A stretch of 64,000 bases of DNA from a virus: the IMG/VR virus record IMGVR_UViG_3300005253_000063, positions 32,001 through 96,000 of that record; one strand, 5' to 3'. The position numbers and the translations under genes were made by a program. Each line of letters opens with the position of its first letter. The stretch's first letter is position 1. Below are positions 1 through 64,000 of the stretch, piece by piece. The notes beneath the pieces were generated by a model. It did not search any database. It worked only from the letters and a program-made list of their open reading frames with translations, and was not told the DNA's origin.

Positions 1-556
1 GATCTCTCGCGACATGGACGAGATCGTGATCAACGGGGACACCGGGTCCGCCGACCTGTTCCTCGCGAAGTTCGACGGGATGCTCGTTCAGGCCACGTCG
101 AACCTCGTCGCCGCGGGCTCGATCCCGCTCGACAAGACCGTCCTCCGCAACATGCTGAAGACGATGCCCAGCGAGTTCTTGCGGAACAAGCGGGCGATGC
201 GCTACTTCACTTCGGTGGACGCGCGCCTCGACTACGTCGACACGCTGTCGGACCGCGCCACCGACCTCGGCGACCGCACGACCACCCAGGACCCGGGTAC
301 CGAGATCGGCTACTCGGCCGTTCCGGTGGTCGACGTGCCGCTGTTCCCGGAGAACCAGGGCGGCGGTACCGACGAGACCAGCGTGGTTCTCACGGACCCG
401 AAGAACATCCACGTCGGCATCTGGCGCAACATCAAGGTCGAGACGGATCGTCTCGTCCGCGAGGGTGTGCTGATCATCGTCGCCACCTTGCGCTTCGACA
501 TGAAGTTCGCGGAGGAGACGGCCGTCGTGAAGGCGACGGCGGTGAAGGTCGCGTAG
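1..556 (+). CDS. Major capsid protein, C-terminal part (HK97 fold; 5'-truncated)
   Basis: Frame open to window edge; INGDT, G-x-PVV-x-VP, LTDPKNI-x-VG and R-x-D motifs typical of HK97-type capsids; followed by neck/tail genes. Confidence 0.85.
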   Translation, partial: ISRDMDEIVINGDTGSADLFLAKFDGMLVQATSNLVAAGSIPLDKTVLRNMLKTMPSEFLRNKRAMRYFTSVDARLDYVDTLSDRATDLGDRTTTQDPGTEIGYSAVPVVDVPLFPENQGGGTDETSVVLTDPKNIHVGIWRNIKVETDRLVREGVLIIVATLRFDMKFAEETAVVKATAVKVA

Positions 557-574
557 CAACCCGTCAACCCTGAA

Positions 575-597
575 GGGCGGGGCAGAGTGCCCCGCCC
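575..597 (+). terminator. GC-rich hairpin after capsid gene
   Basis: GGGCGGGGCA-GAG-TGCCCCGCCC perfect 10-bp stem 19 nt after stop; no U-tract. Confidence 0.5.
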
Positions 598-615
598 GCC
601 ACCGGAGGAAAGACT

Positions 616-942
616 ATGGCACTCGGAGCAATCACAGGCGTGGCCGCGGTTGGGCACGAAGGCGGCCCGGAGTTCATCGAGCGCGTCACCATCGTGGGTG
701 ACGGTTCCTACCCGACGGGCGGGACGGCGCTCTTCCAGGCGGCGGTACGCGCCGCGCTTGGCAAGGGCAACCTGGAGTTGCTCGCCGTCATCCACCAGGG
801 CCCCATCGGCGCCGACTTCATCATCGCGTACGACAAGACGAACGACAAGCTCACGGCGCGCGTAGCTTCGACCGGTGTCGAAGTTGCCGGCACCGTCGAT
901 ATGTCGGGCACCACGCTCGAAGCGCTCATCTTCGCGAAGTAG
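616..942 (+). CDS. Putative head decoration/virion protein
   Basis: GGAGGA SD; beta-rich 108 aa; directly after capsid. Confidence 0.6.
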   Translation: MALGAITGVAAVGHEGGPEFIERVTIVGDGSYPTGGTALFQAAVRAALGKGNLELLAVIHQGPIGADFIIAYDKTNDKLTARVASTGVEVAGTVDMSGTTLEALIFAK

Positions 943-951
943 GAGGCCGGC

Positions 952-1212
952 ATGGCATCGACAGTCAAGACCAACTCGTTCAGTGGCGGCGCAGCCGTCC
1001 AGCCTGGCGGTTCCGCAGGGAAGGACGACCTTGCGACCATGCTTCGCGATGCAGTCGACGACGTGACGGAGTTGCGCACACAACTCATCGCGTTCTTCGC
1101 GAAGCTCGATACCGATTTCGCGGCGCAGAACGGGGTAGTCACTTCTTCGCAGCTCGACGTCGACTACGAGTCGGTGCTGACCCCGGCGGCGCAGGCACTC
1201 ACCAAGGGCTAG
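952..1212 (+). CDS. Small virion-associated hypothetical protein
   Basis: AGGAGG SD; operon position. Confidence 0.6.
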   Translation: MASTVKTNSFSGGAAVQPGGSAGKDDLATMLRDAVDDVTELRTQLIAFFAKLDTDFAAQNGVVTSSQLDVDYESVLTPAAQALTKG

Positions 1213-1224
1213 GAAAGGCAACCC

Positions 1225-1599
1225 ATGGCCAAACTCGTAAGGCTCAAGCCGTACGACAAGCATCGGGGTCATGTACTCCGCCGGCTCCACGTCCACGGGA
1301 CCCTCTTCCACGAGGCGCGTGGCTGGTACAAGGTCGACGACGCGGTGGCCGAGAGGCTCGCATCGGTCCACCAGAGGGACAACGATCCGGTTTCGCCGCT
1401 CGCCTTCGACATCTGCTCCGAAGAGGAAGCAGTCCAGCTGGAGACAGACGAGAGGAAGGCTGCCGAAGCCCGCGCATCGGCAGCGGAGCCGAATGTCTCA
1501 GCTGCGACCGACCTCACCTCGAAGGACGTCAAGCCGGACGAGGACGAGAGGCCGGCGTCACGGCGCCGGTCCCGCCGGAAGCCCTCCGACGACGAGTAG
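1225..1599 (+). CDS. Hypothetical protein (head module)
   Basis: SD-like AGGA; GC3-rich frame. Confidence 0.6.
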   Translation: MAKLVRLKPYDKHRGHVLRRLHVHGTLFHEARGWYKVDDAVAERLASVHQRDNDPVSPLAFDICSEEEAVQLETDERKAAEARASAAEPNVSAATDLTSKDVKPDEDERPASRRRSRRKPSDDE

Positions 1600-1643
1600 G
1601 CGGACCGAAACCGCCGCTCTTGCCGTGCTAGCATAGGCTCGGG

Positions 1644-2747
1644 ATGAGGTACCTCGCGCAGGGTCAGACGGTTGGCTGTTCTCTGCCGTTGCTGGAACTT
1701 CCCACCGTCTTCGGTGGGTTCCAGAAGGACGCCTTCTCGGTCGAGTTCACGATCCATGACGGGGCCGGTACGCAGACCTTCCCGGCCGCCGGGCGCGAAG
1801 TCGTTGACCTGAACGATTGTCCGACAGGGACGCGCCTTGGCGTGGGGCGCTACGCCGCCGCGTGGACGGTTTCGTTGACCGAGCCGTTGGGCCGTCACGA
1901 GATCCGTTGGTTCTACAAGGAGACTGCGGCATCCGATGAACAGATCCTCGTCCGTAAGTTCGAGGTGCTGGTGACTGTGTCCGACCCGCTCGCACCCGCG
2001 TATGCCAGTATCGCCGAGATGCGCGAGGACGGCATCACGGAGGCCGATGCGAGCGACGCTCGACTGTTGCGGCTCCTACAATTCGCCAGTCGTCGGGTCG
2101 AACAGTTCACGGGGCGCCACTTCGATCCACGTTCGCTGACCCTCATGGTCGATGGCTCGGGCGGCCGGTCGCAGCTCCTCGACCAGCCAATCATTGCCTT
2201 GGAGTCCGTAGCTCTCGATGCGAGCGCCTTCGTTGGCGCCGAGCTGCTCATCGAGAATGATCTGTTCCTCGTCTACAATCGACACCTCTCGCAGGGTTTG
2301 CTGCATCCAGACGACCGTAACAACCCGAAGATCGAGTTCGTGCACGGCCGCGATCTCTTTGGCCGGGGTCAGCTCGATATCATCCAAGGGCTTACGCTCA
2401 CCCGTTTGGCGTTCCCGATCGGACCGCAGAACGTACGTATCACTGGGGTCTTTGGCTACACCGATGCAGATGGTACGCCGCTTGGTGACACGCCCGTACT
2501 TCTGCAGCATGCGACGAAGCTACTGCTCTTGCGAGACCTACCGGGGCTCACCGATTGCGATGCACGTGAGGACGCCCAGAAGCGCTGGCGGCTCCTTGCG
2601 GAGAAGACGAGTGAGCAGAGCTACCGGCTGGCCAACCTCTCGTCAGCGGGCACTGCGCACGTTGCCACGGGTGCGCTCTCAGGTGATCCGGAGATTGACA
2701 CAATTCTTGTGCAATACCTTCGGCCACCCGCAATGGGGTCGGCATGA
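1644..2747 (+). CDS. Head-tail adaptor with N-terminal Ig-like domain
   Basis: YASIAEMR...ASRRVEQFTGRHF and ITGVFGY motifs of gp6/gp15-like adaptors. Confidence 0.7.
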   Translation: MRYLAQGQTVGCSLPLLELPTVFGGFQKDAFSVEFTIHDGAGTQTFPAAGREVVDLNDCPTGTRLGVGRYAAAWTVSLTEPLGRHEIRWFYKETAASDEQILVRKFEVLVTVSDPLAPAYASIAEMREDGITEADASDARLLRLLQFASRRVEQFTGRHFDPRSLTLMVDGSGGRSQLLDQPIIALESVALDASAFVGAELLIENDLFLVYNRHLSQGLLHPDDRNNPKIEFVHGRDLFGRGQLDIIQGLTLTRLAFPIGPQNVRITGVFGYTDADGTPLGDTPVLLQHATKLLLLRDLPGLTDCDAREDAQKRWRLLAEKTSEQSYRLANLSSAGTAHVATGALSGDPEIDTILVQYLRPPAMGSA

Positions 2748-2748
2748 T

Positions 2749-3285
2749 ATGCGCGGGCGACTGATCAACCCGTTCGAGGTCGAGTTGGCGCAGCTTGACA
2801 CAAGCGCAATGGATCTTGATCCGGACGGGTCCGCGGGGCCGCTTACGTCGGGCTACGACGACGACTTCCGCGAGCCCGTTGTGCTGCTACGTGACGAAGT
2901 CGCCGACGACACGACCGGGATCGCGCTTCGCAAGGAGACGTTCATCAGGGTGCCGTGCCAGATTGAGCCGCAGTCGTGGGAGCAGCTCCGGCAGCTCCTC
3001 GGTGGTTCGTCGCCCAATGCGGCGGTGCGAATCGTCTTTCATTTCCGAGACCTGGAACGCCTCTGCTTCATCGACTCCGACACGGGCGAGGCGCTCATTC
3101 GTAACAACGATCGGCTCTGCTCGATCTTCGGCTGTGATGGCGAACTGCTTCAGGAGGTTCGGAACCCGCCTGGGTTGTTCGCGACTCAGGTCAGACCGAA
3201 CTTCGGAATCGGGCGCAGCAGGAACCTGCTGATTGCAACGTTCGAGGAGCGCGAGCAGGGCACGCTTCAAGCTGTCGCGCGATGA
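2749..3285 (+). CDS. Head closure/stopper-like protein
   Basis: ATG 1 nt after adaptor stop (MRGRLINPF...); GYDDDFREPV motif; synteny. Confidence 0.6.
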   Translation: MRGRLINPFEVELAQLDTSAMDLDPDGSAGPLTSGYDDDFREPVVLLRDEVADDTTGIALRKETFIRVPCQIEPQSWEQLRQLLGGSSPNAAVRIVFHFRDLERLCFIDSDTGEALIRNNDRLCSIFGCDGELLQEVRNPPGLFATQVRPNFGIGRSRNLLIATFEEREQGTLQAVAR

Positions 3286-3914
3286 GCGTCACTAAGGTCG
3301 GTGATTGGGGCAAGGCGCAAGCGATCCTTGGAGCATCAAGTGCCAAGTTTCGAAAGGCGTTCGACAAAGCCCTGCTGCAGGAGGCGCAGTTCTTCCGCAA
3401 GAAGATCATCCAGGGCTTCACGCGGCAGGCCCCTGGCGGAAAGAAGTTCCGCAAGTTGGCGAGGTCAACGTTGCGGTCGCGCCGGTTCAAGGGTTTTCGC
3501 GGACGCAAGGCGCTCATTCGTACCGCTGAGCTACGCAACTCGGTCACGCTCGTCAAAAAGCGCGAGGGCATCTTTGTCGGTGTGCTCAGGTCGGCGCGGG
3601 GTAAGGATGGGCGGAAGCTGGTTGACATCGCCCTTCTCATGGAGAAGGGCTCGCGTCCGATCGTTATTCGGATCACGCCGAAGATGCAGCGGTTCCTCGC
3701 GGCGATGTTCGGGGGTCGACGCGCACGGCGTCTCAAGAAAAAATCAGCTGGTGTGCAGGGGATCATCATAATCAAGATCCCGGCACGGCCTTTCTTAGCG
3801 CCCATCTTCAAACGGTTCGGCAGACCGTCGATGGTCAAAAACCGCTTCCTTGCGCGTGTCGCGAAACAGCTGAAGGGTGACTATGGCGTCGCCCTCGCAA
3901 AGACCTCGCTCTAA
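3282..3914 (+). CDS. Neck/virion morphogenesis protein (Mu gpG / HK97 gp10-like)
   Basis: Basic; LI-x-T-x-x-LRNSV and IPARPFL motifs; ATGA overlap. Confidence 0.75.
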   Translation: MSVTKVGDWGKAQAILGASSAKFRKAFDKALLQEAQFFRKKIIQGFTRQAPGGKKFRKLARSTLRSRRFKGFRGRKALIRTAELRNSVTLVKKREGIFVGVLRSARGKDGRKLVDIALLMEKGSRPIVIRITPKMQRFLAAMFGGRRARRLKKKSAGVQGIIIIKIPARPFLAPIFKRFGRPSMVKNRFLARVAKQLKGDYGVALAKTSL

Positions 3915-3948
3915 GAAGGCGAAACCCCTCGTGCTATAGTCGAACTCG

Positions 3949-4938
3949 TTGGCCGTTCCGCTCATCATTTCGGCAGTGCCCAACACCGGACCAGCCGGTG
4001 GGTTGACCCTCGTCACTCTCACAACCAACAATCTGCGTGAGCATCCCGAGCCGCCACTGACTGGACAGACGAGCGGCGTCCTGCAACGCAACGTCCAGGT
4101 ACTGTTCGGTGCAACGCCCGCGGACGACGTACGCGTCATCTCACAAGGCAAGGCGACCTGCCTCACCCCGATCCACGATCCCGGTCGGGTCGATGTCACC
4201 GTCAAGAACCTCGACGACAACGGAGATCCGATCGTAGGCGAAGAGGCAACGAAAGCGAGCGCCTACACGTTTCAACGACCGAACCTGACCGTTGAGTCGG
4301 ACTTCACCCGGGTTATCCGCACGCTGCTCCGCGAGATGAAGCGGCAGATTCTACCCGAGGTGAGCATCACCGTCCATACCGACTACGACGAAGATACAGG
4401 CGACTTCCTCAACACTCCGAAGGTCGCTTCGCTGCCCGCCCTGATTCTCAACGGGCCCGACGTGGCCGAGAACCGCTTCTTCTCGGTCAACCAGAACACC
4501 CAGGTCACGTTGCCCGATGGCACGGTGCAGCTTCGGCGGGGGCCCTACACGGTCGATCTGGAGTTCGACCTGATCGGAGCTGCCGATTTGACCAAGCAGC
4601 TTTTCGACTTGTCGGCCGCGACCACCCTCTTCTTCCATCGAAACAAGTTCCTGGTGATGGACAGAGACCCCGCCGACGCCTCGCTAGGCACGGTTCGCTA
4701 CGAGATGGATTTCATCCCAGAGGGTGAGCCCGACTCGACTACGAGGCGTGGCGAGTCCAACATTCGCAGCTTCTCTGGTACGGTACTGATCCGGGGCTTT
4801 GACCTTGAAGATTTGGCTGGAGTAACGGATGATGCGGTCGTTGGCCTGTCGAAGGAGATGCCGACGGTACCCGAGCTTGAAGACGCGAATCAACTCAACC
4901 CCGGTCTTCCGGTTGGTAAGTCCCCGGGCAGCTGTTAG
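3949..4938 (+). CDS. Tail terminator-like protein with N-terminal IPT/TIG domain
   Basis: PNTGPAGGLTLVTL...V-x-FG...PGRVDVTV IPT motif; lies before sheath. Confidence 0.65.
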   Translation: MAVPLIISAVPNTGPAGGLTLVTLTTNNLREHPEPPLTGQTSGVLQRNVQVLFGATPADDVRVISQGKATCLTPIHDPGRVDVTVKNLDDNGDPIVGEEATKASAYTFQRPNLTVESDFTRVIRTLLREMKRQILPEVSITVHTDYDEDTGDFLNTPKVASLPALILNGPDVAENRFFSVNQNTQVTLPDGTVQLRRGPYTVDLEFDLIGAADLTKQLFDLSAATTLFFHRNKFLVMDRDPADASLGTVRYEMDFIPEGEPDSTTRRGESNIRSFSGTVLIRGFDLEDLAGVTDDAVVGLSKEMPTVPELEDANQLNPGLPVGKSPGSC

Positions 4939-4947
4939 GAGTCTCGT

Positions 4948-5301
4948 ATGACGGTCACCTTGATCAGCCACGTTCCTCGGATGCAGGTGTTCAACCTTGA
5001 CCACCCGACCTTTCGTACGAAGGAGTGGGGGTTCCAGCGCAAGGATATGGTCGTGATCGAGGAGAGTCGCGACGGTCGAAGCGCACCGAAGAACATTCGC
5101 AAGTCGATCTGCGGCAGCTTGACGTTACGTGCTCACGAGAAGCGTGAAGATCTGCCGCCGCAGATCGTCAACGTGCCCGAGGTAAAGAGTGCGCGCGATC
5201 TGGGCTACGTCTCGATCGAGAAGAGCGTGCCGCCGGCTAAGGTGCCGCAACCGAAGAACAAGCCGACGTCCAAGAAGCGGCGCAGCGACACGGAGGGCTA
5301 A
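4948..5301 (+). CDS. Hypothetical protein preceding sheath
   Basis: AGGAG SD; synteny. Confidence 0.6.
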   Translation: MTVTLISHVPRMQVFNLDHPTFRTKEWGFQRKDMVVIEESRDGRSAPKNIRKSICGSLTLRAHEKREDLPPQIVNVPEVKSARDLGYVSIEKSVPPAKVPQPKNKPTSKKRRSDTEG

Positions 5302-5304
5302 CCG

Positions 5305-7527
5305 ATGGCCGAGCTTCTCAGTAGCAAGATCGTCGTCGTCGAGGAAGAGCCGCGGATCCGCAACATCCCGGGTCTTCCCACAGCGGTGCTCGCCGCTGTG
5401 GGAATCACGGAGCGAGGTCCGATCGCAGCGGCTACTCTCGTGACGAGCTTCGAGGAGTTCATCCGGGTCTTCGGTGGGTTCACTGTCGACTCGGATCTCG
5501 CGCTCGCCATGCAGGGTTTCTTCCAGAATGGTGGGACGACTGTGTGGGTCGTTCGCACCGTTCACTTCACCGACATCACCAACCCCGCCACGAAGACGTC
5601 GCTGGCAGCGACGCTCAACTTGCAGACCGCGGCCGGGGCCCCGGCCGCAGGCACGATCCTCGGAACGGTTGTCGGTCCGTACGATCTGGAGCCAGGCGAC
5701 ACGCTGTCGATCGACGTCGACACAGGTGGTCCGGTCGTAGCGACATTCCTCGCAACGGCTGCACTGCGAACCTCGGCCGTTGAGACGTATGCGCTCGTAG
5801 ACGGTCAAACGCTCACTGTCAAGATCGACAGTGAGGCGGTCGCCCAGGTCATCACTTTCAACACTGCGGAGTTCGTCGCCATCGGCGCCGCAACTGCGCT
5901 CGAAGTGGCCGCGGTCATCAATGCCGAGATCGTCGGTGCGAGCGCCGACGGCTCAAGTGGTTCGGTCGTTCTCACGTCGGACAAGCGCGGCACCGACTCC
6001 AACGTCGACGTGACCGGCGGGACCGCGAACCCCGTTCTCGTGTTCCCGACCGGCCCTCTCGCCGGCACCGGCAACGTGGCGGACATCGATGCAGTTACGG
6101 TCGCCGAAGTCAAGACCATCGTCGAGGCCGCAGTTGCTGGTCTGACCGTCTCCGATGTCGGCGGGGCGACTCAGATCGCTTCCAACACAACCGGGCCCGC
6201 CAGTTCGATTCTCGTCGAGGCTGCTTCGACCGCGGACGACGAGCTGGGGTTCGACAACGCGACCCACTCCGGGGACTCCGGTGCGGCAGCCAACACGCTC
6301 AAGATCGACGGCAAGACGGACGGGACCTACGCGAACGGCATCCGCCCGATCATCTCGGCGCCGACGAGCGGTGCAGCTGACGAGTTCAACCTGCAAGTCG
6401 AGGATGACGGGGTCATCGTCGAGACGTTCCCGAACCTCTCGATGGTCGACGCGAACGACAACTTCGTCGAGACGGTCGTCAATGATTCCGACAACGGTTC
6501 GGACCTCATCGTCGTCACTGACCTAGACTCGACCGCCGCCGATCCGCGTCCGGCCGTGGGCAGGTTCGGTCCGCTCACCGGAGGAGACGACGGGCTCACG
6601 TTGCTCGACGACAACGACTTCCTCGGCAGCGGCGCGGGTGCGACTGGGTTGCACGCACTCGACCAAGTTCAGGGTGCTACGATGCTCGTCGTGCCGGGCA
6701 GGTCCACGTCGGCGGTACACAACGGGATGGTTTCGTACTCCGAGATCGATCGCGCGAAGAGCCTCTTCCCCGTGCTCGATCCGCCCGCCGGTTTGAGCGC
6801 TGCGGGTATCGTGACCTACCAGGTGACGACGGCCGCGTTGCTGAACCTTTCCGAGTTCGGCGCGATCTACTGGCCGCGCGTCAAGGTGCTGAACCCGTCG
6901 AAGACGGTGTTCGGCAACGTGAACGAACTCACGGTGCCGCCTTCGGGCATCATCGCCGGCGTCTTCAGCCGCACGGATGCCGAGGCACCCGGTGGTGTGT
7001 ATCGTGCGCCGGCCGGGGTCGAGAAGGGTCGGCTGCTCGGCGTGCTCGGGTTCGAGACCGATGAGGTCTTGGAAGAAGCGAAGCGCGACCTCGTCTACCC
7101 GAAGCGAATCAACCCGCTCTCGACGTTCCCGGGCGCGCCTCGCTTCATCGATGGCTCACGTACGCTCAAGGGTAACGGGAACTTCCCGTCCGTGCCCGAG
7201 CGGCGCGGTGTGATCTTCATCGAGCAGTCGCTGAAGCAGGGACTGGAGTTCCTGCGCTTCCAGCCGAACACGGAAGAGACGCGAGCGGTGGCGAACCGAA
7301 CGGTGACCGCGTTCTTACTCAACCAGATGCGGAACGGTGCGTTCGCGACGAAGGATCCGGCGACGGCTTTCTTCGTCGACACGAGCGAGGCGTTGAACAC
7401 GCCGTCCGTAGTCGCGTCGGGACGGATGATCATTCGCATCGGACTCGCGACCGCAAAGCCGGCCGAGTTCATCATCCTGCGGATTTCTCAGGACACGCGC
7501 GCTCTCGAAGAGGAGCTTGCTTCCTAG
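5305..7527 (+). CDS. Contractile tail sheath protein
   Basis: GITERGP, FFQNGG, YWPRVKV, PPSG, RINP, FQPN, KPAEFII sheath motifs; large central insertion domain. Confidence 0.95.
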   Translation: MAELLSSKIVVVEEEPRIRNIPGLPTAVLAAVGITERGPIAAATLVTSFEEFIRVFGGFTVDSDLALAMQGFFQNGGTTVWVVRTVHFTDITNPATKTSLAATLNLQTAAGAPAAGTILGTVVGPYDLEPGDTLSIDVDTGGPVVATFLATAALRTSAVETYALVDGQTLTVKIDSEAVAQVITFNTAEFVAIGAATALEVAAVINAEIVGASADGSSGSVVLTSDKRGTDSNVDVTGGTANPVLVFPTGPLAGTGNVADIDAVTVAEVKTIVEAAVAGLTVSDVGGATQIASNTTGPASSILVEAASTADDELGFDNATHSGDSGAAANTLKIDGKTDGTYANGIRPIISAPTSGAADEFNLQVEDDGVIVETFPNLSMVDANDNFVETVVNDSDNGSDLIVVTDLDSTAADPRPAVGRFGPLTGGDDGLTLLDDNDFLGSGAGATGLHALDQVQGATMLVVPGRSTSAVHNGMVSYSEIDRAKSLFPVLDPPAGLSAAGIVTYQVTTAALLNLSEFGAIYWPRVKVLNPSKTVFGNVNELTVPPSGIIAGVFSRTDAEAPGGVYRAPAGVEKGRLLGVLGFETDEVLEEAKRDLVYPKRINPLSTFPGAPRFIDGSRTLKGNGNFPSVPERRGVIFIEQSLKQGLEFLRFQPNTEETRAVANRTVTAFLLNQMRNGAFATKDPATAFFVDTSEALNTPSVVASGRMIIRIGLATAKPAEFIILRISQDTRALEEELAS

Positions 7528-7538
7528 CGAGGTGAAAG

Positions 7539-8006
7539 ATGCCGATTATCGGGGGCCCCAGATCGTTCCACGACAAGTTCAAGTTCCTCGTCGAAATTGA
7601 CGGGGTGCTCAGTGCAGCTTTCAACAAGTGTGGTGAGCTGTCGGCGGAGTTCGCGAAGATCGAGTACAGCGAGGGCGGCACGCTCATTCCCAACAAGACG
7701 CCAGGGCGTATGACGTTCGCCGACGTCACCTTGGAACGCGGCGTTGCGAGCGACCTCGACCTGTTCCTGTGGTTCTCGCAGACGGGTATCGCCTCCGCGA
7801 ACTTCGGCTTGCCGGAGCCCGCGTACAAGCGTGACCTGGACATCGTCCAGAAGGACCGTGACAACACCACACTCCGACGCTGGCACCTCAACAACGCGTG
7901 GGTGCTGAAGTTCGTCGCCGGCGAGTGGGACAACGATGCCGACGAGAAGGCCATCGAGATGGTCACGCTCACGTACGACTTCTTCGAGCTGGTCTTCTCA
8001 CTGTAA
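7539..8006 (+). CDS. Tail tube protein (T4 gp19/Afp1-like)
   Basis: [18 protein letters not shown]-x-TF-x-DVTLERG, NAW-x-x-K motifs. Confidence 0.92.
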
Positions 8007-8033
8007 GCTAGCGCAAAAACAGCGGGGTAAAAA

Positions 8034-8807
8034 ATGAGCAGTAGTGAGATCGTTTGTCCTTCGGGACTGAAGGGTGAGATCCGGGGTCTGAAGACCAAGG
8101 ACGCGAACATGCTCGCCGCGTCCCAGAGCACCCGGATGCGTGTCGGCGTCCTGAACAAGCTGCTGGGCTCCTGCTGGCAGAACACTCTGGACCCCGGACC
8201 GTACACGCTCGACGCCGACGGGGCGCCGAACTGGAACCAGGTTCTCCAAGGCGACCGGCAGTTCCTGCTGCTTCAGGTTCGGTGCAAGTCGTACGGCCCG
8301 GACTACGAGTTCAAGATTCAGTGTGATGAGGTCTCCTGCCGTGAACGCTTCTCGTGGGGCCTCGACCTCAACGATATCCCGGTGAAGAGGTTGCCGGCCG
8401 AGTCGTTCGAGCGGTTCAAGAACGGGAATCGTTTCGACGCCGAACTGCCCAGCGACGGCCGGAAGATCGTGTTTCAGCTTCCGACTGGCGGGGATGAGGT
8501 CTCGGCTGCGAAGTTGAAGTCGCAGTTTCGAGACCGCCTCATCACGCTCGCGCTGAACATCCGCATCGTTGAGGTCGAGGATGTTGAGGAGCGCGAGTTG
8601 CGCCGCTTCTTCGACGAGATGGAGCTGTCGGATGCGAACGCCCTGCTCGACATCCTTGATGAGCCGGACTGCGGCGTCGAGACCGAGATCGAGATCGAGT
8701 GCCCGGAGTGCTACGGTGTGCAGGACGTGCGTCTCCCTTTCGATCGCGACTTCTTCTTTCCGAGGAAGAAGCAACGGAAGGGAGCAGCGAAGCTCCGCGC
8801 GATCTGA
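8034..8807 (+). CDS. Tail assembly chaperone (short form)
   Basis: Between tube and tape measure; two Cys pairs; ends DFFFP plus basic tail. Confidence 0.75.
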   Translation: MSSSEIVCPSGLKGEIRGLKTKDANMLAASQSTRMRVGVLNKLLGSCWQNTLDPGPYTLDADGAPNWNQVLQGDRQFLLLQVRCKSYGPDYEFKIQCDEVSCRERFSWGLDLNDIPVKRLPAESFERFKNGNRFDAELPSDGRKIVFQLPTGGDEVSAAKLKSQFRDRLITLALNIRIVEVEDVEERELRRFFDEMELSDANALLDILDEPDCGVETEIEIECPECYGVQDVRLPFDRDFFFPRKKQRKGAAKLRAI

Positions 8808-9016
8808 GCGGTATCCTCCCGGTCATCCCCGAGGAGACGCTCTGGGAGGGTATTCGACAGCTTACCTACAAGCAGCACGGTGGCAGCGGCACCAACCTAA
8901 CACTGTCGGAAGTAGAGGACATGGACCTCCGTTGCTTCCTCCGCTGGCTTGACTGGCTTGGGGATCAGCGGGAGAAGGAAGCGAAGGCGATTCGCATGGC
9001 GGCGAAACGCAGGTAG
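8735..9016 (+). CDS. Tail assembly chaperone -1 frameshift extension (G-T form)
   Basis: -1 frame ORF lacking its own SD/start, entered at slippery C_CCT_TTC 8735-8741. Confidence 0.65.
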   Translation, partial: PFRSRLLLSEEEATEGSSEAPRDLSGILPVIPEETLWEGIRQLTYKQHGGSGTNLTLSEVEDMDLRCFLRWLDWLGDQREKEAKAIRMAAKRR

Positions 9017-9085
9017 GATAGGTAGGCCGTGGCTCTCAGCTCAAGACAGGTCGTGAATGTCAAACCGTATTGGGAGTCAATTTAA

Positions 9086-11266
9086 TTGGCCCTCAACTCG
9101 TTAGGACTCGGTTTTTTGTTCACCGCGAAGGATCTCGCATCGGGGAAGGTGCGCGAACTCGATAGGTCGATGAAGGGCCTCGGCAACACGACCGAGAAGA
9201 CCGGGAGCAAGGTCAAGTCGGGCCTCAAGCAGATGGGCGTTGGTCTCGGCTTGCTCGCCGTGGGAGCTGGCACGCTGACTGGGACGTTCAAGCTGGCTGG
9301 TGCCGCGGGCGAGTTCGAGCAGGGCCTTGCCGCGGTTGGCGCGGTGACCCGTGCGACGGAGAAGGAGCTGAAGCTGCTGGAATCGACTGCGATCCGTGCG
9401 GGCATCGAGACACAGTTTAGCCCCGCTATCGCGGTCGAGGGGCTCAAGTCACTTGCGACTGCGGGTCAGACGGCGACGCAAGCGACCGAGACCTTGATTC
9501 CTGTGCTCGACCTGGCGGCCGGATCGTTGGGCGAGCTGGGCGTTGCAGAGGCCGCCGCGGCTGTAGTCGGTACGCTGAACGCCTACGGTCAAACCGCGGA
9601 CCAAGCGGCCGATGTCACCGACAAGCTGCTGCGGATCACGCAGCTCACGAACTTCCAGACGCGTGATTTCTCGGTCGGCCTGTCGAAAGCTGCGGCGGCT
9701 GGCGCCACGTTTGACCAGAGTCTTGACGATGTCCTCATCACGATGGGCCTGCTGCGGAACAGGAACATCGAGGCCAGCTCGTCCGCGACCGCGTTCCGCG
9801 AGGTCACCCGGCGTCTCGGCTCGGACCAGCGGGCGCAAAGTGCGGTCACACAGATTGGCGTCGACGTGTTCGATAAGCAGACGGGCGCGATGCGTTCGGT
9901 CGTCGACGTCATGTCGGAGTTCGCTGCCGCGACCGAGGGGCTCACGGAGAAGGAGCGGTTGCGTCGAGTGACGACCGCGTTCGGTGCGCGCGGTCTGCTT
10001 GCCTTCAATGCGATCCAGAAGGCGACCTTCACGGACATGTCGACCGGACAGCCGATCGTCCTGCGCGGCGCCGCCGCGATCGAGGCGATGCGGAAAGAGT
10101 TGGGAAACGCGACTGGGACCGCGGGTGAGTTTCGCGAGGCGCTGCTTGACACGTTCGAAGGTCAGAAGACCTTGTTGAAAGGAACGATCGAGACCCTTGC
10201 TGTGGTGCTTGGTAAACCGTTCGCGCGCGTCTTCAAGCCGATCGTGAAGGCTGTCACTGACGCGCTCAACTTCCTGATCGAAGCCTTCTCGAACCTATCG
10301 CCGCGCACGCAGGAGATCATCGCGGTGGTCATCGGGCTCTCGGCTTTGTTGCTGACCTTGAGCGGAATTTTTGCCATCGTGAAAGGTGGTGCCGCGCTGC
10401 TCGGGTTCTCCTTCAAGTCGTTCCTGCTCGCACCTTTGAAGCAAGTCGGTGCGACCCTGTTGTGGATCGTGAAGTCGCCGTTGCTGCTCTACCGTGGAGC
10501 GGTCAAGGTTGCGCGCGCGTTCACGAAGCTCTTCGGCTTTGCCCTGAAAGGCGTGAACAAGGTCGGCAAGATTTTCGGCATCGTGGTCGGCAAGATGGGG
10601 AAGGCTCTTGGCTTCATGGTGAAAGGGATCATCAAAGCGATCCCGTTCCTCATCAAGATGGGCGCGGCAATGTTCACTGCGCTGGGGCCGATCGGTCTCA
10701 TCATCGGTGCCGTGGCTTTGGTCGCAGGTGCGATCGTCATCTTCAAGGATGAGGTCGGTGCGGCGCTCAGTGCGATAGGGGGCGCTTTTGCGACAGTGTT
10801 CGGTGGGATTAGGGACGTCGTGGTCAGCGTTGCCGAGTTCATCGAGAAAGTATTCAACGAAATCCTCGAATTCATCAGAGGCGTTATCGACGAGATTATC
10901 GACGCGGGTAAGGCGGCGGCAGAATTCATCTTCGGCGGGGGCGGTGTCACCGGCGTCGGGTTGGACTTTCTCGTCAAGGAAGTTGAGGAGAGCACGGGCG
11001 TAAAGAGGCGGTCCGGGGAAACTCAGGGTGATTTCATTGAGAGGGCTCAAGCAACACCCTCGCCTGCGGTTGCTGAGGTCACGGCGCTCGCACCACAAGG
11101 GGCTCAAGCGGTGCCCGGAGGACAGCAGCGCGGGCAGCAACCGATCGCTGCGACCTTTAACGTCTCGCTCGAAGTCGACGGCGACAAGCTCGCAGAGAAG
11201 GTGTTCTCGCAGGAGGTCTCGGGGCGGTCCCGCGAGTTCGGCAATGTTCCACCGGAGGCCGACTGA
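9086..11266 (+). CDS. Tail tape measure protein (TP901-like core)
   Basis: Ala/Gly-rich helical 726 aa; [12 protein letters not shown]-x-FSP motifs; hydrophobic C-terminal half. Confidence 0.92.
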
Positions 11267-11904
11267 TGCCGCACCTTGAGGAGGAAGCACGTAGGCGCGC
11301 TGCACTACAGATACGAGAAGGGCTCTCGAAGGAGCAGCGGTCGTTGACCCGAGCAACGCGGCGCACGCCGGAGAAGATGTACATGACGAACCTCGTCGAC
11401 GGTTCGAACATCGTCGCGCAGTTCAACCCGACCGAGTTCTCTGAGGCTATCTCTGTCAACTACGCGAGGCAGGCGATTCCCGGCCTCTCGCACCAGCCGC
11501 TTCAGTACATCCACACGAGCAACGAGACCTTCAACCTTGCGCTCTTCTTCAATGCCAATGACGAGGTCGAACCGCGACAGAACACGTTTGCGCAGATCGA
11601 GAAGAACCTGACCTCGCGCGCGTTCCTGCTGAGCGTGTGCTATCCGCGGCGCGGCAACCTTGGTGTTGTCGGAGGCGGGCCGCCTCGGCTCCTGTTCGTG
11701 TGGCCAACCTTCATCGCGCTGACCTGCGTGATCACGGGTCTACAGTTTCGCTACTCACGCTTCAACGCGAACGGGACGCCGTTGGAGTTCACCGCGACCA
11801 TCGCGCTCGAAGAGATCCGCGACGTGCGGTTGCTGTCCGAAGACGTCTTCGCGCTCGGCACGCAACGCGGGCCGGACAACGCGGGACGATCGGGGAGTGT
11901 CTGA
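11266..11904 (+). CDS. Tube initiator / CIS tube-like protein
   Basis: QFNPTEF, IPGLS-x-QPLQY, PPRLLFVW, F-x-x-NGTP motifs. Confidence 0.8.
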   Translation: MPHLEEEARRRAALQIREGLSKEQRSLTRATRRTPEKMYMTNLVDGSNIVAQFNPTEFSEAISVNYARQAIPGLSHQPLQYIHTSNETFNLALFFNANDEVEPRQNTFAQIEKNLTSRAFLLSVCYPRRGNLGVVGGGPPRLLFVWPTFIALTCVITGLQFRYSRFNANGTPLEFTATIALEEIRDVRLLSEDVFALGTQRGPDNAGRSGSV

Positions 11905-12248
11905 TGCCACCGCGCCGCTTCTCTCGATACACGTTTACGTCGGCTGTTCTCGACGACGACGACAACCTCCTGCTCACGGAGCCCGAGCCCTTCCGGTTCC
12001 GCGAACTCGCAGACAACCGTATCCATATCGCGGCCGACGGCGACACGCTCTTCACGTTAGCGCACCGCTTCTTCGACGGGCTCCCACGTCCTGCCGGCCT
12101 GTGGTGGATCATCGCCGACTTCCAGCCCGACCCGATCCTGGACCCGACGTTGAAGCTGGCGCGCGGACGCGCGATGTTCCTCCCTTCAGTGCGGACCATC
12201 ACCGATGAGGTGTTCAGCGAGACCCGTCGGGGTGAAGCGACGCCGTGA
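11904..12248 (+). CDS. LysM/tail-X baseplate protein
   Basis: GDTL-x-x-LAHRF...LWWIIADF; TGATG overlap. Confidence 0.8.
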   Translation: MPPRRFSRYTFTSAVLDDDDNLLLTEPEPFRFRELADNRIHIAADGDTLFTLAHRFFDGLPRPAGLWWIIADFQPDPILDPTLKLARGRAMFLPSVRTITDEVFSETRRGEATP

Positions 12249-13867
12249 CGCGCAGCGCCGCAGTCTACCACGTCAAGGTGATCCCGCAGGGACGCCGCGG
12301 CGTGCGGCTCGACCTCTCGAACCGCGTGAAGAAGCTCACCTTCGAGGACAACGAACGGAAGGCCGACGTCCTCAAGCTGGCCGTCGACAATTGGGATCTC
12401 GCGAACTTCGACAACCCGGTCTGGGCGAAGGGTAACTTCCTCGAAGTCTCGTTCGGCTACCCGGGCAACATGTCGCCTGCGCGGCTGATGCTGATCAAGA
12501 AGGTCACTGGCGCGACGAAGCTCACGGTGGAGGCGTACGACAAGGCGTTCCTCCTTGACCGCGAGAAGCGCTGCCGGACGTTCTTCGACTCGAAGCGGTC
12601 CGACGTGGTCAAGCAGATTGCCCTGAAGAACGGTTTCGGGTCCGACGTGCAGACCATCGAGGACACTGAGGAGGTCCTGCCGACAGTCACACAAGCGGCG
12701 GAGACGGATGCTCATCTCTTACGCCGCCTCGCCAATAAAGAGGGCTTCGAGTTTTTCATCGACCACGATGGTTTTCATTGGCACAGTCGGAACATCAAGC
12801 AGCGCCCGCTGAAGACGCTGACGTGGTACGCGAGCGGGCAAGGCGAGATCAAGAGCTTCAACATCGACAACGATATTACGATCCGCACGGGGAAGTCGAG
12901 GACGCGCGGGCGTGACCCAATCAAGAAGAAGGATTACGAGATCATCGTCGACCACGTTCAGGATCTCTTACAGGTTATCGCACCAACTGCGGAGGTAGTG
13001 TCCGAAGCTGTGACAGGGTTAGGCAACGCCGCACGACTCACGATCGAGACGGCGGGCGAACTTAGTCCTATCACCGCCAAGCGGCGTGCGAAGAGCAAAG
13101 CGCGGAAGTCGCGACAGCTCACCGTCAAGATGAAGTTGAACATCATTGGCGATCCGCAGCTGCTTGCGAAGTCGGTTGTTCGTATCGAGGGGATTGGCAA
13201 GCGGTTGAGTGGCAACTACTACGTGAAGAAGTCCAAGCACGCCGTCTCCGCTGACGGTTACGCGGGCGAGCTTGAAGTGATTCGCGACGGGCACAATGAG
13301 CTGAAGACATCGGAGCGCCTCTTCGAGCAGAGGCTCGGTGGTACGGGCGGCGCAACCAACCGCGACTGCACGTCAAAGGTCGCGCTCGTGCGCAAGCTCC
13401 TCGCAAAGTTCCGCCCGGTACGTCGAGCGGAGTTCATCGAGCGCGGGCTAGCGAACATCCCGATCGCGCCGGGGATTGCAGAAGAGTTGGGTGCCTTCGA
13501 AACGTTCGCAAGAGGTGCGGTGGGTCGGTTGAAGAAGAACCCGCATGACACCGCCTTCATCGAAGAGGTGCGGATCAAGGCATCCGATGCGCGGTCCGCG
13601 GCCAGCATTGTCAACCTCACGAGGACGCGGGTCATCGCAGACAAGATCCAGTTCGCCGCGTTGCTCGCGGGCGGTGTGTGCAAGGAAGAGGTTCAGGCGA
13701 AGGTCAACAACCTGCAACCGTCGGTGAGGATAGGCCAGAGGCAGCTGGAGAAGCTGCCTGCTTGGTTCCGCGATTCCAACCCGACATTGACCGCGGTCGA
13801 GGTGCCGGACGCGGAGACGGGTGAGTTCCGAACGATCTTCGTCGACAAGCGTGGGAGGGATCAGTAG
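12245..13867 (+). CDS. Baseplate hub (gpD/gp27-like) with C-terminal extension
   Basis: Q-x-x-ETD-x-x-LLRRLA-x-x-EGFEF and GDPQL...GIG-x-RLSG-x-YYV motifs. Confidence 0.85.
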   Translation: MTRSAAVYHVKVIPQGRRGVRLDLSNRVKKLTFEDNERKADVLKLAVDNWDLANFDNPVWAKGNFLEVSFGYPGNMSPARLMLIKKVTGATKLTVEAYDKAFLLDREKRCRTFFDSKRSDVVKQIALKNGFGSDVQTIEDTEEVLPTVTQAAETDAHLLRRLANKEGFEFFIDHDGFHWHSRNIKQRPLKTLTWYASGQGEIKSFNIDNDITIRTGKSRTRGRDPIKKKDYEIIVDHVQDLLQVIAPTAEVVSEAVTGLGNAARLTIETAGELSPITAKRRAKSKARKSRQLTVKMKLNIIGDPQLLAKSVVRIEGIGKRLSGNYYVKKSKHAVSADGYAGELEVIRDGHNELKTSERLFEQRLGGTGGATNRDCTSKVALVRKLLAKFRPVRRAEFIERGLANIPIAPGIAEELGAFETFARGAVGRLKKNPHDTAFIEEVRIKASDARSAASIVNLTRTRVIADKIQFAALLAGGVCKEEVQAKVNNLQPSVRIGQRQLEKLPAWFRDSNPTLTAVEVPDAETGEFRTIFVDKRGRDQ

Positions 13868-14595
13868 TGCCCAACGAGTTCGACGAGAGTTCCGACCTCC
13901 ACTACGTCGGCTTCTACAATGCGGTGGTGGTCGACAACGAAGACCCCAGGAAGCTGGGCCGGGTTCGTTTTCGTATCCCAGGACTCATCGAGCCTGCAGG
14001 CGCGTTCGCGTTCCCACTCGGAATTGGTGGTGGTGCGCCACAGCGCGGCTTCTATGACCCGCCTGACAAGGGCGCAGACATCGGCGTGCTGTTCATGCAA
14101 GGTGACCTCGAACAGCCGTACTACCTCGGGGGTCATTGGGGAGAACCAGACAGCGGCGTCGAGACGCCAGGACCTGCCGCGTCAGCGAGCGCCGCCGACG
14201 CACCGAAGGTCAAGGCGTACGAGACCTCGCGCTACTTGACGATCTGGGACAACCGGAGCGGTCAGGAAGAGTGGTTCATTCGTGACAAAGAGACGGGCGA
14301 TACGATCGTCTTGAATGCCGCGGATGGGGTCCGCCTCTCGACCCAACAAAAGGTTATCATTGACGCGGCGGGTGACGTCGAGATCGGCTCAGCGGGGAAC
14401 GTCTCGATCGGGGGTACGCAAGTCGAACTGAACGGGCCCGGTGTGGCCGTTGGACGTGTCGGAGACGCGGTGCAAGTCACGATACCGCCAGGCGTCGTTC
14501 TCGTGCTCTCACCCACGGGGCCTGTTCCCAACCCGGTTCCGATCGTTGTTCCGGGCACGATCGTGTCTGGGAGTGTTACGGTGAAGGCGGGTTAG
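13867..14595 (+). CDS. Baseplate spike (gpV/gp5 OB-fold)
   Basis: VVDNEDP-x-KLGRV-x-x-x-IP and F-x-x-GD-x-x-x-P-x-YLG motifs. Confidence 0.88.
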   Translation: MPNEFDESSDLHYVGFYNAVVVDNEDPRKLGRVRFRIPGLIEPAGAFAFPLGIGGGAPQRGFYDPPDKGADIGVLFMQGDLEQPYYLGGHWGEPDSGVETPGPAASASAADAPKVKAYETSRYLTIWDNRSGQEEWFIRDKETGDTIVLNAADGVRLSTQQKVIIDAAGDVEIGSAGNVSIGGTQVELNGPGVAVGRVGDAVQVTIPPGVVLVLSPTGPVPNPVPIVVPGTIVSGSVTVKAG

Positions 14596-14596
14596 G

Positions 14597-15034
14597 ATGG
14601 CAGAGCCGTTCGCAGAACTTCTTCACCTCGGCCGAGGTGTGACCCGACCCTTCCGACGGGACGGGCGTGGGGACTTCGCGGTCGCTACGGGTGCCGCACT
14701 CGTCTCGGCGGCCGTGGGTCAGATCCTCGGGACGATCGCGGACAGCGCGGTGAACGTTGGCGAGCTGCCGTGGCGGCCCGACTTCGGTTCGAAGCTGCAC
14801 CTGTTACGCCACTCACCGAACAATGAGGCGCTCGTCGAGACGGCTCGCGTCTTCGTGATCGAGGCCGTACAGCGTTGGGAGCCGCGGGTGCGAATCTCCA
14901 ATGTCGAGATCAGTCGCGATGAGACTGAGGGGAGCGGGGGCAACAAGTTGACGATCAGACTCCGGTACGCCTTCGTCGAGCTGCAGACAGGCGTCGCAAT
15001 CTTCGAAGACCTTGAAACGGCCGTGGTCGTCTAG
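14597..15034 (+). CDS. Baseplate wedge gpW/gp25
   Basis: GELPWRPDFGS and WEPRV motifs. Confidence 0.9.
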   Translation: MAEPFAELLHLGRGVTRPFRRDGRGDFAVATGAALVSAAVGQILGTIADSAVNVGELPWRPDFGSKLHLLRHSPNNEALVETARVFVIEAVQRWEPRVRISNVEISRDETEGSGGNKLTIRLRYAFVELQTGVAIFEDLETAVVV

Positions 15035-15054
15035 GCTATACTGCGCGGGTCAAA

Positions 15055-16566
15055 ATGGCGATCCTACCTTCATCGCTGGACTTCACCGACCGAGACTTCG
15101 ACAGTCTCAATGCCCGGCTCGATGCCTTGCTCGCGTCGGTCTTCCCCGACTGGACCGACTTTCAGGTTGCGACCTTTGGGAACATCCTCAAGGAGATGTT
15201 TGCTTTCGTTGGTGGCGTCTTCACGAAGTACCAGGATTCGTCCGCCATCGAATCGCGGATCGTCACCGCGACCCAACGCAAGAACCTGATCAACCTCGCA
15301 AAGCTGGTCGGGTTCGTACCGCAAGGAGCCGCAGTAGCAACTGCCGAGGAAACGTTCACGCTCGCCGCTGTGCCGACACAGGATGTCGTCTTCGTTGAAG
15401 GGCAGGAAGTGCGGACGAAAGATGTCGTGGATCCCGCCACCTTCAGACTCTTGACGGACCTCACGATCCCAGCGTTCAAAGACCCCCCCATCGGTTTGGT
15501 TCAAGTGGAGAATGCGGACCCCACGGCAGAGCAGTTCCAGTCCGACGGTCTGGCGAACCAGCGGTTCGAACTCGCCGAGGTGCCGTTCCTTGACGACTCG
15601 GCGGTCATCCTCGCGGCCAATGGCGACTACGACGAGGTCGTCAACTTCCTCGACTCCGCTGCTGCCGACCGACACTTCGTGATCGTCGTCGACCAGAACG
15701 ACAGAGCCACGATCAAGTTTGGCAATGGCGTGAATGGTGCGATCCCGCAGGGCACGATCGCGGTCTCGTACAAGACGGGCGGCGGTGCGGCAGGCAACGT
15801 CGAGGTCGGGACGATCACCACAATCGAAGGTTCGTTCACCGACATCCTCGGCGGGTCCGTCTCGGTATCGGTTAACAACGCGGCGAAGGCGTCGGGCGGT
15901 ACCGACCGGCAGGGGAATGAGGAGATTCGCGAACTCGCACCGGAGTCGGTACGTGTGCTCAACCGAACCGTTGCCCGCGAGGACTACGAGATCAACGCGA
16001 AGAAGATCGCGGGCGTGTCGCGTGCGCTGATGCTCACCGCTGACCAGGACACGGAGATCGATGAGAACGCGGGCAAGCTCTTCATCATCCCCGATGGCGG
16101 TGGCGTACCCACACAGACGCTCAAGGACTCTGTCCTCAACCAGGTGACCGTCGTGTTTCCGAAGACCGTCACCTTCCGCCTTGACGTCGTGGATCCGGTT
16201 TTTCTTGTCGTCAACGTCGCAGCACGAGTGTTCAAACGGACCAACATCACACAGGCGACTGTGCGCGCGAACATCCAGGCTGCGCTCGACGCCCACTTCG
16301 CGCTCGACAACCCCGATGGTTCGGCTAACACAAACATCGACTTCGGTTTCAACTTCAAGGATGTTGACGGGAACCCGGCCGGTGAGATCGCCTGGTCCGA
16401 CATTTTCAACGTCGTGCGCGACGCTAGCGGCGTACGAAAGATTGGTGACCAGAATAACGACCTCACGCTCAACGGCCAGGACGACGATCTGCCAATCCAG
16501 GTGAAACAGTTCCCGGTGCTCGGTCAGATCGTCTTACTGGACGGTGATACCGGAGGCGCGTTCTAG
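15055..16566 (+). CDS. Baseplate J/gp6-like wedge protein
   Basis: DFTDRDFDSL, FGNGVNGAIP, GGG-x-x-GNV, GG-x-D, R-x-V-x-x-EDY motifs. Confidence 0.92.
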   Translation: MAILPSSLDFTDRDFDSLNARLDALLASVFPDWTDFQVATFGNILKEMFAFVGGVFTKYQDSSAIESRIVTATQRKNLINLAKLVGFVPQGAAVATAEETFTLAAVPTQDVVFVEGQEVRTKDVVDPATFRLLTDLTIPAFKDPPIGLVQVENADPTAEQFQSDGLANQRFELAEVPFLDDSAVILAANGDYDEVVNFLDSAAADRHFVIVVDQNDRATIKFGNGVNGAIPQGTIAVSYKTGGGAAGNVEVGTITTIEGSFTDILGGSVSVSVNNAAKASGGTDRQGNEEIRELAPESVRVLNRTVAREDYEINAKKIAGVSRALMLTADQDTEIDENAGKLFIIPDGGGVPTQTLKDSVLNQVTVVFPKTVTFRLDVVDPVFLVVNVAARVFKRTNITQATVRANIQAALDAHFALDNPDGSANTNIDFGFNFKDVDGNPAGEIAWSDIFNVVRDASGVRKIGDQNNDLTLNGQDDDLPIQVKQFPVLGQIVLLDGDTGGAF

Positions 16567-17364
16567 GTGGCACACACGTTCGCGAACCTGAGCTACGAGG
16601 ACGCCGGCTTGGAGCCTGGCGATGCCGCCAGTTGGGTGCAGTCGCAGCTCGCAACCGCGGAGGAGCTTGCGGGCTACGGCCCGTCGAGCCTGAGCGTACG
16701 TCGGCGACCCGAGGAGGACTTCGAAGATGGCTGGCTCAGCAACGAGGACTTCGTGTTTGTCCTCGGTCTCGTGGATGACGCGTTCTACGATATCGCCATC
16801 TCACCGCAGCGGGGTGAAGACTACGAAGAGGGTTGGCTCAGCAACGAGAACTTCACGTTCGTCCACAGCGGACTCGACGTGGCGGTGTACGACTCGACTC
16901 CGCAAGACTTCGAAGACTTCGAAGAGGAGTGGCTCGGCAATGAGGCGTTCGAGTTCCAACTCGGCACGATTTTATCCGCCCCGTTCGGCGGCGTTGGCGG
17001 CTCCGAAGACTTCGAGCAGACATGGGACATCGACATCCGCATCTTCGCGTTCGCCGAGTTCTCTGGTTTGCTCACGTTTACAAAAACGTCCGACGAGATC
17101 GAACGGGCCTCCGGTAGTTGGATCACAGATGGCTTCGCCGACGTGCCGCAAATCGAGATTTTCAACTCGCTCTCGAATGACGGGATTCACGATCCGGTTA
17201 CCGTCGCCGCTCTGTCGATCATCACGGACGGCACCCCGGCTATCGTTGACGAAGTGCCAGCCCTGACCGTTCGGGTTCGCTCGTTCTCGGTTGCCCTGTA
17301 CGATGGCGGTGCGCTAACCGAAGAAAACTTCCAGGGGACCTGGACTCTGATGACGACCTTCTAG
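16567..17364 (+). CDS. Acidic repeat-containing baseplate-associated protein
   Basis: Five E-[DN]-[FY]-[EQ]-x-x-W repeats; starts immediately after J stop. Confidence 0.65.
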   Translation: MAHTFANLSYEDAGLEPGDAASWVQSQLATAEELAGYGPSSLSVRRRPEEDFEDGWLSNEDFVFVLGLVDDAFYDIAISPQRGEDYEEGWLSNENFTFVHSGLDVAVYDSTPQDFEDFEEEWLGNEAFEFQLGTILSAPFGGVGGSEDFEQTWDIDIRIFAFAEFSGLLTFTKTSDEIERASGSWITDGFADVPQIEIFNSLSNDGIHDPVTVAALSIITDGTPAIVDEVPALTVRVRSFSVALYDGGALTEENFQGTWTLMTTF

Positions 17365-17373
17365 GAGAGTTGA

Positions 17374-18093
17374 ATGGCCGAAGTTGATTTTACTGAACTT
17401 GCTAACAGCCTCGCGACCGGGCAGCTCGACCGAGGCGCGACGGCAGGCATCGATCGACCCCCCGGGGGCGGGTCGTTCGTCTTCGGGTTCAACTCGCTGG
17501 CCGTCGTCGACGGCGCGGCCGGGTTGTTCACGAACCAGACGAACTTCGCTCCGATGTCGAAGGGCGGTCGCATCCAGGGCGCGATCAAGCGACACCCGTC
17601 GGCTGGCGCGACCGGATTCGCTCCATTTCTGTTCATCGGCTTGCAAGGCCCCGACGTTTCCGATCTGGGCTACCTGCTCGGGCTCGGCGATGCCGACCCG
17701 CATCACATCGTGTTGCGCAAAGGGGCCATCAACGAGGGGCTCCCCGAGTCACTCGGCGTCGAAGGTGTGCTCGCCATCGGCACCGAGCCCTTCAACAACG
17801 ACACGTGGCTACACCTCCGACTCGACATGGTGGTGAACCTCAACGGCGACGTCGTGCTCAATGTGTTCCGCAACGATCTGGACGTCAATCCGGTCGGCGC
17901 TCCGATCTTCGCTCCGGTACCCGGCATGGACGATCTGAACCCGGGCTCCGGTCGCGCCTTCCTCGACGACGCGCTCGGCATCAACTCGGGCTCGCAACCG
18001 TTCGAGAACGGGCGCGTCGGGTTTGCCTTCCGCGTCGAGGATACTGCGCGGCGCGGCGCGTTTGATTCTATCGAGATCGCGAGACAATTATAG
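17374..18093 (+). CDS. Virion protein, possible beta-sandwich/lectin-like fold
   Basis: AGGAG SD; WLHLRLDM...GRVGF...FDSIEI resembles a ConA-like fold ending. Confidence 0.6.
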   Translation: MAEVDFTELANSLATGQLDRGATAGIDRPPGGGSFVFGFNSLAVVDGAAGLFTNQTNFAPMSKGGRIQGAIKRHPSAGATGFAPFLFIGLQGPDVSDLGYLLGLGDADPHHIVLRKGAINEGLPESLGVEGVLAIGTEPFNNDTWLHLRLDMVVNLNGDVVLNVFRNDLDVNPVGAPIFAPVPGMDDLNPGSGRAFLDDALGINSGSQPFENGRVGFAFRVEDTARRGAFDSIEIARQL

Positions 18094-18129
18094 TTGTCTA
18101 GCAATCTCTTTTCGTGTTAGGAAAGCGGC

Positions 18130-18780
18130 ATGAACAAAGCGCGATCGAAAGCGAGAACCAAAGAATGGGAGGATCCCGAGATCCGCAAGCGTCGTGTCGA
18201 AGGCGTTCGCAAGGCCGCATTTCGACGTTACGAAGATCAGGGCGAACGAAACAAGGCCTCGGCTCGCACGAAAGCTCTCTTCGATGATCCTGCTTACCGA
18301 GAGAAACACCGACGCGCGATGCAGAAACTTGGCAAACAGAACCGAGGCAAGCCTCGGAGCGCAAAGGGTCTTAGCAGATCGCCCGAGTACAAAATCTGGT
18401 CCGGCATGATCGAACGCTGCCACAACCCGAAGACGGTGCCCTATAAGAACTATGGTGGTCGAGGCATCCACGTCTGTGACGAGTGGCGGGGCCGTGGCGG
18501 GTTCGTGCGGTTCATCGAGCACGTCGGTCGACGGCCTTCCTCTGAACTCACGATCGGTCGTATCGATAATGATGGCCACTACGAGCCTGGCAATGTTCGT
18601 TGGGAGACGCGTGTCGAGCAGATGGCGAACCGTCGAATAACACGGCATGTAACGATCCGCGGAGAAACTATGACCTTGACTGCCTGGGCTCGTCATATCG
18701 GTATCGCGGTGCCGACATTGTCTCGCCGTTTACGCCTTGGCTGGTCAGACGATAAATTGCTTCAACCAGGAAGACACTGA
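18130..18780 (+). CDS. Free-standing HNH endonuclease
   Basis: M-x-x-RC-x-NP...YGGRGI-x-VC-x-EW...RIDNDG-x-YEPGN-x-RW; basic N-terminus, C-terminal HTH-like tail. Confidence 0.9.
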   Translation: MNKARSKARTKEWEDPEIRKRRVEGVRKAAFRRYEDQGERNKASARTKALFDDPAYREKHRRAMQKLGKQNRGKPRSAKGLSRSPEYKIWSGMIERCHNPKTVPYKNYGGRGIHVCDEWRGRGGFVRFIEHVGRRPSSELTIGRIDNDGHYEPGNVRWETRVEQMANRRITRHVTIRGETMTLTAWARHIGIAVPTLSRRLRLGWSDDKLLQPGRH

Positions 18781-18783
18781 CCG

Positions 18784-19866
18784 ATGGCAACCCCGATCAT
18801 ACAGCTCGACGGTTCAGTTTCCGGGGTAGGGACGCCGGGGGATTCGCGCGACAACTTCATCGTGCCCGAGACCATCAGGATCACCGACACGGCGAATCCC
18901 GCGCCGAGCACGTTTTCTGTCGTGCTGCGCGCTCGGCCGCCCGGCTCGTCTGCGGCTATCTCGCTCGGACCGGGCGCGAACGAGGCGGGATTCCCGATGG
19001 ACGTCCTCGGCACCTATCTCGTCGAGGTTATCGCTGACGGCGCGAGCAGCGGGGTCCTTGCTGTGCTCGGCGGACAGGACTTCTTCTTCTCGACGCAGGG
19101 CGGCGCGGCCTCGAAGCTACTGAACGGCAAGCGCCCGCCTGCAGCTGGCGAAACGATTCAGTATGGTTCAGACGGTTGGGCCGTTGCGCTGAACGAGATC
19201 GTTGCCGCCGCTCTGAGCAGTAGCCAATTCGATGCCATCAACAACGCGAGTCCCGCGCCGTCGGCGGCCAACCCATTCGTCACCGAGGGCAACGCCGAGC
19301 TGGTCCCGGTTGCGACACAGGCGCTCATTCCGACTACGGATCAGAAGACCGATCTGGGTACGCTTGACGGCGCAGCACACGGTACCGTGTTCCACTCCGA
19401 TGCTGCCGGTCGTGTTGCCGCACTCGCGCCGGGTAACGTCGGACAGGTTCTCGAAACGCAGGCGGCGGCGGACCCCGTATTCGCCGACGCCAAGCAGAAG
19501 GTTGCCGCAGAGATTATAGCGGTCGGCACAACGAACCACGCTGGCGCAACGGATACACTCGTCGCCCTGATGACGTCGACGCCTGGGGCCGGTGACTATG
19601 AGGTCGAGTTCGGCGCGAGCGCCGATCTCGATACCGTCAACATTTCGATGTTTTATTCCATCTACGTCAACGGTGTGCAGATCGCTCATAGCGAACGCGA
19701 GTTCCGGCGTGGAGGTTCGGCCGGCGATGTAGCTGGCGCGCTGCACACGAAGGCCGACGCGATTGGAGTGGGAGACGGTCAAGCAATCGAGATCCGCGCT
19801 CGTCTTTCCGCAGGCAGTGCCGACATTTTCCAGCGCTCCCTGAGCATCAAGAAAGTGGTGCCGTAA
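18784..19866 (+). CDS. Tail fibre/appendage-like protein
   Basis: PSAANPFVT motif; G-x-x-GQVL fibre motif; C-terminal beta domain. Confidence 0.6.
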   Translation: MATPIIQLDGSVSGVGTPGDSRDNFIVPETIRITDTANPAPSTFSVVLRARPPGSSAAISLGPGANEAGFPMDVLGTYLVEVIADGASSGVLAVLGGQDFFFSTQGGAASKLLNGKRPPAAGETIQYGSDGWAVALNEIVAAALSSSQFDAINNASPAPSAANPFVTEGNAELVPVATQALIPTTDQKTDLGTLDGAAHGTVFHSDAAGRVAALAPGNVGQVLETQAAADPVFADAKQKVAAEIIAVGTTNHAGATDTLVALMTSTPGAGDYEVEFGASADLDTVNISMFYSIYVNGVQIAHSEREFRRGGSAGDVAGALHTKADAIGVGDGQAIEIRARLSAGSADIFQRSLSIKKVVP

Positions 19867-20507
19867 TGGCGAAGTACACTCGTTCAAAGTCTACGGACTT
19901 TACGTCGTCTGCCGGCGCGATCACTCATAGTGCGCTGCGAGACGAGGTTGGCGCCGCGATTCCGGCCAAGACGCTCATGACGATCACCGAGTTGGAGGAC
20001 GGGGATCTCGTCGAGTTCGACTTCGGCTCTGACACGCTGACCGGTGGAGAGCAGACGACGCTCACGACGGTTTGCAACGACCACACTGCGCCGATGCACG
20101 AATTGATCTTGCGAACTGCGCCGGCCTCGGGTCTTGAGACTGCCGTCGTTACGGATGGTTCGTGGACCGTTCTCCACTACCAAGTCGTCGACCCGAAAAC
20201 ATTGCACGATGACTTGACCAAAATCTTTATGCGGTTCGTTGCCGCTGTGAAAGTAAACGACGGTGCCGCAAGCGAGCTTCCCAAATTTCGGATCGTCGAA
20301 CGCAAAGTATCCGACGATGTTGAAGTGGTCCTGATGACCGCAGTACATCAGCCAGCCGATACCGCCACAGCATTCCGGGCAATGCAATTCGACAGTGACG
20401 TGGACCCCCGCGCCGGCCTGATGGAATACCGCGTTGAGGCTGACCGGAACAGTGCAACAGAATGCGTTGTTCGGGGGGCTGGCTTCATGCTTTGTGCGAA
20501 CGTGTAG
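19866..20507 (+). CDS. Tail-associated hypothetical protein
   Basis: TAATG coupling; less GC3-biased distal half. Confidence 0.55.
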   Translation: MAKYTRSKSTDFTSSAGAITHSALRDEVGAAIPAKTLMTITELEDGDLVEFDFGSDTLTGGEQTTLTTVCNDHTAPMHELILRTAPASGLETAVVTDGSWTVLHYQVVDPKTLHDDLTKIFMRFVAAVKVNDGAASELPKFRIVERKVSDDVEVVLMTAVHQPADTATAFRAMQFDSDVDPRAGLMEYRVEADRNSATECVVRGAGFMLCANV

Positions 20508-20513
20508 AACTCA

Positions 20514-20960
20514 ATGTTCGGAACGGGCGGATACGGACACGCGGGATACGGCGGCGGAGGCGTCCCGGCTCCGGGTCTCAACGCGTGGACGCGTGAGCTA
20601 GGCGCAACGCAAGGTCGACTGATACCCGTCAACGCCGACGCGGTCGACGGTGACTGGGTTTTCGTCTTGGGCCGTGATCTTGCCGGACTCGAACAGGATC
20701 TGAACATCGGCGACTTCGTGCAAGTCGAGCAAACCGCGGACTTCGATACCACTGAAATCGTCTCAGTGGCGCTTCGGATGCGCAGCTCTGCTAGCCTTCC
20801 CAGCCCGCGCAAGTGGAAGGTTCAGCTACTGATCGACGGCGGTGAGCGGGTGGCGCGCACCCTTCGCGATTCGGAAGACGTAGATCAGAAACTCGCCGCG
20901 AACGTTTCACAGCTTGCACCCGGAGATCATACGCTGGCGATCCGGTTGGGGCTTATCTAA
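20514..20960 (+). CDS. Tail-associated hypothetical protein
   Basis: FG-x-GGYG-x-x-GYGGG N-terminus; coupled to next gene. Confidence 0.6.
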   Translation: MFGTGGYGHAGYGGGGVPAPGLNAWTRELGATQGRLIPVNADAVDGDWVFVLGRDLAGLEQDLNIGDFVQVEQTADFDTTEIVSVALRMRSSASLPSPRKWKVQLLIDGGERVARTLRDSEDVDQKLAANVSQLAPGDHTLAIRLGLI

Positions 20961-21679
20961 TGACGATGGTCGAACTCCCAGCCGTCTACATCGACGACGT
21001 GCAGATGCTAGAGCCTGGTGGGCTCGCGCTGCTGAATCGCGATCCAGACGACGGACAAGTCCGAGTTCCCGAAGACCTGAACATCGTGGTCGATATCGCT
21101 GACTTGACTGGTATCGGGATCGACACGTCGGCGACACAGGTCTTCGTCGCAGGCATACTCGCGTTCGATGGTGGCGTCTTTCAGCCGGGCTTCGCGGGCT
21201 CGACGTCGAGTCCCGACTCCGACACGTTGCGCATCGACATCAACCCGGCCTCCGACTTCGCGAGTGAGCAGGCTGTTACCGTGCGCGTGGTCAGTGAGAC
21301 GACCGGTGGCGCGAACACGATCGACGAAACCTATTCGTTCACCATTATCGATCTGATCCCGCCCGCATTTGCGAGCGCGGTTCCCCAGAGCCTTCGCGTC
21401 GTGCGATTCACGTTCGACGATCCGGTCAAGCAAACCGATCCAAATGACTTGCTCGACGCACTCAATCACGATGCCTATCTCTTCACGCCGCTGACCTTTC
21501 CTGCCGTGACGCCGGTCGGTGTAAGCGTGGTCTCCGTTGACGAGCGGACGGTCGACGTCACAGTCAGCATCGATCTATCGCCGGGCCAGACCTATCAGGT
21601 TCGAGCCCCGAACTTCACCGATCCAACGGCGCAACCGCCTCCGCCGATTTTCATTCCGCCTGAAGAGGGGGGTGGCTAG
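20960..21679 (+). CDS. Ig-like domain tail protein
   Basis: Big-type beta pattern (TLRIDINP-x-x-DF...YSFT); Pro-rich C-terminus. Confidence 0.6.
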   Translation: MTMVELPAVYIDDVQMLEPGGLALLNRDPDDGQVRVPEDLNIVVDIADLTGIGIDTSATQVFVAGILAFDGGVFQPGFAGSTSSPDSDTLRIDINPASDFASEQAVTVRVVSETTGGANTIDETYSFTIIDLIPPAFASAVPQSLRVVRFTFDDPVKQTDPNDLLDALNHDAYLFTPLTFPAVTPVGVSVVSVDERTVDVTVSIDLSPGQTYQVRAPNFTDPTAQPPPPIFIPPEEGGG

Positions 21680-22335
21680 TGGCTACGACGATCACTTTCG
21701 TGGCGTTCGTGCCCCCGGCGCCAGCGGACCGGCAGTTCGATCTCATCCGGCTGCTGCCGCTGCTCAACCGCGAGGAGGATGCAACCGAAGACCTCCTGAA
21801 GTTCATCACGTGCTTGCAGGAGATTGTAGACCTCCTGCTGTTCGATGCGGACCGCTGGGTAGATATCCTCGACCCCGACGTTGCTGGCGAGCCCTTCCTC
21901 GATGCGATGCTCGCGGACCTGGGCAACCCGTTCGAGTTCGACCTGAGCGAGATCGACAAGCGGCGGCTCATCTCGGTGCTCGTCGCGATGTACAAGCAGA
22001 AGGGTACTGTGCCCGGCATCATCAACACGATCCGGTTCTTCCTCGGATTCGATGTCACGGTCGTGCCATTTAACACGACGAGCTGGATCCTGGGCGAGGA
22101 CACGCTGGGTGATGACACGATTCTCGGGCCCAGCGCCCAGTTTAACCTCTACGCCTTCAACCTCGTGGCACCCATTGCGCTGACTGTTGAGCAGCGGAAG
22201 CGGATAAGATCGCTGGTAGAGCTGATGAAGGTTGCGCACGAGCACTTCGTCGACCTCATTGAACCAGACACAACCGTCTTCGATCATGTAGAGTTGGGCG
22301 AGTCGGAACTCGGGGACACCTTCTTGCTGCACTAA
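21679..22335 (+). CDS. Baseplate wedge tail protein I-like
   Basis: LDPD...FLD-x-ML-x-DLG and Y-x-x-KGT-x-x-GI motifs of P2 gpI family. Confidence 0.85.
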   Translation: MATTITFVAFVPPAPADRQFDLIRLLPLLNREEDATEDLLKFITCLQEIVDLLLFDADRWVDILDPDVAGEPFLDAMLADLGNPFEFDLSEIDKRRLISVLVAMYKQKGTVPGIINTIRFFLGFDVTVVPFNTTSWILGEDTLGDDTILGPSAQFNLYAFNLVAPIALTVEQRKRIRSLVELMKVAHEHFVDLIEPDTTVFDHVELGESELGDTFLLH

Positions 22336-23249
22336 TGCGACTTATTCCGCATAGCTCGTTTTGTGGCGCCGCCCGACTTACGCGCGCATGCCGTAGAGCA
22401 ATTTTTCTGATTAGAATTCTGAGGTTGAAAATCAGTACGGCACCACGCACACAGTCGCGACCCGATACTGCGCCTCAATGTAAATTTGCAGGAATTCGAG
22501 CAGCAGGGGATTGCAATTCTCCGCTTTGCCTGGGAAAGCGGCATGGAGAAGACTTTTTCACAGACCGGGCATGTAAACGTAGGTCGTCGGCTACGTTTCT
22601 TCGCCGCGGTTGCGGCATTGCCGCATGCTTGCGAACACCGCAGCGTCTTGGAATGGATCGGCGTGAAGGTTGCGCCGCACTCGATGCAGGCTCGCTCCTT
22701 CGGCGCACGAGCCGCTCTATAGCAGGTCGCGGAACAGTGTTTGCGTTCCTTGCTTTGCTGGTGTTCAAACTTTTCCCCGCAATGCGCGCAGACAGTCTTC
22801 GTTCGCTTACGTTTGTGAGCGTGCCTGTGACACGTAGCGCACAGCAGCTCAATATTGTCGATCGCGAACAGGAGAGTGATATCCTTGGTTGGCCAAGGAT
22901 CAACACGATGGTGTCCTACAAGACCGTCGGCGTGACCACATCGCTCACAGGTTTTGTCAACTTTCAAACGCCGTGCGAAGCCGATCCAACCATGCCGGTT
23001 GTACCAGGCCATACGAGTCCTAGCTGGCTCGTCACCGCGTCTGCTGATGCCAAAACATCCTTGAGAGCAAAACTTCCCGTACCCATCCGCTACCTGCCTT
23101 GCACTAGCCGTGAAGGCTTTGCCGCAGACGAGACATACCTTCTTGACTGTCTTCCGCTTCGACTCGGCGTAGCAAGACCTCGAACAGAATTTTGCTGCTC
23201 GTTGGGAGCGCTTGAATGTCGATCCGCATTGTTTGCACACCGTTTCCAT
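22332..23249 (-). CDS. HNH endonuclease with multiple zinc-finger repeats, antisense to late operon
   Basis: C-x-x-CG...HH...NIELLC-x-x-CH-x-x-x-H HNH core flanked by about six CxxC...F...CS-x-x-C repeats; start chosen at METVC. Confidence 0.88.
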   Translation of the reverse strand: METVCKQCGSTFKRSQRAAKFCSRSCYAESKRKTVKKVCLVCGKAFTASARQVADGYGKFCSQGCFGISRRGDEPARTRMAWYNRHGWIGFARRLKVDKTCERCGHADGLVGHHRVDPWPTKDITLLFAIDNIELLCATCHRHAHKRKRTKTVCAHCGEKFEHQQSKERKHCSATCYRAARAPKERACIECGATFTPIHSKTLRCSQACGNAATAAKKRSRRPTFTCPVCEKVFSMPLSQAKRRIAIPCCSNSCKFTLRRSIGSRLCAWCRTDFQPQNSNQKNCSTACARKSGGATKRAMRNKSH

Positions 23250-23292
23250 GACGGACAACGTGTAGCACGTTTTCGTCAAAAAGGCTAGCCAC

Positions 23293-24450
23293 ATGTCCGA
23301 CCGTCTCGATTACTTTTTTAGGCAACTGCTGACCGAGCAAGAATTAGATTCTGGTTTCGATAAGACCGAGGCCGCTGAGCAGAAGCTGATGACCGATCAG
23401 CTCTTGACCGGCATTTTCATTGGCGGCGAAGTGGCCGAGCACTTCCCGACGCCTGATCTGACGGTTGACATCGCCGGCCCGTTGAACGCCTACGACCAGC
23501 TCGGCCGCCGCATCTTTTTCTCACCGCTTCAAGTCCTCGACATGTCCGTCGACGAGCTTGCGGTTTCGACCGCGGTCGACACGCCGGGCAACGAGAAGAT
23601 CCTCACCATCTTCGTGGAGTTCGATCGGCTCCTCTCCGACCCACGTCTCGACGGCAACAATCTCACTGTTTTCTTTCAGCGTGTCGAGAGTTTCAAACTG
23701 AACGTGGTGCAATCGGCCGAGGCCGCGATCGGCCTGGCCGTTCCACCTGCGCCTCGCGCCGACCAGCTCATTCTGGCTGACGTTACGATCGTCAACGCGC
23801 AGGTAGCGATCCTCGATGCCGACATCGATGCCTCGCGCCGCGCCGACGTCTTCAAGCTGACTGGAGCACCGAACTCGATTACAGCAGGACGGGTCAAGCA
23901 AGTTCTGCAGGACATGCTCGACATCCTCAACGGCGGTATCGGCGGGGTAGACGTCATCGAGGGTGGCGATACCGTCATCGACTTCTCGACGCTCCAGAGT
24001 GCCATTCAGGACCTGGCGGAACAGAAGCACGTCGGCATCAACTACGTCTTCGGACTCACTGACATCAATCCGCGGTTGACGGATTGGGTGTACAGCGACG
24101 CACTGTTCGGATGGCGCTCCACCGTCATCGGTGCGAAAGCCGACGGCTGGTGGAAGATGCAGGATAAGCACAAGATTTTGGAGGTCGATGCCTTTGTTAG
24201 TGATGGCGCCCCGGACAGCATCGTCAGTGCTCGGTTGAACGTCCTGAGCATGACGACTCCGGTGGCGCTCATATCCAAGGACTTCCAAATATCGAACGGA
24301 TCCGGTTTGCCGCAGATCATGAGCTTCACGTTCACCCCATTCACGCTCGGGGTGAACGAGATCCTCTTTATCGAGTTCGAAAACACGGATGCCGGAGTCC
24401 TCGCCCGTATCCTTCGGGGGGGCCGCGTCAAGGCTCGTCGCATCCTGTAG
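23293..24450 (+). CDS. Tail fibre attachment/baseplate protein
   Basis: DRLDYFFRQLLTEQELD N-terminus, AYDQLGRRI; follows gpI. Confidence 0.7.
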   Translation: MSDRLDYFFRQLLTEQELDSGFDKTEAAEQKLMTDQLLTGIFIGGEVAEHFPTPDLTVDIAGPLNAYDQLGRRIFFSPLQVLDMSVDELAVSTAVDTPGNEKILTIFVEFDRLLSDPRLDGNNLTVFFQRVESFKLNVVQSAEAAIGLAVPPAPRADQLILADVTIVNAQVAILDADIDASRRADVFKLTGAPNSITAGRVKQVLQDMLDILNGGIGGVDVIEGGDTVIDFSTLQSAIQDLAEQKHVGINYVFGLTDINPRLTDWVYSDALFGWRSTVIGAKADGWWKMQDKHKILEVDAFVSDGAPDSIVSARLNVLSMTTPVALISKDFQISNGSGLPQIMSFTFTPFTLGVNEILFIEFENTDAGVLARILRGGRVKARRIL

Positions 24451-24453
24451 TTC

Positions 24454-25005
24454 ATGCCGACAACGAACAACGGACAGAAGCCTGACCCGCAGCCGCGCGC
24501 GGACACTGACAAGCTCGTCGGTGACGTGCTCGCGGCTGGACAGGACCTCAGCCTTGCGAACGGCAACGACCCCGAGACGGTGTTTCGCAAGACGCTCACG
24601 GCGTTCATCCAGGAGGCTCGCAACGGGGGCAACGGCAACGGCGGCCCGCCATCGAAGGGGCTTAGGCATCCGGTGACCGCTGCCCTCATCAAGTACGTGG
24701 TCACCGCGCTGTTCGCGCTCGGCGCTGCGTACGGTGGAATCAAGCTCGCGGTGAAGAGCAACTCCGACGACATCAAAGCGGTCGATACGAAGTTCGAGGT
24801 CCACGCAGATAAGTCTGCGCACCCTGGCGCGGCAACGAGGGTTGAGGTTAAGAAGGTCGAGGACAAGGTGCAGGCGCTTGACAAGAGCGTTGGCGAACTC
24901 GGCGTCCAGATTGATCAGCAGGAGTTACGGCAAAAGGAACGCCACGATGACATCAAGGGCGAACTGAAGTATCTTCGTCGACGGCGTAACCGGAGGGAGG
25001 ACTAA
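24454..25005 (+). CDS. Membrane protein with coiled coil (possible holin/antiholin-like)
   Basis: One TM segment then heptad-rich helix. Confidence 0.5.
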   Translation: MPTTNNGQKPDPQPRADTDKLVGDVLAAGQDLSLANGNDPETVFRKTLTAFIQEARNGGNGNGGPPSKGLRHPVTAALIKYVVTALFALGAAYGGIKLAVKSNSDDIKAVDTKFEVHADKSAHPGAATRVEVKKVEDKVQALDKSVGELGVQIDQQELRQKERHDDIKGELKYLRRRRNRRED

Positions 25006-25011
25006 GAGACG

Positions 25012-25299
25012 ATGGCACGATTCGAGAAAGTCGCGTTGGCGAACGGGGCGCCTGGCACTGCGTCAAACGTCGAGAAGCTTCGCGACAAGTTCGTCCAAGC
25101 CGAGGGAGGCTTCGGCGGTTCACTTGACGTTCAGGGTTCGGTTGACGGGACGAACTTCCGGGTGGTGCTGGCCGCGGTCGCTGCGGGGAGCATCACCGCG
25201 CTACCAGAAACGTTGAAGGAAGTCCGTCTCGACACAACGAACGCGACCGGTGGGCCTGCCGAGGTCGTGCTTGGTGGGTTCAACGAGCGCGTCTCGTAG
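25012..25299 (+). CDS. Small beta-sandwich virion-like protein
   Basis: VQGSVDGTNF motif. Confidence 0.55.
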   Translation: MARFEKVALANGAPGTASNVEKLRDKFVQAEGGFGGSLDVQGSVDGTNFRVVLAAVAAGSITALPETLKEVRLDTTNATGGPAEVVLGGFNERVS

Positions 25300-25319
25300 G
25301 CGCCGCAGGAGTGTAACGG

Positions 25320-25781
25320 ATGGCCAAGATCGCAGAGGGTTTGAAAGGCATCAACTTGTGTGGGCCCGGCTGCGTGTGGGCCGGTTCGCGTACTGATACG
25401 CAAGCGACCTGGAACGAATGCACGGACGGCAGTTGGCTGCTCGGGCTCTGTTACGCGCTCGCCGTCGATGCCGCGCTCATCGTCTCTGCCGCGCGAGCTT
25501 GTGCTGCGCTCGCGTTGCCGACGCTCGCGGAGCGGAGGGCGTCCCGCCTGCAGCTTGGCATCGACAAGATCGATTCGTGGGAAGGACAGCCGACCAGTTC
25601 TCAAGTGAAGCAGGCGATCGCCGTCGCGCTTGGGGCTGCCCGCCTCGGGCTTTTCCCGCCCAAGATAGACGCGCGCCTCCTTCAGCGATACGCGGTCGCC
25701 ATCCGCGCAACGATTCCATGGTCGGCGGTGGATGCTCGGTTTGCCGAAGATAGGCAGGGCAACCTGACCCCGGTGGCTTGA
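25320..25781 (+). CDS. Hypothetical protein
   Basis: AGGAG SD; W-x-x-C-x-x-G-x-WLL motif. Confidence 0.55.
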   Translation: MAKIAEGLKGINLCGPGCVWAGSRTDTQATWNECTDGSWLLGLCYALAVDAALIVSAARACAALALPTLAERRASRLQLGIDKIDSWEGQPTSSQVKQAIAVALGAARLGLFPPKIDARLLQRYAVAIRATIPWSAVDARFAEDRQGNLTPVA

Positions 25782-25782
25782 C

Positions 25783-27324
25783 ATGAAGCGCTTCGCACAG
25801 AGCGAACCCACTGCGAATCGGCGGCAGATCCTGTTTAAGCTCGTAGACGCGACCGACAATCACACGCCGGAACCGGGGCTCAACCTCGTGACGCTGCTGG
25901 GCGCGATGATCGTGTTGAAGAACGGTGTTGACGCAGGGGCCGCAGGCGTTGTCGACGAGCTAGACGGCGGCTTCTACATCTACACTTTCACCGTCGGCGA
26001 ATGCGACACGCTCGGCGTCTTGCGACTATTCATCGATACCGTCGGCGCTGCGACCGCGATCAGGGTCTTAGATTTCGAAGTGCGCGAGGTGACGTTGATC
26101 TACGGCGACCTGTACCCCGAGGACGCCATCTTCGTCAACGTCGCCACTGGCAGCGCGGGTGCTCTACCTGGTGTCAACGGAACGCCCGCCAACCCGGTCA
26201 ATAACCCGACCGACGCGCGAACGCTGGCAGACCTCTTCGGCCGACGGAAGTACAAGCTCGACGGTGACGATAGCCTCGACATCACGGTCGATCACAAGGG
26301 GTGGACATTTGAATCCGTCGGCTTGATGACGCCGATCTCTTTCCTGGCGACCGCAAACATCGACGGGTCCGTCATTCGTGGCGGGCAGGTGGGGGACCTC
26401 GGAGTGGCGCCCCTGCTTGGGGTCACCCTGGAAGACTGCATCATAACGAACACCTCGTTCTCCGACATCGTGATCGCCAAGCGGTGCATCGTCGTCGGTG
26501 TACTCACGTTCCGCGCCGTGAAATTCTCCCTCTTGGTGTTGTTGGATTGCGTGTTCGGCGATGCGGGGCTTGGTGCGCCAGGTATAGACGCGAACGACAC
26601 CGGCGGAGCGGTATTGGCGAGCGGTCTCATGGGCGAGATGCTCCTGCGAAACGCATCGACCGTCACGGATTATATCTTCTTCCTGAATGGCGGGAAGGTG
26701 CTGTTCGAGGCGACGGCGAGCGGCGGCACGGCGAGGGTCAGTGGCATCGGTACCTACGACAACCAGGGCGCAATCGCGATCGACGCGGAGGGTTTGGTCG
26801 ATCAGGCGGACCCGTTCGTTCGTCATACGGTTACGAGCGGCGCGAGCGACGCAAGCAACGTTCCTGTCCCGTCGAACCTACCGGCTGGCACCTACAATGG
26901 TTACCGTTGCGTCGTCGAGAGCGTAGGCGGCGCGAAAATCGAAGAGAGGATCATCAAGGCTCACACGCGACCGACGCCTGGGGACGACGTCGCGAACCTG
27001 GAACTGGAGACGCCGCTCTCGTTCGTGCCGGCACTCGGCGATCCCGTTTCAATTCGTCTTTCGCCGGATGAGTCGCTCTTGGAAAACGCGCTGCTCGACC
27101 AACGCGTGTACGTGGACGACGGCCTCGGTTCGTTGCAAGTCTCTGCACGACTTTCGAAGTTCCCCGATGCGGCGAGTGCGGCGGCGGCGGTCAAGGACAC
27201 GTCCGCCGGGCCGGGCGTTCCCCACGCTGCCGCAATCAAGACGATCCGCGTCACGTCCGACAAGGACTCCGCGGCTCCTGGTCAACCCAACGCGCACCGG
27301 CAGGTGAAGGAGGATCCGCCGTGA
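25783..27324 (+). CDS. Tail spike/appendage-like protein (possible beta-helix)
   Basis: IFVN-x-x-x-G...GT-x-x-NP pectin-lyase-like entry motif; periodic small hydrophobics and Cys. Confidence 0.55.
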   Translation: MKRFAQSEPTANRRQILFKLVDATDNHTPEPGLNLVTLLGAMIVLKNGVDAGAAGVVDELDGGFYIYTFTVGECDTLGVLRLFIDTVGAATAIRVLDFEVREVTLIYGDLYPEDAIFVNVATGSAGALPGVNGTPANPVNNPTDARTLADLFGRRKYKLDGDDSLDITVDHKGWTFESVGLMTPISFLATANIDGSVIRGGQVGDLGVAPLLGVTLEDCIITNTSFSDIVIAKRCIVVGVLTFRAVKFSLLVLLDCVFGDAGLGAPGIDANDTGGAVLASGLMGEMLLRNASTVTDYIFFLNGGKVLFEATASGGTARVSGIGTYDNQGAIAIDAEGLVDQADPFVRHTVTSGASDASNVPVPSNLPAGTYNGYRCVVESVGGAKIEERIIKAHTRPTPGDDVANLELETPLSFVPALGDPVSIRLSPDESLLENALLDQRVYVDDGLGSLQVSARLSKFPDAASAAAAVKDTSAGPGVPHAAAIKTIRVTSDKDSAAPGQPNAHRQVKEDPP

Positions 27325-27518
27325 GCGCACCTCTTGCGACTGGCGGTATGGAGTGCCCGTCGTCGGGCGCCGGGTTGGCGACCGAGGGCCTGGAGTGCCT
27401 TGGCGCTGGCGCGCAGCGCGGCCGGGTCAATCTTCGAGGCTCCATCCAACTCATCTCGAACTTCCAAGGCACGCTCGTTGAGCGACAGCGTCTGCAAGGT
27501 AAGATCAAGATCGGCTGA
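27321..27518 (+). CDS. Small hypothetical protein
   Basis: GTGA and TGATG overlaps on both ends; AGGAGG SD. Confidence 0.5.
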   Translation: MSAPLATGGMECPSSGAGLATEGLECLGAGAQRGRVNLRGSIQLISNFQGTLVERQRLQGKIKIG

Positions 27519-28288
27519 TGGAGATCCCGCGACAGCCACTCCGCATGGTCCGAGGCGACACGGTTGTCATGCGGCTCACCGTAGTCGACGAGAAGGGGGA
27601 ACTGCAGAATCTCACTGGCAGCACAATCCACTTCCGCATTAAGAAGTCGGTCGCGTCCTCGCGCATCGAGGTGCTCAAGTCCTCGGCGGACGCTAGCGAG
27701 ATCGATCTTCTACCGCAATCCGGGGACACGTTCGCGCAGGCCGACATCTTCCTGGACCCGGCCGACACGGCTGGGCTCGACCCCGGCAAGCACTTCTACG
27801 ACGTCTGGGTAGAAGACCTCCCCGGAGTCGCCGACGATAACGTGCTCATCCGACCGTCACCGATCTTCATCGAGCGCGCGGTGACCGAACTCTCGATACC
27901 GGCGCCACCGCCGCCCGGACCGCCAGGGCCCTCCCTGATCGGTATCTACACGCGCGGCCACAAGGAGACGATCGCAGTTGGCTCCGCGACGACCGAGACC
28001 AGCCTGGGTATCGTCGCGTTCCCCGGCTCCGTGCTCGCTGTCTCCGCGCTGCTTGGCGAGGCGGTGACTGCGGGATCGGTCACGGTCAACGTGAAGGTTG
28101 CGGGGATAGTCGTTTTGTCGATCGTGCTCGACTTGACCAACCCGCTGAAGCTGAGCAGCCCACAGGCATTCGGGGTTGACACCTTCGCCGTCGACGATGA
28201 GATCGCAGTTGAGGTCATTACGGCTGGCTACGACAACGCCGGTTCGATACCATCCGGTCTCACGGTCAACGTCTACCTGGGAACCTAA
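27518..28288 (+). CDS. BppU-like baseplate/virion protein
   Basis: RGDT...NLTG-x-x-I-x-F...DT-x-x-L-x-x-G-x-x-x-YDV motif; Pro-rich linker and second domain. Confidence 0.65.
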   Translation: MEIPRQPLRMVRGDTVVMRLTVVDEKGELQNLTGSTIHFRIKKSVASSRIEVLKSSADASEIDLLPQSGDTFAQADIFLDPADTAGLDPGKHFYDVWVEDLPGVADDNVLIRPSPIFIERAVTELSIPAPPPPGPPGPSLIGIYTRGHKETIAVGSATTETSLGIVAFPGSVLAVSALLGEAVTAGSVTVNVKVAGIVVLSIVLDLTNPLKLSSPQAFGVDTFAVDDEIAVEVITAGYDNAGSIPSGLTVNVYLGT

Positions 28289-28300
28289 CAGGAGGAAGCC

Positions 28301-28852
28301 TTGCGAAAGATACTCACACCGATCACTCTGATCCTTGGCGGGCTACTGCTCGCCGTGGTCGCATACGCACAACCCGAGGCTCCGCCCGCCGAGACGCCAG
28401 ACACTGTGACTCCCGCGTTGGCAGATGCCGCACCTGCTCAGCCCGAGGCGGAGGTACCGGACAAGCCCAAGGCCGAAGAGCCCAAGACCGAGCCCGGTTC
28501 GAACCCGGACCTGTTCGACAAAGGCAAGAAGGTCAAGGGTGCCGTCGACGATCTGCGAGGTGACAGCGACCTGGAGAGGAAGTTCTTGATCGCAGCGCTC
28601 ATCGCCGCCCTCGCGAATCTATTGCTGTCCGGCATCAAGCGAGGGATGAAGCTCACGAGCCGTGGCAAGAAATGGCTACCGCGTGTCGCTCTTGGCCTAG
28701 GTGTAGTCGTCGGAGTTGCTACCTACTTCATACCGGGACATTCGCTCGTCGAGGCGTTGATCTATGGCGGGGGTCCGCCTGGCGCGATCATCATCCAGGA
28801 GGTCTTTCCCTGGGTCATCGGTTCCAAGCCGGGGGGCAGCGGGGAAGCCTAG
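28301..28852 (+). CDS. Holin-like membrane protein
   Basis: Signal-like N-terminus, acidic Pro linker, 2-3 C-terminal TM segments; lysis cluster. Confidence 0.5.
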   Translation: MRKILTPITLILGGLLLAVVAYAQPEAPPAETPDTVTPALADAAPAQPEAEVPDKPKAEEPKTEPGSNPDLFDKGKKVKGAVDDLRGDSDLERKFLIAALIAALANLLLSGIKRGMKLTSRGKKWLPRVALGLGVVVGVATYFIPGHSLVEALIYGGGPPGAIIIQEVFPWVIGSKPGGSGEA

Positions 28853-29272
28853 TTGCCTGAGTCGGCGCAGCCTTCCGCGCAGAACCTCCTCGAACGTATC
28901 GCGGGCGCAGTCGAGAAGCGGAAGTCGGAGAAGGGTGGGGGCGCGAAGTCGTGGTGGCATTGGCCGCTGCTGATCGTGCTCTTACTCTTTGGGCTCGCGG
29001 TAGTGGCGTGGTTCTCCAACCGACACCGCCGCGAGCTTGCGCGCCTGCGTCACGAGCAGTTCAAGCGAGAGAATGCTGAGGCGCAGGCGAAGACCGACGC
29101 CAAGGTCGCGGCATCGGATGCCGAACGCGAGAAGCGTCTGCTCGCGGTCACAGCTTCCGAAGAGCGGCTCAAGGAGATCGACGATGCAGTGGACACAGCG
29201 GAACAAGACTTCAGGAAGGACCTGGCTACGATCGATCGTATTCGCCTTAGTGACCTTCCTCGCGGCGAGTAG
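28853..29272 (+). CDS. Rz/i-spanin-like protein
   Basis: Single TM followed by coiled coil. Confidence 0.55.
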   Translation: MPESAQPSAQNLLERIAGAVEKRKSEKGGGAKSWWHWPLLIVLLLFGLAVVAWFSNRHRRELARLRHEQFKRENAEAQAKTDAKVAASDAEREKRLLAVTASEERLKEIDDAVDTAEQDFRKDLATIDRIRLSDLPRGE

Positions 29273-29711
29273 CGTCGGCGCCGAACCGTACCGGCCGAAG
29301 ATCGCTCCCGAGTGCAAGGTGTACCCGCTCGCCGATGGTCGCGAGGTCTGCGGCTACATCGTCAAGCAAGCCGACGGGACCGAGACGATGGATGAGTGGC
29401 AAGCGGTTCTCCGTGTTGACGCGGAGCTGGTCGTGCGGCGCAAGAGCGCGGAGCTTCAGGCCGAGCGCGAGGTCGAACTGCAAGGACAGATCGGCGACCT
29501 GCGCGGCGCGCTGGAGGCGTGCGGTACGGGCACCGCTGCGCTGAAGGATCGCAATGCAGTGTTGACTACGCAGCTCATCGATCGCGACCGGCTCTATCAG
29601 AACGAACGCGTCAAGCCGCGGTTCAGTTTGGGCGGAGGCTGGGCTTGGGGTACGGCCGCAGTTCTGGCGGCTACGTTAGTGGGCTTCGTTGGCAAGGAGC
29701 TGATAGACTAG
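29184..29711 (+). CDS. Spanin-like periplasmic coiled-coil protein
   Basis: AAGGAG SD at 29171; signal peptide, coiled coil, C-terminal TM; overlaps upstream gene by 89 nt. Confidence 0.55.
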   Translation: MQWTQRNKTSGRTWLRSIVFALVTFLAASSVGAEPYRPKIAPECKVYPLADGREVCGYIVKQADGTETMDEWQAVLRVDAELVVRRKSAELQAEREVELQGQIGDLRGALEACGTGTAALKDRNAVLTTQLIDRDRLYQNERVKPRFSLGGGWAWGTAAVLAATLVGFVGKELID

Positions 29712-29715
29712 GGTC

Positions 29716-30507
29716 ATGCCAGAAGCGGGGAGCCGGCTCACGAGCGTGAGCGCCGCGGCGCGCGAGGAAGGGCGTCACGAGACACCGGGCGAGTCGATCT
29801 ACGCGAGTCGCTCGGTGAACATGTACGACAAGAACGACCGAACCAAGCCGGTCTTCGGACTCGTCGTACACACGACCGGGGGCGGCGCACCAAACGCAGC
29901 GAAGAAGGAACGCATCTCCGTTCTCGAATGGTGCGTGGCGCGGTACGAGCGCACGTATGGGTGCCACTACGTCAACGGCTACGACGGTGTTGACGGAGAC
30001 CTCATCCAGGTCGGCAACGAATATGAGAAGCCGCACACGGTCGGGATGAAGGAGCAGAACGCGTCGATTCGCGCGGGCACGTGGAAGACGGACATCAGCA
30101 AGAAGACGTTGAAGCATTGGCGTGCGCATTGGCCCACGCGCGCCAACCCGCTGAAGCTCTTCCCCGGCAGCTCGGCGAACAACGTCTACGTCGGCATGGA
30201 GTGTCCGCCCTGCGTCTGGTGGGACCGGAAGCTCAAGCGGACAGTCTCCTCGCCGAAGCCGATGCGCCCTGGGTTGCGCTTCACGGAGGCCCAGCACGAC
30301 GCGGTCGTGCTCCTCTCGATCGACCTGGCAGAGCGCCACAACTGGCCCGACGGTTGGTGGCTCCTGCCGCGGCTCGTTGGTCACGAGGACCTCAGCCCGA
30401 TCGTGCGAAGCACCAAGACCGGCGGCTGGGATCCTGGATTTTTGAGAGACCGCCCCTATTTCGACTGGGACTACGTGAAGGTCGAGATCGAAACCGTCGT
30501 CGGCTAG
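29716..30507 (+). CDS. Endolysin, N-acetylmuramoyl-L-alanine amidase (Amidase_2-like)
   Basis: VVHTTG, HY, N-x-x-x-VG-x-E, T-x-AQ, GH-x-D and DPG motifs; start may be GTG 29746. Confidence 0.85.
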   Translation: MPEAGSRLTSVSAAAREEGRHETPGESIYASRSVNMYDKNDRTKPVFGLVVHTTGGGAPNAAKKERISVLEWCVARYERTYGCHYVNGYDGVDGDLIQVGNEYEKPHTVGMKEQNASIRAGTWKTDISKKTLKHWRAHWPTRANPLKLFPGSSANNVYVGMECPPCVWWDRKLKRTVSSPKPMRPGLRFTEAQHDAVVLLSIDLAERHNWPDGWWLLPRLVGHEDLSPIVRSTKTGGWDPGFLRDRPYFDWDYVKVEIETVVG

Positions 30508-30728
30508 TCCTCGGTCTCGTCATCGTCGTCGTCCTCCTCGACGGCTTCGGACGTGACGAGTTGCATCGCGCAGCGCGAGACGACGATTAGGAATTCATCG
30601 TCGATCGAAGCTGCGACCAGGCAGACGGGTGCGTGGAAGCACGTCTCGCAGAGGTGTTCCTCGCGGCGGATCGCTTTCACTTCGCCAGGCACGAGGTCCA
30701 CTGGCCAGCCGCCGACCTTCTCGCTCAC
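30504..30728 (-). CDS. Small Cys-rich acidic protein
   Basis: GTGA overlap with ruvC stop; C-x-x-C-x-H-x-x-x-C. Confidence 0.55.
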   Translation of the reverse strand: MSEKVGGWPVDLVPGEVKAIRREEHLCETCFHAPVCLVAASIDDEFLIVVSRCAMQLVTSEAVEEDDDDDETED

Positions 30729-31279
30729 AGCAGTTTTCTCACCAGGATGATGGTCTCGGATTCGAGACACGAGACGACCGCGGCGAGCCCGTCGAACGCG
30801 TGCTCTTGCTTGCACGCAGTCACGTGTTCGATCTTCCGCGACAGCAGCGCGCCGCCGTACGTCTCTTCCAACACCTGTCGGACCTCTTCCTTCGACGCGG
30901 TTTTCCTGCCAGTGACGCTCTTCTTGATCTCCTTCGGCGTTGCCTGCAAGATCGGCACGTCGTGTTCAAGGGCTATCGCTACGACGACGCCCCACGCCAT
31001 CGCGAGCTTTGCTGCAGCGCTCGCGCCGCGCGGGAACGACATTGACTCGCAGCAGAGCACGGTGACCTTGTGGCGCACGAAGACGGCGCGGAGTGCCCTG
31101 ACGATCTCACCGGCTCGGCGGACGTTGTCGTCCGCTTCGCGGATGCGACGCTTCCTCGTTGCCGGCGAAGTCCGTACGACGTCCATCTCTATGACGCGCT
31201 CGGAGTCCTCGCCGATTTCGACAACGGCGAAACCGAGACTCGCAAACCCGGGGTCGATCCCTAACGCTAGGCAAGGCAT
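30725..31279 (-). CDS. ruvC: Holliday junction resolvase RuvC
   Basis: LGIDPG, E, P-x-x-IKK-x-x-TG-x-x-x-ASK-x-x-V and H-x-x-D-x-LA motifs; GGAGG SD. Confidence 0.92.
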   Translation of the reverse strand: MPCLALGIDPGFASLGFAVVEIGEDSERVIEMDVVRTSPATRKRRIREADDNVRRAGEIVRALRAVFVRHKVTVLCCESMSFPRGASAAAKLAMAWGVVVAIALEHDVPILQATPKEIKKSVTGRKTASKEEVRQVLEETYGGALLSRKIEHVTACKQEHAFDGLAAVVSCLESETIILVRKLL

Positions 31280-31428
31280 CGTCTCCTCCCTTCACGTTTT
31301 CAGTATCACTTGGAAAACTACGAAGGCCGTCGCCAACACCATCGCGAGCAACAGCCACCTGTGTTTCGATTTCTTCCGCGCCACAAACCAGACGTGTCCG
31401 TTCAAACCTGCGAGCGCGACCGACGAGA

Positions 31429-31689
31429 TTAGTTTGTGTTTGCGCGCGCCTCTATCGTCAAGGCGCTTGCGCGATAGGATGTCCAGAACAGTTCGATCAC
31501 TTCTTCGAGCTTCACGCCGGTAATTTCGCAGAGACGTCCTGCTGCAAGCGCGAGCGCGACGACCGAGTCCTCGGCCGACAGTGTTTCTTGGAGGGTCTCG
31601 AAGAGGGTCGCACACGATTGGATCACTCGTTCGGATTGCAGGTCGTCGACCACCCGCTGAGTAGACCACAAGTTCAACGGCCACTGCAT
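31429..31689 (-). CDS. Hypothetical protein
   Basis: GAGG SD; helical 86 aa. Confidence 0.45.
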   Translation of the reverse strand: MQWPLNLWSTQRVVDDLQSERVIQSCATLFETLQETLSAEDSVVALALAAGRLCEITGVKLEEVIELFWTSYRASALTIEARANTN

Positions 31690-31692
31690 ACT

Positions 31693-32048
31693 TCAACCTC
31701 TCTCGTCCTGCAGCGCGCACTTGGCTGCCTGTGCCTTGATCTCGCCCAACGCCTTCGCGTGCCGTCCGACGTAAGTCTGCCAGACGCGTTCGGCTGCGTT
31801 GACTACACGACGGAGCCAACGAATCGCAGGGCTGAGGACTTCGCCTCGGCTCTGAGGTCGTTCCAGACCGCGGTCAGCGCGCTGTTCACGTTCTTGTTGT
31901 AGTCCGCAGCATCCATCATGACGTCGTCCCCCGACTTGCGCGCGAGCTGTGATTTTCGCAGCTCCGCAGCACTCATACGATCGAGACGCGCGTGGTGCTT
32001 GCAGCGTGGTCTGCAACCGCACGGGTTCATACGGGAAAGTAGGTGCAT
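31693..32048 (-). pseudogene. Hypothetical gene apparently split by a frameshift near 31805
   Basis: Coding-like frame ends ...FVGSVV* and coding-like text continues in another frame as VVNAAERVWQTY... Confidence 0.35.
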
Positions 32049-32049
32049 A

Positions 32050-32090
32050 CAATCATTGTGCTAACGCTGCTAATTATGCTATTTTCATCA
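32050..32090. promoter_or_regulatory. AT-rich divergent control region with three TGCTA repeats
   Basis: TGCTA at 32059, 32068, 32077; sits at the strand switch. Confidence 0.55.
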
Positions 32091-32287
32091 TGGACCCAGT
32101 GCACGTGCAACCAACGAACGAGAAAGCGACGCAATGACCGCAACGGTTCGGAATTGCGCGACGAGTGCACAAGTCGTAGGTGCGGTTCGATCAGTGCCTG
32201 CCCCGTTCGGCGTCCGAGCAGATCGGCTCGGGCGTCGACCGGAGCAATCACGCTCCCAAGCGACACCCTCTAAGGAGGCTGGTAACC

Positions 32288-32749
32288 ATGACGACAACCA
32301 ACACTGATAGCGGCTCCAACGGCGAGTCCACCCCCACCACCCCCGCAGTCCGCAAGCTGGAGACGAAGCTGCTGCGCATCGCGGGGCGCATCACCGACTA
32401 CGGGAAGAAGGTCGGGAAGGTCCCCGACAGCACGGGTGATGAACTGCGCGCGCAGTTCAAGACCGCGACCGTTGCGGTCAAGGAGATCGTCGCGACCCTC
32501 GCGGAGCTGCCCGACAACGTGCTCAGCCGGACCGGCGCGTCGGGCGAGAAGGTACCGCTCGCGGCAGGCACGAAGGTCGAGATCCGCGAGAAGGCCCGCA
32601 AGGGCTACGAGGGCTTCATGGAGGACGTCGACCTTGTCGGGCTCACCGTCGTCGAGGTGCGCGGCAAGCGCGTTGCGTGCGACACGCCGAGCGGCATCCG
32701 CATCCTCGTACCGCGCGCCCACGTCGTGCTGGAGGAAGCGAGCGCGTAG
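32288..32749 (+). CDS. Hypothetical protein, SH3/KOW-like C-terminus
   Basis: AAGGAGG SD; G-x-KVEI...VVEVRGKRV. Confidence 0.7.
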   Translation: MTTTNTDSGSNGESTPTTPAVRKLETKLLRIAGRITDYGKKVGKVPDSTGDELRAQFKTATVAVKEIVATLAELPDNVLSRTGASGEKVPLAAGTKVEIREKARKGYEGFMEDVDLVGLTVVEVRGKRVACDTPSGIRILVPRAHVVLEEASA

Positions 32750-32834
32750 CGTCGTTCGACTGCACAGGGAGCGCGGGCTTAACCCCCCGGGTCCGCGTTC
32801 CCGCTGGAGTCAAACGATCAACAGGAGGCTGGCA

Positions 32835-33382
32835 ATGATCACACTCGAAAAAACGGTAGGAGAATCTATTTCCGCGGTGCCGAATACGCGGCTCGCGGAC
32901 AGCTCAAGGCTGGTGGGGCGAAGTGGGACCCCGCCGAACGCTGCTGGTGGATGGGCAGCGGCAAGGCAAGCGAAGCAGAGCGCATCGCTGCCGCGATCGG
33001 CAACTCGCGTACCGAGCATGATGGCGTCGATGGGATCGACACGTCCGACCGTGTGGTGCGGGGGCGGGCAACATACGCCGGCAAGACTTACTACGTACTC
33101 GCCGAGGGGATATCTCAGCGCACGGGCAAACCGTACGCGAAGCTCGCGTTCCGCGACGGGTCCCGAGTTTTCTGGGCGAAGAACGTGGCGGACGTCGAGG
33201 TCGTCAAGCGGTACAACGAACCGACTTCGATCGATGCGCTCCGCGCCTACGCCAATCGCCGTCGCGCCGAGGATGCCGGCGAAGTCGAGTGTGCGCTCTG
33301 CACACGCTACTGCACTTGCGGCACCGATCGGTTCTGCACCCACCACCACGACGGGTGCGACCGGTGCGGGATGGAGTGCTGA
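32835..33382 (+). pseudogene. DUF5710-like protein interrupted by a frameshift in an A6 run
   Basis: ATG with GGAGG SD is out of frame with GAKWDP-x-x-x-x-WW coding frame; adding one A at 32848-32853 restores it. Confidence 0.65.
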
Positions 33383-33383
33383 C

Positions 33384-33608
33384 ATGAACGAGTACATCGA
33401 ACGGTTGAGGAAATGCGCGGCGCTCTGCCGGAAGTGGGGCGACCTCGTGCACCTGTACGGGAGCGGGGATCTGTCGATCGACGAGGTCGAGGCGTTGGTC
33501 CCGTTGGCGCTATCATATAGTAGGGCGCTCATCGTCCTGCGCGCGCAGCTTGAAGCACCGGGCGGCTTCGATATCGCGCCGCTCCTGCCCACGGGTGTCG
33601 CGCAGTGA
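33384..33608 (+). CDS. Hypothetical protein
   Basis: GGAG SD; GTGA overlap with next gene. Confidence 0.55.
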   Translation: MNEYIERLRKCAALCRKWGDLVHLYGSGDLSIDEVEALVPLALSYSRALIVLRAQLEAPGGFDIAPLLPTGVAQ

Positions 33609-33940
33609 CCAAGGTGCGCCTCGCAACGGTCAAGGAGACAGGGGAGCGCTACCTGGTCATGCGGCTGCACTTGCCACGCGACCCGGCCGACCCCGCGAAG
33701 GTCTACTGTTGGGGCGAAGTCGCCAAGACGAAGGGTCGGCGCACAACGCATGGTCCGGCCCGGCTTTTCCTCCGTGACGAGGTCGAGGTGGTCGAGGTCG
33801 AGAAGACCGACGAACTCATGCACCGGCTCTGGATGCAGTACATCCGCAAGCTGCGCGCGGAGGGCCATGACATTGAGGTACATCAGACTCGCGCGGGCAA
33901 TTGGCACGCGACCGATCGCACGGGGAGAGCTGCACTGTGA
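33605..33940 (+). CDS. Hypothetical protein
   Basis: Coupled at both ends; GC3-rich. Confidence 0.6.
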   Translation: MTKVRLATVKETGERYLVMRLHLPRDPADPAKVYCWGEVAKTKGRRTTHGPARLFLRDEVEVVEVEKTDELMHRLWMQYIRKLRAEGHDIEVHQTRAGNWHATDRTGRAAL

Positions 33941-34203
33941 CGCGAGCGTGGACGAAGGACTGTGATTGGGCGTACCGATGGGAAGTCGAAAGGCTCTTCC
34001 GCGAGCGTACTCCGCCAGCCCAGGGAGATATCTATTCGATCGACTCCGCGGGCCGGGTCACAAGATCGGAAATGCGTGCGTTCTCGCAGAGGGTGTTGCT
34101 ACGCGACCCGCCCGAGACAGATGCTCGTTGGGTCGCGTGCCATGCGAAGTGGTATCAGAAGATGTCTCTTCGGGTGCGGCGCGAGATGGGGGAGATCACG
34201 TAG
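33937..34203 (+). CDS. Hypothetical protein
   Basis: GTGA overlap; GGAG SD. Confidence 0.5.
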   Translation: MTRAWTKDCDWAYRWEVERLFRERTPPAQGDIYSIDSAGRVTRSEMRAFSQRVLLRDPPETDARWVACHAKWYQKMSLRVRREMGEIT

Positions 34204-34287
34204 GGCGTCTCGCCAGGAGCCGTCGGCTGCTATGGTCGGCGACTCCGCGCGAGCAATCCTGCTCTAACCAAACGGAGGCTGGCACCA

Positions 34288-35523
34288 ATGAACACACGAA
34301 TTCTCAGAGCGACTCTCTTCACCCCGGGCCTGTACGGGCGTTGGGGAATCCCGCTCAACCTCGAAGGCAAACCCGGTACGGCAAAGACGGCGACGTGGCA
34401 AGCGCTGTCGCACGAGTCGGGTCTGCACCTCGAAACGGTCATCGCGTCGATCCGCGAGCCGAGCGACTTTCTCGGCCTGCCGATTCCCATCCGTGACAAC
34501 GCGGAGCGGCTCCAGGTCATCAACTGGATGCGATCGAAGATGCCGAACGTCAAGGTGGTCGACGTGAAGCCGAACGAGATCGCGTTCGCCATCACGGACT
34601 ACGCTCCGCCCGCGTGGGCGATTCGCGCAACGATCGCGAGGCACGCGCTGGTCTTCTTCGACGAGTTCAACACGGCGCCCCCCGCGGTCCAGGCCGCGCT
34701 GCTCCGCGTCATCCTCGAAGGCATGGTCGGGGAGCGCGAGCTGCCGAAGACCGTACGCTTCGCGATGGCGATGAACTCGACCGAGGACGCGGCCGGCGGT
34801 TGGGACATCGCACCGCCCCTCGCCAACCGTGTCGGCCACGCAGTCTGGGAGTCGCCCGACCCCGAGGTCTGGTGCGACTGGCGCATTGGCGGCGGCGGGA
34901 CCAATGGCAAGTTCGGCGATGCCGCGGCCGAGGAGGCACGCGTCATGGAGGCATGGGATATTCCATTCGCGCAGGCGTGCGGACTCGTCGCCGCGTTCAT
35001 TCGCACCCGACCGGAGCTGCTGATGAAGATGCCCTCAGAGGGGGACCCGCAAGCGAGCAAGGCATGGCCCTCGCCGCGCACCTGGGACTTCCTCACGTGC
35101 GCTCTCGCCGGTTCGATGGTGCACAACCTCGCGGAGGAAGACCGCGACGAGTGGATCTCCTGCTACGTCGGGACCGAGCCGGCGGGCGAGCTGATCACGT
35201 TCCTCGCGAACGCGGACCTGCCCAACCCGGCCGACCTGCTCGACGGCAAGGTCAAGTGGACCCACGACCCGAACCGGCTCGACCGGACCGCGGCCGTGCT
35301 CTCGGCGTGCGCAGCGTACGTCACTTCGAAGAGCACGGAGAAGCGCGAGAAGCGCGCCGCGGCGCTCTGGAAGCTGATGGCTCCGATCGTCGAAGACGCA
35401 GCCGACGTTACGGTTCCTGCGGGCCGCACGCTCTGCCGGGCGCGCCTCGCGCTGGGCAAAGAAGCGAAGCCTGTCCTCGTGAAGCTCCAGCCGGTTTTGA
35501 AAGCAGCTGGCATCCAGCCGTAG
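34288..35523 (+). CDS. MoxR-type AAA+ ATPase
   Basis: Walker A GKPGTAKT, Walker B FFDEFN, PPLANR, PSPRTW. Confidence 0.9.
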   Translation: MNTRILRATLFTPGLYGRWGIPLNLEGKPGTAKTATWQALSHESGLHLETVIASIREPSDFLGLPIPIRDNAERLQVINWMRSKMPNVKVVDVKPNEIAFAITDYAPPAWAIRATIARHALVFFDEFNTAPPAVQAALLRVILEGMVGERELPKTVRFAMAMNSTEDAAGGWDIAPPLANRVGHAVWESPDPEVWCDWRIGGGGTNGKFGDAAAEEARVMEAWDIPFAQACGLVAAFIRTRPELLMKMPSEGDPQASKAWPSPRTWDFLTCALAGSMVHNLAEEDRDEWISCYVGTEPAGELITFLANADLPNPADLLDGKVKWTHDPNRLDRTAAVLSACAAYVTSKSTEKREKRAAALWKLMAPIVEDAADVTVPAGRTLCRARLALGKEAKPVLVKLQPVLKAAGIQP

Positions 35524-35534
35524 GGAGCCGACCG

Positions 35535-36335
35535 ATGCGGAAGGAGACGAAAGTCAAACTCGGCGGACGTCGGATACCCTCGCAGTTTGTAACTGCGAGG
35601 GCGCCGTGCGCGTGCGGTCGAGGTGGCGCGCACCCCGTATCGATCACACTGGCGCAGGACGACTGTCTGCTCTCGATTGACTGCGGGTGCGACCTGAAGA
35701 TGGGCGATGCGGTCGACCGCCTTGGTGGGGACTCTTGCGCGATCCTCGCGTTGGAACTTTGGAAGGGTGTGATCGGTCGCAAAGCTTCCTACCCGGACAA
35801 GGGCGACGCCTTCGCGTTGCTCAACCAAGCGTGGCTCAACGGGAAGCGGTACGCGGAAGCGGCAGCCAGGAAGCACAAGAACTCGGACACGGACGAGTCG
35901 TTGTACCCGGGCTGGTCAGCCGAGGGCTGGACGCTCGAACGTCGTATGGCGTTGATGGACCGGGGCGGCAGCGCCGCCGCCGGCTTCCCGGTAAAGTTCG
36001 TCATCGATCCCAGCGGGCTGACCACGATGTTCATCGAGGGGGCCCATCCGAGCGTTGCGACGAAGGGGAAGGGCGGGCGCTGGACGTACGACGAGATGAA
36101 GATCGCGGATCTCGCCAAGCGCTCCGATCCCTTCATCGTTGATCCGAGCACACGACGACATAGCTACTCGAAGCACTACAACATATGCTGCTCCGCTTGT
36201 GCCCTAAATCTTAGGGACAAGAAGGGCAGCGCCCACGTTCGACTCGTCTCGCATCAGCAGGCGGTCATCGCCGGCGTACGACGCGCGCTCGCGGTCGTCA
36301 TGTCGCGACGCGACAAAGGAGGCAATCATGCCTAG
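35535..36335 (+). CDS. Cys-rich hypothetical protein
   Basis: GGAG SD; several Cys pairs; between AAA and VWA genes. Confidence 0.55.
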   Translation: MRKETKVKLGGRRIPSQFVTARAPCACGRGGAHPVSITLAQDDCLLSIDCGCDLKMGDAVDRLGGDSCAILALELWKGVIGRKASYPDKGDAFALLNQAWLNGKRYAEAAARKHKNSDTDESLYPGWSAEGWTLERRMALMDRGGSAAAGFPVKFVIDPSGLTTMFIEGAHPSVATKGKGGRWTYDEMKIADLAKRSDPFIVDPSTRRHSYSKHYNICCSACALNLRDKKGSAHVRLVSHQQAVIAGVRRALAVVMSRRDKGGNHA

Positions 36336-37956
36336 AGTGAATCGTAAGTCTGGCGGCGGTATGGATCTCAGTCCGAAGCTGAAGTTCGCCGCCGCGCGGC
36401 TGCTCATCCGCGAGAAGGTCCCGTACATACGAAGCGCTCTGCTTGGGATGGTCGTAGTCTGGGTGCCGGGTCTCGGCACGATGGGTGTGACGTACGACGG
36501 CATCCTCATGGTGGACGAGGCGTTCGTTGCCGAGTGCACGATCGAGGAAGTCGCGGGCGTGCTCTACCACGAGGTCTGGCACGTCCTGCGCGAGCACAAC
36601 GTTCGCTGCGAAGCGATGGGCTGTGTGCATCCGTTCGAGCACAAGCTCTCGAACCTCGCTGGCGACGCAGAGATCAATGACGACATCATGGATCACCCGT
36701 TCCCCTTGCCCACGCTCATCGATCCGATGACGGGGCAGGCGGGCGGACCGATCTTGCCCAAGAACTTTGGCGCAGAGAACGGCCGACTGATGGAGGAATA
36801 CTACCGACTGCTGCGAAAGCAATGCCAGCCTCAGCAGCAGCCGGGCACCGGCGACGGTTCACACGAGAAAGGTTCGGGCGAGTCTGGTCAGGCGGGGGTC
36901 GATTCTCCGTCTCCGGGTTCTGATAAGTCCGTGGCCAGTGATGACACGTCGTCTGGTGGGTCCAACGATGACCCTGGTGCGGGTCAGGGCTCACCCGCTG
37001 GGGCGGCGTCGGGTTCCGATGGTCAGCCTGGGGTCGATTCCCAGGCGTCGGGATCCGGCGCCGACTCCCCGGCGTCATCGGGCGAAGGCGAATCGAAGGG
37101 CGAGGGTGGCAGCGGCAACGCCAAAGGGAAGCTGCCCGAACGTCAAGCCGGTTGGGGCGCGTGCGGCAGTGCCGCGGGTAACCCCTTGCCGATCGAGGAT
37201 GAGATCCGCAAGAGGGTCAAGGGCCGCACGAGAGCGGAGCTGAAGCGCATGAAGCGCGAAGTCGCTGAGGCGGTTCGCAACGAGGCATCGAGGTCGCGTG
37301 GCACAGTGCCGGGCGGTCTGCTCCGCTGGGCGGAGAAGTCGCTCAAGCCCGCGGTGGTTCCCTGGCAGCGCGAGCTGGCAACGGTCTGCCGTGCGGCCAT
37401 CGCGTATCGACCCGGAGCGGTTGACTACAAGTATGATCGACCCTCGCGCCGACAGGCGGGGCTCGGCTTCAACTCGGGCGACCCGATCCTGCCGTGCATG
37501 AGACAGCCCGTACCGAACGTGCTCATCGCGGTGGACACGTCGGGGTCGATGGGAACGAATGAGCTGACCGATGGGCTTCGCGAGTCGAACGGGATTCTCA
37601 AAGCGGTCGGCGTGCATGCGACCTTCATGGCGTGCGATGCGGCGGTCCACTCGATGCAGAAGGTCCGCTCGTGGCGCGACATCCTGCCGCTGCTCAAGGG
37701 TGGCGGCGGGACGTCGTTCAAGCCGGTCTTCGAAGCGCTCAGGAAAGTGCGACCGAAGCCGGACGTGCTCGTGTTCGTGACCGACGGCATGGGAGACTGC
37801 CCCGAGCAACCACCGATCGGAACCAAGGTCGTGTGGTTGCTCGTTGGTTCGCACCGCACGAAGCCGAGCATGGGTTCGTATGGAGGCAAGCCCGTCACCT
37901 GGGGCAAGTGTATCTACCTCGGTGGCGATCCGAACGCGGAGAAGGAGGCAGCGTAG
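36328..37956 (+). CDS. Metallopeptidase-like/VWA protein (DUF2201-like)
   Basis: HEVWH HExxH, Gly/Ser linker, MIDAS DTSGSM, GGGGTSF, VTDG. Confidence 0.9.
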   Translation: MPRVNRKSGGGMDLSPKLKFAAARLLIREKVPYIRSALLGMVVVWVPGLGTMGVTYDGILMVDEAFVAECTIEEVAGVLYHEVWHVLREHNVRCEAMGCVHPFEHKLSNLAGDAEINDDIMDHPFPLPTLIDPMTGQAGGPILPKNFGAENGRLMEEYYRLLRKQCQPQQQPGTGDGSHEKGSGESGQAGVDSPSPGSDKSVASDDTSSGGSNDDPGAGQGSPAGAASGSDGQPGVDSQASGSGADSPASSGEGESKGEGGSGNAKGKLPERQAGWGACGSAAGNPLPIEDEIRKRVKGRTRAELKRMKREVAEAVRNEASRSRGTVPGGLLRWAEKSLKPAVVPWQRELATVCRAAIAYRPGAVDYKYDRPSRRQAGLGFNSGDPILPCMRQPVPNVLIAVDTSGSMGTNELTDGLRESNGILKAVGVHATFMACDAAVHSMQKVRSWRDILPLLKGGGGTSFKPVFEALRKVRPKPDVLVFVTDGMGDCPEQPPIGTKVVWLLVGSHRTKPSMGSYGGKPVTWGKCIYLGGDPNAEKEAA

Positions 37957-38232
37957 ATGACGAACCCACACCATCAGCGTTACCTGCGAAGAGACTGGAT
38001 CGAAAGTCTCAACTTCTACTGGACTACGATGGATCTCACCGGCGTCCTTCTTGGCTGTGCCGAGCTACTCGAACTAGCCAAAAAGGTAGCCATCGAATCC
38101 AGCGGCAGCGTGGTTGTCGGCGAGACTCGTCGTTACGGAATGGACAAGTGGCGAGTGAACGACGTGCAAGCGTGGCACGACCGCGTGCGTGAGGCCGACG
38201 CGCGAGCACGGCTTGGGGAGGTAGCGACGTGA
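37957..38232 (+). CDS. Small protein, tandem paralog 1
   Basis: Ends W...DARARLGE; GGAGG SD. Confidence 0.55.
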   Translation: MTNPHHQRYLRRDWIESLNFYWTTMDLTGVLLGCAELLELAKKVAIESSGSVVVGETRRYGMDKWRVNDVQAWHDRVREADARARLGEVAT

Positions 38233-38507
38233 TGCGACAGCACGCGCGGCTCTTGGCTACGGGCAGGGGTGAGTGGATGACCGAGACGGTGTTCATTGCT
38301 GCATGCCGTGTTCTAGTCGACGGATGGCACCTCGACCGTCGTCTCGTCATGGACGCCGCCCACGCTGCCGAGTGCGACGGCACGCTCTCCCGCATCGCGA
38401 CCAGCATCGAGTTCAACGAACCCTACTGGATCGTCAACGAACTCGACCGGTGGCTCGACACGCTCCGCGTGCTCGATGCCGCACGACGACTTGGGAGGGC
38501 GGCGTGA
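38229..38507 (+). CDS. Small protein, tandem paralog 2
   Basis: GEWMTETVFIAACR...LRVLDAARRLG. Confidence 0.6.
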   Translation: MMRQHARLLATGRGEWMTETVFIAACRVLVDGWHLDRRLVMDAAHAAECDGTLSRIATSIEFNEPYWIVNELDRWLDTLRVLDAARRLGRAA

Positions 38508-38830
38508 CGCGAAATCCCCACTTGGCCGAGTGTCTGTACGCGGGCGAGTACATGACCGAGCACGTGTTCGTCGCCGCGTGCCGCGAGCTGGTTGGCGAAG
38601 TGCTCGACCACCGCAGCATCACGCGCGCTGCCTCAGCGAACCGCGTGATGTTTGAGGGCCACCCCGAGAACGTCGAGACGGTCGACTGGCGCTCTGCCCG
38701 GTGGCGTGTGCGAACGGAAGCATGGGACGCGTGGGCCGACGTATTGCGCGCACTCGATGCTGAGCAGCGCCTCGGCGAACAACCGAGGGACGCCTTTCAT
38801 GGGCTCCGGTGGGATCCAGAACAAGCTTAG
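38504..38830 (+). CDS. Small protein, tandem paralog 3
   Basis: GEYMTEHVFVAACR...LRALDAEQRLGE. Confidence 0.6.
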   Translation: MTRNPHLAECLYAGEYMTEHVFVAACRELVGEVLDHRSITRAASANRVMFEGHPENVETVDWRSARWRVRTEAWDAWADVLRALDAEQRLGEQPRDAFHGLRWDPEQA

Positions 38831-38912
38831 CTGCACAGAGCGCACGGCTTCGGCCGTGCGTTCGATGGAGCATTGCTCCGCGACAACCAAACAGAAACAG
38901 GAGGCTGGAACA

Positions 38913-39788
38913 ATGACGCAACAAGCACAGGCGCAAGGCACTCAACAAGTGCAGGGCATAGTCGCGGTTACCGAGAGCATGGAAACGGCTGGCTGTATAG
39001 TCTGGTGGCGGCTCAGCGGTTCGACCGACGGCTACGCGCTGCGACAGGCGTGGGAAGACGCGGGACTCCCCGAGGATCTCGTTCCCGAGCTGCCCTCGGC
39101 CGAGAAGGCGCTACGCCGCGCGGTCATCGAGCAGCGCGAACGCAGGCGCTTGGTCCGCCCGCTTGAAGGCACGAAGGGCTGGGCCGTCGTGGACGAAGCG
39201 GCGAGCGGCGACGATCTCGATTACTCGGTCAGACTCAAAGTGACCCTCAACAAGATCGGCCACGTGAGCATCGAGCCGGAGGGTGCGGTTGGTTCCGACG
39301 AGATCAAGGCGGCGTACCAACGCCACCTCGCGCAGTTGGCGCAGACCGACATCAGCACGTGGCTGGTTCGTCTCGCCGCGCGTGTTCGCGCGGTCGCGCT
39401 TCGCGACACAGGCGGCGTATACTTCATCCCCCGCGAACAGGTTGCGCAGTGGCGACGGATGGCCGGCGCGCTCGGCGCAGCGAGCGCGAGTCGCGTCTTC
39501 GAGGTTCCCGCGCTCAAGAGCGACGAGGCGATCGAAGCCGTGCTCGACGCCGTGGCGCGCGAGGCCGAGACTGCTGCCGAGGTGATGGAGGAGGAGCTGG
39601 CGAAGGAGAATCTCGGGGAGCGCGCGTTGCGTACGCGGACCGAGCGCTGCGGCGCGATCGAAGAGAAGCTCTCGACGTACGAGAAGCTCCTGGGCACAAG
39701 CCTCGACGCACTCCACGACCGGCTCGAAGTTCTGCAAGCCGGTCTCGCAACCGCGGCCCTCGCAGCGATGGCAGGGGACGACGACTGA
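38913..39788 (+). CDS. DUF6744-like protein
   Basis: G-x-IVWW-x-L and LR-x-x-GGVYFIP motifs; coiled-coil C-terminus; family name from memory. Confidence 0.65.
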   Translation: MTQQAQAQGTQQVQGIVAVTESMETAGCIVWWRLSGSTDGYALRQAWEDAGLPEDLVPELPSAEKALRRAVIEQRERRRLVRPLEGTKGWAVVDEAASGDDLDYSVRLKVTLNKIGHVSIEPEGAVGSDEIKAAYQRHLAQLAQTDISTWLVRLAARVRAVALRDTGGVYFIPREQVAQWRRMAGALGAASASRVFEVPALKSDEAIEAVLDAVAREAETAAEVMEEELAKENLGERALRTRTERCGAIEEKLSTYEKLLGTSLDALHDRLEVLQAGLATAALAAMAGDDD

Positions 39789-39997
39789 TGGCGCAGTTCC
39801 GCCGGACGATCGAGAACGTGTCGATGCTGCTCACTACGTTCAAGCGACGTCCGAACGTCATCCGCGTTCAGAGCCGGTTCTGGGATCGCGAATTCGTTCG
39901 GGTAGACGAAGGCGTCTGGGAAGCTAGACCCTGGACGCCAGCCCTTCCGTTGGCTTTGGAACTTGAAGAACTTTACCAAGCGGGGGCATCGGCGTGA
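39788..39997 (+). CDS. Hypothetical protein
   Basis: TGATG and GTGA overlaps. Confidence 0.5.
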   Translation: MAQFRRTIENVSMLLTTFKRRPNVIRVQSRFWDREFVRVDEGVWEARPWTPALPLALELEELYQAGASA

Positions 39998-40383
39998 GCG
40001 GCACCGAACGTGTGTGGCGCGTGTCGCGCGAATCGGAGTGCATCTCCGTGACCACCCACGTGCGCAACGCGGGGTTCGGGAAACCGTCGACCTGCGCGGC
40101 TTCGCTCTTGGGTGAGTGCTGGTTCCTGAACCGCGTTGTCGTCCACAGGGACGATCGCGGTGCGGGCATTGGGAAAGAGTTGATGCGTCGTCTTCAACAA
40201 GCGCTCGGCGAGCGTTGGACCCTTGAGCGCTATCGCTCCGAGACTCACAAGTTGATCGTCACACCGGGAGGTTACGGCTCGGACCCCGCCGACCTGGAAA
40301 AGTTCTACCAGGCGTGCGGCTTCACGACAACGAGCCCGCTCCCTGAGCTGCTGATGGAATGGAAGATGCGCGATGCCAAGTGA
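39994..40383 (+). CDS. GNAT acetyltransferase
   Basis: V-x-x-x-x-RG-x-GIG-x-x-LM motif A and FY-x-x-x-GF. Confidence 0.85.
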   Translation: MSGTERVWRVSRESECISVTTHVRNAGFGKPSTCAASLLGECWFLNRVVVHRDDRGAGIGKELMRRLQQALGERWTLERYRSETHKLIVTPGGYGSDPADLEKFYQACGFTTTSPLPELLMEWKMRDAK

Positions 40384-40816
40384 CACGAACCGACGCCTCA
40401 ACATCTTCGAACGACGCGGGTGGTGCCCTGTTCGCTACGCGCATCACCCGAAGCCGATCAAGGACGCGCTGCGTAAGCTCGGCCTCCGACCACAGATAAA
40501 GCAGTGCTTCGCCAACAGCCAGCGCTTCTTCATGGGCGCGACGTGGCTCGACCTCGAATACTACGAGGGCTACATCACCACCATCATCCCGATGCCGCAC
40601 GGCTGGCTTCTGTGGGAGGAGCAGCTCATCGACCTGACCCTGGACTACGGGCCGGACGAGATTGAGTATCACGGGAGCACTGTGTACACGCGGGACGAGG
40701 TACGGAAGAACATGGTTCGCACGATGCAGTGGTGCGTGATGGACGATCGCGTGTTGCACTCGCATCACCCGCGCAGCGATGAAATCGAAGCGATGCGCGC
40801 GGAGGGATCACGATGA
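40373..40816 (+). CDS. Hypothetical protein with Cys/His/Asp papain-transglutaminase-like motif
   Basis: QCFANS...YYEGY...HGW...IDLT. Confidence 0.6.
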   Translation: MPSDTNRRLNIFERRGWCPVRYAHHPKPIKDALRKLGLRPQIKQCFANSQRFFMGATWLDLEYYEGYITTIIPMPHGWLLWEEQLIDLTLDYGPDEIEYHGSTVYTRDEVRKNMVRTMQWCVMDDRVLHSHHPRSDEIEAMRAEGSR

Positions 40817-41346
40817 CCGTAACAGAGCAGACGATCCGCGCGCAGCTCCAGCAGATCCTCGACGACTGGTACGAAGACTTCCTTGCCAAGGGAGGGGCAC
40901 GCATCCGCAAGCTGCTCGACAAACAGACCGAGCAGATCGTGCTGGGTCTGCTCGGCTTCCGCGCGGAGTACAACGGCAAGTGGCAGCTCGACGTCACGAA
41001 CGGTCGGAGTCACAACAGCTTCGTTGGCAAGTACCTCCACGAGAACGCCAAACGCGCGGTCGGTAAGTGGTTGGAGAAGTACCTGCACGAACCCATCGCA
41101 GTTGTGCCGAACGAGGAAGCGCTGGCGAGTGCGCGGAAGGAGTACGAGCGCACCTTCCGACGCGCCCTACTTGAAGGTGCTCAAACCAAGGCGCAAGAAC
41201 ATGCGACGAAGGCGCTTGAAGCCGTGGTGGGTACATCGCTACGAGAGCTTGGCCAACTCCTTGCGCCTGCGGGCGCACGAGCGCAGGACGCTCGCGACCG
41301 TCTCGTTGACGGTGACGAATGCGTAGTGGACGAGGAGGACGACTGA
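40813..41346 (+). CDS. Hypothetical protein
   Basis: GGAGG SD; ATGA overlap. Confidence 0.6.
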   Translation: MTVTEQTIRAQLQQILDDWYEDFLAKGGARIRKLLDKQTEQIVLGLLGFRAEYNGKWQLDVTNGRSHNSFVGKYLHENAKRAVGKWLEKYLHEPIAVVPNEEALASARKEYERTFRRALLEGAQTKAQEHATKALEAVVGTSLRELGQLLAPAGARAQDARDRLVDGDECVVDEEDD

Positions 41347-41693
41347 TGCGCGTGCTCGTCTGCGGTGACCGACATTGGACCGACCGGGGCGCCATCCTCA
41401 ATCGGCTCAGGGAGCTACCGCCCGGTGCCATAATCATCCACGGTGCTGCGAAGGGAGCCGACACGATCGCAGGCGAAGTAGCGAAGTCACTCGGCTTCGC
41501 AATCGAGGCGTACCTGGCGGACTGGGCGCAGTACGGTCGCGCCGCAGGACCGATTCGCAACGCGAAGATGCTCCAGGAAGGCAAGCCCGATCTGGTCATC
41601 GCGTACCACGCGGACATCGAGGCGAGTAAGGGTACGAAGAGCATGGTGCGGCTCGCACGCGCTGCAGGCATACCCGTCGAGGTGTTGCCGTGA
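41346..41693 (+). CDS. SLOG-family (DUF2493/YspA-like) protein
   Basis: VLVCG-x-R, IHG-x-A-x-GAD, ADW-x-x-YG-x-x-AGP-x-RN, GT-x-x-M motifs. Confidence 0.88.
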   Translation: MRVLVCGDRHWTDRGAILNRLRELPPGAIIIHGAAKGADTIAGEVAKSLGFAIEAYLADWAQYGRAAGPIRNAKMLQEGKPDLVIAYHADIEASKGTKSMVRLARAAGIPVEVLP

Positions 41694-41944
41694 GACGCGT
41701 GAACCTCGCGACACGAGAAGAATTGGTCGCGCGCATTCGCCTCGGCGAACGCATTGGCGGCTTCTATTGGGTACAGGAAGGCACTGGCGCGCTACACGCT
41801 CGACTAGTGGATGGATCGCGGGTGCACGTTCACGCAGATGCGCACTTGATTCTACTGGGTCGCCTCGCGCCGGGTGATGTATGCGATGTCTGTTTGGAGA
41901 TCGTAACGCGAGCCGCACGAAAGGAAGGTCGTGTCGAAGCGTAG
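41690..41944 (+). CDS. Hypothetical protein
   Basis: GTGA overlap; C-x-x-C. Confidence 0.45.
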   Translation: MRRVNLATREELVARIRLGERIGGFYWVQEGTGALHARLVDGSRVHVHADAHLILLGRLAPGDVCDVCLEIVTRAARKEGRVEA

Positions 41945-42713
41945 GAACAAACAGCCGCGCCGCACACCGCGCGATGCGCCATGGACTCCGTTCTATCAGT
42001 GCGACCACTACACGGACGGAGCCGGCAACAAGACGGCGCTGCCCACGGGCGCGGTCTATCTGCGCAACAACCACTACCAGGTCGACCTCCGCGTCATGGA
42101 GTCGAAGGAACCCTTCGGTCGAGTCGTGTGGCTCTCGATCAAGCGTAACGACCGTAAGACGATACACGACTGGCGCGACCTGCAGCGCATTAAGACGGAA
42201 GTCCTCGGTGCGGAGATCGAGGCGATCGAGTTGTATCCCGCGGAGTCACGACACGTGGACACGTCGAACCAGTATTGCCTCTGGTGCTTCATGGACGGCT
42301 ACCGCTTTCCGTATGGCTACCAGGAGCGTTTGCTCATGGACAAGGATCGCGGTGACGGTCCGCCCGAGCTGAGCTTGTCGCAGCAACGACCGTGGCGCTA
42401 CCACGAGCGACCGGATGACGTCCTCTCGATGGGCGAAGTGATGAGGCAGTACGTGAAGGACAAGGACTTCGGCGCCCGCGTGGACGGGCTGCCCGCAACA
42501 ACCAAGGAGGCTGGAGATGGCAAAGGTGCAGTCGAAGAAGTGCAACGAGTGCGAGGTTCGAAAACCCGTGGGCTCGTTCGACAAACACAAGAACGCGAAG
42601 GACGGCTACCGGGCGACGTGCAAGAAGTGCCGCGGCGGAATGAAGGCAAAGGCCAAGCCGAAGCGCAAGATGTCGCAAGGGCAGAAGGTCACGCTCGCGA
42701 ACAAGATGACTAA
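41931..42713 (+). CDS. Conserved phage hypothetical protein
   Basis: WLSIKR-x-D...DWRDLQ-x-IK...EA-x-ELYP-x-ES motif; last ~65 codons overlap next gene. Confidence 0.7.
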   Translation: MSKRRNKQPRRTPRDAPWTPFYQCDHYTDGAGNKTALPTGAVYLRNNHYQVDLRVMESKEPFGRVVWLSIKRNDRKTIHDWRDLQRIKTEVLGAEIEAIELYPAESRHVDTSNQYCLWCFMDGYRFPYGYQERLLMDKDRGDGPPELSLSQQRPWRYHERPDDVLSMGEVMRQYVKDKDFGARVDGLPATTKEAGDGKGAVEEVQRVRGSKTRGLVRQTQEREGRLPGDVQEVPRRNEGKGQAEAQDVARAEGHAREQDD

Positions 42714-42849
42714 CGGAAGCGGTGACGAGCACCCGCTCGCGAGTTCGTTGCGCAAGCTCTACCGCAAGGGCGTGCGCCGGGTCGAGTTCGACGATAAGGG
42801 AGTCGCCAAGCTCGAACTCATCTCGACCGAAGTCGTGCGCGGACTGTAG
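42517..42849 (+). CDS. Zinc-finger protein
   Basis: K-x-C-x-x-C...F...DG-x-x-x-x-CK-x-C; AAGGAGG SD. Confidence 0.7.
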   Translation: MAKVQSKKCNECEVRKPVGSFDKHKNAKDGYRATCKKCRGGMKAKAKPKRKMSQGQKVTLANKMTNGSGDEHPLASSLRKLYRKGVRRVEFDDKGVAKLELISTEVVRGL

Positions 42850-42924
42850 GACGGCTGCGCAGGTCGGCTCGATCGTCGGGCCAACCGCCGGAGCAATCCT
42901 GCTCATCTGGGAAGGAGGCTGGAG

Positions 42925-43317
42925 ATGTCACAACTCCAAGACGTACGCCTGCGCGGAGTCGCCACTGATGACTTCCGTCGCAGCGAGAAGACGATGTTCG
43001 ATCGTTGGCGGAAGAAGAACCGCAGCATCAAGTTCGGTCCGAACGATGCGGTGATGTTCGTGTCGGGCACGGGTAACCAGATCGTGTTCGTGTTTCGCCC
43101 GGTGACGATCGACAACTCGGAGCACAAGGGTAGCGACGAGTACGAGGTCACGCCCTCGCGAAGGTTGCGGCTCGATGGCGGCACCTGGCACCCGTGGATG
43201 ATTCAGAAGTACGCGGAGCAGCTTGGGCTGCACGCCGACGGCATCAAGCCGTTTGAGGCGCACTTCAACGAGTGGCAGGAGCGCAAGCGTCGCCGCCGCA
43301 GGAGACGACGGGGGTGA
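42925..43317 (+). CDS. Hypothetical protein, weak IS66 Orf2-like motifs
   Basis: TDDFRRS / AVMFVS...NQIVFV / RLDGGTWHPW pattern. Confidence 0.6.
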   Translation: MSQLQDVRLRGVATDDFRRSEKTMFDRWRKKNRSIKFGPNDAVMFVSGTGNQIVFVFRPVTIDNSEHKGSDEYEVTPSRRLRLDGGTWHPWMIQKYAEQLGLHADGIKPFEAHFNEWQERKRRRRRRRRG

Positions 43318-43630
43318 CACGATCCCTCTCATCGCGACCCTGCCCGCGTCATCCGCGAGCAGCTCCCCTAGAACTGGGTCCGCACACGCGGAGTCCCGTT
43401 TCAGGGGGTCCCGCCCAGCGCGACTACAGGGGTTCCAGGGGGACCCCACGAGGGCGGGCTGTGCTGGGTCCCAGCGTGGGGTCCCCTGTGAGACGCAATG
43501 ATGCGGCCCTCGTGCGGGCAACCCGCTGTGTCGCAGTACAGAGCGTCGACGGAGCCGTTAGACCCCGCCGCGGATCCGGGGGGCCTGTGGATCCGCATTG
43601 TAAGTGCGCTTACATTTCACAGGGGGCCGC
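43318..43630. other. Structured non-coding interval
   Basis: Several inverted repeats and CAGGGG repeats; no convincing ORF. Confidence 0.5.
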
Positions 43631-43978
43631 GTGAGCCGGCGCAAACGAGGCGAGGAACCCACGCTCGCGGAGGTCTTCGCAGGGGCCTTTCGCGACATAG
43701 GCACGCGTGGCTACGAGCCCGACTGGTCCGAGCGCGCGACGTCGGAGCAGATCGCGAAGCTTGACGACAAGCGCAGGGGCGTCACCGCGGAACAGGATGC
43801 AGTGCGTCGACTCGCGGGTCGATGCGAAGCGTGCGGCCACGCCGAGGTCGACCACGTCGAGGTGTGGACTGTCGACATGCGAGTTGAACAACTCGCGCTC
43901 GGCCTCGACCGCTCCTCGGGTAGCGCGTTCATCTGCTCCGTGGGCAACTGCCGTTGTACGGAGTCGGTGAAAGAATGA
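43631..43978 (+). CDS. Hypothetical protein with Cys/His cluster
   Basis: C-x-x-CGH-x-x-x-x-H...C...C-x-C. Confidence 0.55.
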   Translation: MSRRKRGEEPTLAEVFAGAFRDIGTRGYEPDWSERATSEQIAKLDDKRRGVTAEQDAVRRLAGRCEACGHAEVDHVEVWTVDMRVEQLALGLDRSSGSAFICSVGNCRCTESVKE

Positions 43979-44247
43979 AGCTCTACGAGACCGAAGTCCG
44001 CATCCTGGTCTACTCGATCGCGGAGTCGGAAGAAGAGGCGCGCAGGCGTGCGCTGGAGTTCGCCGATATTGAACTAATGAAGGGGCGCGGCGACGCGTTC
44101 ATGACCACGCCGATCAGCGAGGTCGATGAGATCGTACTGCCGTGGCCGGACGAGCGTCCGTACGGCAGCAACAAGAGTTTGACCTGCGCCCAATGGGTGC
44201 GGAGGCTGGAGAGACCCGATGCCAAAGAAGACACTGAAGCAGGCTGA
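43975..44247 (+). CDS. Hypothetical protein
   Basis: ATGA overlap; AESEEEA motif. Confidence 0.55.
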   Translation: MKLYETEVRILVYSIAESEEEARRRALEFADIELMKGRGDAFMTTPISEVDEIVLPWPDERPYGSNKSLTCAQWVRRLERPDAKEDTEAG

Positions 44248-44683
44248 GCGCGAGCTAGCGAAAGCGCTCGGCCGTCTGGATGAGTACCAAGGGATCGTCG
44301 GGCGACGCAACGCGCGCAAGGCGGTCGCGAAAGCGCTGCGCTCAGTTCGCAACGTGGTCGATCGCGACTTCGCTCCGATCCGCGGTAGGGCCAAGAAGCG
44401 TCTGTCGGGTAAGCCTGCTGACGTGCAGCGCCGCTTCCATCGCCGGATGGAGGAGCTTGACTACGACCCCGTGCCTTCGGACGCAGCCTTGATGGGGATG
44501 CTCGTGAAGGCAAAGGTTCCCATGAAGGTCGAGCCGGGAACTAGCGGTATGGAAATTTGGATCCCGCATTGGGTTCTTATGATCCCGCACCACGCGCGCA
44601 CCGTGTCCCGGCTGCGCAAGCTCGCGAAGTCGCCGAACGACCGCAGAGTCTGGCTTGCGCGCAAAGCGTTGGAGAAGGAGTAA
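44219..44683 (+). CDS. Basic hypothetical protein
   Basis: GGAG SD; GC3-rich. Confidence 0.55.
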   Translation: MPKKTLKQAERELAKALGRLDEYQGIVGRRNARKAVAKALRSVRNVVDRDFAPIRGRAKKRLSGKPADVQRRFHRRMEELDYDPVPSDAALMGMLVKAKVPMKVEPGTSGMEIWIPHWVLMIPHHARTVSRLRKLAKSPNDRRVWLARKALEKE

Positions 44684-44686
44684 GCC

Positions 44687-45259
44687 GTGGCAGACCCGGA
44701 CGACCTTGACGAGTTCGACGACATCGCGCGGGTGGCTGCGCGCGTTGCGCGGAAGTACAAACGCACCTATTGGTGGAGCGAGGAGGAGGACCTGCGTCAG
44801 GAGGCGTGGGCCGCACTGCTCAAGGCAGTCCACCATTGGGATCCGCGCGTGGGTGCTCCCCTCGAAGCGTATCTTTGGCGCGCTGCGAACTACGCGCTGC
44901 GACCGTTCGTGTGGAAGAACGCCTCGATCGCAAGCGCGTCCTATCGACAGCTCGCCGAGCTGTTCAAGCACCACCGCGCGCAGCTCAACGAATCGATCGT
45001 GGACCCCGCGCCGTCGGCAGACGAGGTCATCGAGGAGGCGCGTTGGCGGCGCGCGATCCGCAAGGAGCTTGCGCGCATCTTCGCGAGCGACAAAGATGGT
45101 AGTCTCGCGGAGGCCGTGCTCATGGCGGGGTACAAACCGTTGCAGGTTGCTCACGTCTTGGATGTCCCGGTACAACGTGTCTACAGCGCGAGCGCACAGA
45201 TACGCCGACGCATCGAATCCGACTACACCCTCTTCAAGCTCTGGAGGAACAACACGTGA
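44687..45259 (+). CDS. Phage sigma70-like factor
   Basis: Region 2 EDL-x-QEA-x-x-ALL-x-AV-x-x-WDP-x-x-G-x-x-L-x-x-YL; C-terminal HTH. Confidence 0.8.
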   Translation: MADPDDLDEFDDIARVAARVARKYKRTYWWSEEEDLRQEAWAALLKAVHHWDPRVGAPLEAYLWRAANYALRPFVWKNASIASASYRQLAELFKHHRAQLNESIVDPAPSADEVIEEARWRRAIRKELARIFASDKDGSLAEAVLMAGYKPLQVAHVLDVPVQRVYSASAQIRRRIESDYTLFKLWRNNT

Positions 45260-45903
45260 AGATTGCACTGGGACCAGAGACGCACGTCGTCGACGTTCGC
45301 TTGGACACGATCGATGAAGCGCCCGACAACCCCAACGTCATGGAGCCCGAGATGTACGTGCGGCTCGTCGAAGCGATCCGTCGGTTCGGGTTCCTGCAGC
45401 CGGTTCTCTTGAAAGAGACGGAGAACGATCGCTTCGAGATCGTGGACGGACATCACCGCATCCGCGCAGCGCGCGAGCTGGAGTACGAGTTCGTTTCCGC
45501 GGTCGTGGTCGACCAGGAGGATGACGCACACGCACTGGCCGAGGTGCTGCGGGTCGGGATGAACAAGCTGCGCGGCGAGCTGGACCTCTCCGGGGTCGGG
45601 CGCATCCTGGCTGACCTGGAGAAGAACGGTTGGGCAATGGACGACCTCGTGCTCAGCGGTTTCAACGAGAGCGAGATCAACGACCTGATCGACACGGTGA
45701 CGCGCGACCCGGGTGAGGACCTCTCCGGTATGGGAGGCGCTCCGCCACCCGACCTCGACCCGCCGCCACCGCGTCCCTTCCTCATCGAGATCCTGTTCTC
45801 GTCACGCGAGGAGTACCAGCAAGCCCGGAAAGGTCTGCGCCGCGCGGCGGGCAAGGGCAACGAACTGTCTGTGGGATTGCTGCGATTGCTGGGCGAACAG
45901 TGA
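45256..45903 (+). CDS. ParB/Srx-like protein
   Basis: NPN-x-M, I-x-x-FGFLQPV and IVDGHHR motifs. Confidence 0.85.
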   Translation: MKIALGPETHVVDVRLDTIDEAPDNPNVMEPEMYVRLVEAIRRFGFLQPVLLKETENDRFEIVDGHHRIRAARELEYEFVSAVVVDQEDDAHALAEVLRVGMNKLRGELDLSGVGRILADLEKNGWAMDDLVLSGFNESEINDLIDTVTRDPGEDLSGMGGAPPPDLDPPPPRPFLIEILFSSREEYQQARKGLRRAAGKGNELSVGLLRLLGEQ

Positions 45904-45951
45904 TAGCGCACAACTAGCGAAACAAGCATACTCAGCGGAGAGGAGACAGTA

Positions 45952-46197
45952 ATGACTCGACGCTCGAAGCAAGCAGAGTTTCTACGAACGAAAGGCTACG
46001 TCCGCGCGACCAAGGCCGCGCAACTCGTCCGAGTATCACCGTCCGCCATCTACCGGATGCTGGAGCAGGAGACGCTCGACGGCACGAAGATCGGGGGCCG
46101 GTGGTACGTCACGCTCAAGTCGCTCATCGAATACTGTGGCTCGGCTGCGAAGGAGTTCGGTCTGCTGGAGCTGCAGCGGAAGGCGCGGGCCCGGTAG
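45952..46197 (+). CDS. Excisionase-like HTH protein
   Basis: AA-x-L-x-x-VS-x-x-x-IYR...KIGGRWYV. Confidence 0.8.
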   Translation: MTRRSKQAEFLRTKGYVRATKAAQLVRVSPSAIYRMLEQETLDGTKIGGRWYVTLKSLIEYCGSAAKEFGLLELQRKARAR

Positions 46198-46541
46198 TGT
46201 CCAAGGTGCTCGGCACAACCCGGGACGGTAGGGCGCGGTTTCACGCGAGCGGGTGGGACGTTCAGCGTGTCACGGTGCGACATGGCGTGCTCGTATGCAA
46301 CCAATGCGGGCACGAACACGAGTGCGACGATGAGCTGTGCTTCTTCTTTCATCCGCAGCGGGGACAAGGACCGTGGGTCTGCCCAGGCGAATGCTACGTC
46401 GAGCAGGTTGAGAGTGCCGCACGCTATCGTCTCGCGACCGAGTCGTTTCGCCGACTCGGGGGTGCCGGGAGATTCCCGGACGAGGACGAGGTCGAAGACG
46501 ATCCCTTACACACCGGCATCTTCACCAAGGTTGGTGCCTAG
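46197..46541 (+). CDS. Zinc-binding hypothetical protein
   Basis: Two Cys pairs; TAGTG overlaps. Confidence 0.55.
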   Translation: MSKVLGTTRDGRARFHASGWDVQRVTVRHGVLVCNQCGHEHECDDELCFFFHPQRGQGPWVCPGECYVEQVESAARYRLATESFRRLGGAGRFPDEDEVEDDPLHTGIFTKVGA

Positions 46542-47929
46542 TGTGGCTGGAAGCTAATAACTTGCACGCGCGGGTCGTGCGCGCAACGCGAGAAGACCGG
46601 CGTTGGTTGCACGGCTACCTCTCGTTCGAAGATACGAGCGCGCACTACCGCAAGGGTGGGGGTGGCGGACGGACGTCGCTTTACAACCTCATCGCTGACT
46701 CGTTCCCCGCGGGACTCATCTCGCTCGTCATCCGCGGTGCAAAGGCCGAGGGCATGCAGGTGCAGATCATTGACAAGCGTACGTGCCCCGCGCCACGCGA
46801 TCCCAACGCGGACCTGGCCTGGCTACGCGACTACCAGGAGGACGCAGTCGAAGCTAGCGCTCGCAGGACGCGTGGCATTCTCTGGATGCCGACCGGCTCG
46901 GGCAAAGGGGAAATAGTGCTCGGCCTTGTGCGCGCGATGCCCTGCAACTGGCTGTTCGTGGTCCACCGCTCCGGGTTGATGTATGACATCGCGGACCGAT
47001 ACGAAAAACGGAACTCACTCGAAGCAGCTGGCCGCATCGGCGATGGGAAGTGGGAGTCTGCGGACCCGAGCGGCGCGAGCGGAGCCTCTCTCACGTGTGC
47101 GACGTTTCAGACTTTGAGTAAGGCATACGGCACCCCGCAGTTCGCACAGCTCGCGAACTCTGCCCAGGGCCTCATCGTTGACGAAGCGCACTGTTTGCCA
47201 GCCGCGTCGTTTTGGCGCGTCGCGATGCAGATGCGGAACGCGTACTACCGGATCGCGATGAGCGGCACACCGCTCGCGCGCGGTGACAGGAAGAGCCTGT
47301 ACACGGTCGCCGCAATGGGCTCGGTCATCTATCGCATCAAGCCGGACGTGTTGATCGCTGCAGGCGTGCTCGCGAAGCCGCGCATCAAGTTGGTGCCCTG
47401 CTTCCAAACGAGCGACCGGCCCACGTGGCAGGGCGTGTACGGCGAGTGCATCGTACGATCGAAGCGCCGCAACCGGCTTGTTACCGAAGCCGCGAAGCGT
47501 GCGAAGGCGCCGATGCTCATCTTCGTCAAGGAGATCAAGCACGGCAAGCTGCTCCGCACGATGCTCGAAGACGCGAACATCCAGACCGACTTCGTCTGGG
47601 GTTCGGACTCGCAGCGGTCCCGCGAGCGTTCGGTCGAACGACTGGAGCGCGGCGACATCGATGCGATCGTTTGCTCGGTCGTCTTCCAGGAGGGCATCGA
47701 CATCCCTTCGCTGGAGTCGGTCGTTGTTGCCAGCGGTGGGCAGAGTGTCATCGCTACGCTGCAACGCATCGGTCGCGGGATGCGAACCGACCAAGGACGT
47801 AAGACGACGTTTGAAGTATGGGACCTCGACGACCGTGGGCAGAAGTGGTTGGAGAAGCACAGCCGCGCTCGGTCTCGCGCGTACCGTTCGGAAGGCTACG
47901 AAGTCGTAGTCGAATCGGTGGCCGCGTGA
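46541..47929 (+). CDS. SF2 DNA helicase (UvsW/XPB-like)
   Basis: LRDYQ, PTGSGK, DEAH, SGTP, EGIDIP and QRIGRGMR motifs. Confidence 0.93.
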   Translation: MWLEANNLHARVVRATREDRRWLHGYLSFEDTSAHYRKGGGGGRTSLYNLIADSFPAGLISLVIRGAKAEGMQVQIIDKRTCPAPRDPNADLAWLRDYQEDAVEASARRTRGILWMPTGSGKGEIVLGLVRAMPCNWLFVVHRSGLMYDIADRYEKRNSLEAAGRIGDGKWESADPSGASGASLTCATFQTLSKAYGTPQFAQLANSAQGLIVDEAHCLPAASFWRVAMQMRNAYYRIAMSGTPLARGDRKSLYTVAAMGSVIYRIKPDVLIAAGVLAKPRIKLVPCFQTSDRPTWQGVYGECIVRSKRRNRLVTEAAKRAKAPMLIFVKEIKHGKLLRTMLEDANIQTDFVWGSDSQRSRERSVERLERGDIDAIVCSVVFQEGIDIPSLESVVVASGGQSVIATLQRIGRGMRTDQGRKTTFEVWDLDDRGQKWLEKHSRARSRAYRSEGYEVVVESVAA

Positions 47930-48174
47930 TCGAAGTTCCCGCGCGCATCGTCTGCGACACCGAGGGTTGTGACGCGAGCGAGGACATCGTTCTTCGCAGC
48001 AAGGCCGGATCGAATTACCTCGCGGTTCGGAAGGGAATCTGGGACGAGGGGATGACGTTGCCACCCGAGTGGGCGGCTATCTGGTCGAAGAGCGAGAACT
48101 GCGAGTACATCCAATGCCCGACGTGTGCGAAGACGTATGACGCGCGCAAGCGTTTGGAAAAGACAACGGCATAG
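47926..48174 (+). CDS. Small zinc-ribbon protein
   Basis: CD-x-x-GC...CP-x-C; GTGA overlap. Confidence 0.55.
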   Translation: MIEVPARIVCDTEGCDASEDIVLRSKAGSNYLAVRKGIWDEGMTLPPEWAAIWSKSENCEYIQCPTCAKTYDARKRLEKTTA

Positions 48175-48175
48175 C

Positions 48176-48203
48176 AAAAGGGCCCCGGTTCCCCGGAGCC
48201 CTT
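48176..48203 (-). terminator. Intrinsic terminator at convergent junction
   Basis: AAGGGCCCCGG-TTCC-CCGGAGCCCTT stem; T-tract on minus strand. Confidence 0.65.
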
Positions 48204-48223
48204 CCGCACGAGCGCGGCGGTCG

Positions 48224-48571
48224 CTACTTCGCCTGCTGGTCGAGTGCTGCCCGCACCCAATCGCTCAAGGTCATGCCTGCAGCCTTGGCCGCTGCGTGCC
48301 ATTGTGCGAGCTGGTGCTTGTAGCAGTTCACAAGCATCTGCGCATCGCGTGGTGTGGACTTCTTGCGGAGTCGCAGCGGCAGCTCGATGTCGTTCTTCTC
48401 GAACCAGTTCTTCGCTGTTGTCTTGCCGATGCGCTTGAAGTCGTCGTCCTGGTGCACGATCCAGCGGCGACCCGCCGTGAGGTACATCGTCGAGCCGGTG
48501 GCCCGCCACTTGGTTGCGCGGACTGGGTTGAACCGTCCGCCGCCTTTGATATGGACTTGGATGCTCGCCAT
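48224..48571 (-). CDS. Protein with C-terminal ribbon-helix-helix-like domain
   Basis: GGGAGGT SD; AA-x-AAGMTLSDWVR-x-AL. Confidence 0.7.
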   Translation of the reverse strand: MASIQVHIKGGGRFNPVRATKWRATGSTMYLTAGRRWIVHQDDDFKRIGKTTAKNWFEKNDIELPLRLRKKSTPRDAQMLVNCYKHQLAQWHAAAKAAGMTLSDWVRAALDQQAK

Positions 48572-48584
48572 CGGCTTTACCTCC

Positions 48585-48830
48585 CTACGCACAGACGCGC
48601 TGTTGACTATGGATGCCATTGTAGATTGTGATCGAGCCATAGACTTTGCCGTGATGCGACACGTTGTAGAGCATCTCATCGCGGGCCTTGCGCACGATCC
48701 AGCCGCGGCCGTACTTTGTGCGGACGTGTTGCTTCGCGAATGCGAGCGCCTCGCGAGCGGAGTTGAAGCCATGCTCCGTGTAGAGCCCATCACTATCGCC
48801 GAACATGCAAAACTGTACTCGGTGTTTCAT
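48585..48830 (-). CDS. Hypothetical protein
   Basis: GGGAG SD; F-x-SAREA-x-x-FA. Confidence 0.55.
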   Translation of the reverse strand: MKHRVQFCMFGDSDGLYTEHGFNSAREALAFAKQHVRTKYGRGWIVRKARDEMLYNVSHHGKVYGSITIYNGIHSQQRVCA

Positions 48831-48842
48831 GGTCCGTCTCCC

Positions 48843-49223
48843 TTACGCGAACGCGCGGTGGTTATGGTTGTGGTTGTCCTCGACCGCTTCGTGTACGCGG
48901 GACCCGAGCCCCGAACGATCGACCCAGCGTGCAGACGTGCGCTCGACCAGCTCCCGTACGAACGACTTGGGCGTGTAACCGTGTTTGCTGATCGCGCTGC
49001 GCACGTCCTTGTCGGCCTGCCGCGACACCACGCCGTGGCACTCGCGCGGTGCGTACCACGCGTCCACGTCGTCGTGCGCTTCGACCTCTCCAAACATGAT
49101 GCCGAGAATGTCGCTCGCGCAACGGCTGAGCTTGAAGCTCGGGTGGTGCGCTAATCGAAGGACGTACTGCGTGGGCAGGTCCGCCGTGAGCGCGAGGAAT
49201 GCGATGAAGTTGTGTGTCGTCAT
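48843..49223 (-). CDS. Hypothetical protein
   Basis: AGGAGG SD within repeated leader module. Confidence 0.6.
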   Translation of the reverse strand: MTTHNFIAFLALTADLPTQYVLRLAHHPSFKLSRCASDILGIMFGEVEAHDDVDAWYAPRECHGVVSRQADKDVRSAISKHGYTPKSFVRELVERTSARWVDRSGLGSRVHEAVEDNHNHNHRAFA

Positions 49224-49303
49224 TGTGCCAGCCTCCTGTTGGTTGGAGCAGAAGCGCTCCTTCACACGCACCCCGTGACCGCGATGCGTGCTGAGGAACA
49301 TCC

Positions 49304-49543
49304 CTACTGACCCGTCCCGACACGTGCGTCTTCGAGTGCGTCTTCGATGGCTGCGTGCGCGTCCATCACGATATCGATGTACAGCTCTTCTGCCTCGTCC
49401 AGCCCGCCGTCGATCAACGCGACCGACGCCTTGTGCCAATCGGCCGACAGGTCGTGGTACATGCGAACGTTAACGCGGCGAACCTTGCGGAGCGCATCGC
49501 GTGCCTGCTGCTTCGTACTGAGAACGTCTTGTCGTATCGTCAT
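49304..49543 (-). CDS. Hypothetical helical protein
   Basis: AAGGA SD; follows VWA-like gene. Confidence 0.5.
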   Translation of the reverse strand: MTIRQDVLSTKQQARDALRKVRRVNVRMYHDLSADWHKASVALIDGGLDEAEELYIDIVMDAHAAIEDALEDARVGTGQ

Positions 49544-49547
49544 GGTC

Positions 49548-50372
49548 CTAGTTTCCTTTCGTGTTGAGGACGCGGTCCAGTTCGCTTGCGACCCACTTGA
49601 CGGGGTCGCTGCGGAGCACGGAGTCCGACAGGTGACCGCGACCGAAGACGATGTCGTTCGGTCCTGCGCCGAGGATCTCGCGTGCGACCGTGTTGCCCTG
49701 GTAGCTCTCGCCCCAAGCGATGCAACCAGCCTTCGGTGCCTTCGCAACGTCGTGGGTGATGCGGAATGCGAAGTCCCGCATGAACGCGGAGTGCCCAATG
49801 ACTGCGCCCGCGAGTGCCCAGTTGACAGGCTTCAGTCCGAGAGGGACCTTCACGAGTACGTCCTGCCGCCTGATCCTGAAGTACGTGAACGCGATGACTT
49901 CGACCGGACGCTGCTTTGACAGGCAATGCGCGAACGCGAGCAACGCGAGTCCGCGTTTCTCTACATCCTTCGCATCGACGCCACCGCTGCAGCCGATGTC
50001 AACATACACGCGGACCGGAGCCTTCGCGTCAACGACCTTGACCTTGCGCGAGAACGGCTTCTGCGAACCCGCGAGGTACGCGGAGACCCGAACGCGCCCA
50101 CCCGCGACCACGTTGCGTTTGCGACGGCGGGGGTTCTCAACCTTCACCGTGCGGCTAACCTTCTCTGCAAATTCGCGTGCCCGCTTCACCTGATTCAACG
50201 CGCCGCGCTCCAGCATGTCCTGGCACTCCGCAGCGGTCGCTCCGACAAACTCGCTGTCCTCGTTAATCGTGATGCGGGTGCGCAGGTCGCGCGATACACC
50301 AGCCAGCTTCGTTGCGGGGATCTTTACGACCTTCAGCTGTTTGATCGTGGGGTGCTTGTCGATGCGGTACAT
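49548..50372 (-). CDS. Divergent VWA-like partner protein
   Basis: GG-x-V-x-V-x-AYL-x-G and VYVD-x-x-x-S motif; coupled to AAA gene. Confidence 0.65.
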   Translation of the reverse strand: MYRIDKHPTIKQLKVVKIPATKLAGVSRDLRTRITINEDSEFVGATAAECQDMLERGALNQVKRAREFAEKVSRTVKVENPRRRKRNVVAGGRVRVSAYLAGSQKPFSRKVKVVDAKAPVRVYVDIGCSGGVDAKDVEKRGLALLAFAHCLSKQRPVEVIAFTYFRIRRQDVLVKVPLGLKPVNWALAGAVIGHSAFMRDFAFRITHDVAKAPKAGCIAWGESYQGNTVAREILGAGPNDIVFGRGHLSDSVLRSDPVKWVASELDRVLNTKGN

Positions 50373-51430
50373 CAGTTGACTCCTTCGAGCGCGTGATTCT
50401 GGTCGAAGTCTGAGAAACACGACAGCCCGACATCGTATGCAGCCTCGCGCACCGGAACTCCGCACGACACTGCGCGACAGAGCGCGTAGGTTCGTCGCGG
50501 ACCCCAGGTCGTCTCGACACCGTAGCGTTCCAGGTTCTTCCGAATCTTCCAGCTCGCCTTGACGGACTGCTCGCTGCCCGGAGTTTTCGCAAGAGCAATC
50601 GCGCGCTCGGTCGGCTCGTGCAGACCCCAGTGATACTTAATTTCGAACCGGTCGATCAGCGCGCCGTCCTGAGCCTGCCGCGCGCTGTACTGCATGGTCG
50701 CGCCTTCGCCCGTGGTGTTCGCAGTTGCGATTACGATCTTGTCGTCCGCAATTTCGACTTGCCCCATCGGGAAGACCGCCACGCCGTTCGCTAGTACCGC
50801 ATTCATTGAGACCAGCGCGCCCGGGTCGTTGCCGTCAATCTCGTCCATGAGGAGCACGGCTTTGCCTTCGTAGGTGGCCCATCGGTACAGCTCGGTCTCG
50901 TGGTACACGCCGTTCGCGTCAAACGACCCGAACAGTTCGTACTTGTCATCGACCGGAGTGAGGATGAACAGCTTCCATCCGAGGTCCGCGCAAATCATCT
51001 TGACCGCTGTGGTCTTGCCGAGTCCCGCGTCACCCGTGATCCAGATGCGCGTCACGCCGCCTTCGATGTACTGATGGAGGCGCTGGAACTTCGGATGCTC
51101 GATGCGACCGTTGTTCTCGATCGCTTCCTCGGCCTCGAACTCGATCGAGTCCTCGCCTTCGGCATCGACCATGGAGGGAACCTCATCCGCGGAGATCGCC
51201 GAGAACAGGAACGGGCGCTTGTTGACCGCGCCCTTCACCAGCTCCGCTTGCATCAGCGCGCGGAGCGCCTTGTGCACACGCCCCCGGCTCACACCAATTG
51301 CGATCGAGATGTCGGGAACGATGCTCGCGCTGCCCCGGCCCTGCAGGTGTGTGAGGACCGTCATCTCGACCGTGCTGAAGTGGGGGGAGTACGTGCCGTC
51401 TGCGTTCTGTCGGATGTTCTCGATGTACAT
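50372..51430 (-). CDS. CbbQ/NorQ-like AAA+ ATPase with N-terminal HTH
   Basis: GDAGLGKT, LLMDEID, ATANT, DGALIDRF; N-terminal I-x-x-x-IGVSR-x-x-V-x-x-AL. Confidence 0.88.
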   Translation of the reverse strand: MYIENIRQNADGTYSPHFSTVEMTVLTHLQGRGSASIVPDISIAIGVSRGRVHKALRALMQAELVKGAVNKRPFLFSAISADEVPSMVDAEGEDSIEFEAEEAIENNGRIEHPKFQRLHQYIEGGVTRIWITGDAGLGKTTAVKMICADLGWKLFILTPVDDKYELFGSFDANGVYHETELYRWATYEGKAVLLMDEIDGNDPGALVSMNAVLANGVAVFPMGQVEIADDKIVIATANTTGEGATMQYSARQAQDGALIDRFEIKYHWGLHEPTERAIALAKTPGSEQSVKASWKIRKNLERYGVETTWGPRRTYALCRAVSCGVPVREAAYDVGLSCFSDFDQNHALEGVN

Positions 51431-51471
51431 GCTGCCAGCCTTTCGTTGAGTTTGTGGGTTCTTTCCCATAC

Positions 51472-51504
51472 CTATATAGTGCCCTAGCTATATATCGTCT
51501 GCAA
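51472..51504 (-). promoter_or_regulatory. Sigma70-like promoter overlapped by paired CTATATA sites
   Basis: Minus strand TTGCAG-17 nt-CACTAT in an AT-rich island. Confidence 0.65.
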
Positions 51505-51723
51505 TACCCTATTTTCCCTGGCAACTCCGGCGGTTACAACACGCCCATACGCGCGGGACGCGTGTGAGCGGGCGTACGAGGGGTCTGCTGGGGCCGTGTC
51601 GCGGGGTCCCGACGGGGTGCGGAATGCGCGCGAGCGCGCCCAAGTCACAGACATGGCAACGAAGGTGGAGATAGTCGAACGGTGGCGTGCAGCCGATGCG
51701 AAGCGGCGCCTCGGAGACGTTGC

Positions 51724-51996
51724 GTGAGCGACGAGCCCCTGCGGTCGCGTCTCGCACTCGGACAGTACGTCGCTTTACATGAGATACACGACTGGCTCGT
51801 GAAGGAAGGGTTCGACTTGGCGACAATGGGTGAGCTGTTGAATCGGTTGAGAGAACGCGGGATCGTAGAGGCTCATACCTACCCTGGTCTCACTCACTAC
51901 CCGGACTGGCGCTTGGCCGTGCCTATCGCCTTTGCGATCCACCATGCGACCATCGTCGACGCGGAGCTACGACTCGAACATTGGAGCGGCGAATGA
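51724..51996 (+). CDS. Hypothetical protein
   Basis: GGAG SD; ATGA coupling downstream. Confidence 0.5.
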   Translation: MSDEPLRSRLALGQYVALHEIHDWLVKEGFDLATMGELLNRLRERGIVEAHTYPGLTHYPDWRLAVPIAFAIHHATIVDAELRLEHWSGE

Positions 51997-52232
51997 TCAA
52001 AGGCTTCAGACTCGTCCGGCACTTCGATCCGGACTTCACGCCATGCGGTTGCGTGACGCATCTGTTCTACACGGTAGACTGCGGCGAGGTCTACGAGAAG
52101 CGCTTGACGGTGCGCGTTCACAGCAACGTGTACCTCTGCATCTTCGCGCGCGTCTGCGCGGCGTGCGGCGCTGCTTGGTCTTCCGAAGCCGAGATGTTCC
52201 GATCCGAGGTGGAGCAGAGACTCGTCAACTAG
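51993..52232 (+). CDS. Cys-rich hypothetical protein
   Basis: ATGA overlap. Confidence 0.45.
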   Translation: MIKGFRLVRHFDPDFTPCGCVTHLFYTVDCGEVYEKRLTVRVHSNVYLCIFARVCAACGAAWSSEAEMFRSEVEQRLVN

Positions 52233-52498
52233 AGATCGAGGCCCACGTCGGCGACGTACTCTTTGACGTAGTTGTGAATCACGGGGTCGTCAGTGCTGAA
52301 GAGGACACACTCGGCGAACTCGTGGTAGCTCGCGACCAGTTTCGCGTACGCCTTCTGCAGTTCGTCATACGACCACTCCGCGCGTCCCTCTAGTCCGCAC
52401 GTGCACGGTCCCTTGTAACGCGGACTGCCGGCCCGCCAGTATCGTCCCTCGCATCCGTCCGCATGGCGGTGCTCCTCCTGCTGTTGCGACTCGCTCAT
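52229..52498 (-). CDS. Hypothetical protein
   Basis: H-x-x-x-C...CTCGL motif. Confidence 0.55.
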   Translation of the reverse strand: MSESQQQEEHRHADGCEGRYWRAGSPRYKGPCTCGLEGRAEWSYDELQKAYAKLVASYHEFAECVLFSTDDPVIHNYVKEYVADVGLDL

Positions 52499-52644
52499 CG
52501 CTTCGCCACCCTGATGGCCCACAGACAGAAGGCGCGGAGCCCGTTCGTAACGGACATGCAGCCGCCCTTCGTGATCGGTTTGAACTCAGCCCGACCGGGG
52601 TTGTATCTGTCGTACTCTAGCTCCTGCTGTTGCGGCTCGCTCAT
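52495..52644 (-). CDS. 49-aa hypothetical protein
   Basis: Starts MSEPQQQE like the next gene; ATGA overlap. Confidence 0.4.
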   Translation of the reverse strand: MSEPQQQELEYDRYNPGRAEFKPITKGGCMSVTNGLRAFCLWAIRVAKR

Positions 52645-52761
52645 TGCTTCCCGCGTCGACGCATCTGCCATCGCACGATGCGGCGGAGCCCGCCGTTGAC
52701 CAGCTTGAGTCCGACCTTCGCAACTGTCTTGAGCATCGAGTCAGCCGGACCTGGCAAACAA

Positions 52762-53517
52762 TCACGACTCTTCAAGACAGTGCTTCCGGCGCACGGCCTT
52801 CCGGTCGGCATCGGTCACGCGGAGCATGACATGATCGGATGGGCCCTTCGAGGCATCGGGTCTACACGGGCTCATCTTCCGACCAACGTCGTGGGCCAAC
52901 CCAATGACATGGCATAGCTCGTGTGACCAGACCCAGAGGTCGACGTCGATCGTCGAGGGCGCGGGATAGTAGATGCGCCACTCCTGTTTGGTTGGCGCGT
53001 AGCAGGTGCACGCGGCGTGGCGTCTTGGGTTACACTGCCACGCGCAATTCGTTCCTGCTGGCGGTGCATCGAAGTCGACGAGCACGTCCGCGTCCTCTTC
53101 GCTGCTGAGCACGAACAGTTCGCACCCGACCTGGTCGACCCACAGATCGACCGCGGCTTTTAGCGAACGTCCGCCGACGCCGTCCACGCCAGCGACGCGA
53201 AGCGGTACGTGCGGCCAGTCGAGTGGGTCCGGCTCGAAGGTCGGTTCGACACGGCGCTCGCAAGCGAAGAGAGTGAGCAGAACGAACGCGAAGATCCCAT
53301 AGCCACCGAGCGGACGCATCAGCGATTCCCAGTTCACCTTTGTGCGGTATGGGGCGAGGCGCCGCTCCAGCATTGCGCGGAACTTGGGACACTCCGCGAT
53401 CTCCTTGGCGATCTCGTTGATGTTATCGGGGACCTCCAGGTTCGCGAACGCTCCCGGGCCAGGAGCTGCCGGGGTCGTCCACAGCGGTGAATCTGCGCGA
53501 GTCTTCTCGATGGTCAT
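52762..53517 (-). CDS. Membrane-anchored metzincin (matrixin-like) metalloprotease
   Basis: HELCHVIGLAH zinc motif; hydrophobic segment ending LFAC; GGAGGAGG SD. Confidence 0.75.
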   Translation of the reverse strand: MTIEKTRADSPLWTTPAAPGPGAFANLEVPDNINEIAKEIAECPKFRAMLERRLAPYRTKVNWESLMRPLGGYGIFAFVLLTLFACERRVEPTFEPDPLDWPHVPLRVAGVDGVGGRSLKAAVDLWVDQVGCELFVLSSEEDADVLVDFDAPPAGTNCAWQCNPRRHAACTCYAPTKQEWRIYYPAPSTIDVDLWVWSHELCHVIGLAHDVGRKMSPCRPDASKGPSDHVMLRVTDADRKAVRRKHCLEES

Positions 53518-53547
53518 TATTGTCGCCTCCTCCCCGGAGCCTACCAC

Positions 53548-54135
53548 CTACGACACCGAGCGCGCGAAGTTGTTGGCCGCTTGTCGCGCCTCGTCCATGG
53601 TCTTGATGGTCTTACGCCCGTGTTCGAGGAACGGTGTCTTGTCCGTTGCGCCGGGGAACGTTTCCTCGAAGAGCTTGTTGCCGATGGCGAAGCCGACGAT
53701 CGCACGGTGGCTCCAGCCGTACCACTTCTCTTCTTCGAGACAGTAGCCAACCGAGCAGACGTTGTGACTCGGGGACGCCTTCTCCGGGGCGATGCCTTTT
53801 CGTTTGCAGAGGAAGGCCGCGTCACGCGGGTTGCCGATGTAGTCGCCGCTCGGCGTGTACGCTGAGCGCATGTCGAGCGGGATGCCACAGGTGACAATGA
53901 TCTCCGTGCGGATCTCGTAGCCCCACTTCTTCCACCGGTGAACATGGACCGTCTCCCGTTCCGCGACGAGCCACTGCGCACCGCAGCGTGCGCATTGGAG
54001 CCCGACCTGGAAACCGTTACCCTTCGCAAGCGGTACGATAATCGTGCACGCCTTAAACCGTTCCGGGCACGCGGGGCACCGCAACGCTTCATGGACCTCG
54101 TGGCGTTTCCTACGCCTCTTCCTTGGTCGTGTCAT
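53548..54135 (-). CDS. Conserved phage hypothetical protein with N-terminal zinc ribbon
   Basis: CSVGY...KWYGWSHRAI-x-GF; GGAGG SD. Confidence 0.7.
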   Translation of the reverse strand: MTRPRKRRRKRHEVHEALRCPACPERFKACTIIVPLAKGNGFQVGLQCARCGAQWLVAERETVHVHRWKKWGYEIRTEIIVTCGIPLDMRSAYTPSGDYIGNPRDAAFLCKRKGIAPEKASPSHNVCSVGYCLEEEKWYGWSHRAIVGFAIGNKLFEETFPGATDKTPFLEHGRKTIKTMDEARQAANNFARSVS

Positions 54136-54358
54136 GTAAACCTCCTCTGCGTGGTGGCGACATTCTGGAGTACGCCTCCGCCGCTTCTTCACACGTGGTA
54201 GAGCAGAACCTGTACCGCTTGAGACGCGCGCGCACCTCGACGGGAAGCAACTTGGGTAGCGACTCGCGGACCAAGGTGAAGTGCGTCCGCGAGACCCCGA
54301 TCGAATCTTCGCCCAGCTGCGCGTCGCAGTAGTCGCACCGTTGATTCTCCTGAGTCAA
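54110..54358 (-). CDS. Small zinc-finger protein
   Basis: CDYC...FCS-x-x-C. Confidence 0.5.
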   Translation of the reverse strand: MTQENQRCDYCDAQLGEDSIGVSRTHFTLVRESLPKLLPVEVRARLKRYRFCSTTCEEAAEAYSRMSPPRRGGLHDTTKEEA

Positions 54359-54612
54359 TTCGGCTGTACGAGCGTGGGCGCGTTGTCCCTCCACACACCG
54401 TCACCGCGGATCGTCGCGCAGCCCATCGGCTTGTCCTCATAGAGATCGAAACAGTCACCGCAGACGCAGACCCACTCGGAGGCATCCGCGGTCCCGTCCT
54501 TACGACGGAACTTGACGGGTGATTCGTTACGGAATGCGTGCCAGCACTCGGCGTCAAGGTGTCCGCAGTGCAGGACTATCGTTCCGTCGATCGGGTGGTG
54601 CGTTGTAGACAT
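54355..54612 (-). CDS. Small Cys-rich protein
   Basis: HCGH...C-x-x-C. Confidence 0.5.
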   Translation of the reverse strand: MSTTHHPIDGTIVLHCGHLDAECWHAFRNESPVKFRRKDGTADASEWVCVCGDCFDLYEDKPMGCATIRGDGVWRDNAPTLVQPN

Positions 54613-54853
54613 CAGGTTCGCGCATGGAAGTAGTCAGCAAGGTGCGCGCGCGATCGATTGACTTGACTGAGCAGTACGACAGACTCTCCGCGCGCACGAG
54701 TGCCGAGTCGGTCGCGCACTTGTTCTCCAGGGTCGCCTGGTCGAGGGCGCGGTCGAGTTCGTTCATGGCCTCGGTGAGTTCGAGCTTCACCGAGAGGATT
54801 GCGGTTCGTAGATCGGTGCTCATGGTCATCGCGCTCGTGCCTGTACCACACAC
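54554..54853 (-). CDS. Hypothetical helical protein
   Basis: Heptad pattern; start uncertain. Confidence 0.45.
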   Translation of the reverse strand: MCGTGTSAMTMSTDLRTAILSVKLELTEAMNELDRALDQATLENKCATDSALVRAESLSYCSVKSIDRARTLLTTSMREPDVYNAPPDRRNDSPALRTP

Positions 54854-54903
54854 GGGCTTCCTTCCTCTACCTTTGACTTGTGCGAGGTGTGCATTTTTCG
54901 TAG

Positions 54904-55470
54904 CTACATCTCATCGCCCCACGCAGTCCAGAGCGAAGAGAACTTGCGGCGCGCGAACAACTCCAAGTAGGGACCGCTGACCAGCTTCTCGATCAGCCCG
55001 AAGCACTCGCATGGCTTTCGACTGTGCTCGTTTCCTCGTGGCGCGTGGATGACGCCCGGGATGTCGCGCCGCAGCACCTTCGCCTTCCCGCGGCGACAGA
55101 GCACGAGTTGCTCGGTACAGACGCGCGTGTAGTGTCCGCCACCGATGCGCGGCTTCTTGCGGTCATTCGTTACCTTGACCCACGGGATGAGCTGCTTCGG
55201 TTCGAAACCCCATGCGCGAGCAACGCGGGTTGCGGTACCGTCGAGGACGAGCGCGTTCGGGGACCAGAGAAACAGAAACGAGTCGGCAAGGGCAACGTGC
55301 TTCACCGCCCAGCCCATCGCGCAGAGGTCTGCGACCGTCAACACTTGGTACTTCGACTGGTCTGCCAACTCTTGCCCCTCGTAGTCGGGCGAGAAGCGAG
55401 AGCCGCGGTCACGGAACGGCCATGGCGGATCCGCGAGAACCGCGCCAAACTCTTCAGGGGATGCGAGCAT
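54904..55470 (-). CDS. MT-A70 family methyltransferase
   Basis: ADPPW, LFLW, HSRKP and YLELFAR motifs. Confidence 0.92.
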   Translation of the reverse strand: MLASPEEFGAVLADPPWPFRDRGSRFSPDYEGQELADQSKYQVLTVADLCAMGWAVKHVALADSFLFLWSPNALVLDGTATRVARAWGFEPKQLIPWVKVTNDRKKPRIGGGHYTRVCTEQLVLCRRGKAKVLRRDIPGVIHAPRGNEHSRKPCECFGLIEKLVSGPYLELFARRKFSSLWTAWGDEM

Positions 55471-56173
55471 ACTTGTGGACTTGTAGGCTCAAGCGCCATT
55501 CGGGATGGTTCGCAACAAAGTTGAGACACCGATTGAGGTTTCGTTCGTAGAGATCGCGACCGCCGGTCCGCACCTTTGAGGCGAGGTAACTCGCGTTGAC
55601 CTCGTCCGTGTAGATCGGGTCCTGCGGCTGGATGTAGAGCGCGCCCCACTCGCCGCTCTCCTGGAGGTCGACGAGCCGACCGTCCGTCCAACCCTTCTCG
55701 AAGTCCACGTGCCCCGGCAGCACAACCTTCAGCTCGTCCGCACGCATCCGCTCGATCGTCGAGCCGAGCTTCGGCGAAACGCAGACGTGGTCCATGAGGT
55801 CGAGAGCGCGGTTGTCCAGCGTACCATTCGTTTCGATCGCGACGTTCCAACCGTGCCTCTGCAGCTCGTCAACGAGCGCGTGGTCGACCTGGAGCAGCGG
55901 CTCGCCGCCCGAGAGCACGCACCACTTTGCAGACGGCAGACGCTCCCCCCAGAGCCGATCGAGTTCGAGGCGAACGTCCTCGGCGGAGACCTCCTTGCCC
56001 TTGACGAAGTCGGTGTCACACCAGAGCGCGCAAGCGCCCTTCCCCTTCTCGCGGTCCTCGGGTCGTCCGTTCCACAGGTTGCAGCCTGCGAAGCGAACGA
56101 AGACCGACAGGGAACCGGCGCGCGATCCCTCGCCCTGCAACGTTGAGAAAATCTCGCGCACCCTGTAGCTCAC
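55454..56173 (-). CDS. queE: 7-carboxy-7-deazaguanine synthase QueE (radical SAM)
   Basis: EIFSTLQGEG, FVRF-x-GCNLW with Cx14CxxC, GGEPLLQ, IETNG, VSPK, LSLQ-x-HK. Confidence 0.95.
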   Translation of the reverse strand: MSYRVREIFSTLQGEGSRAGSLSVFVRFAGCNLWNGRPEDREKGKGACALWCDTDFVKGKEVSAEDVRLELDRLWGERLPSAKWCVLSGGEPLLQVDHALVDELQRHGWNVAIETNGTLDNRALDLMDHVCVSPKLGSTIERMRADELKVVLPGHVDFEKGWTDGRLVDLQESGEWGALYIQPQDPIYTDEVNASYLASKVRTGGRDLYERNLNRCLNFVANHPEWRLSLQVHKYARIP

Positions 56174-56586
56174 GACGTCACCTCCGCCCAACAGTTCGGT
56201 GTCTCCCAGACGCGAACCTTCACGAGATCGATGCCGACCTGGCGCATGAGGTCGAGCGCCTGCTTGAAGAAGTAGGCCGCGATGTTCTCCGCGGTCGGAG
56301 CCCAGGGCAGAACGTAGTGCTTCAGCTCATGCGTCTGAAGGAACTCTCGAAGTGGATCGTCGGCGGTGAGGATGAAGCCGTGGTCCCAATGCTCATCGAG
56401 CCAGCCACCGAGGATACGCTTGACCTCGCCGAAGTCGATGATCCGGCCGACCTCGTCGAGCTGCTCTGCGGAGACGGTCACGTCGAACACGAAGCGGTGG
56501 CCGTGCACGTGTCGACACTTGCCCGTGTGTTTGAGCAGGCGATGCCCCGCATCGATCTCAAGCCGGCGTGTGATCTGTATCGCCAT
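56170..56586 (-). CDS. queD: 6-carboxytetrahydropterin synthase QueD
   Basis: AGHRL...C-x-x-x-HGH, DH, PTAENIA and WET motifs. Confidence 0.95.
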   Translation of the reverse strand: MAIQITRRLEIDAGHRLLKHTGKCRHVHGHRFVFDVTVSAEQLDEVGRIIDFGEVKRILGGWLDEHWDHGFILTADDPLREFLQTHELKHYVLPWAPTAENIAAYFFKQALDLMRQVGIDLVKVRVWETPNCWAEVTS

Positions 56587-57265
56587 CGTCGGTCTCCTCT
56601 GCCTGCCGCGCCTCCACGGTCTCCGCTGCAACGCGCAGCGCTTTGAGCAACGCAGCCGACCGCTTCTTGAACTCGTCGGCGCCGAACCGCAACAGGATGG
56701 CTTCGACCTCGTCGGCCGCTTCCTCGGGCAGGCGGTAGGTCAGGACGCGTTCGCCCGATGATATCTTCTCGAAGGGCTCGACTTCCCCGAGGTCCGGCTG
56801 GATGGAGAGGTCGAGTAGATCATTGATCTCCGCGAAGTCGAAACCCGCGACCGACACTTCGAGGTCTTCGTCCGCGATGTTCAGGTCAACACCGTCGAGG
56901 ATCTCTTGGACGACGATGGGTAACTTTTCGTAGTCCCAAGAACCCTGCACCTTATTGAGAGTCAGGTTCAGGATCTTCACTTCGCGATCGTCGAGGCCGT
57001 CGACGTAGACCACAGGGACGCCGCCGGGCAACACGTTCTCTCCGTGCTCCGCGACCAGTGCGTCGTACGCTGCGAGGCGCTGGTGGCCACCAATGACGAG
57101 GCCGTCCTCCTTGCGGACGACGACCGGCTGGACAAACCCGTAGGTCACGAGCGACTCGCACAGCTCCGACAACATCTTCTTGCTGATGGTGCGCGGGTTG
57201 TAGTCCGCGAGGTGCAGGTCCGCGCGGGAGACCGAGTCGGTATCGAACGTTCTGATCTGCGTCAT
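56558..57265 (-). CDS. ParB-like protein in modification operon
   Basis: YNPR, YGFVQPVVV, IGGHQR, LNK-x-x-G-x-WD motifs; ATGA overlap. Confidence 0.88.
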   Translation of the reverse strand: MTQIRTFDTDSVSRADLHLADYNPRTISKKMLSELCESLVTYGFVQPVVVRKEDGLVIGGHQRLAAYDALVAEHGENVLPGGVPVVYVDGLDDREVKILNLTLNKVQGSWDYEKLPIVVQEILDGVDLNIADEDLEVSVAGFDFAEINDLLDLSIQPDLGEVEPFEKISSGERVLTYRLPEEAADEVEAILLRFGADEFKKRSAALLKALRVAAETVEARQAEETDDGDTDHTPA

Positions 57266-58110
57266 GCGATAGCCTTCGCCTTCTGTTCGCGCTTCGTCAA
57301 CCACTCTTCAAGTAGCAGCCAACTCTTGATCGACAGCGCTGCGATCTGGACACGGGTCGCCTTGCGGTACAAGAGCTGCTTGGGCTGCACGCCGTAGACC
57401 TCTTGCAGCAGCTCACGGTTTTCAATGAGAGGTTGCAGCTCCGTCATCTTGAACGAGACGGTCGTGCCGCGACGCGGGTCGAAGAGGGGGATGTTCCCGA
57501 AGCGCAATGGCCGTGCCCATGACGACGAGTCGACGGAGTACCACGGGTACGCCTTGAGCAGGGGGAAGTCGGTGATGCCGAAGCCGTGGATTTTGGTCCC
57601 GTGCTCCTGGGCAATCTTGAAGACGCGATCGAAGTGCCACTGTTTCGAGCGACGCTTCCTGCTAGCACCCTCGCCCAGCACCGAGCCCGTACCACCACAA
57701 CAGACGAGGTCGAATCGCTCGCACAGACCTTCGAGCACCGACTCGTCCTCGCCCATATGGTAGACCGGCAGAGGTGCGAGCCCTTCCGACTCAAGGTACC
57801 GCTGGTTCTGATCCGTCAACTTGCTGCTCTGGATGTTGTCGAGGTTCGCGTAGATCGCGACCTTGCTACGCCACCGCTTCAAGAAGTTGATGTAATCGCC
57901 GATCGCGATGCTCGTACCCGATGTCCACGCGGAGTACGCACCCGAGTCGACGAAGATGTCGCACCCGTGCCTCGCGTAATACTCGACACCCGCGTAGTTC
58001 GGTGACTTGGACTTGTGGAACGACCGGTAGAAGTAGAAGTAGCTGATCAGGATGCGCGGCGGGCAGGGAATGGGCTTCACGTACGGGCTCATCACCAGAT
58101 AGATTTTCAC
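57262..58110 (-). CDS. dpdA: DpdA-like (TGT-fold) DNA transglycosylase
   Basis: LISY, FVDSGAYS, NLD, PVYH, HGFG and SVDSSSW motifs; GTGA overlap with queC. Confidence 0.8.
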   Translation of the reverse strand: MKIYLVMSPYVKPIPCPPRILISYFYFYRSFHKSKSPNYAGVEYYARHGCDIFVDSGAYSAWTSGTSIAIGDYINFLKRWRSKVAIYANLDNIQSSKLTDQNQRYLESEGLAPLPVYHMGEDESVLEGLCERFDLVCCGGTGSVLGEGASRKRRSKQWHFDRVFKIAQEHGTKIHGFGITDFPLLKAYPWYSVDSSSWARPLRFGNIPLFDPRRGTTVSFKMTELQPLIENRELLQEVYGVQPKQLLYRKATRVQIAALSIKSWLLLEEWLTKREQKAKAIA

Positions 58111-58760
58111 CACCAACCCTCGAATCGCGTGAGCTGACCCATGCCTTCCAACGTCTTGCGCATGTCGAGGCAGTGAAAGCACTTCTGACACGGGCGCTCG
58201 CCCGCCTCGTAACAGTTCCAGAGCTTGATGAGCGCGATGCCCTCGTCGATCAACGCTTCGAGGACCTGGGCTTTCGTCAGCGGTTGGCCGTCGAGAATGA
58301 GCGACTGCTCGTACCTGATCTCGTGCCCCGCCTCAGCCGCGAGAGAAACGAGCGCACCCATCCCTTCGTAGAACTCCGTGGTACAATCGTACCAGCAGTA
58401 GGGATCGTCGGGCCGGTACTCCGTGGTCTTGCTACCGACCACAACCACGTTCGCTCCGTGGGCCTGGGCGAAGTTTGCCGAGAGGGTACCGAGCACGAGG
58501 TTGCGAACGGGGATGTATGGGCTGTCGCTCTGGTCAGGGAGCGCCTGACTGAGCGTGCATTTCAAGCGGGTCAGTCCGCGCCACGACGGGTAGCGCGTGA
58601 ACCACTCCGCGAGGTACTCCGCACTCGCACGCTCCTGCTCGGCGTAGACCTGTCCGTAGTTCGTGAAGACGCCGAACACGGAATCGTACTTCCGAAGGGC
58701 GAGCAGCGTGGACAACGCGCTGTCGTACCCACCCGACAATTCGCAGACGGCCGTTGTCAT
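58107..58760 (-). CDS. queC: 7-cyano-7-deazaguanine synthase QueC
   Basis: SGG-x-DS, YGQ, P-x-RN, DC and CY...C-x-x-C-x-x-C motifs. Confidence 0.92.
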   Translation of the reverse strand: MTTAVCELSGGYDSALSTLLALRKYDSVFGVFTNYGQVYAEQERASAEYLAEWFTRYPSWRGLTRLKCTLSQALPDQSDSPYIPVRNLVLGTLSANFAQAHGANVVVVGSKTTEYRPDDPYCWYDCTTEFYEGMGALVSLAAEAGHEIRYEQSLILDGQPLTKAQVLEALIDEGIALIKLWNCYEAGERPCQKCFHCLDMRKTLEGMGQLTRFEGWW

Positions 58761-59626
58761 CGTTGCAGCTCCCTCCGCAGCTCGTCGTAGTCATCGTCCT
58801 CTCCCGACCAGAGGAAGACCTGCCAACAGTTCTTGCCGGGGTACAATCCGAACCTCTGCACAACTTCGGCGCGCACGACATCCGCAATCGTGAACACGGG
58901 TCCTTTCCCTATGTTGTGCTCCGGCGGAACGACCTCAGCGAGCAGCGACCTGCGACGGTCGATCTGTGCCACAAGTACGTCGCGATCGAACTCGCTCAGC
59001 GTGGTCAGCAGGTCGTACAAGAGGGGGATTGCCGGAGTGTGTGGCGGCTGACCGAGAGCCTGGTACGCACGATAGCGTGCGAGGTTGAGATAGGAGTACG
59101 CCTCGGACTCCTTGAGCAAGTGCTGCCACGCGCGCTCGGCAACGACTACGATGCCGATGACCGGGAGGGCACCAAGCTGCTTGCTGCTCACGGTCGTCCA
59201 GATATCCCACGACGGATCGGGTAGGTAGTACGGGAACGCGGAGACCATGTCCACGAAGGTGAACTGTGCACTCGGCGGCCCCGACATCTTCAGCGACGCG
59301 CTGGTCTCGTAGCCGACCCAAGCGTGGCGACCTGCGACCCGGTCGTCGAGGTTGTCGTGGGCGCGCAGGTACCGCTGAAGCCGAGAGCCGAACTCGTACT
59401 GCACGCCACTCACGTACAGCGGCACGGTGAGGCTTGCCGCGACCGCCTCGTTCGCAAGCGACCCACTCCCGGTCAGGAACAGTACCGAAGAGGATGGACG
59501 TACATTGAACTTCTCGCGGAACGTCTCTTCAAGCGAGTACAGCAACCCCGCGTACTCCGGCGACCGGTGGTGGAACGATTGAGCGGACCCCGAGTGAGAC
59601 CGCGCGTTTGGTCCAAGGTTCGTCAT
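58757..59626 (-). CDS. Class-V PLP-dependent aminotransferase-like protein (289 aa)
   Basis: TGSGS-x-ANEA, YETS, VD-x-VSA, SSK-x-LG-x-x-P (PLP Lys) and P-x-TP motifs; ATGA overlaps with folE and queC. Confidence 0.8.
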
Positions 59627-61164
59627 AGGCTCGCGAGTCGCAGGAACTCCTGCCGCACCATGGGGTCGTCCTTGAAGACGCCGCCCAAAGCAGTTGTCGT
59701 CATTGTCGAACGATGCTTCCCGACGCCGCGCGCTGCCATACAGAGATGCTGCGCGGAGACGGTGACGCCCCACCCCTTCGGTTCGAGGTGGACGTGCAGC
59801 GCATCGGCAATCTGTTTGGTCATTCGCTCCTGGATCTGGAGCCGACGTGCGTAGCATTCAACGAGTCGAGCGAGCTTCGAGATACCGACGACACGCTCGC
59901 CGGGCAAGTAGACCACCGTCGCGGTCCCGTGGAACGGCAGCAGGTGGTGTTCACAGTTGTGCGCCAAGTGACCTGCGATGAGGAATGTTGGGTGGGGCTC
60001 GCAAACAAAACTATAAACGGTGTACGGTTTTTGTGGCTCGGGCAGACACCGTACTGCCCGAACATCTACCCAACGACTCTCGACCAAGTCCGTGCGGTGA
60101 CACTCCTGCTCAAAGCCGTGTCGGCCGTACCACCCGCGTTGCCACCATCGATCGCTAATGTACAGTTGGGAAGCGCCCTTTTGTGCGGTGAATCTTGCTT
60201 CGATTACCTTCGCAAATTCTGCAAGGAAGTCAGCATTGCCGCTAACGACGAGCGAGCCAGGCTGATCCTTCCGTGGGAAACCATCTCCGTCGATGTAGCC
60301 GTCGATGAAACCTTGCATCGTGCCGAACGATGACAACACGACGCGGGGAAAGTTTTGACGCATATGATGGGCATCACCGCCGAGCCACAACCTGAATAGG
60401 TCAGCAAGGTAGCTCGACACAACCCTCACCCGGAAGCCTGGAGTATCACGACCAGTGAAACCCGAGGGTCGAGACACTGCTTCGACTTCGGCCTCAATGC
60501 CAAACGCCTGCTCCAAGGTTGTTGCGTACTTCGATGCAAAGTTCTCGTCGTTCACTACAAGCGAAAGACTACGTTCCCCGACAGAGCCATCCGAACACGT
60601 TGCTCCAATCGTGTACCCCAAAGCGTAACCGACCTCGGGTGGATAGCGACGCCTGCAAAGGCTTCGGGGTGGCGTCCACTCAATCTTTCGTCCTGCTAGA
60701 TCCTTAGCCTCGCACCACCCATCAGGAGTCGCGAGCGGGTGGTCTGGCGTGACACGAAAACTACTAGCTTCAGTTTCGACCTCGACAATCTCGCGTGTCT
60801 TGCGCGATGTAACTGATGCGACCTTCGTTTCAACGCACCTGCCTTCCCGAAGGGTCCAAAACCTATCACCAACTTCAACCTGTGAGGCGCGCTTGGCGCC
60901 ACCTACGACATTGATTAGTTGCCGTGATGGAACACACAGTGAGTAGAAGTCGATCTCCTGCAACGCGATCATCTCGTCGTAACCCTCGGAGGAGAAGTCG
61001 CGTCCGAGAATCTTCTTCGGGTCCTGCTTGTACCCGGCGAGCAGCTCTTCATAAGCCCGAGCGACGCGCTCGGGCGTTCTTTGCAGGCCCTCGCGTTTCG
61101 GGTCTTCGCCGACTGCTACGAGCAGCCGGTGGACCGACGCGGCGGCTGCTTCCCGGTCGACCAT
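59623..61164 (-). CDS. folE: GTP cyclohydrolase I containing an intein
   Basis: GEDP-x-REGL-x-x-TP-x-RV, SL|[18 protein letters not shown] and HLCM-x-x-RG motifs. Confidence 0.95.
59956..60936 (-). mobile_element. Intein with LAGLIDADG endonuclease (327 aa)
   Basis: Starts Cys (CVPS), block B TPDHP, LAGLIDADG-like IGATCSDGS and [10 protein letters not shown], ends HN before Cys+1; more AT-rich codons. Confidence 0.93.
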
Positions 61165-61206
61165 GCGAGTGACACTAGCACAGGTAGCAGACATAAGGAA
61201 TCTAAC

Positions 61207-62814
61207 TCAGAGCTGGATCCGAGTCGCTCCAGCGAGTCGATCGGCGAGGTCTTCGTTGTGAGAGATGACCACGACGGCGCGGGCACTGGCGAGTTCATCG
61301 AGTGCTTCGACGACCGCGCCGACACCTGCCGTATCGAGTGAGTCCAGAACTTCGTCAAAAAACAGCGTGCCCCGCTTCTGACCGTGGGCCGCGCCCGCGA
61401 TCTCCGCGAGGGCGAACAGGAGCGCGACGTCGATCCGCCGACGCTCCCCACCCGACGCGCCTTGGTATCCGTACCCGCCGCCGGCTCCTGTGACCTCAAG
61501 ACTGATCGAGTCCCGAACGCCACCCGACTTCTTCTCACCGTAAGGCTTGAGCGAGAGTTGGAGTCCCGAGCCCGCGATGCGAGCCAGCCATCCGTTCGCG
61601 ACCGCTTCGATTCCCGACAGCGCCTCGCCGAGCACGTGCGACCGGACGCCTTTCAGACCGAGGACACGCTCGCACGCCTCCAGCTCTGCGGCCTCCGCTG
61701 CGAAGGTAGCAGCGGTCACGGTCGCTGCGTTCAGCGCCTCCTCGGCTTCGGTCAGCGTGGTCTCCGCTTTCCTCAACCCGCGCTCCGCGCTCGCACGGTT
61801 CGCGCTCTTTGTCTTCGCGACCGCGAGCGACCTGGAGAGTTCCTCACGCCGACCGCGGGTCGTTTCAAGTTCGCCGCGCAGCTCGTCGAGGTTCTCGCGC
61901 ATCGTGACGAGCTTGTCTTCGACTGCCGCTCGCGACTCTGTGGCGTTCTCACGTAGCACCGTGACCTTCCCGCGCACCGTCACGCGGTCTTGGTCGGTGA
62001 CGGGACGCAGGCACGTCGGACACTCCGCCCCGAGCTTCGCAAACGCGCGCTCGTAGACCGATGCCTGCGCGTCTGCTTCGTCGCCAACGCGCTCGCACTC
62101 CGCGAGGTGTTTGTTGCAAGCCCTGATCTCTTCGGTGCACTTGATGCCCGCCTTGCGCAGACGCGCGATCTTCGATTCGAGTTCGGTAGCATTGACGACC
62201 TCCGCGACATCCGCGAGGGTCTCCCGTGCCTGCAGCACAGCTTGCTCGATCTGGTATCGACGCTCTTCGAGGACGGCAAGCTCCCGCTGCTTCGCGTCGG
62301 ACCCCTTGGTCGCGGTACGAAAGTCGGTGCGGCAGTAGCCCAGCGCTTCGTCGAACTGTTCGAGGCCGAGGATCGATTCGAGGAGACGCTTGCGTTCGCC
62401 GTCCGTCGCGAGCGTGAAGTGTGCGACGTCCTGCGACGAGAAGACCTGAGTCCGTTGCCAGACCTTGAACGCGCCAACGATCGGGTCGAGCGCCTCCTGC
62501 GCCTTGGTCATCGTGTCAAACTTCTCGTGGAATTCGCCGTCGGGCAACGAGAACGCGAGCTGCGTCTTCCTGCCCTTACGTGTGCGCAACACCTCCACGA
62601 TGTCCGTCGCGACGCTGACCTCGCCCGCCTCGTCACGCCATGGCAACGTACCGCGCAGCGTCTTACCCCAGAGGCAGGTGGCGACGGCCTCGATGAGAGA
62701 CGACTTCCCTGAGCCGTTCGGACCGGTCACAAGGACAACGCCCGCAGACGGGAGCGTGAACGTCCGGTCGTCGTGGACCATGAAGTTCTTGAGTCGGATC
62801 TCTCTAACGTCCAA
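61207..62814 (-). CDS. SbcC/Rad50/gp46-like ATPase
   Basis: GPNGSGKS, coiled coil with CPTC zinc hook, SGGE, FFDE, ISH. Confidence 0.92.
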   Translation of the reverse strand: MDVREIRLKNFMVHDDRTFTLPSAGVVLVTGPNGSGKSSLIEAVATCLWGKTLRGTLPWRDEAGEVSVATDIVEVLRTRKGRKTQLAFSLPDGEFHEKFDTMTKAQEALDPIVGAFKVWQRTQVFSSQDVAHFTLATDGERKRLLESILGLEQFDEALGYCRTDFRTATKGSDAKQRELAVLEERRYQIEQAVLQARETLADVAEVVNATELESKIARLRKAGIKCTEEIRACNKHLAECERVGDEADAQASVYERAFAKLGAECPTCLRPVTDQDRVTVRGKVTVLRENATESRAAVEDKLVTMRENLDELRGELETTRGRREELSRSLAVAKTKSANRASAERGLRKAETTLTEAEEALNAATVTAATFAAEAAELEACERVLGLKGVRSHVLGEALSGIEAVANGWLARIAGSGLQLSLKPYGEKKSGGVRDSISLEVTGAGGGYGYQGASGGERRRIDVALLFALAEIAGAAHGQKRGTLFFDEVLDSLDTAGVGAVVEALDELASARAVVVISHNEDLADRLAGATRIQL

Positions 62815-62834
62815 GGTATAACCTGTGCAATGTC

Positions 62835-64000
62835 CTATGTAACGCCAGAACCATTTGAGGCGTGAACCGATCGTGTGGTCCTGACTCGAACTTCGCGGGT
62901 CGCAGAGGTCCCCTTACTTCGGAGCGCCTCTCGCCGCACGGCCCTACCGGCCGCTAGGATGTTGAGCGCCGCGTTCTCATCACGGTCCACCACAAGTCCG
63001 CACGGACAACGATGGACGCGAACGGCGAGGCTCTTGCGGACCTCATCGCCACACGCGCTACAAGTTTGCGATGTCCCGGCAGGGTTCACTTCCACGACCA
63101 CGCGCGCAGCTTCTTCCGCTTTCGTACGTAACCATCCGAGGAAACTTCCCCAACCAACATCATAGACAGATTTCGACAGCCTCGATCGGGCGAGACCTTT
63201 GATGTTCAGAGCTTCGACACAGATCAGATCATTCGTAGCAACGAGTGCGCGAGCTACTTGGATATGGTGCTCGCGGCGCGTATTGCAAAGTTGACCGTGA
63301 CGTCGCGCGAGTCGCTGCGCGGCCTTCCGACGGTTGCGACCACCCCGCCTTTTCTTTGATACCCGGCGCTGCGCTCGGCTTACCGCGTTCTCCGCTCGAC
63401 GTAGAACACGCGGGTTCTCGAACACTTCGCCATCGCTCGTGACCGCAAACGACCTGAGTCCAAGATCAACACCAACCTCGTGACCAGCGGGTGCTAGCGG
63501 TTTCGTTGGAACGTCAACGCACTGAATCGAGGCATACCAGCGTCCGTTGTCGAGCGTGAGCCGCATCGTCTTTGGCGCACCTTCCATTGGGCGATGAATA
63601 TCGATCTTGACTTTTCCGAGCATCGGAATAGCGAGCCGACGCCGATCAGTGTCGAGCGGATTACGTTTCCTAAGATCGTCGATGCTGATCGTGTTGAACC
63701 GATGCGCACCCTTGAAACGTGGGAAGCCAGGCTTTTCCCCAACCTTCACGCGATTGAAGAAGGCACCAAAGGCACCGTTAAGACGCCGCAGCGCACCGCG
63801 CAATACTACGACAGGTACCCGACGAAACTCGGGACGCGCGTCTCGGACCTCCGCAAGCGCGCGCGATTGGTCGTACATCGAGACAGATACCCCACACTTC
63901 TTCCAGGCGTCTCGACGCTCCTGGAGCGCGGCATTGTAGAGTTCGCGCGTCATCGCAAGCCACGCCATGAGAGCGCGGGCCTGCCTCCGCGTCGGCTTGA
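62835..64000 (-). mobile_element. tnpB: IS200/IS605-family TnpB RNA-guided nuclease (5'-truncated by window)
   Basis: KPT-x-x-Q, LYN-x-AL, GFPRFK, GVDLG, VE-x-L, TSQTCS-x-CG and DRD-x-NAA-x-NI motifs. Confidence 0.93.

Follow-up and report, generated by a model that had tools for sequence, protein, structure and literature searches.

We analysed a 64,000-nt stretch of DNA (the window), whose source record is a phage of 118,354 bp, and characterized a leader module that recurs ahead of start codons in two convergent transcription units. Its anatomy, its restriction to these two units, its sense orientation and its compensatory conservation in relatives are established here. We see roughly an even chance that the module works in cis, as RNA, to punctuate operons in polycistronic, probably early, phage mRNA, combining a processing or stabilizing hairpin with a strong start.

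Results

The module ends in the 9-mer GGAGGCTGG, which matched nine times in the window compared to 0.56 expected matches (shuffle mean), a count of at least nine being reached in 0 of 100 shuffles. Genome-wide (118 kb), 11 copies were found, compared to 4 for the reversed-pattern control. All copies of the module are in sense orientation. An ATG lies 1–9 nt downstream of 9 of the 11, while the two copies at window position 29634 and genome position 96701 have no nearby start. Two start-linked copies were absent from the original prediction, namely 44201 (ATG 44219) and one outside the window at genome position 9223–9231 on the minus strand. The start is ATG at all nine start-linked copies, versus 73 of 135 genes overall. 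GGAGG is the most frequent Shine-Dalgarno core of the phage (31 of 135 genes in a crude gene list), and among the 39 starts with GGAGG plus ATG, CTGG comes next at nine, the runner-up 4-mer at two, and 30 are without CTGG. CTGG is a start-associated extension of the Shine-Dalgarno sequence private to this phage, the rest of the module being shared. None of the structural genes in the window is preceded by a copy of the 9-mer or module, in line with the earlier observation that late genes lack it.

Eight of the nine start-linked 9-mers fall into the two convergent units, which span 19.6 kb, a 16.6% share of the genome (p = 4e-6, binomial). Genes within these units overlap in blocks, and the modules sit in the few true gaps that separate one block from the next. 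This region is bounded by two inward-facing, promoter-like regions (consensus-based) with a common 11-nt motif, of which exactly two copies exist in 118 kb. One, at 32033–32043, overlaps a promoter-like consensus match at 32026..32053 (+) that heads the rightward unit and is the sole sigma-70-like match in 31000–50000; the modules in this interval have no internal promoter in the same scan. The other, at 51508..51518 (−), lies in promoter-like, AT-rich sequence at the head of the leftward unit. The units meet at the strongest perfect hairpin of the genome (48174..48207, −29.1 kcal/mol), which carries a T-run on the minus strand. Since a gene for a phage sigma-70 family protein (region 2, PF04542, E = 5e-8; 44687..45259, +) resides within the rightward unit, we read this unit as early from context, and both module-bearing units are probably early.

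Six full copies and two partial copies were confirmed at the coordinates originally given. Module A (32199..32290, +), a seed of our models R1 and R2, consists of an extended hairpin at 32199–32246 with a 13-bp top (32207–32238), a mini-hairpin at 32241–32256, a linker, the 9-mer at 32274–32282 and ATG 32288. In module B (32747..32837, +), TAG 32747 is followed by an extended hairpin of 26 pairs, five of them G–U, at 32751–32818 (14-bp top 32767–32802), a degenerate mini-hairpin region, the 9-mer at 32824–32832 and ATG 32835. Module C (34201..34290, +) leads from TAG 34201 over the extended hairpin at 34209–34253, the palindrome at 34251–34264 and an A/C-only linker to the 9-mer at 34274–34282 and ATG 34288 of a MoxR-type AAA ATPase gene; its centroid fold pairs the mini-hairpin loop with the stop region. 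Module D (38828..38915, +) comprises TAG 38828, an extended hairpin at 38830–38871, a mini-hairpin with a 3-nt loop at 38867–38879, a linker, the 9-mer at 38900–38908 and ATG 38913 of a DUF6744 gene, and the 11-bp top at 38838–38863 contains the cUUCGg loop that had been noticed in one hairpin. Module F (42847..42927, +) shows TAG 42847, extended hairpin 42850–42898, palindrome 42891–42904, 9-mer 42914–42922 and ATG 42925. Module H occupies the minus strand (49221..49306), with TAG 49306–49304, extended hairpin 49299–49256, mini-hairpin 49260–49245, a linker, 9-mer 49236–49228 and ATG 49223–49221, and folds at −44.2 in sense compared to −31.6 in antisense orientation.

The shorter copies are E (42494..42519, +; 14.8 bits, E = 0.04 in the model match), which retains an A/C linker, the 9-mer at 42506–42514 and ATG 42517 but forms no hairpin and falls within the open frame of the gene before it; G (44201..44221, +; 8.1 bits), the 9-mer alone, 9 nt upstream of ATG 44219 and within the end of the upstream gene; and, at the gene that opens the leftward unit, a partial copy at 51428..51465 (−; 8.3 bits) made up of an A/C-rich leader, a variant of the 9-mer and an ATG near 51430.

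The hairpin first described for each copy (hairpin 1) forms the upper part of a longer, irregular hairpin of 16–26 pairs, 1–5 of them G–U, whose top sequence is different in each copy and whose 3' strand ends in the GGAGC of the palindrome. That hairpin 1 always pairs, as originally claimed, held for A, B, D and H (folding z of −3.8, −3.3, −3.5 and −3.4), less so for C and F (−0.9 and −1.9) and not for partial copy E (+1.1), where it is absent. In agreement with the remark that it usually follows a stop codon, the long hairpin begins 0–6 nt past a real upstream stop in five of six modules, and all five stops are TAG, compared to 41 of 136 overall (crude gene list). The sense strand folds more stably than the antisense strand in five of six modules, and three of the eight strongest perfect hairpins of the genome lie within modules. 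Pairing between 5' and 3' module flanks averages −13.7 kcal/mol for the own partners versus −9.0 kcal/mol with flanks of other modules. Only two among 720 re-pairings, and no shuffle out of 500, equalled the true partners. The notion that these are ordinary terminators fails, as none of the nine terminator-like sites in 31000–50000 is a module hairpin and no U-tract terminators occur in the modules. The module hairpins lack T-runs, whereas the hairpin at the unit junction has one. An Rfam search with the module found no family.

The mini-hairpin corresponds to the GAGC-N-GCTC palindrome. It has a 5-bp stem closed by GG...CC, in which GGAGC pairs with GCUCC, a loop of 3–7 nt and a position 3–20 nt upstream of the Shine-Dalgarno sequence; the element lies 30–47 nt upstream of start codons within operons. 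The same GGAGC strand serves either the long hairpin or the mini-hairpin, so the two folds are mutually exclusive; the extended form is favoured by 0.4–8.0 kcal/mol. By itself, GAGC-N6-GCTC is weakly enriched (7 versus 3.18 expected; at least 7 in 4 of 100 shuffles). Beside the 9-mer it is clearly enriched: five of the 11 genomic copies have a GAGC-N3-6-GCTC in the 50 nt preceding them, versus 0.10 expected. This placement is not chance, since at least five such neighbours occurred in 0 of 20,000 random placements. As first described, modules C and F share the same 14-mer (at 34251 and 42891), and exactly 9 nt separate palindrome and 9-mer in three copies (34265–34273, 42905–42913 and 49245–49237).

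Covariation and occurrence in relatives had been named as checks of the original prediction. At least three relatives have the module too, one a metagenome contig and two of them IMG/VR phages, and in each it occupies the corresponding gene region. Contig L220 carries modules upstream of orthologues of three module-bearing genes, L255 shows a third version with a different top sequence at the module D site, and two complete relatives, G006 and G007, have their model matches grouped in a single region and on a single strand. Between module D and its L220 orthologue, all 16 pairs are kept in both, with three double and three single compensating changes, while the mini-hairpin alignment of 14 copies from four genomes is 97.1% paired with double changes at three of five pairs; four of the 14 rows and the L220 match were, however, picked with structure-aware models, and these covariation counts are therefore biased towards pairing. 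The covariation score of the mini-hairpin was matched by 0 of 500 shuffles. Its stem reads GGAGC/GCUCC in 10 of 14 copies and is closed by GG...CC in nearly all, and within single genomes the variants GGAGC, GGUGC, GGCGC, GGGAC and GGAGU are met by a matching partner every time. The compensatory changes support both hairpins and indicate that selection acts on RNA folding, beyond mere sequence identity. In the relatives, CAA stands between mini-hairpin and Shine-Dalgarno sequence, where this phage has an A/C-only linker instead. Three further relatives (G002, L216 and L221) are without the module and have A/C-rich leaders or sigma-70-like promoters in the same places.

Discussion

We propose a model in which, from 5' to 3', an upstream stop, a long hairpin, a mini-hairpin, a non-self-pairing stretch and a strong Shine-Dalgarno sequence with ATG would act as one unit. 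The long hairpin would be a processing or stability signal, comparable to the RNase III sites reported between early genes of T7 and SP82. Upon cleavage, a protective 3' hairpin would stay on the upstream message, while the downstream message would open with a small stem-loop at its 5' end, ahead of a landing stretch free of structure and a strong ribosome-binding site. Together, these parts would protect the downstream message and promote translation of the gene that leads the next block. Among the functions originally considered, a structured cis-RNA or processing site with ribosome-binding site is supported by sense-only occurrence, sense-strand folding, compensation and confinement to two units; a double-stranded DNA operator is not, and the case for a recombination handle is weak.

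RNase III processing signals were reportedly described in 1983 between the early genes of T7 by Dunn and Studier and in SP82 early genes by Panganiban and Whiteley (cited in PMC4838370), and Emory et al. (1992; cited in PMC7509114) are said to have identified a 5'-terminal stem-loop as mRNA stabilizer. The modules resemble the T7 and SP82 sites as irregular, internal-loop hairpins in gaps of early polycistronic messages, directly ahead of the next ribosome-binding site, in several copies per genome of similar shape and different sequence, and a putative single-strand cut would leave a stabilizing 3' hairpin here as well. Judged from the layout, a small stem-loop followed by a very strong Shine-Dalgarno sequence at a presumed processed 5' end would likewise match 5' stabilizers. 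To our knowledge, neither the strand-sharing mini-hairpin nor the private Shine-Dalgarno extension has a counterpart. That single-strand RNase III cuts leave stabilizing 3' hairpins is stated in the accessible part of PMC3867540, and the available text of PMC7509114 gives ribosome-binding-site-dependent stability of SP82 phage mRNA and a polypurine, RBS-like stabilizer (Hue et al. 1995).

By analogy, the closest known case is the start-associated sequences (SAS/ESAS) of Cluster K mycobacteriophages. According to the portion of Pope et al. 2011 available to us (PMC3203893), these likewise feature a short asymmetric motif holding the Shine-Dalgarno core a few nucleotides upstream of starts, conserved bases exceeding 16S pairing, a single orientation, restriction to non-structural genes, an ATG bias and placement at larger intergenic gaps, and about half of the copies have a variable-spacer inverted repeat directly upstream. 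There, departures in the ESAS repeats are taken as giving no support to RNA pairing, and DNA-binding proteins are favoured (PMC3203893, same portion); literature of 2025, as far as its accessible text goes, still assigns SAS/ESAS no function (PMC12699233). In contrast, the inverted repeat described here is short (5 bp) and keeps its pairing via compensatory changes, the unit also includes a long, variable hairpin that is tied to the stop of the preceding gene, and what is conserved across relatives is the hairpin rather than the Shine-Dalgarno extension. In sequence, the SAS consensus, another 13-mer, shows no similarity to the motif described here, and the phages that carry the two are unrelated, mycobacterial siphoviruses there and an uncultured myovirus clade here.

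The mutually exclusive hairpin pair is an arrangement for which a plain processing model has no need. It could instead belong to a ribosome-gated switch or a structure-bridged coupling, in which the stop-anchored hairpin makes translation of the next gene depend on that of the previous one, an alternative we regard as rather unlikely. A terminating ribosome would melt the base of the long hairpin, so that the freed GGAGC forms the mini-hairpin, or the folded hairpin would set the stop codon beside the following start site. All five modules that follow a gene begin their long hairpin 0–6 nt past its stop, 15 of 17 copies in relatives have a stop 24–66 nt upstream of the mini-hairpin, and in 14 of those 15 the best duplex pairs at least two stop-codon bases with the mini-hairpin region. 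Both folds use GGAGC with close energies in A, C and D, and holding the stop region open raises the predicted mini-hairpin probability from 0.37 to 0.95 in D and from 0.00 to 0.91 in H. However, predicted Shine-Dalgarno accessibility rises in B, D and H but drops in C and F, the covarying stems GGUGC/GCACC can no longer pair with the Shine-Dalgarno sequence, and pairing between stop region and mini-hairpin is weakly better for true partners (−10.11 versus −8.99 kcal/mol; equalled by 958 of 20,000 re-pairings). Module A and two copies in relatives, moreover, have no nearby upstream gene end.

The conserved GGAGC stem would also suit sequence-specific recognition by a protein. An RNA-binding protein of phage or host that reads the GG...CC mini-hairpin, and here also the extended Shine-Dalgarno sequence, co-tuning early genes, strikes us as unlikely, yet is compatible with the preferred processing reading. 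The stem is conserved beyond pairing needs, the mini-hairpin keeps its position ahead of the Shine-Dalgarno sequence, and the conserved bases of the 9-mer would exceed the usual anti-Shine-Dalgarno pairing; the same reasoning was applied to SAS in the available part of PMC3203893. Conversely, the loop varies in sequence and length, and no candidate RNA-binding protein was found among the scanned proteins.

We consider it quite improbable that the 40–90 nt module serves as a homology patch for gain, loss and shuffling of gene blocks, comparable to the PeSLs of T4-type phages. Within the text available of Arbiol et al. 2010 (PMC2839356), PeSLs are repeated composites running from an upstream stop via a G–U-containing stem-loop to the next Shine-Dalgarno sequence and start, an order seen here too, and lie in variable early regions; here, one gene block differing between relatives is bounded by two copies. 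This five-gene block (32835–34203), flanked by modules B and C, is missing from G002, in which the genes on either side of it are direct neighbours. In addition, C and F contain the identical 14-mer, E and F have a 14-nt stretch around the start in common, and an extra gene following the AAA gene in L220 has a module in front. However, a second block missing from G002 (43318–44686) is without flanking modules, so that the proposed match between modules and cassette breakpoints held for one block and not the other, gene-block changes necessarily end between genes, and the compensatory changes point to selection on RNA folding as well. PeSLs are built on a strong sigma-70 promoter, their defining part, and their stem-loop terminates transcription (PMC2839356, same part), whereas the modules are without promoter-like site and T-run.

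A double-stranded DNA operator, with the palindrome bound by a dimeric regulator, is very unlikely. It could draw on a 16-bp palindrome whose conserved half-sites are spaced by roughly one helical turn in most copies, but is not supported since three phages differ in half-site spacing at the orthologous site (3, 6 or 9 nt) and stem variants inside single genomes covary, the partner always matching; orientation is strictly sense and no promoter lies beside the element.

It is scarcely credible that the leaders belong to the phage's own TIGR-TasA guide RNA system, either as degenerate guide units or as sites bound by TasA: outside the arrays, the plus strand has three occurrences of the loop-repeat 9-mer of this system, two of them in module linkers (A and D), and a 13-mer in module D equals the end of one array, but no leader matches the unit pattern, guide spacers match leaders at chance level (3 among 362 matches, up to one mismatch allowed), leader geometry is unlike the 36-nt unit as given in the accessible part of PMC12045711, and A/C-rich leaders with the same short words are present in G002. 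Equally hard to credit, and largely refuted, is the view that ordinary Shine-Dalgarno sequences matching the host 16S lie beside ordinary terminators: GGAGG is indeed the commonest core, yet a ribosomal match would affect every gene, CTGG follows it at 9 of 39 starts in one region, and the hairpins, which are without T-runs, are kept together with their flanks through compensation across phages.

A conserved RNA leader in two convergent gene units

Our analysis shows the repeated leader module of this phage to be a conserved RNA element, which lies in sense orientation between the gene blocks of two convergent units. The module comprises a long hairpin, a mini-hairpin from a GGAGC/GCUCC palindrome, a linker of A and C, a 9-mer and an ATG, with full copies A, B, C, D and F on the plus strand and H on the minus strand, and a partial copy E. 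The six full and two partial copies of the original prediction were all found in place, while its list had missed a lone 9-mer (copy G, window 44201) as well as a copy that lies beyond the window. All structures discussed here are predictions, and gene calls are crude, GC3-based calls made for this analysis.

The phage is a myovirus with genes for tail sheath, tape measure and baseplate, whose IMG/VR record of 118,354 bp, of which the window covers bases 32001-96000, carries 121-bp direct terminal repeats. Portal, family A DNA polymerase, RecA and DnaB are also encoded, several of them with inteins, and LAGLIDADG intein-type insertions are found in the portal, RecA, DnaB-like helicase and GTP cyclohydrolase I genes (genome 21219-24104, 99857-101905 and 108778-111105; window 59623-61194; all on the minus strand). 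No tRNA genes were found in the phage. A nucleotide search against a cultured-phage collection gave no matches, and a related sheath protein is encoded by 74 IMG/VR loci at 43-71% identity. Three DNA runs from two samples of one study, two of them possibly the source of the record, match the window, with the modules free of variants.

In the frame-specific GC3 plot, overlapping genes fill window 32.3-48.2 kb on the plus strand and 51.5-48.2 kb on the minus strand. Real intergenic gaps occur in both units at the modules and at a few other places only, and the predicted extended hairpins occupy the gaps that separate overlapping gene blocks. Both units begin at an AT-rich promoter-like region containing an 11-nt motif, of which exactly two copies exist in 118 kb, facing inward and flanking the module-bearing region from both sides (window 32033-32043, plus; 51518-51508, minus). 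These regions are candidate early promoter or operator signals, and the sole promoter-like site within 31000-50000, at 32026-32053, lies outside all modules. The leftward head region additionally has a 7-bp inverted repeat. At the point of convergence stands the strongest hairpin of the genome, with a T-run. Products of the rightward unit include a MoxR-type ATPase, a DUF2201 peptidase/VWA protein, a DUF6744 protein, a sigma-70 family protein, a ParB-like protein and a helicase; a sigma-70 region 2 protein, a ParB N-terminal domain protein and an HTH_17 protein are encoded in series inside it (window 44687-46197). We infer that the two units are early transcription units.

The 9-mer and its start sites

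The 9-mer GGAGGCTGG, composed of GGAGG and a CTGG extension, occurs nine times in the window, where 0.56 copies are expected, and eleven times in the genome. Nine of these eleven, here termed start-linked, end 1-9 nt upstream of an ATG, and eight of the nine fall within the 19.6 kb of the two units (p = 4e-6). Every start-linked copy is in sense orientation and is followed by an ATG start, compared with 73 of 135 genes overall. Among 39 starts combining GGAGG with ATG, CTGG comes next at 9 and is lacking at 30, with any other 4-mer reaching at most two, and no CTGG follows GGAGG in the related genomes G001 and G002. The GAGC-N6-GCTC palindrome, proposed earlier as a part of the module, is barely enriched when considered alone, but 5 of the 11 9-mers have it in the preceding 50 nt, where 0.1 such cases are expected.

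Hairpin anatomy and alternative folds

The upper hairpin of the module, hairpin 1, proved genuine, with z between -3.3 and -3.8 in four of six copies and with three of the genome's eight strongest perfect hairpins located in modules. It is predicted to form the top part of an extended, irregular hairpin, whose 16-26 pairs are interrupted by 1x1 and 2x2 internal loops. This extended hairpin starts 0-6 nt past an upstream TAG, in agreement with the earlier observation that hairpin 1 usually follows a stop codon, and its 3' strand terminates in the GGAGC of the palindrome. Pairing between the flanks of the same module averages -13.7 kcal/mol, compared with -9.0 kcal/mol with flanks of other modules; pairing this good was reached in 2 of 720 re-pairings and in none of 500 shuffles. 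The tops share no sequence between different copies, and in five of six modules the fold is more stable on the sense than on the antisense strand.

The same GGAGC is alternatively predicted to pair with GCUCC to give the mini-hairpin, and since both folds use it, long hairpin and mini-hairpin are mutually exclusive. The extended fold is preferred in all five modules compared, by 0.4-1.7 kcal/mol in A, C and D; in F and H the margin is 6-8 kcal/mol. The linker that follows is nearly all A and C and therefore does not pair with itself.

All five stops just before modules are TAG (window 34201, 38828, 42847, 32747 and 49306), compared with 41 of 136 stops phage-wide. As a family trait TAG was rejected, that position being mostly TGA in relatives.

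Conservation in related phages

A protein-based scan of metagenome contigs yielded L220 (10 kb, 64% GC), which has the same gene order as the phage and carries modules before orthologues of three module-bearing genes and before one further gene, with the exact 9-mer once and the 7-nt core three times, at starts. The hairpin part is kept at orthologous genes of L220 and of a further relative locus, L255. Between module D and its L220 orthologue the flanks are invariant and all 16 pairs are kept in both, none being broken, while the 11-bp top stems are distinguished by compensating changes, three of them double and two single, and the lower stem has a third single change. L255 contributes a third version of module D, with a top sequence that is different again.

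A covariance model spanning mini-hairpin to ATG (R1) found only the known copies in the genome and had no matches in 39 relative loci, which amount to 781 kb and contain G001 and G002 in full. The model of the mini-hairpin only (R2) gave additional copies in L255 and L260. In the complete records from which these loci come, the matches amount to five within 5.5 kb on one strand of G006 and three strong ones within 7 kb of G007; G010 has one weak match, and none were found in G008 and G009. Over 14 copies from four genomes, mini-hairpin pairing amounts to 97.1%, a count biased towards pairing by four rows that came from the structure-aware model; double changes occur at three of five pairs, and none of 500 shuffles matched the observed score.

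The 9-mer is absent from the leaders of L255 and L260 and from G001 and G002. Its counts in five relatives are 0, 0, 1, 0 and 5, in none of them with a hairpin or palindrome context; one copy, in G003, lies 1 nt ahead of an ATG. Because the leaders of L255 and L260 consist of the hairpin, then CAA and then a plain Shine-Dalgarno sequence 3-10 nt further on, the hairpins are a trait of the phage family and the CTGG extension belongs to this phage only. The closest relative seen is a 14-kb Logan/ENA contig that encodes a protein with 84% identity to the product of the gene behind module D. A protein-based search of viral contigs found no close relatives of the AAA gene. An exact 14-mer scan of the viral contigs gave over 111 single matches; the six that have GGAGG downstream lie in unrelated contigs (41-65% GC, no protein similarity) and were treated as chance.

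At the corresponding genes of G002, L216 and L221 (55-57% GC), the place of the module is taken by A/C-rich leaders or by promoters of the sigma-70-like type. The gene boundaries concerned are marked, in the module-less L216 (about 5850-6000) and in G002 (locus L207, upstream of its orthologues), by promoters of this type or by a promoter-like element that is repeated, which points to the module and separate promoters as alternative solutions for organising the same genes.

Function of the module

From the layout, we consider it most likely that the module acts as operon punctuation, with the long hairpin serving as a processing or stability signal in the mRNA. RNase III sites lie between early genes of T7, and Panganiban and Whiteley reportedly described RNase III processing in SP82 early genes in 1983. 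Signals of this T7/SP82 type are irregular hairpins that extend over about two helical turns, contain internal loops and separate the cistrons of a polycistronic mRNA, and the module matches them by prediction. Single-strand RNase III cuts leave protective 3' hairpins (PMC3867540). After a cut, a small 5' stem-loop would head the downstream message, with unpaired sequence and then a very strong ribosome-binding site behind it. Emory in 1992 and Hue in 1995 are said to have reported 5' stabilisers of mRNA. For SP82, gsiB and aprE, 5' features like these are described as stabilising mRNA and driving translation (PMC7509114).

A ribosome-gated switch would also fit, given that the two folds are mutually exclusive and that a stop codon sits at the base of the long hairpin; however, predicted Shine-Dalgarno accessibility shifts inconsistently among modules, and the pairing of stop and loop is only weakly partner-specific, with 958 of 20,000 re-pairings being as good. 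A trans factor may bind the conserved GG...CC hairpin. We regard as unlikely a two-state RNA device, read by the translating ribosome, in which the long hairpin holds the stop against the mini-hairpin loop until termination opens it, whereupon the mini-hairpin would close and the next start would be licensed, be it directly, via a mini-hairpin-binding factor or via an exposed processing site. A switch acting by Shine-Dalgarno sequestration is kept as no more than a rival, predicted accessibility rising in B, D and H and falling in C and F.

Several established classes of element were discarded as alternatives to operon punctuation. The double-stranded operator allowed for in the original prediction conflicts with a half-site spacing that differs at one orthologous site and with stems that covary inside single genomes, and ordinary terminators, named there as the competing explanation, fare no better: none of the nine terminator-like sites within 31000-50000 is a module hairpin and no T-run stands behind the module hairpins, which led us to reject intrinsic (rho-independent) termination. 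An ECF-type or sigma-70-type promoter in the module was dismissed for want of a conserved -10-like element and because its spacing from the Shine-Dalgarno sequence is variable. In T4-type phages, PeSL cassettes contain a strong sigma-70-type promoter (PMC2839356), and because such a promoter is absent inside the modules, these are not PeSL. PeSL copies also flank genes that vary among close relatives. As to the proposal that modules delimit cassettes, in the comparison with distant relatives, at about 50% protein identity, one absent block is flanked by two modules and another is not.

Mobile palindromes of the REP/BIME type, in which a single conserved palindrome is repeated at many sites and in both orientations, do not apply, as the tops lack a common sequence and all copies are sense and confined to a single region. 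A likeness of the 3' arm and linker to boxA/boxB, the antitermination signals of lambda and rrn operons, was set aside as improbable, with the U-rich boxA core missing and the copies too many. Rfam gave no matches on the window at gathering score and, for 31800-51800 at E below 1, a single implausible microRNA match far under its threshold. A TIGR unit is made up of an edge repeat, a spacer, a loop repeat and a second spacer and recurs about every 36 nt (PMC12045711); this pattern recovers the arrays at genome 12.3-19.9 kb and none of the leaders, and as TIGR guide targets the leaders were likewise rejected, with 3 of 362 guide-spacer matches falling in them. A coincidence with the TIGR loop repeat, described below, is exempt from this rejection.

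Comparison with start-associated sequences

The closest known kind of element is the start-associated sequence (SAS) and its extended form (ESAS) of Cluster K mycobacteriophages, leader repeats known since 2011 (PMC3203893). Their role is still described as unverified in a 2025 survey (PMC12699233). SAS are asymmetric motifs with a Shine-Dalgarno core 3-7 bp before the start, as the module 9-mer lies 1-9 nt before its ATG, and they share with the module the association with non-structural genes, the single orientation and the ATG bias. In SAS, conserved positions go further than pairing with the 16S 3' end accounts for; the 9-mer may behave likewise, as is indirectly suggested by the 30 of 39 GGAGG starts that lack CTGG. 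ESAS add an upstream imperfect inverted repeat with variable spacer at about half of the sites, comparable to the inverted repeat at five of nine start-linked copies, where the spacer is 3-6 nt and the arms are 4-5 bp instead of 17 bp. The SAS consensus is a 13-mer and the module motif a different 9-mer; the module is therefore an SAS analogue and not a member, because sequence and phages are unrelated. The same kind of arrangement is now seen in an unrelated clade of uncultured phages. Here, unlike in SAS/ESAS, the repeat ahead of the ribosome-binding site is clearly structured RNA, supported as a hairpin by compensatory changes, and it connects with a long hairpin whose anchor is the stop codon of the preceding gene, the two folds excluding each other.

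Should the two-state device be real, it would represent a new phage-borne gene coupling across a structured gap of 70-95 nt and a possible model for what start-associated sequences do. The module, at about 90 nt and with predicted break-and-restore mutations, would allow processing, stability, coupling and factor binding to be separated. If it were portable as a unit that ends one message and starts the next strongly, it would be a candidate part for operons in high-GC hosts.

Observations near the modules

In the gene following module B (window 32835-33382, ATG at 32835), the coding signal moves to the -1 frame after six A (about 32845-32850); the -1 frame downstream encodes a DUF5710-like domain, and its own first start codon comes no earlier than 32951. 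This A run, which is free of indels in the contigs of three runs from two samples of one study, is possibly a site of programmed -1 frameshifting or slippage. Between the gene following module F and the next gene lie 286 GC-rich nucleotides (window 43318-43603) that lack a coding signal and contain many short inverted repeats; the whole block 43318-44686 is missing from the relative G002. A 260-codon frame from 41931 is open to 42713, and its coding signal stops near 42450 and passes there to the frame of the following gene (42517-42849), pointing to an overlap of 200 nt or else to a change of frame.

The 9-nt TIGR loop repeat of the phage's own guide arrays also sits in the linkers of modules A (window 32260-32268) and D (38880-38892), and on the plus strand its pattern has only three occurrences outside the arrays. 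A 13-mer in module D equals the end of the TIGR array near genome 14620.
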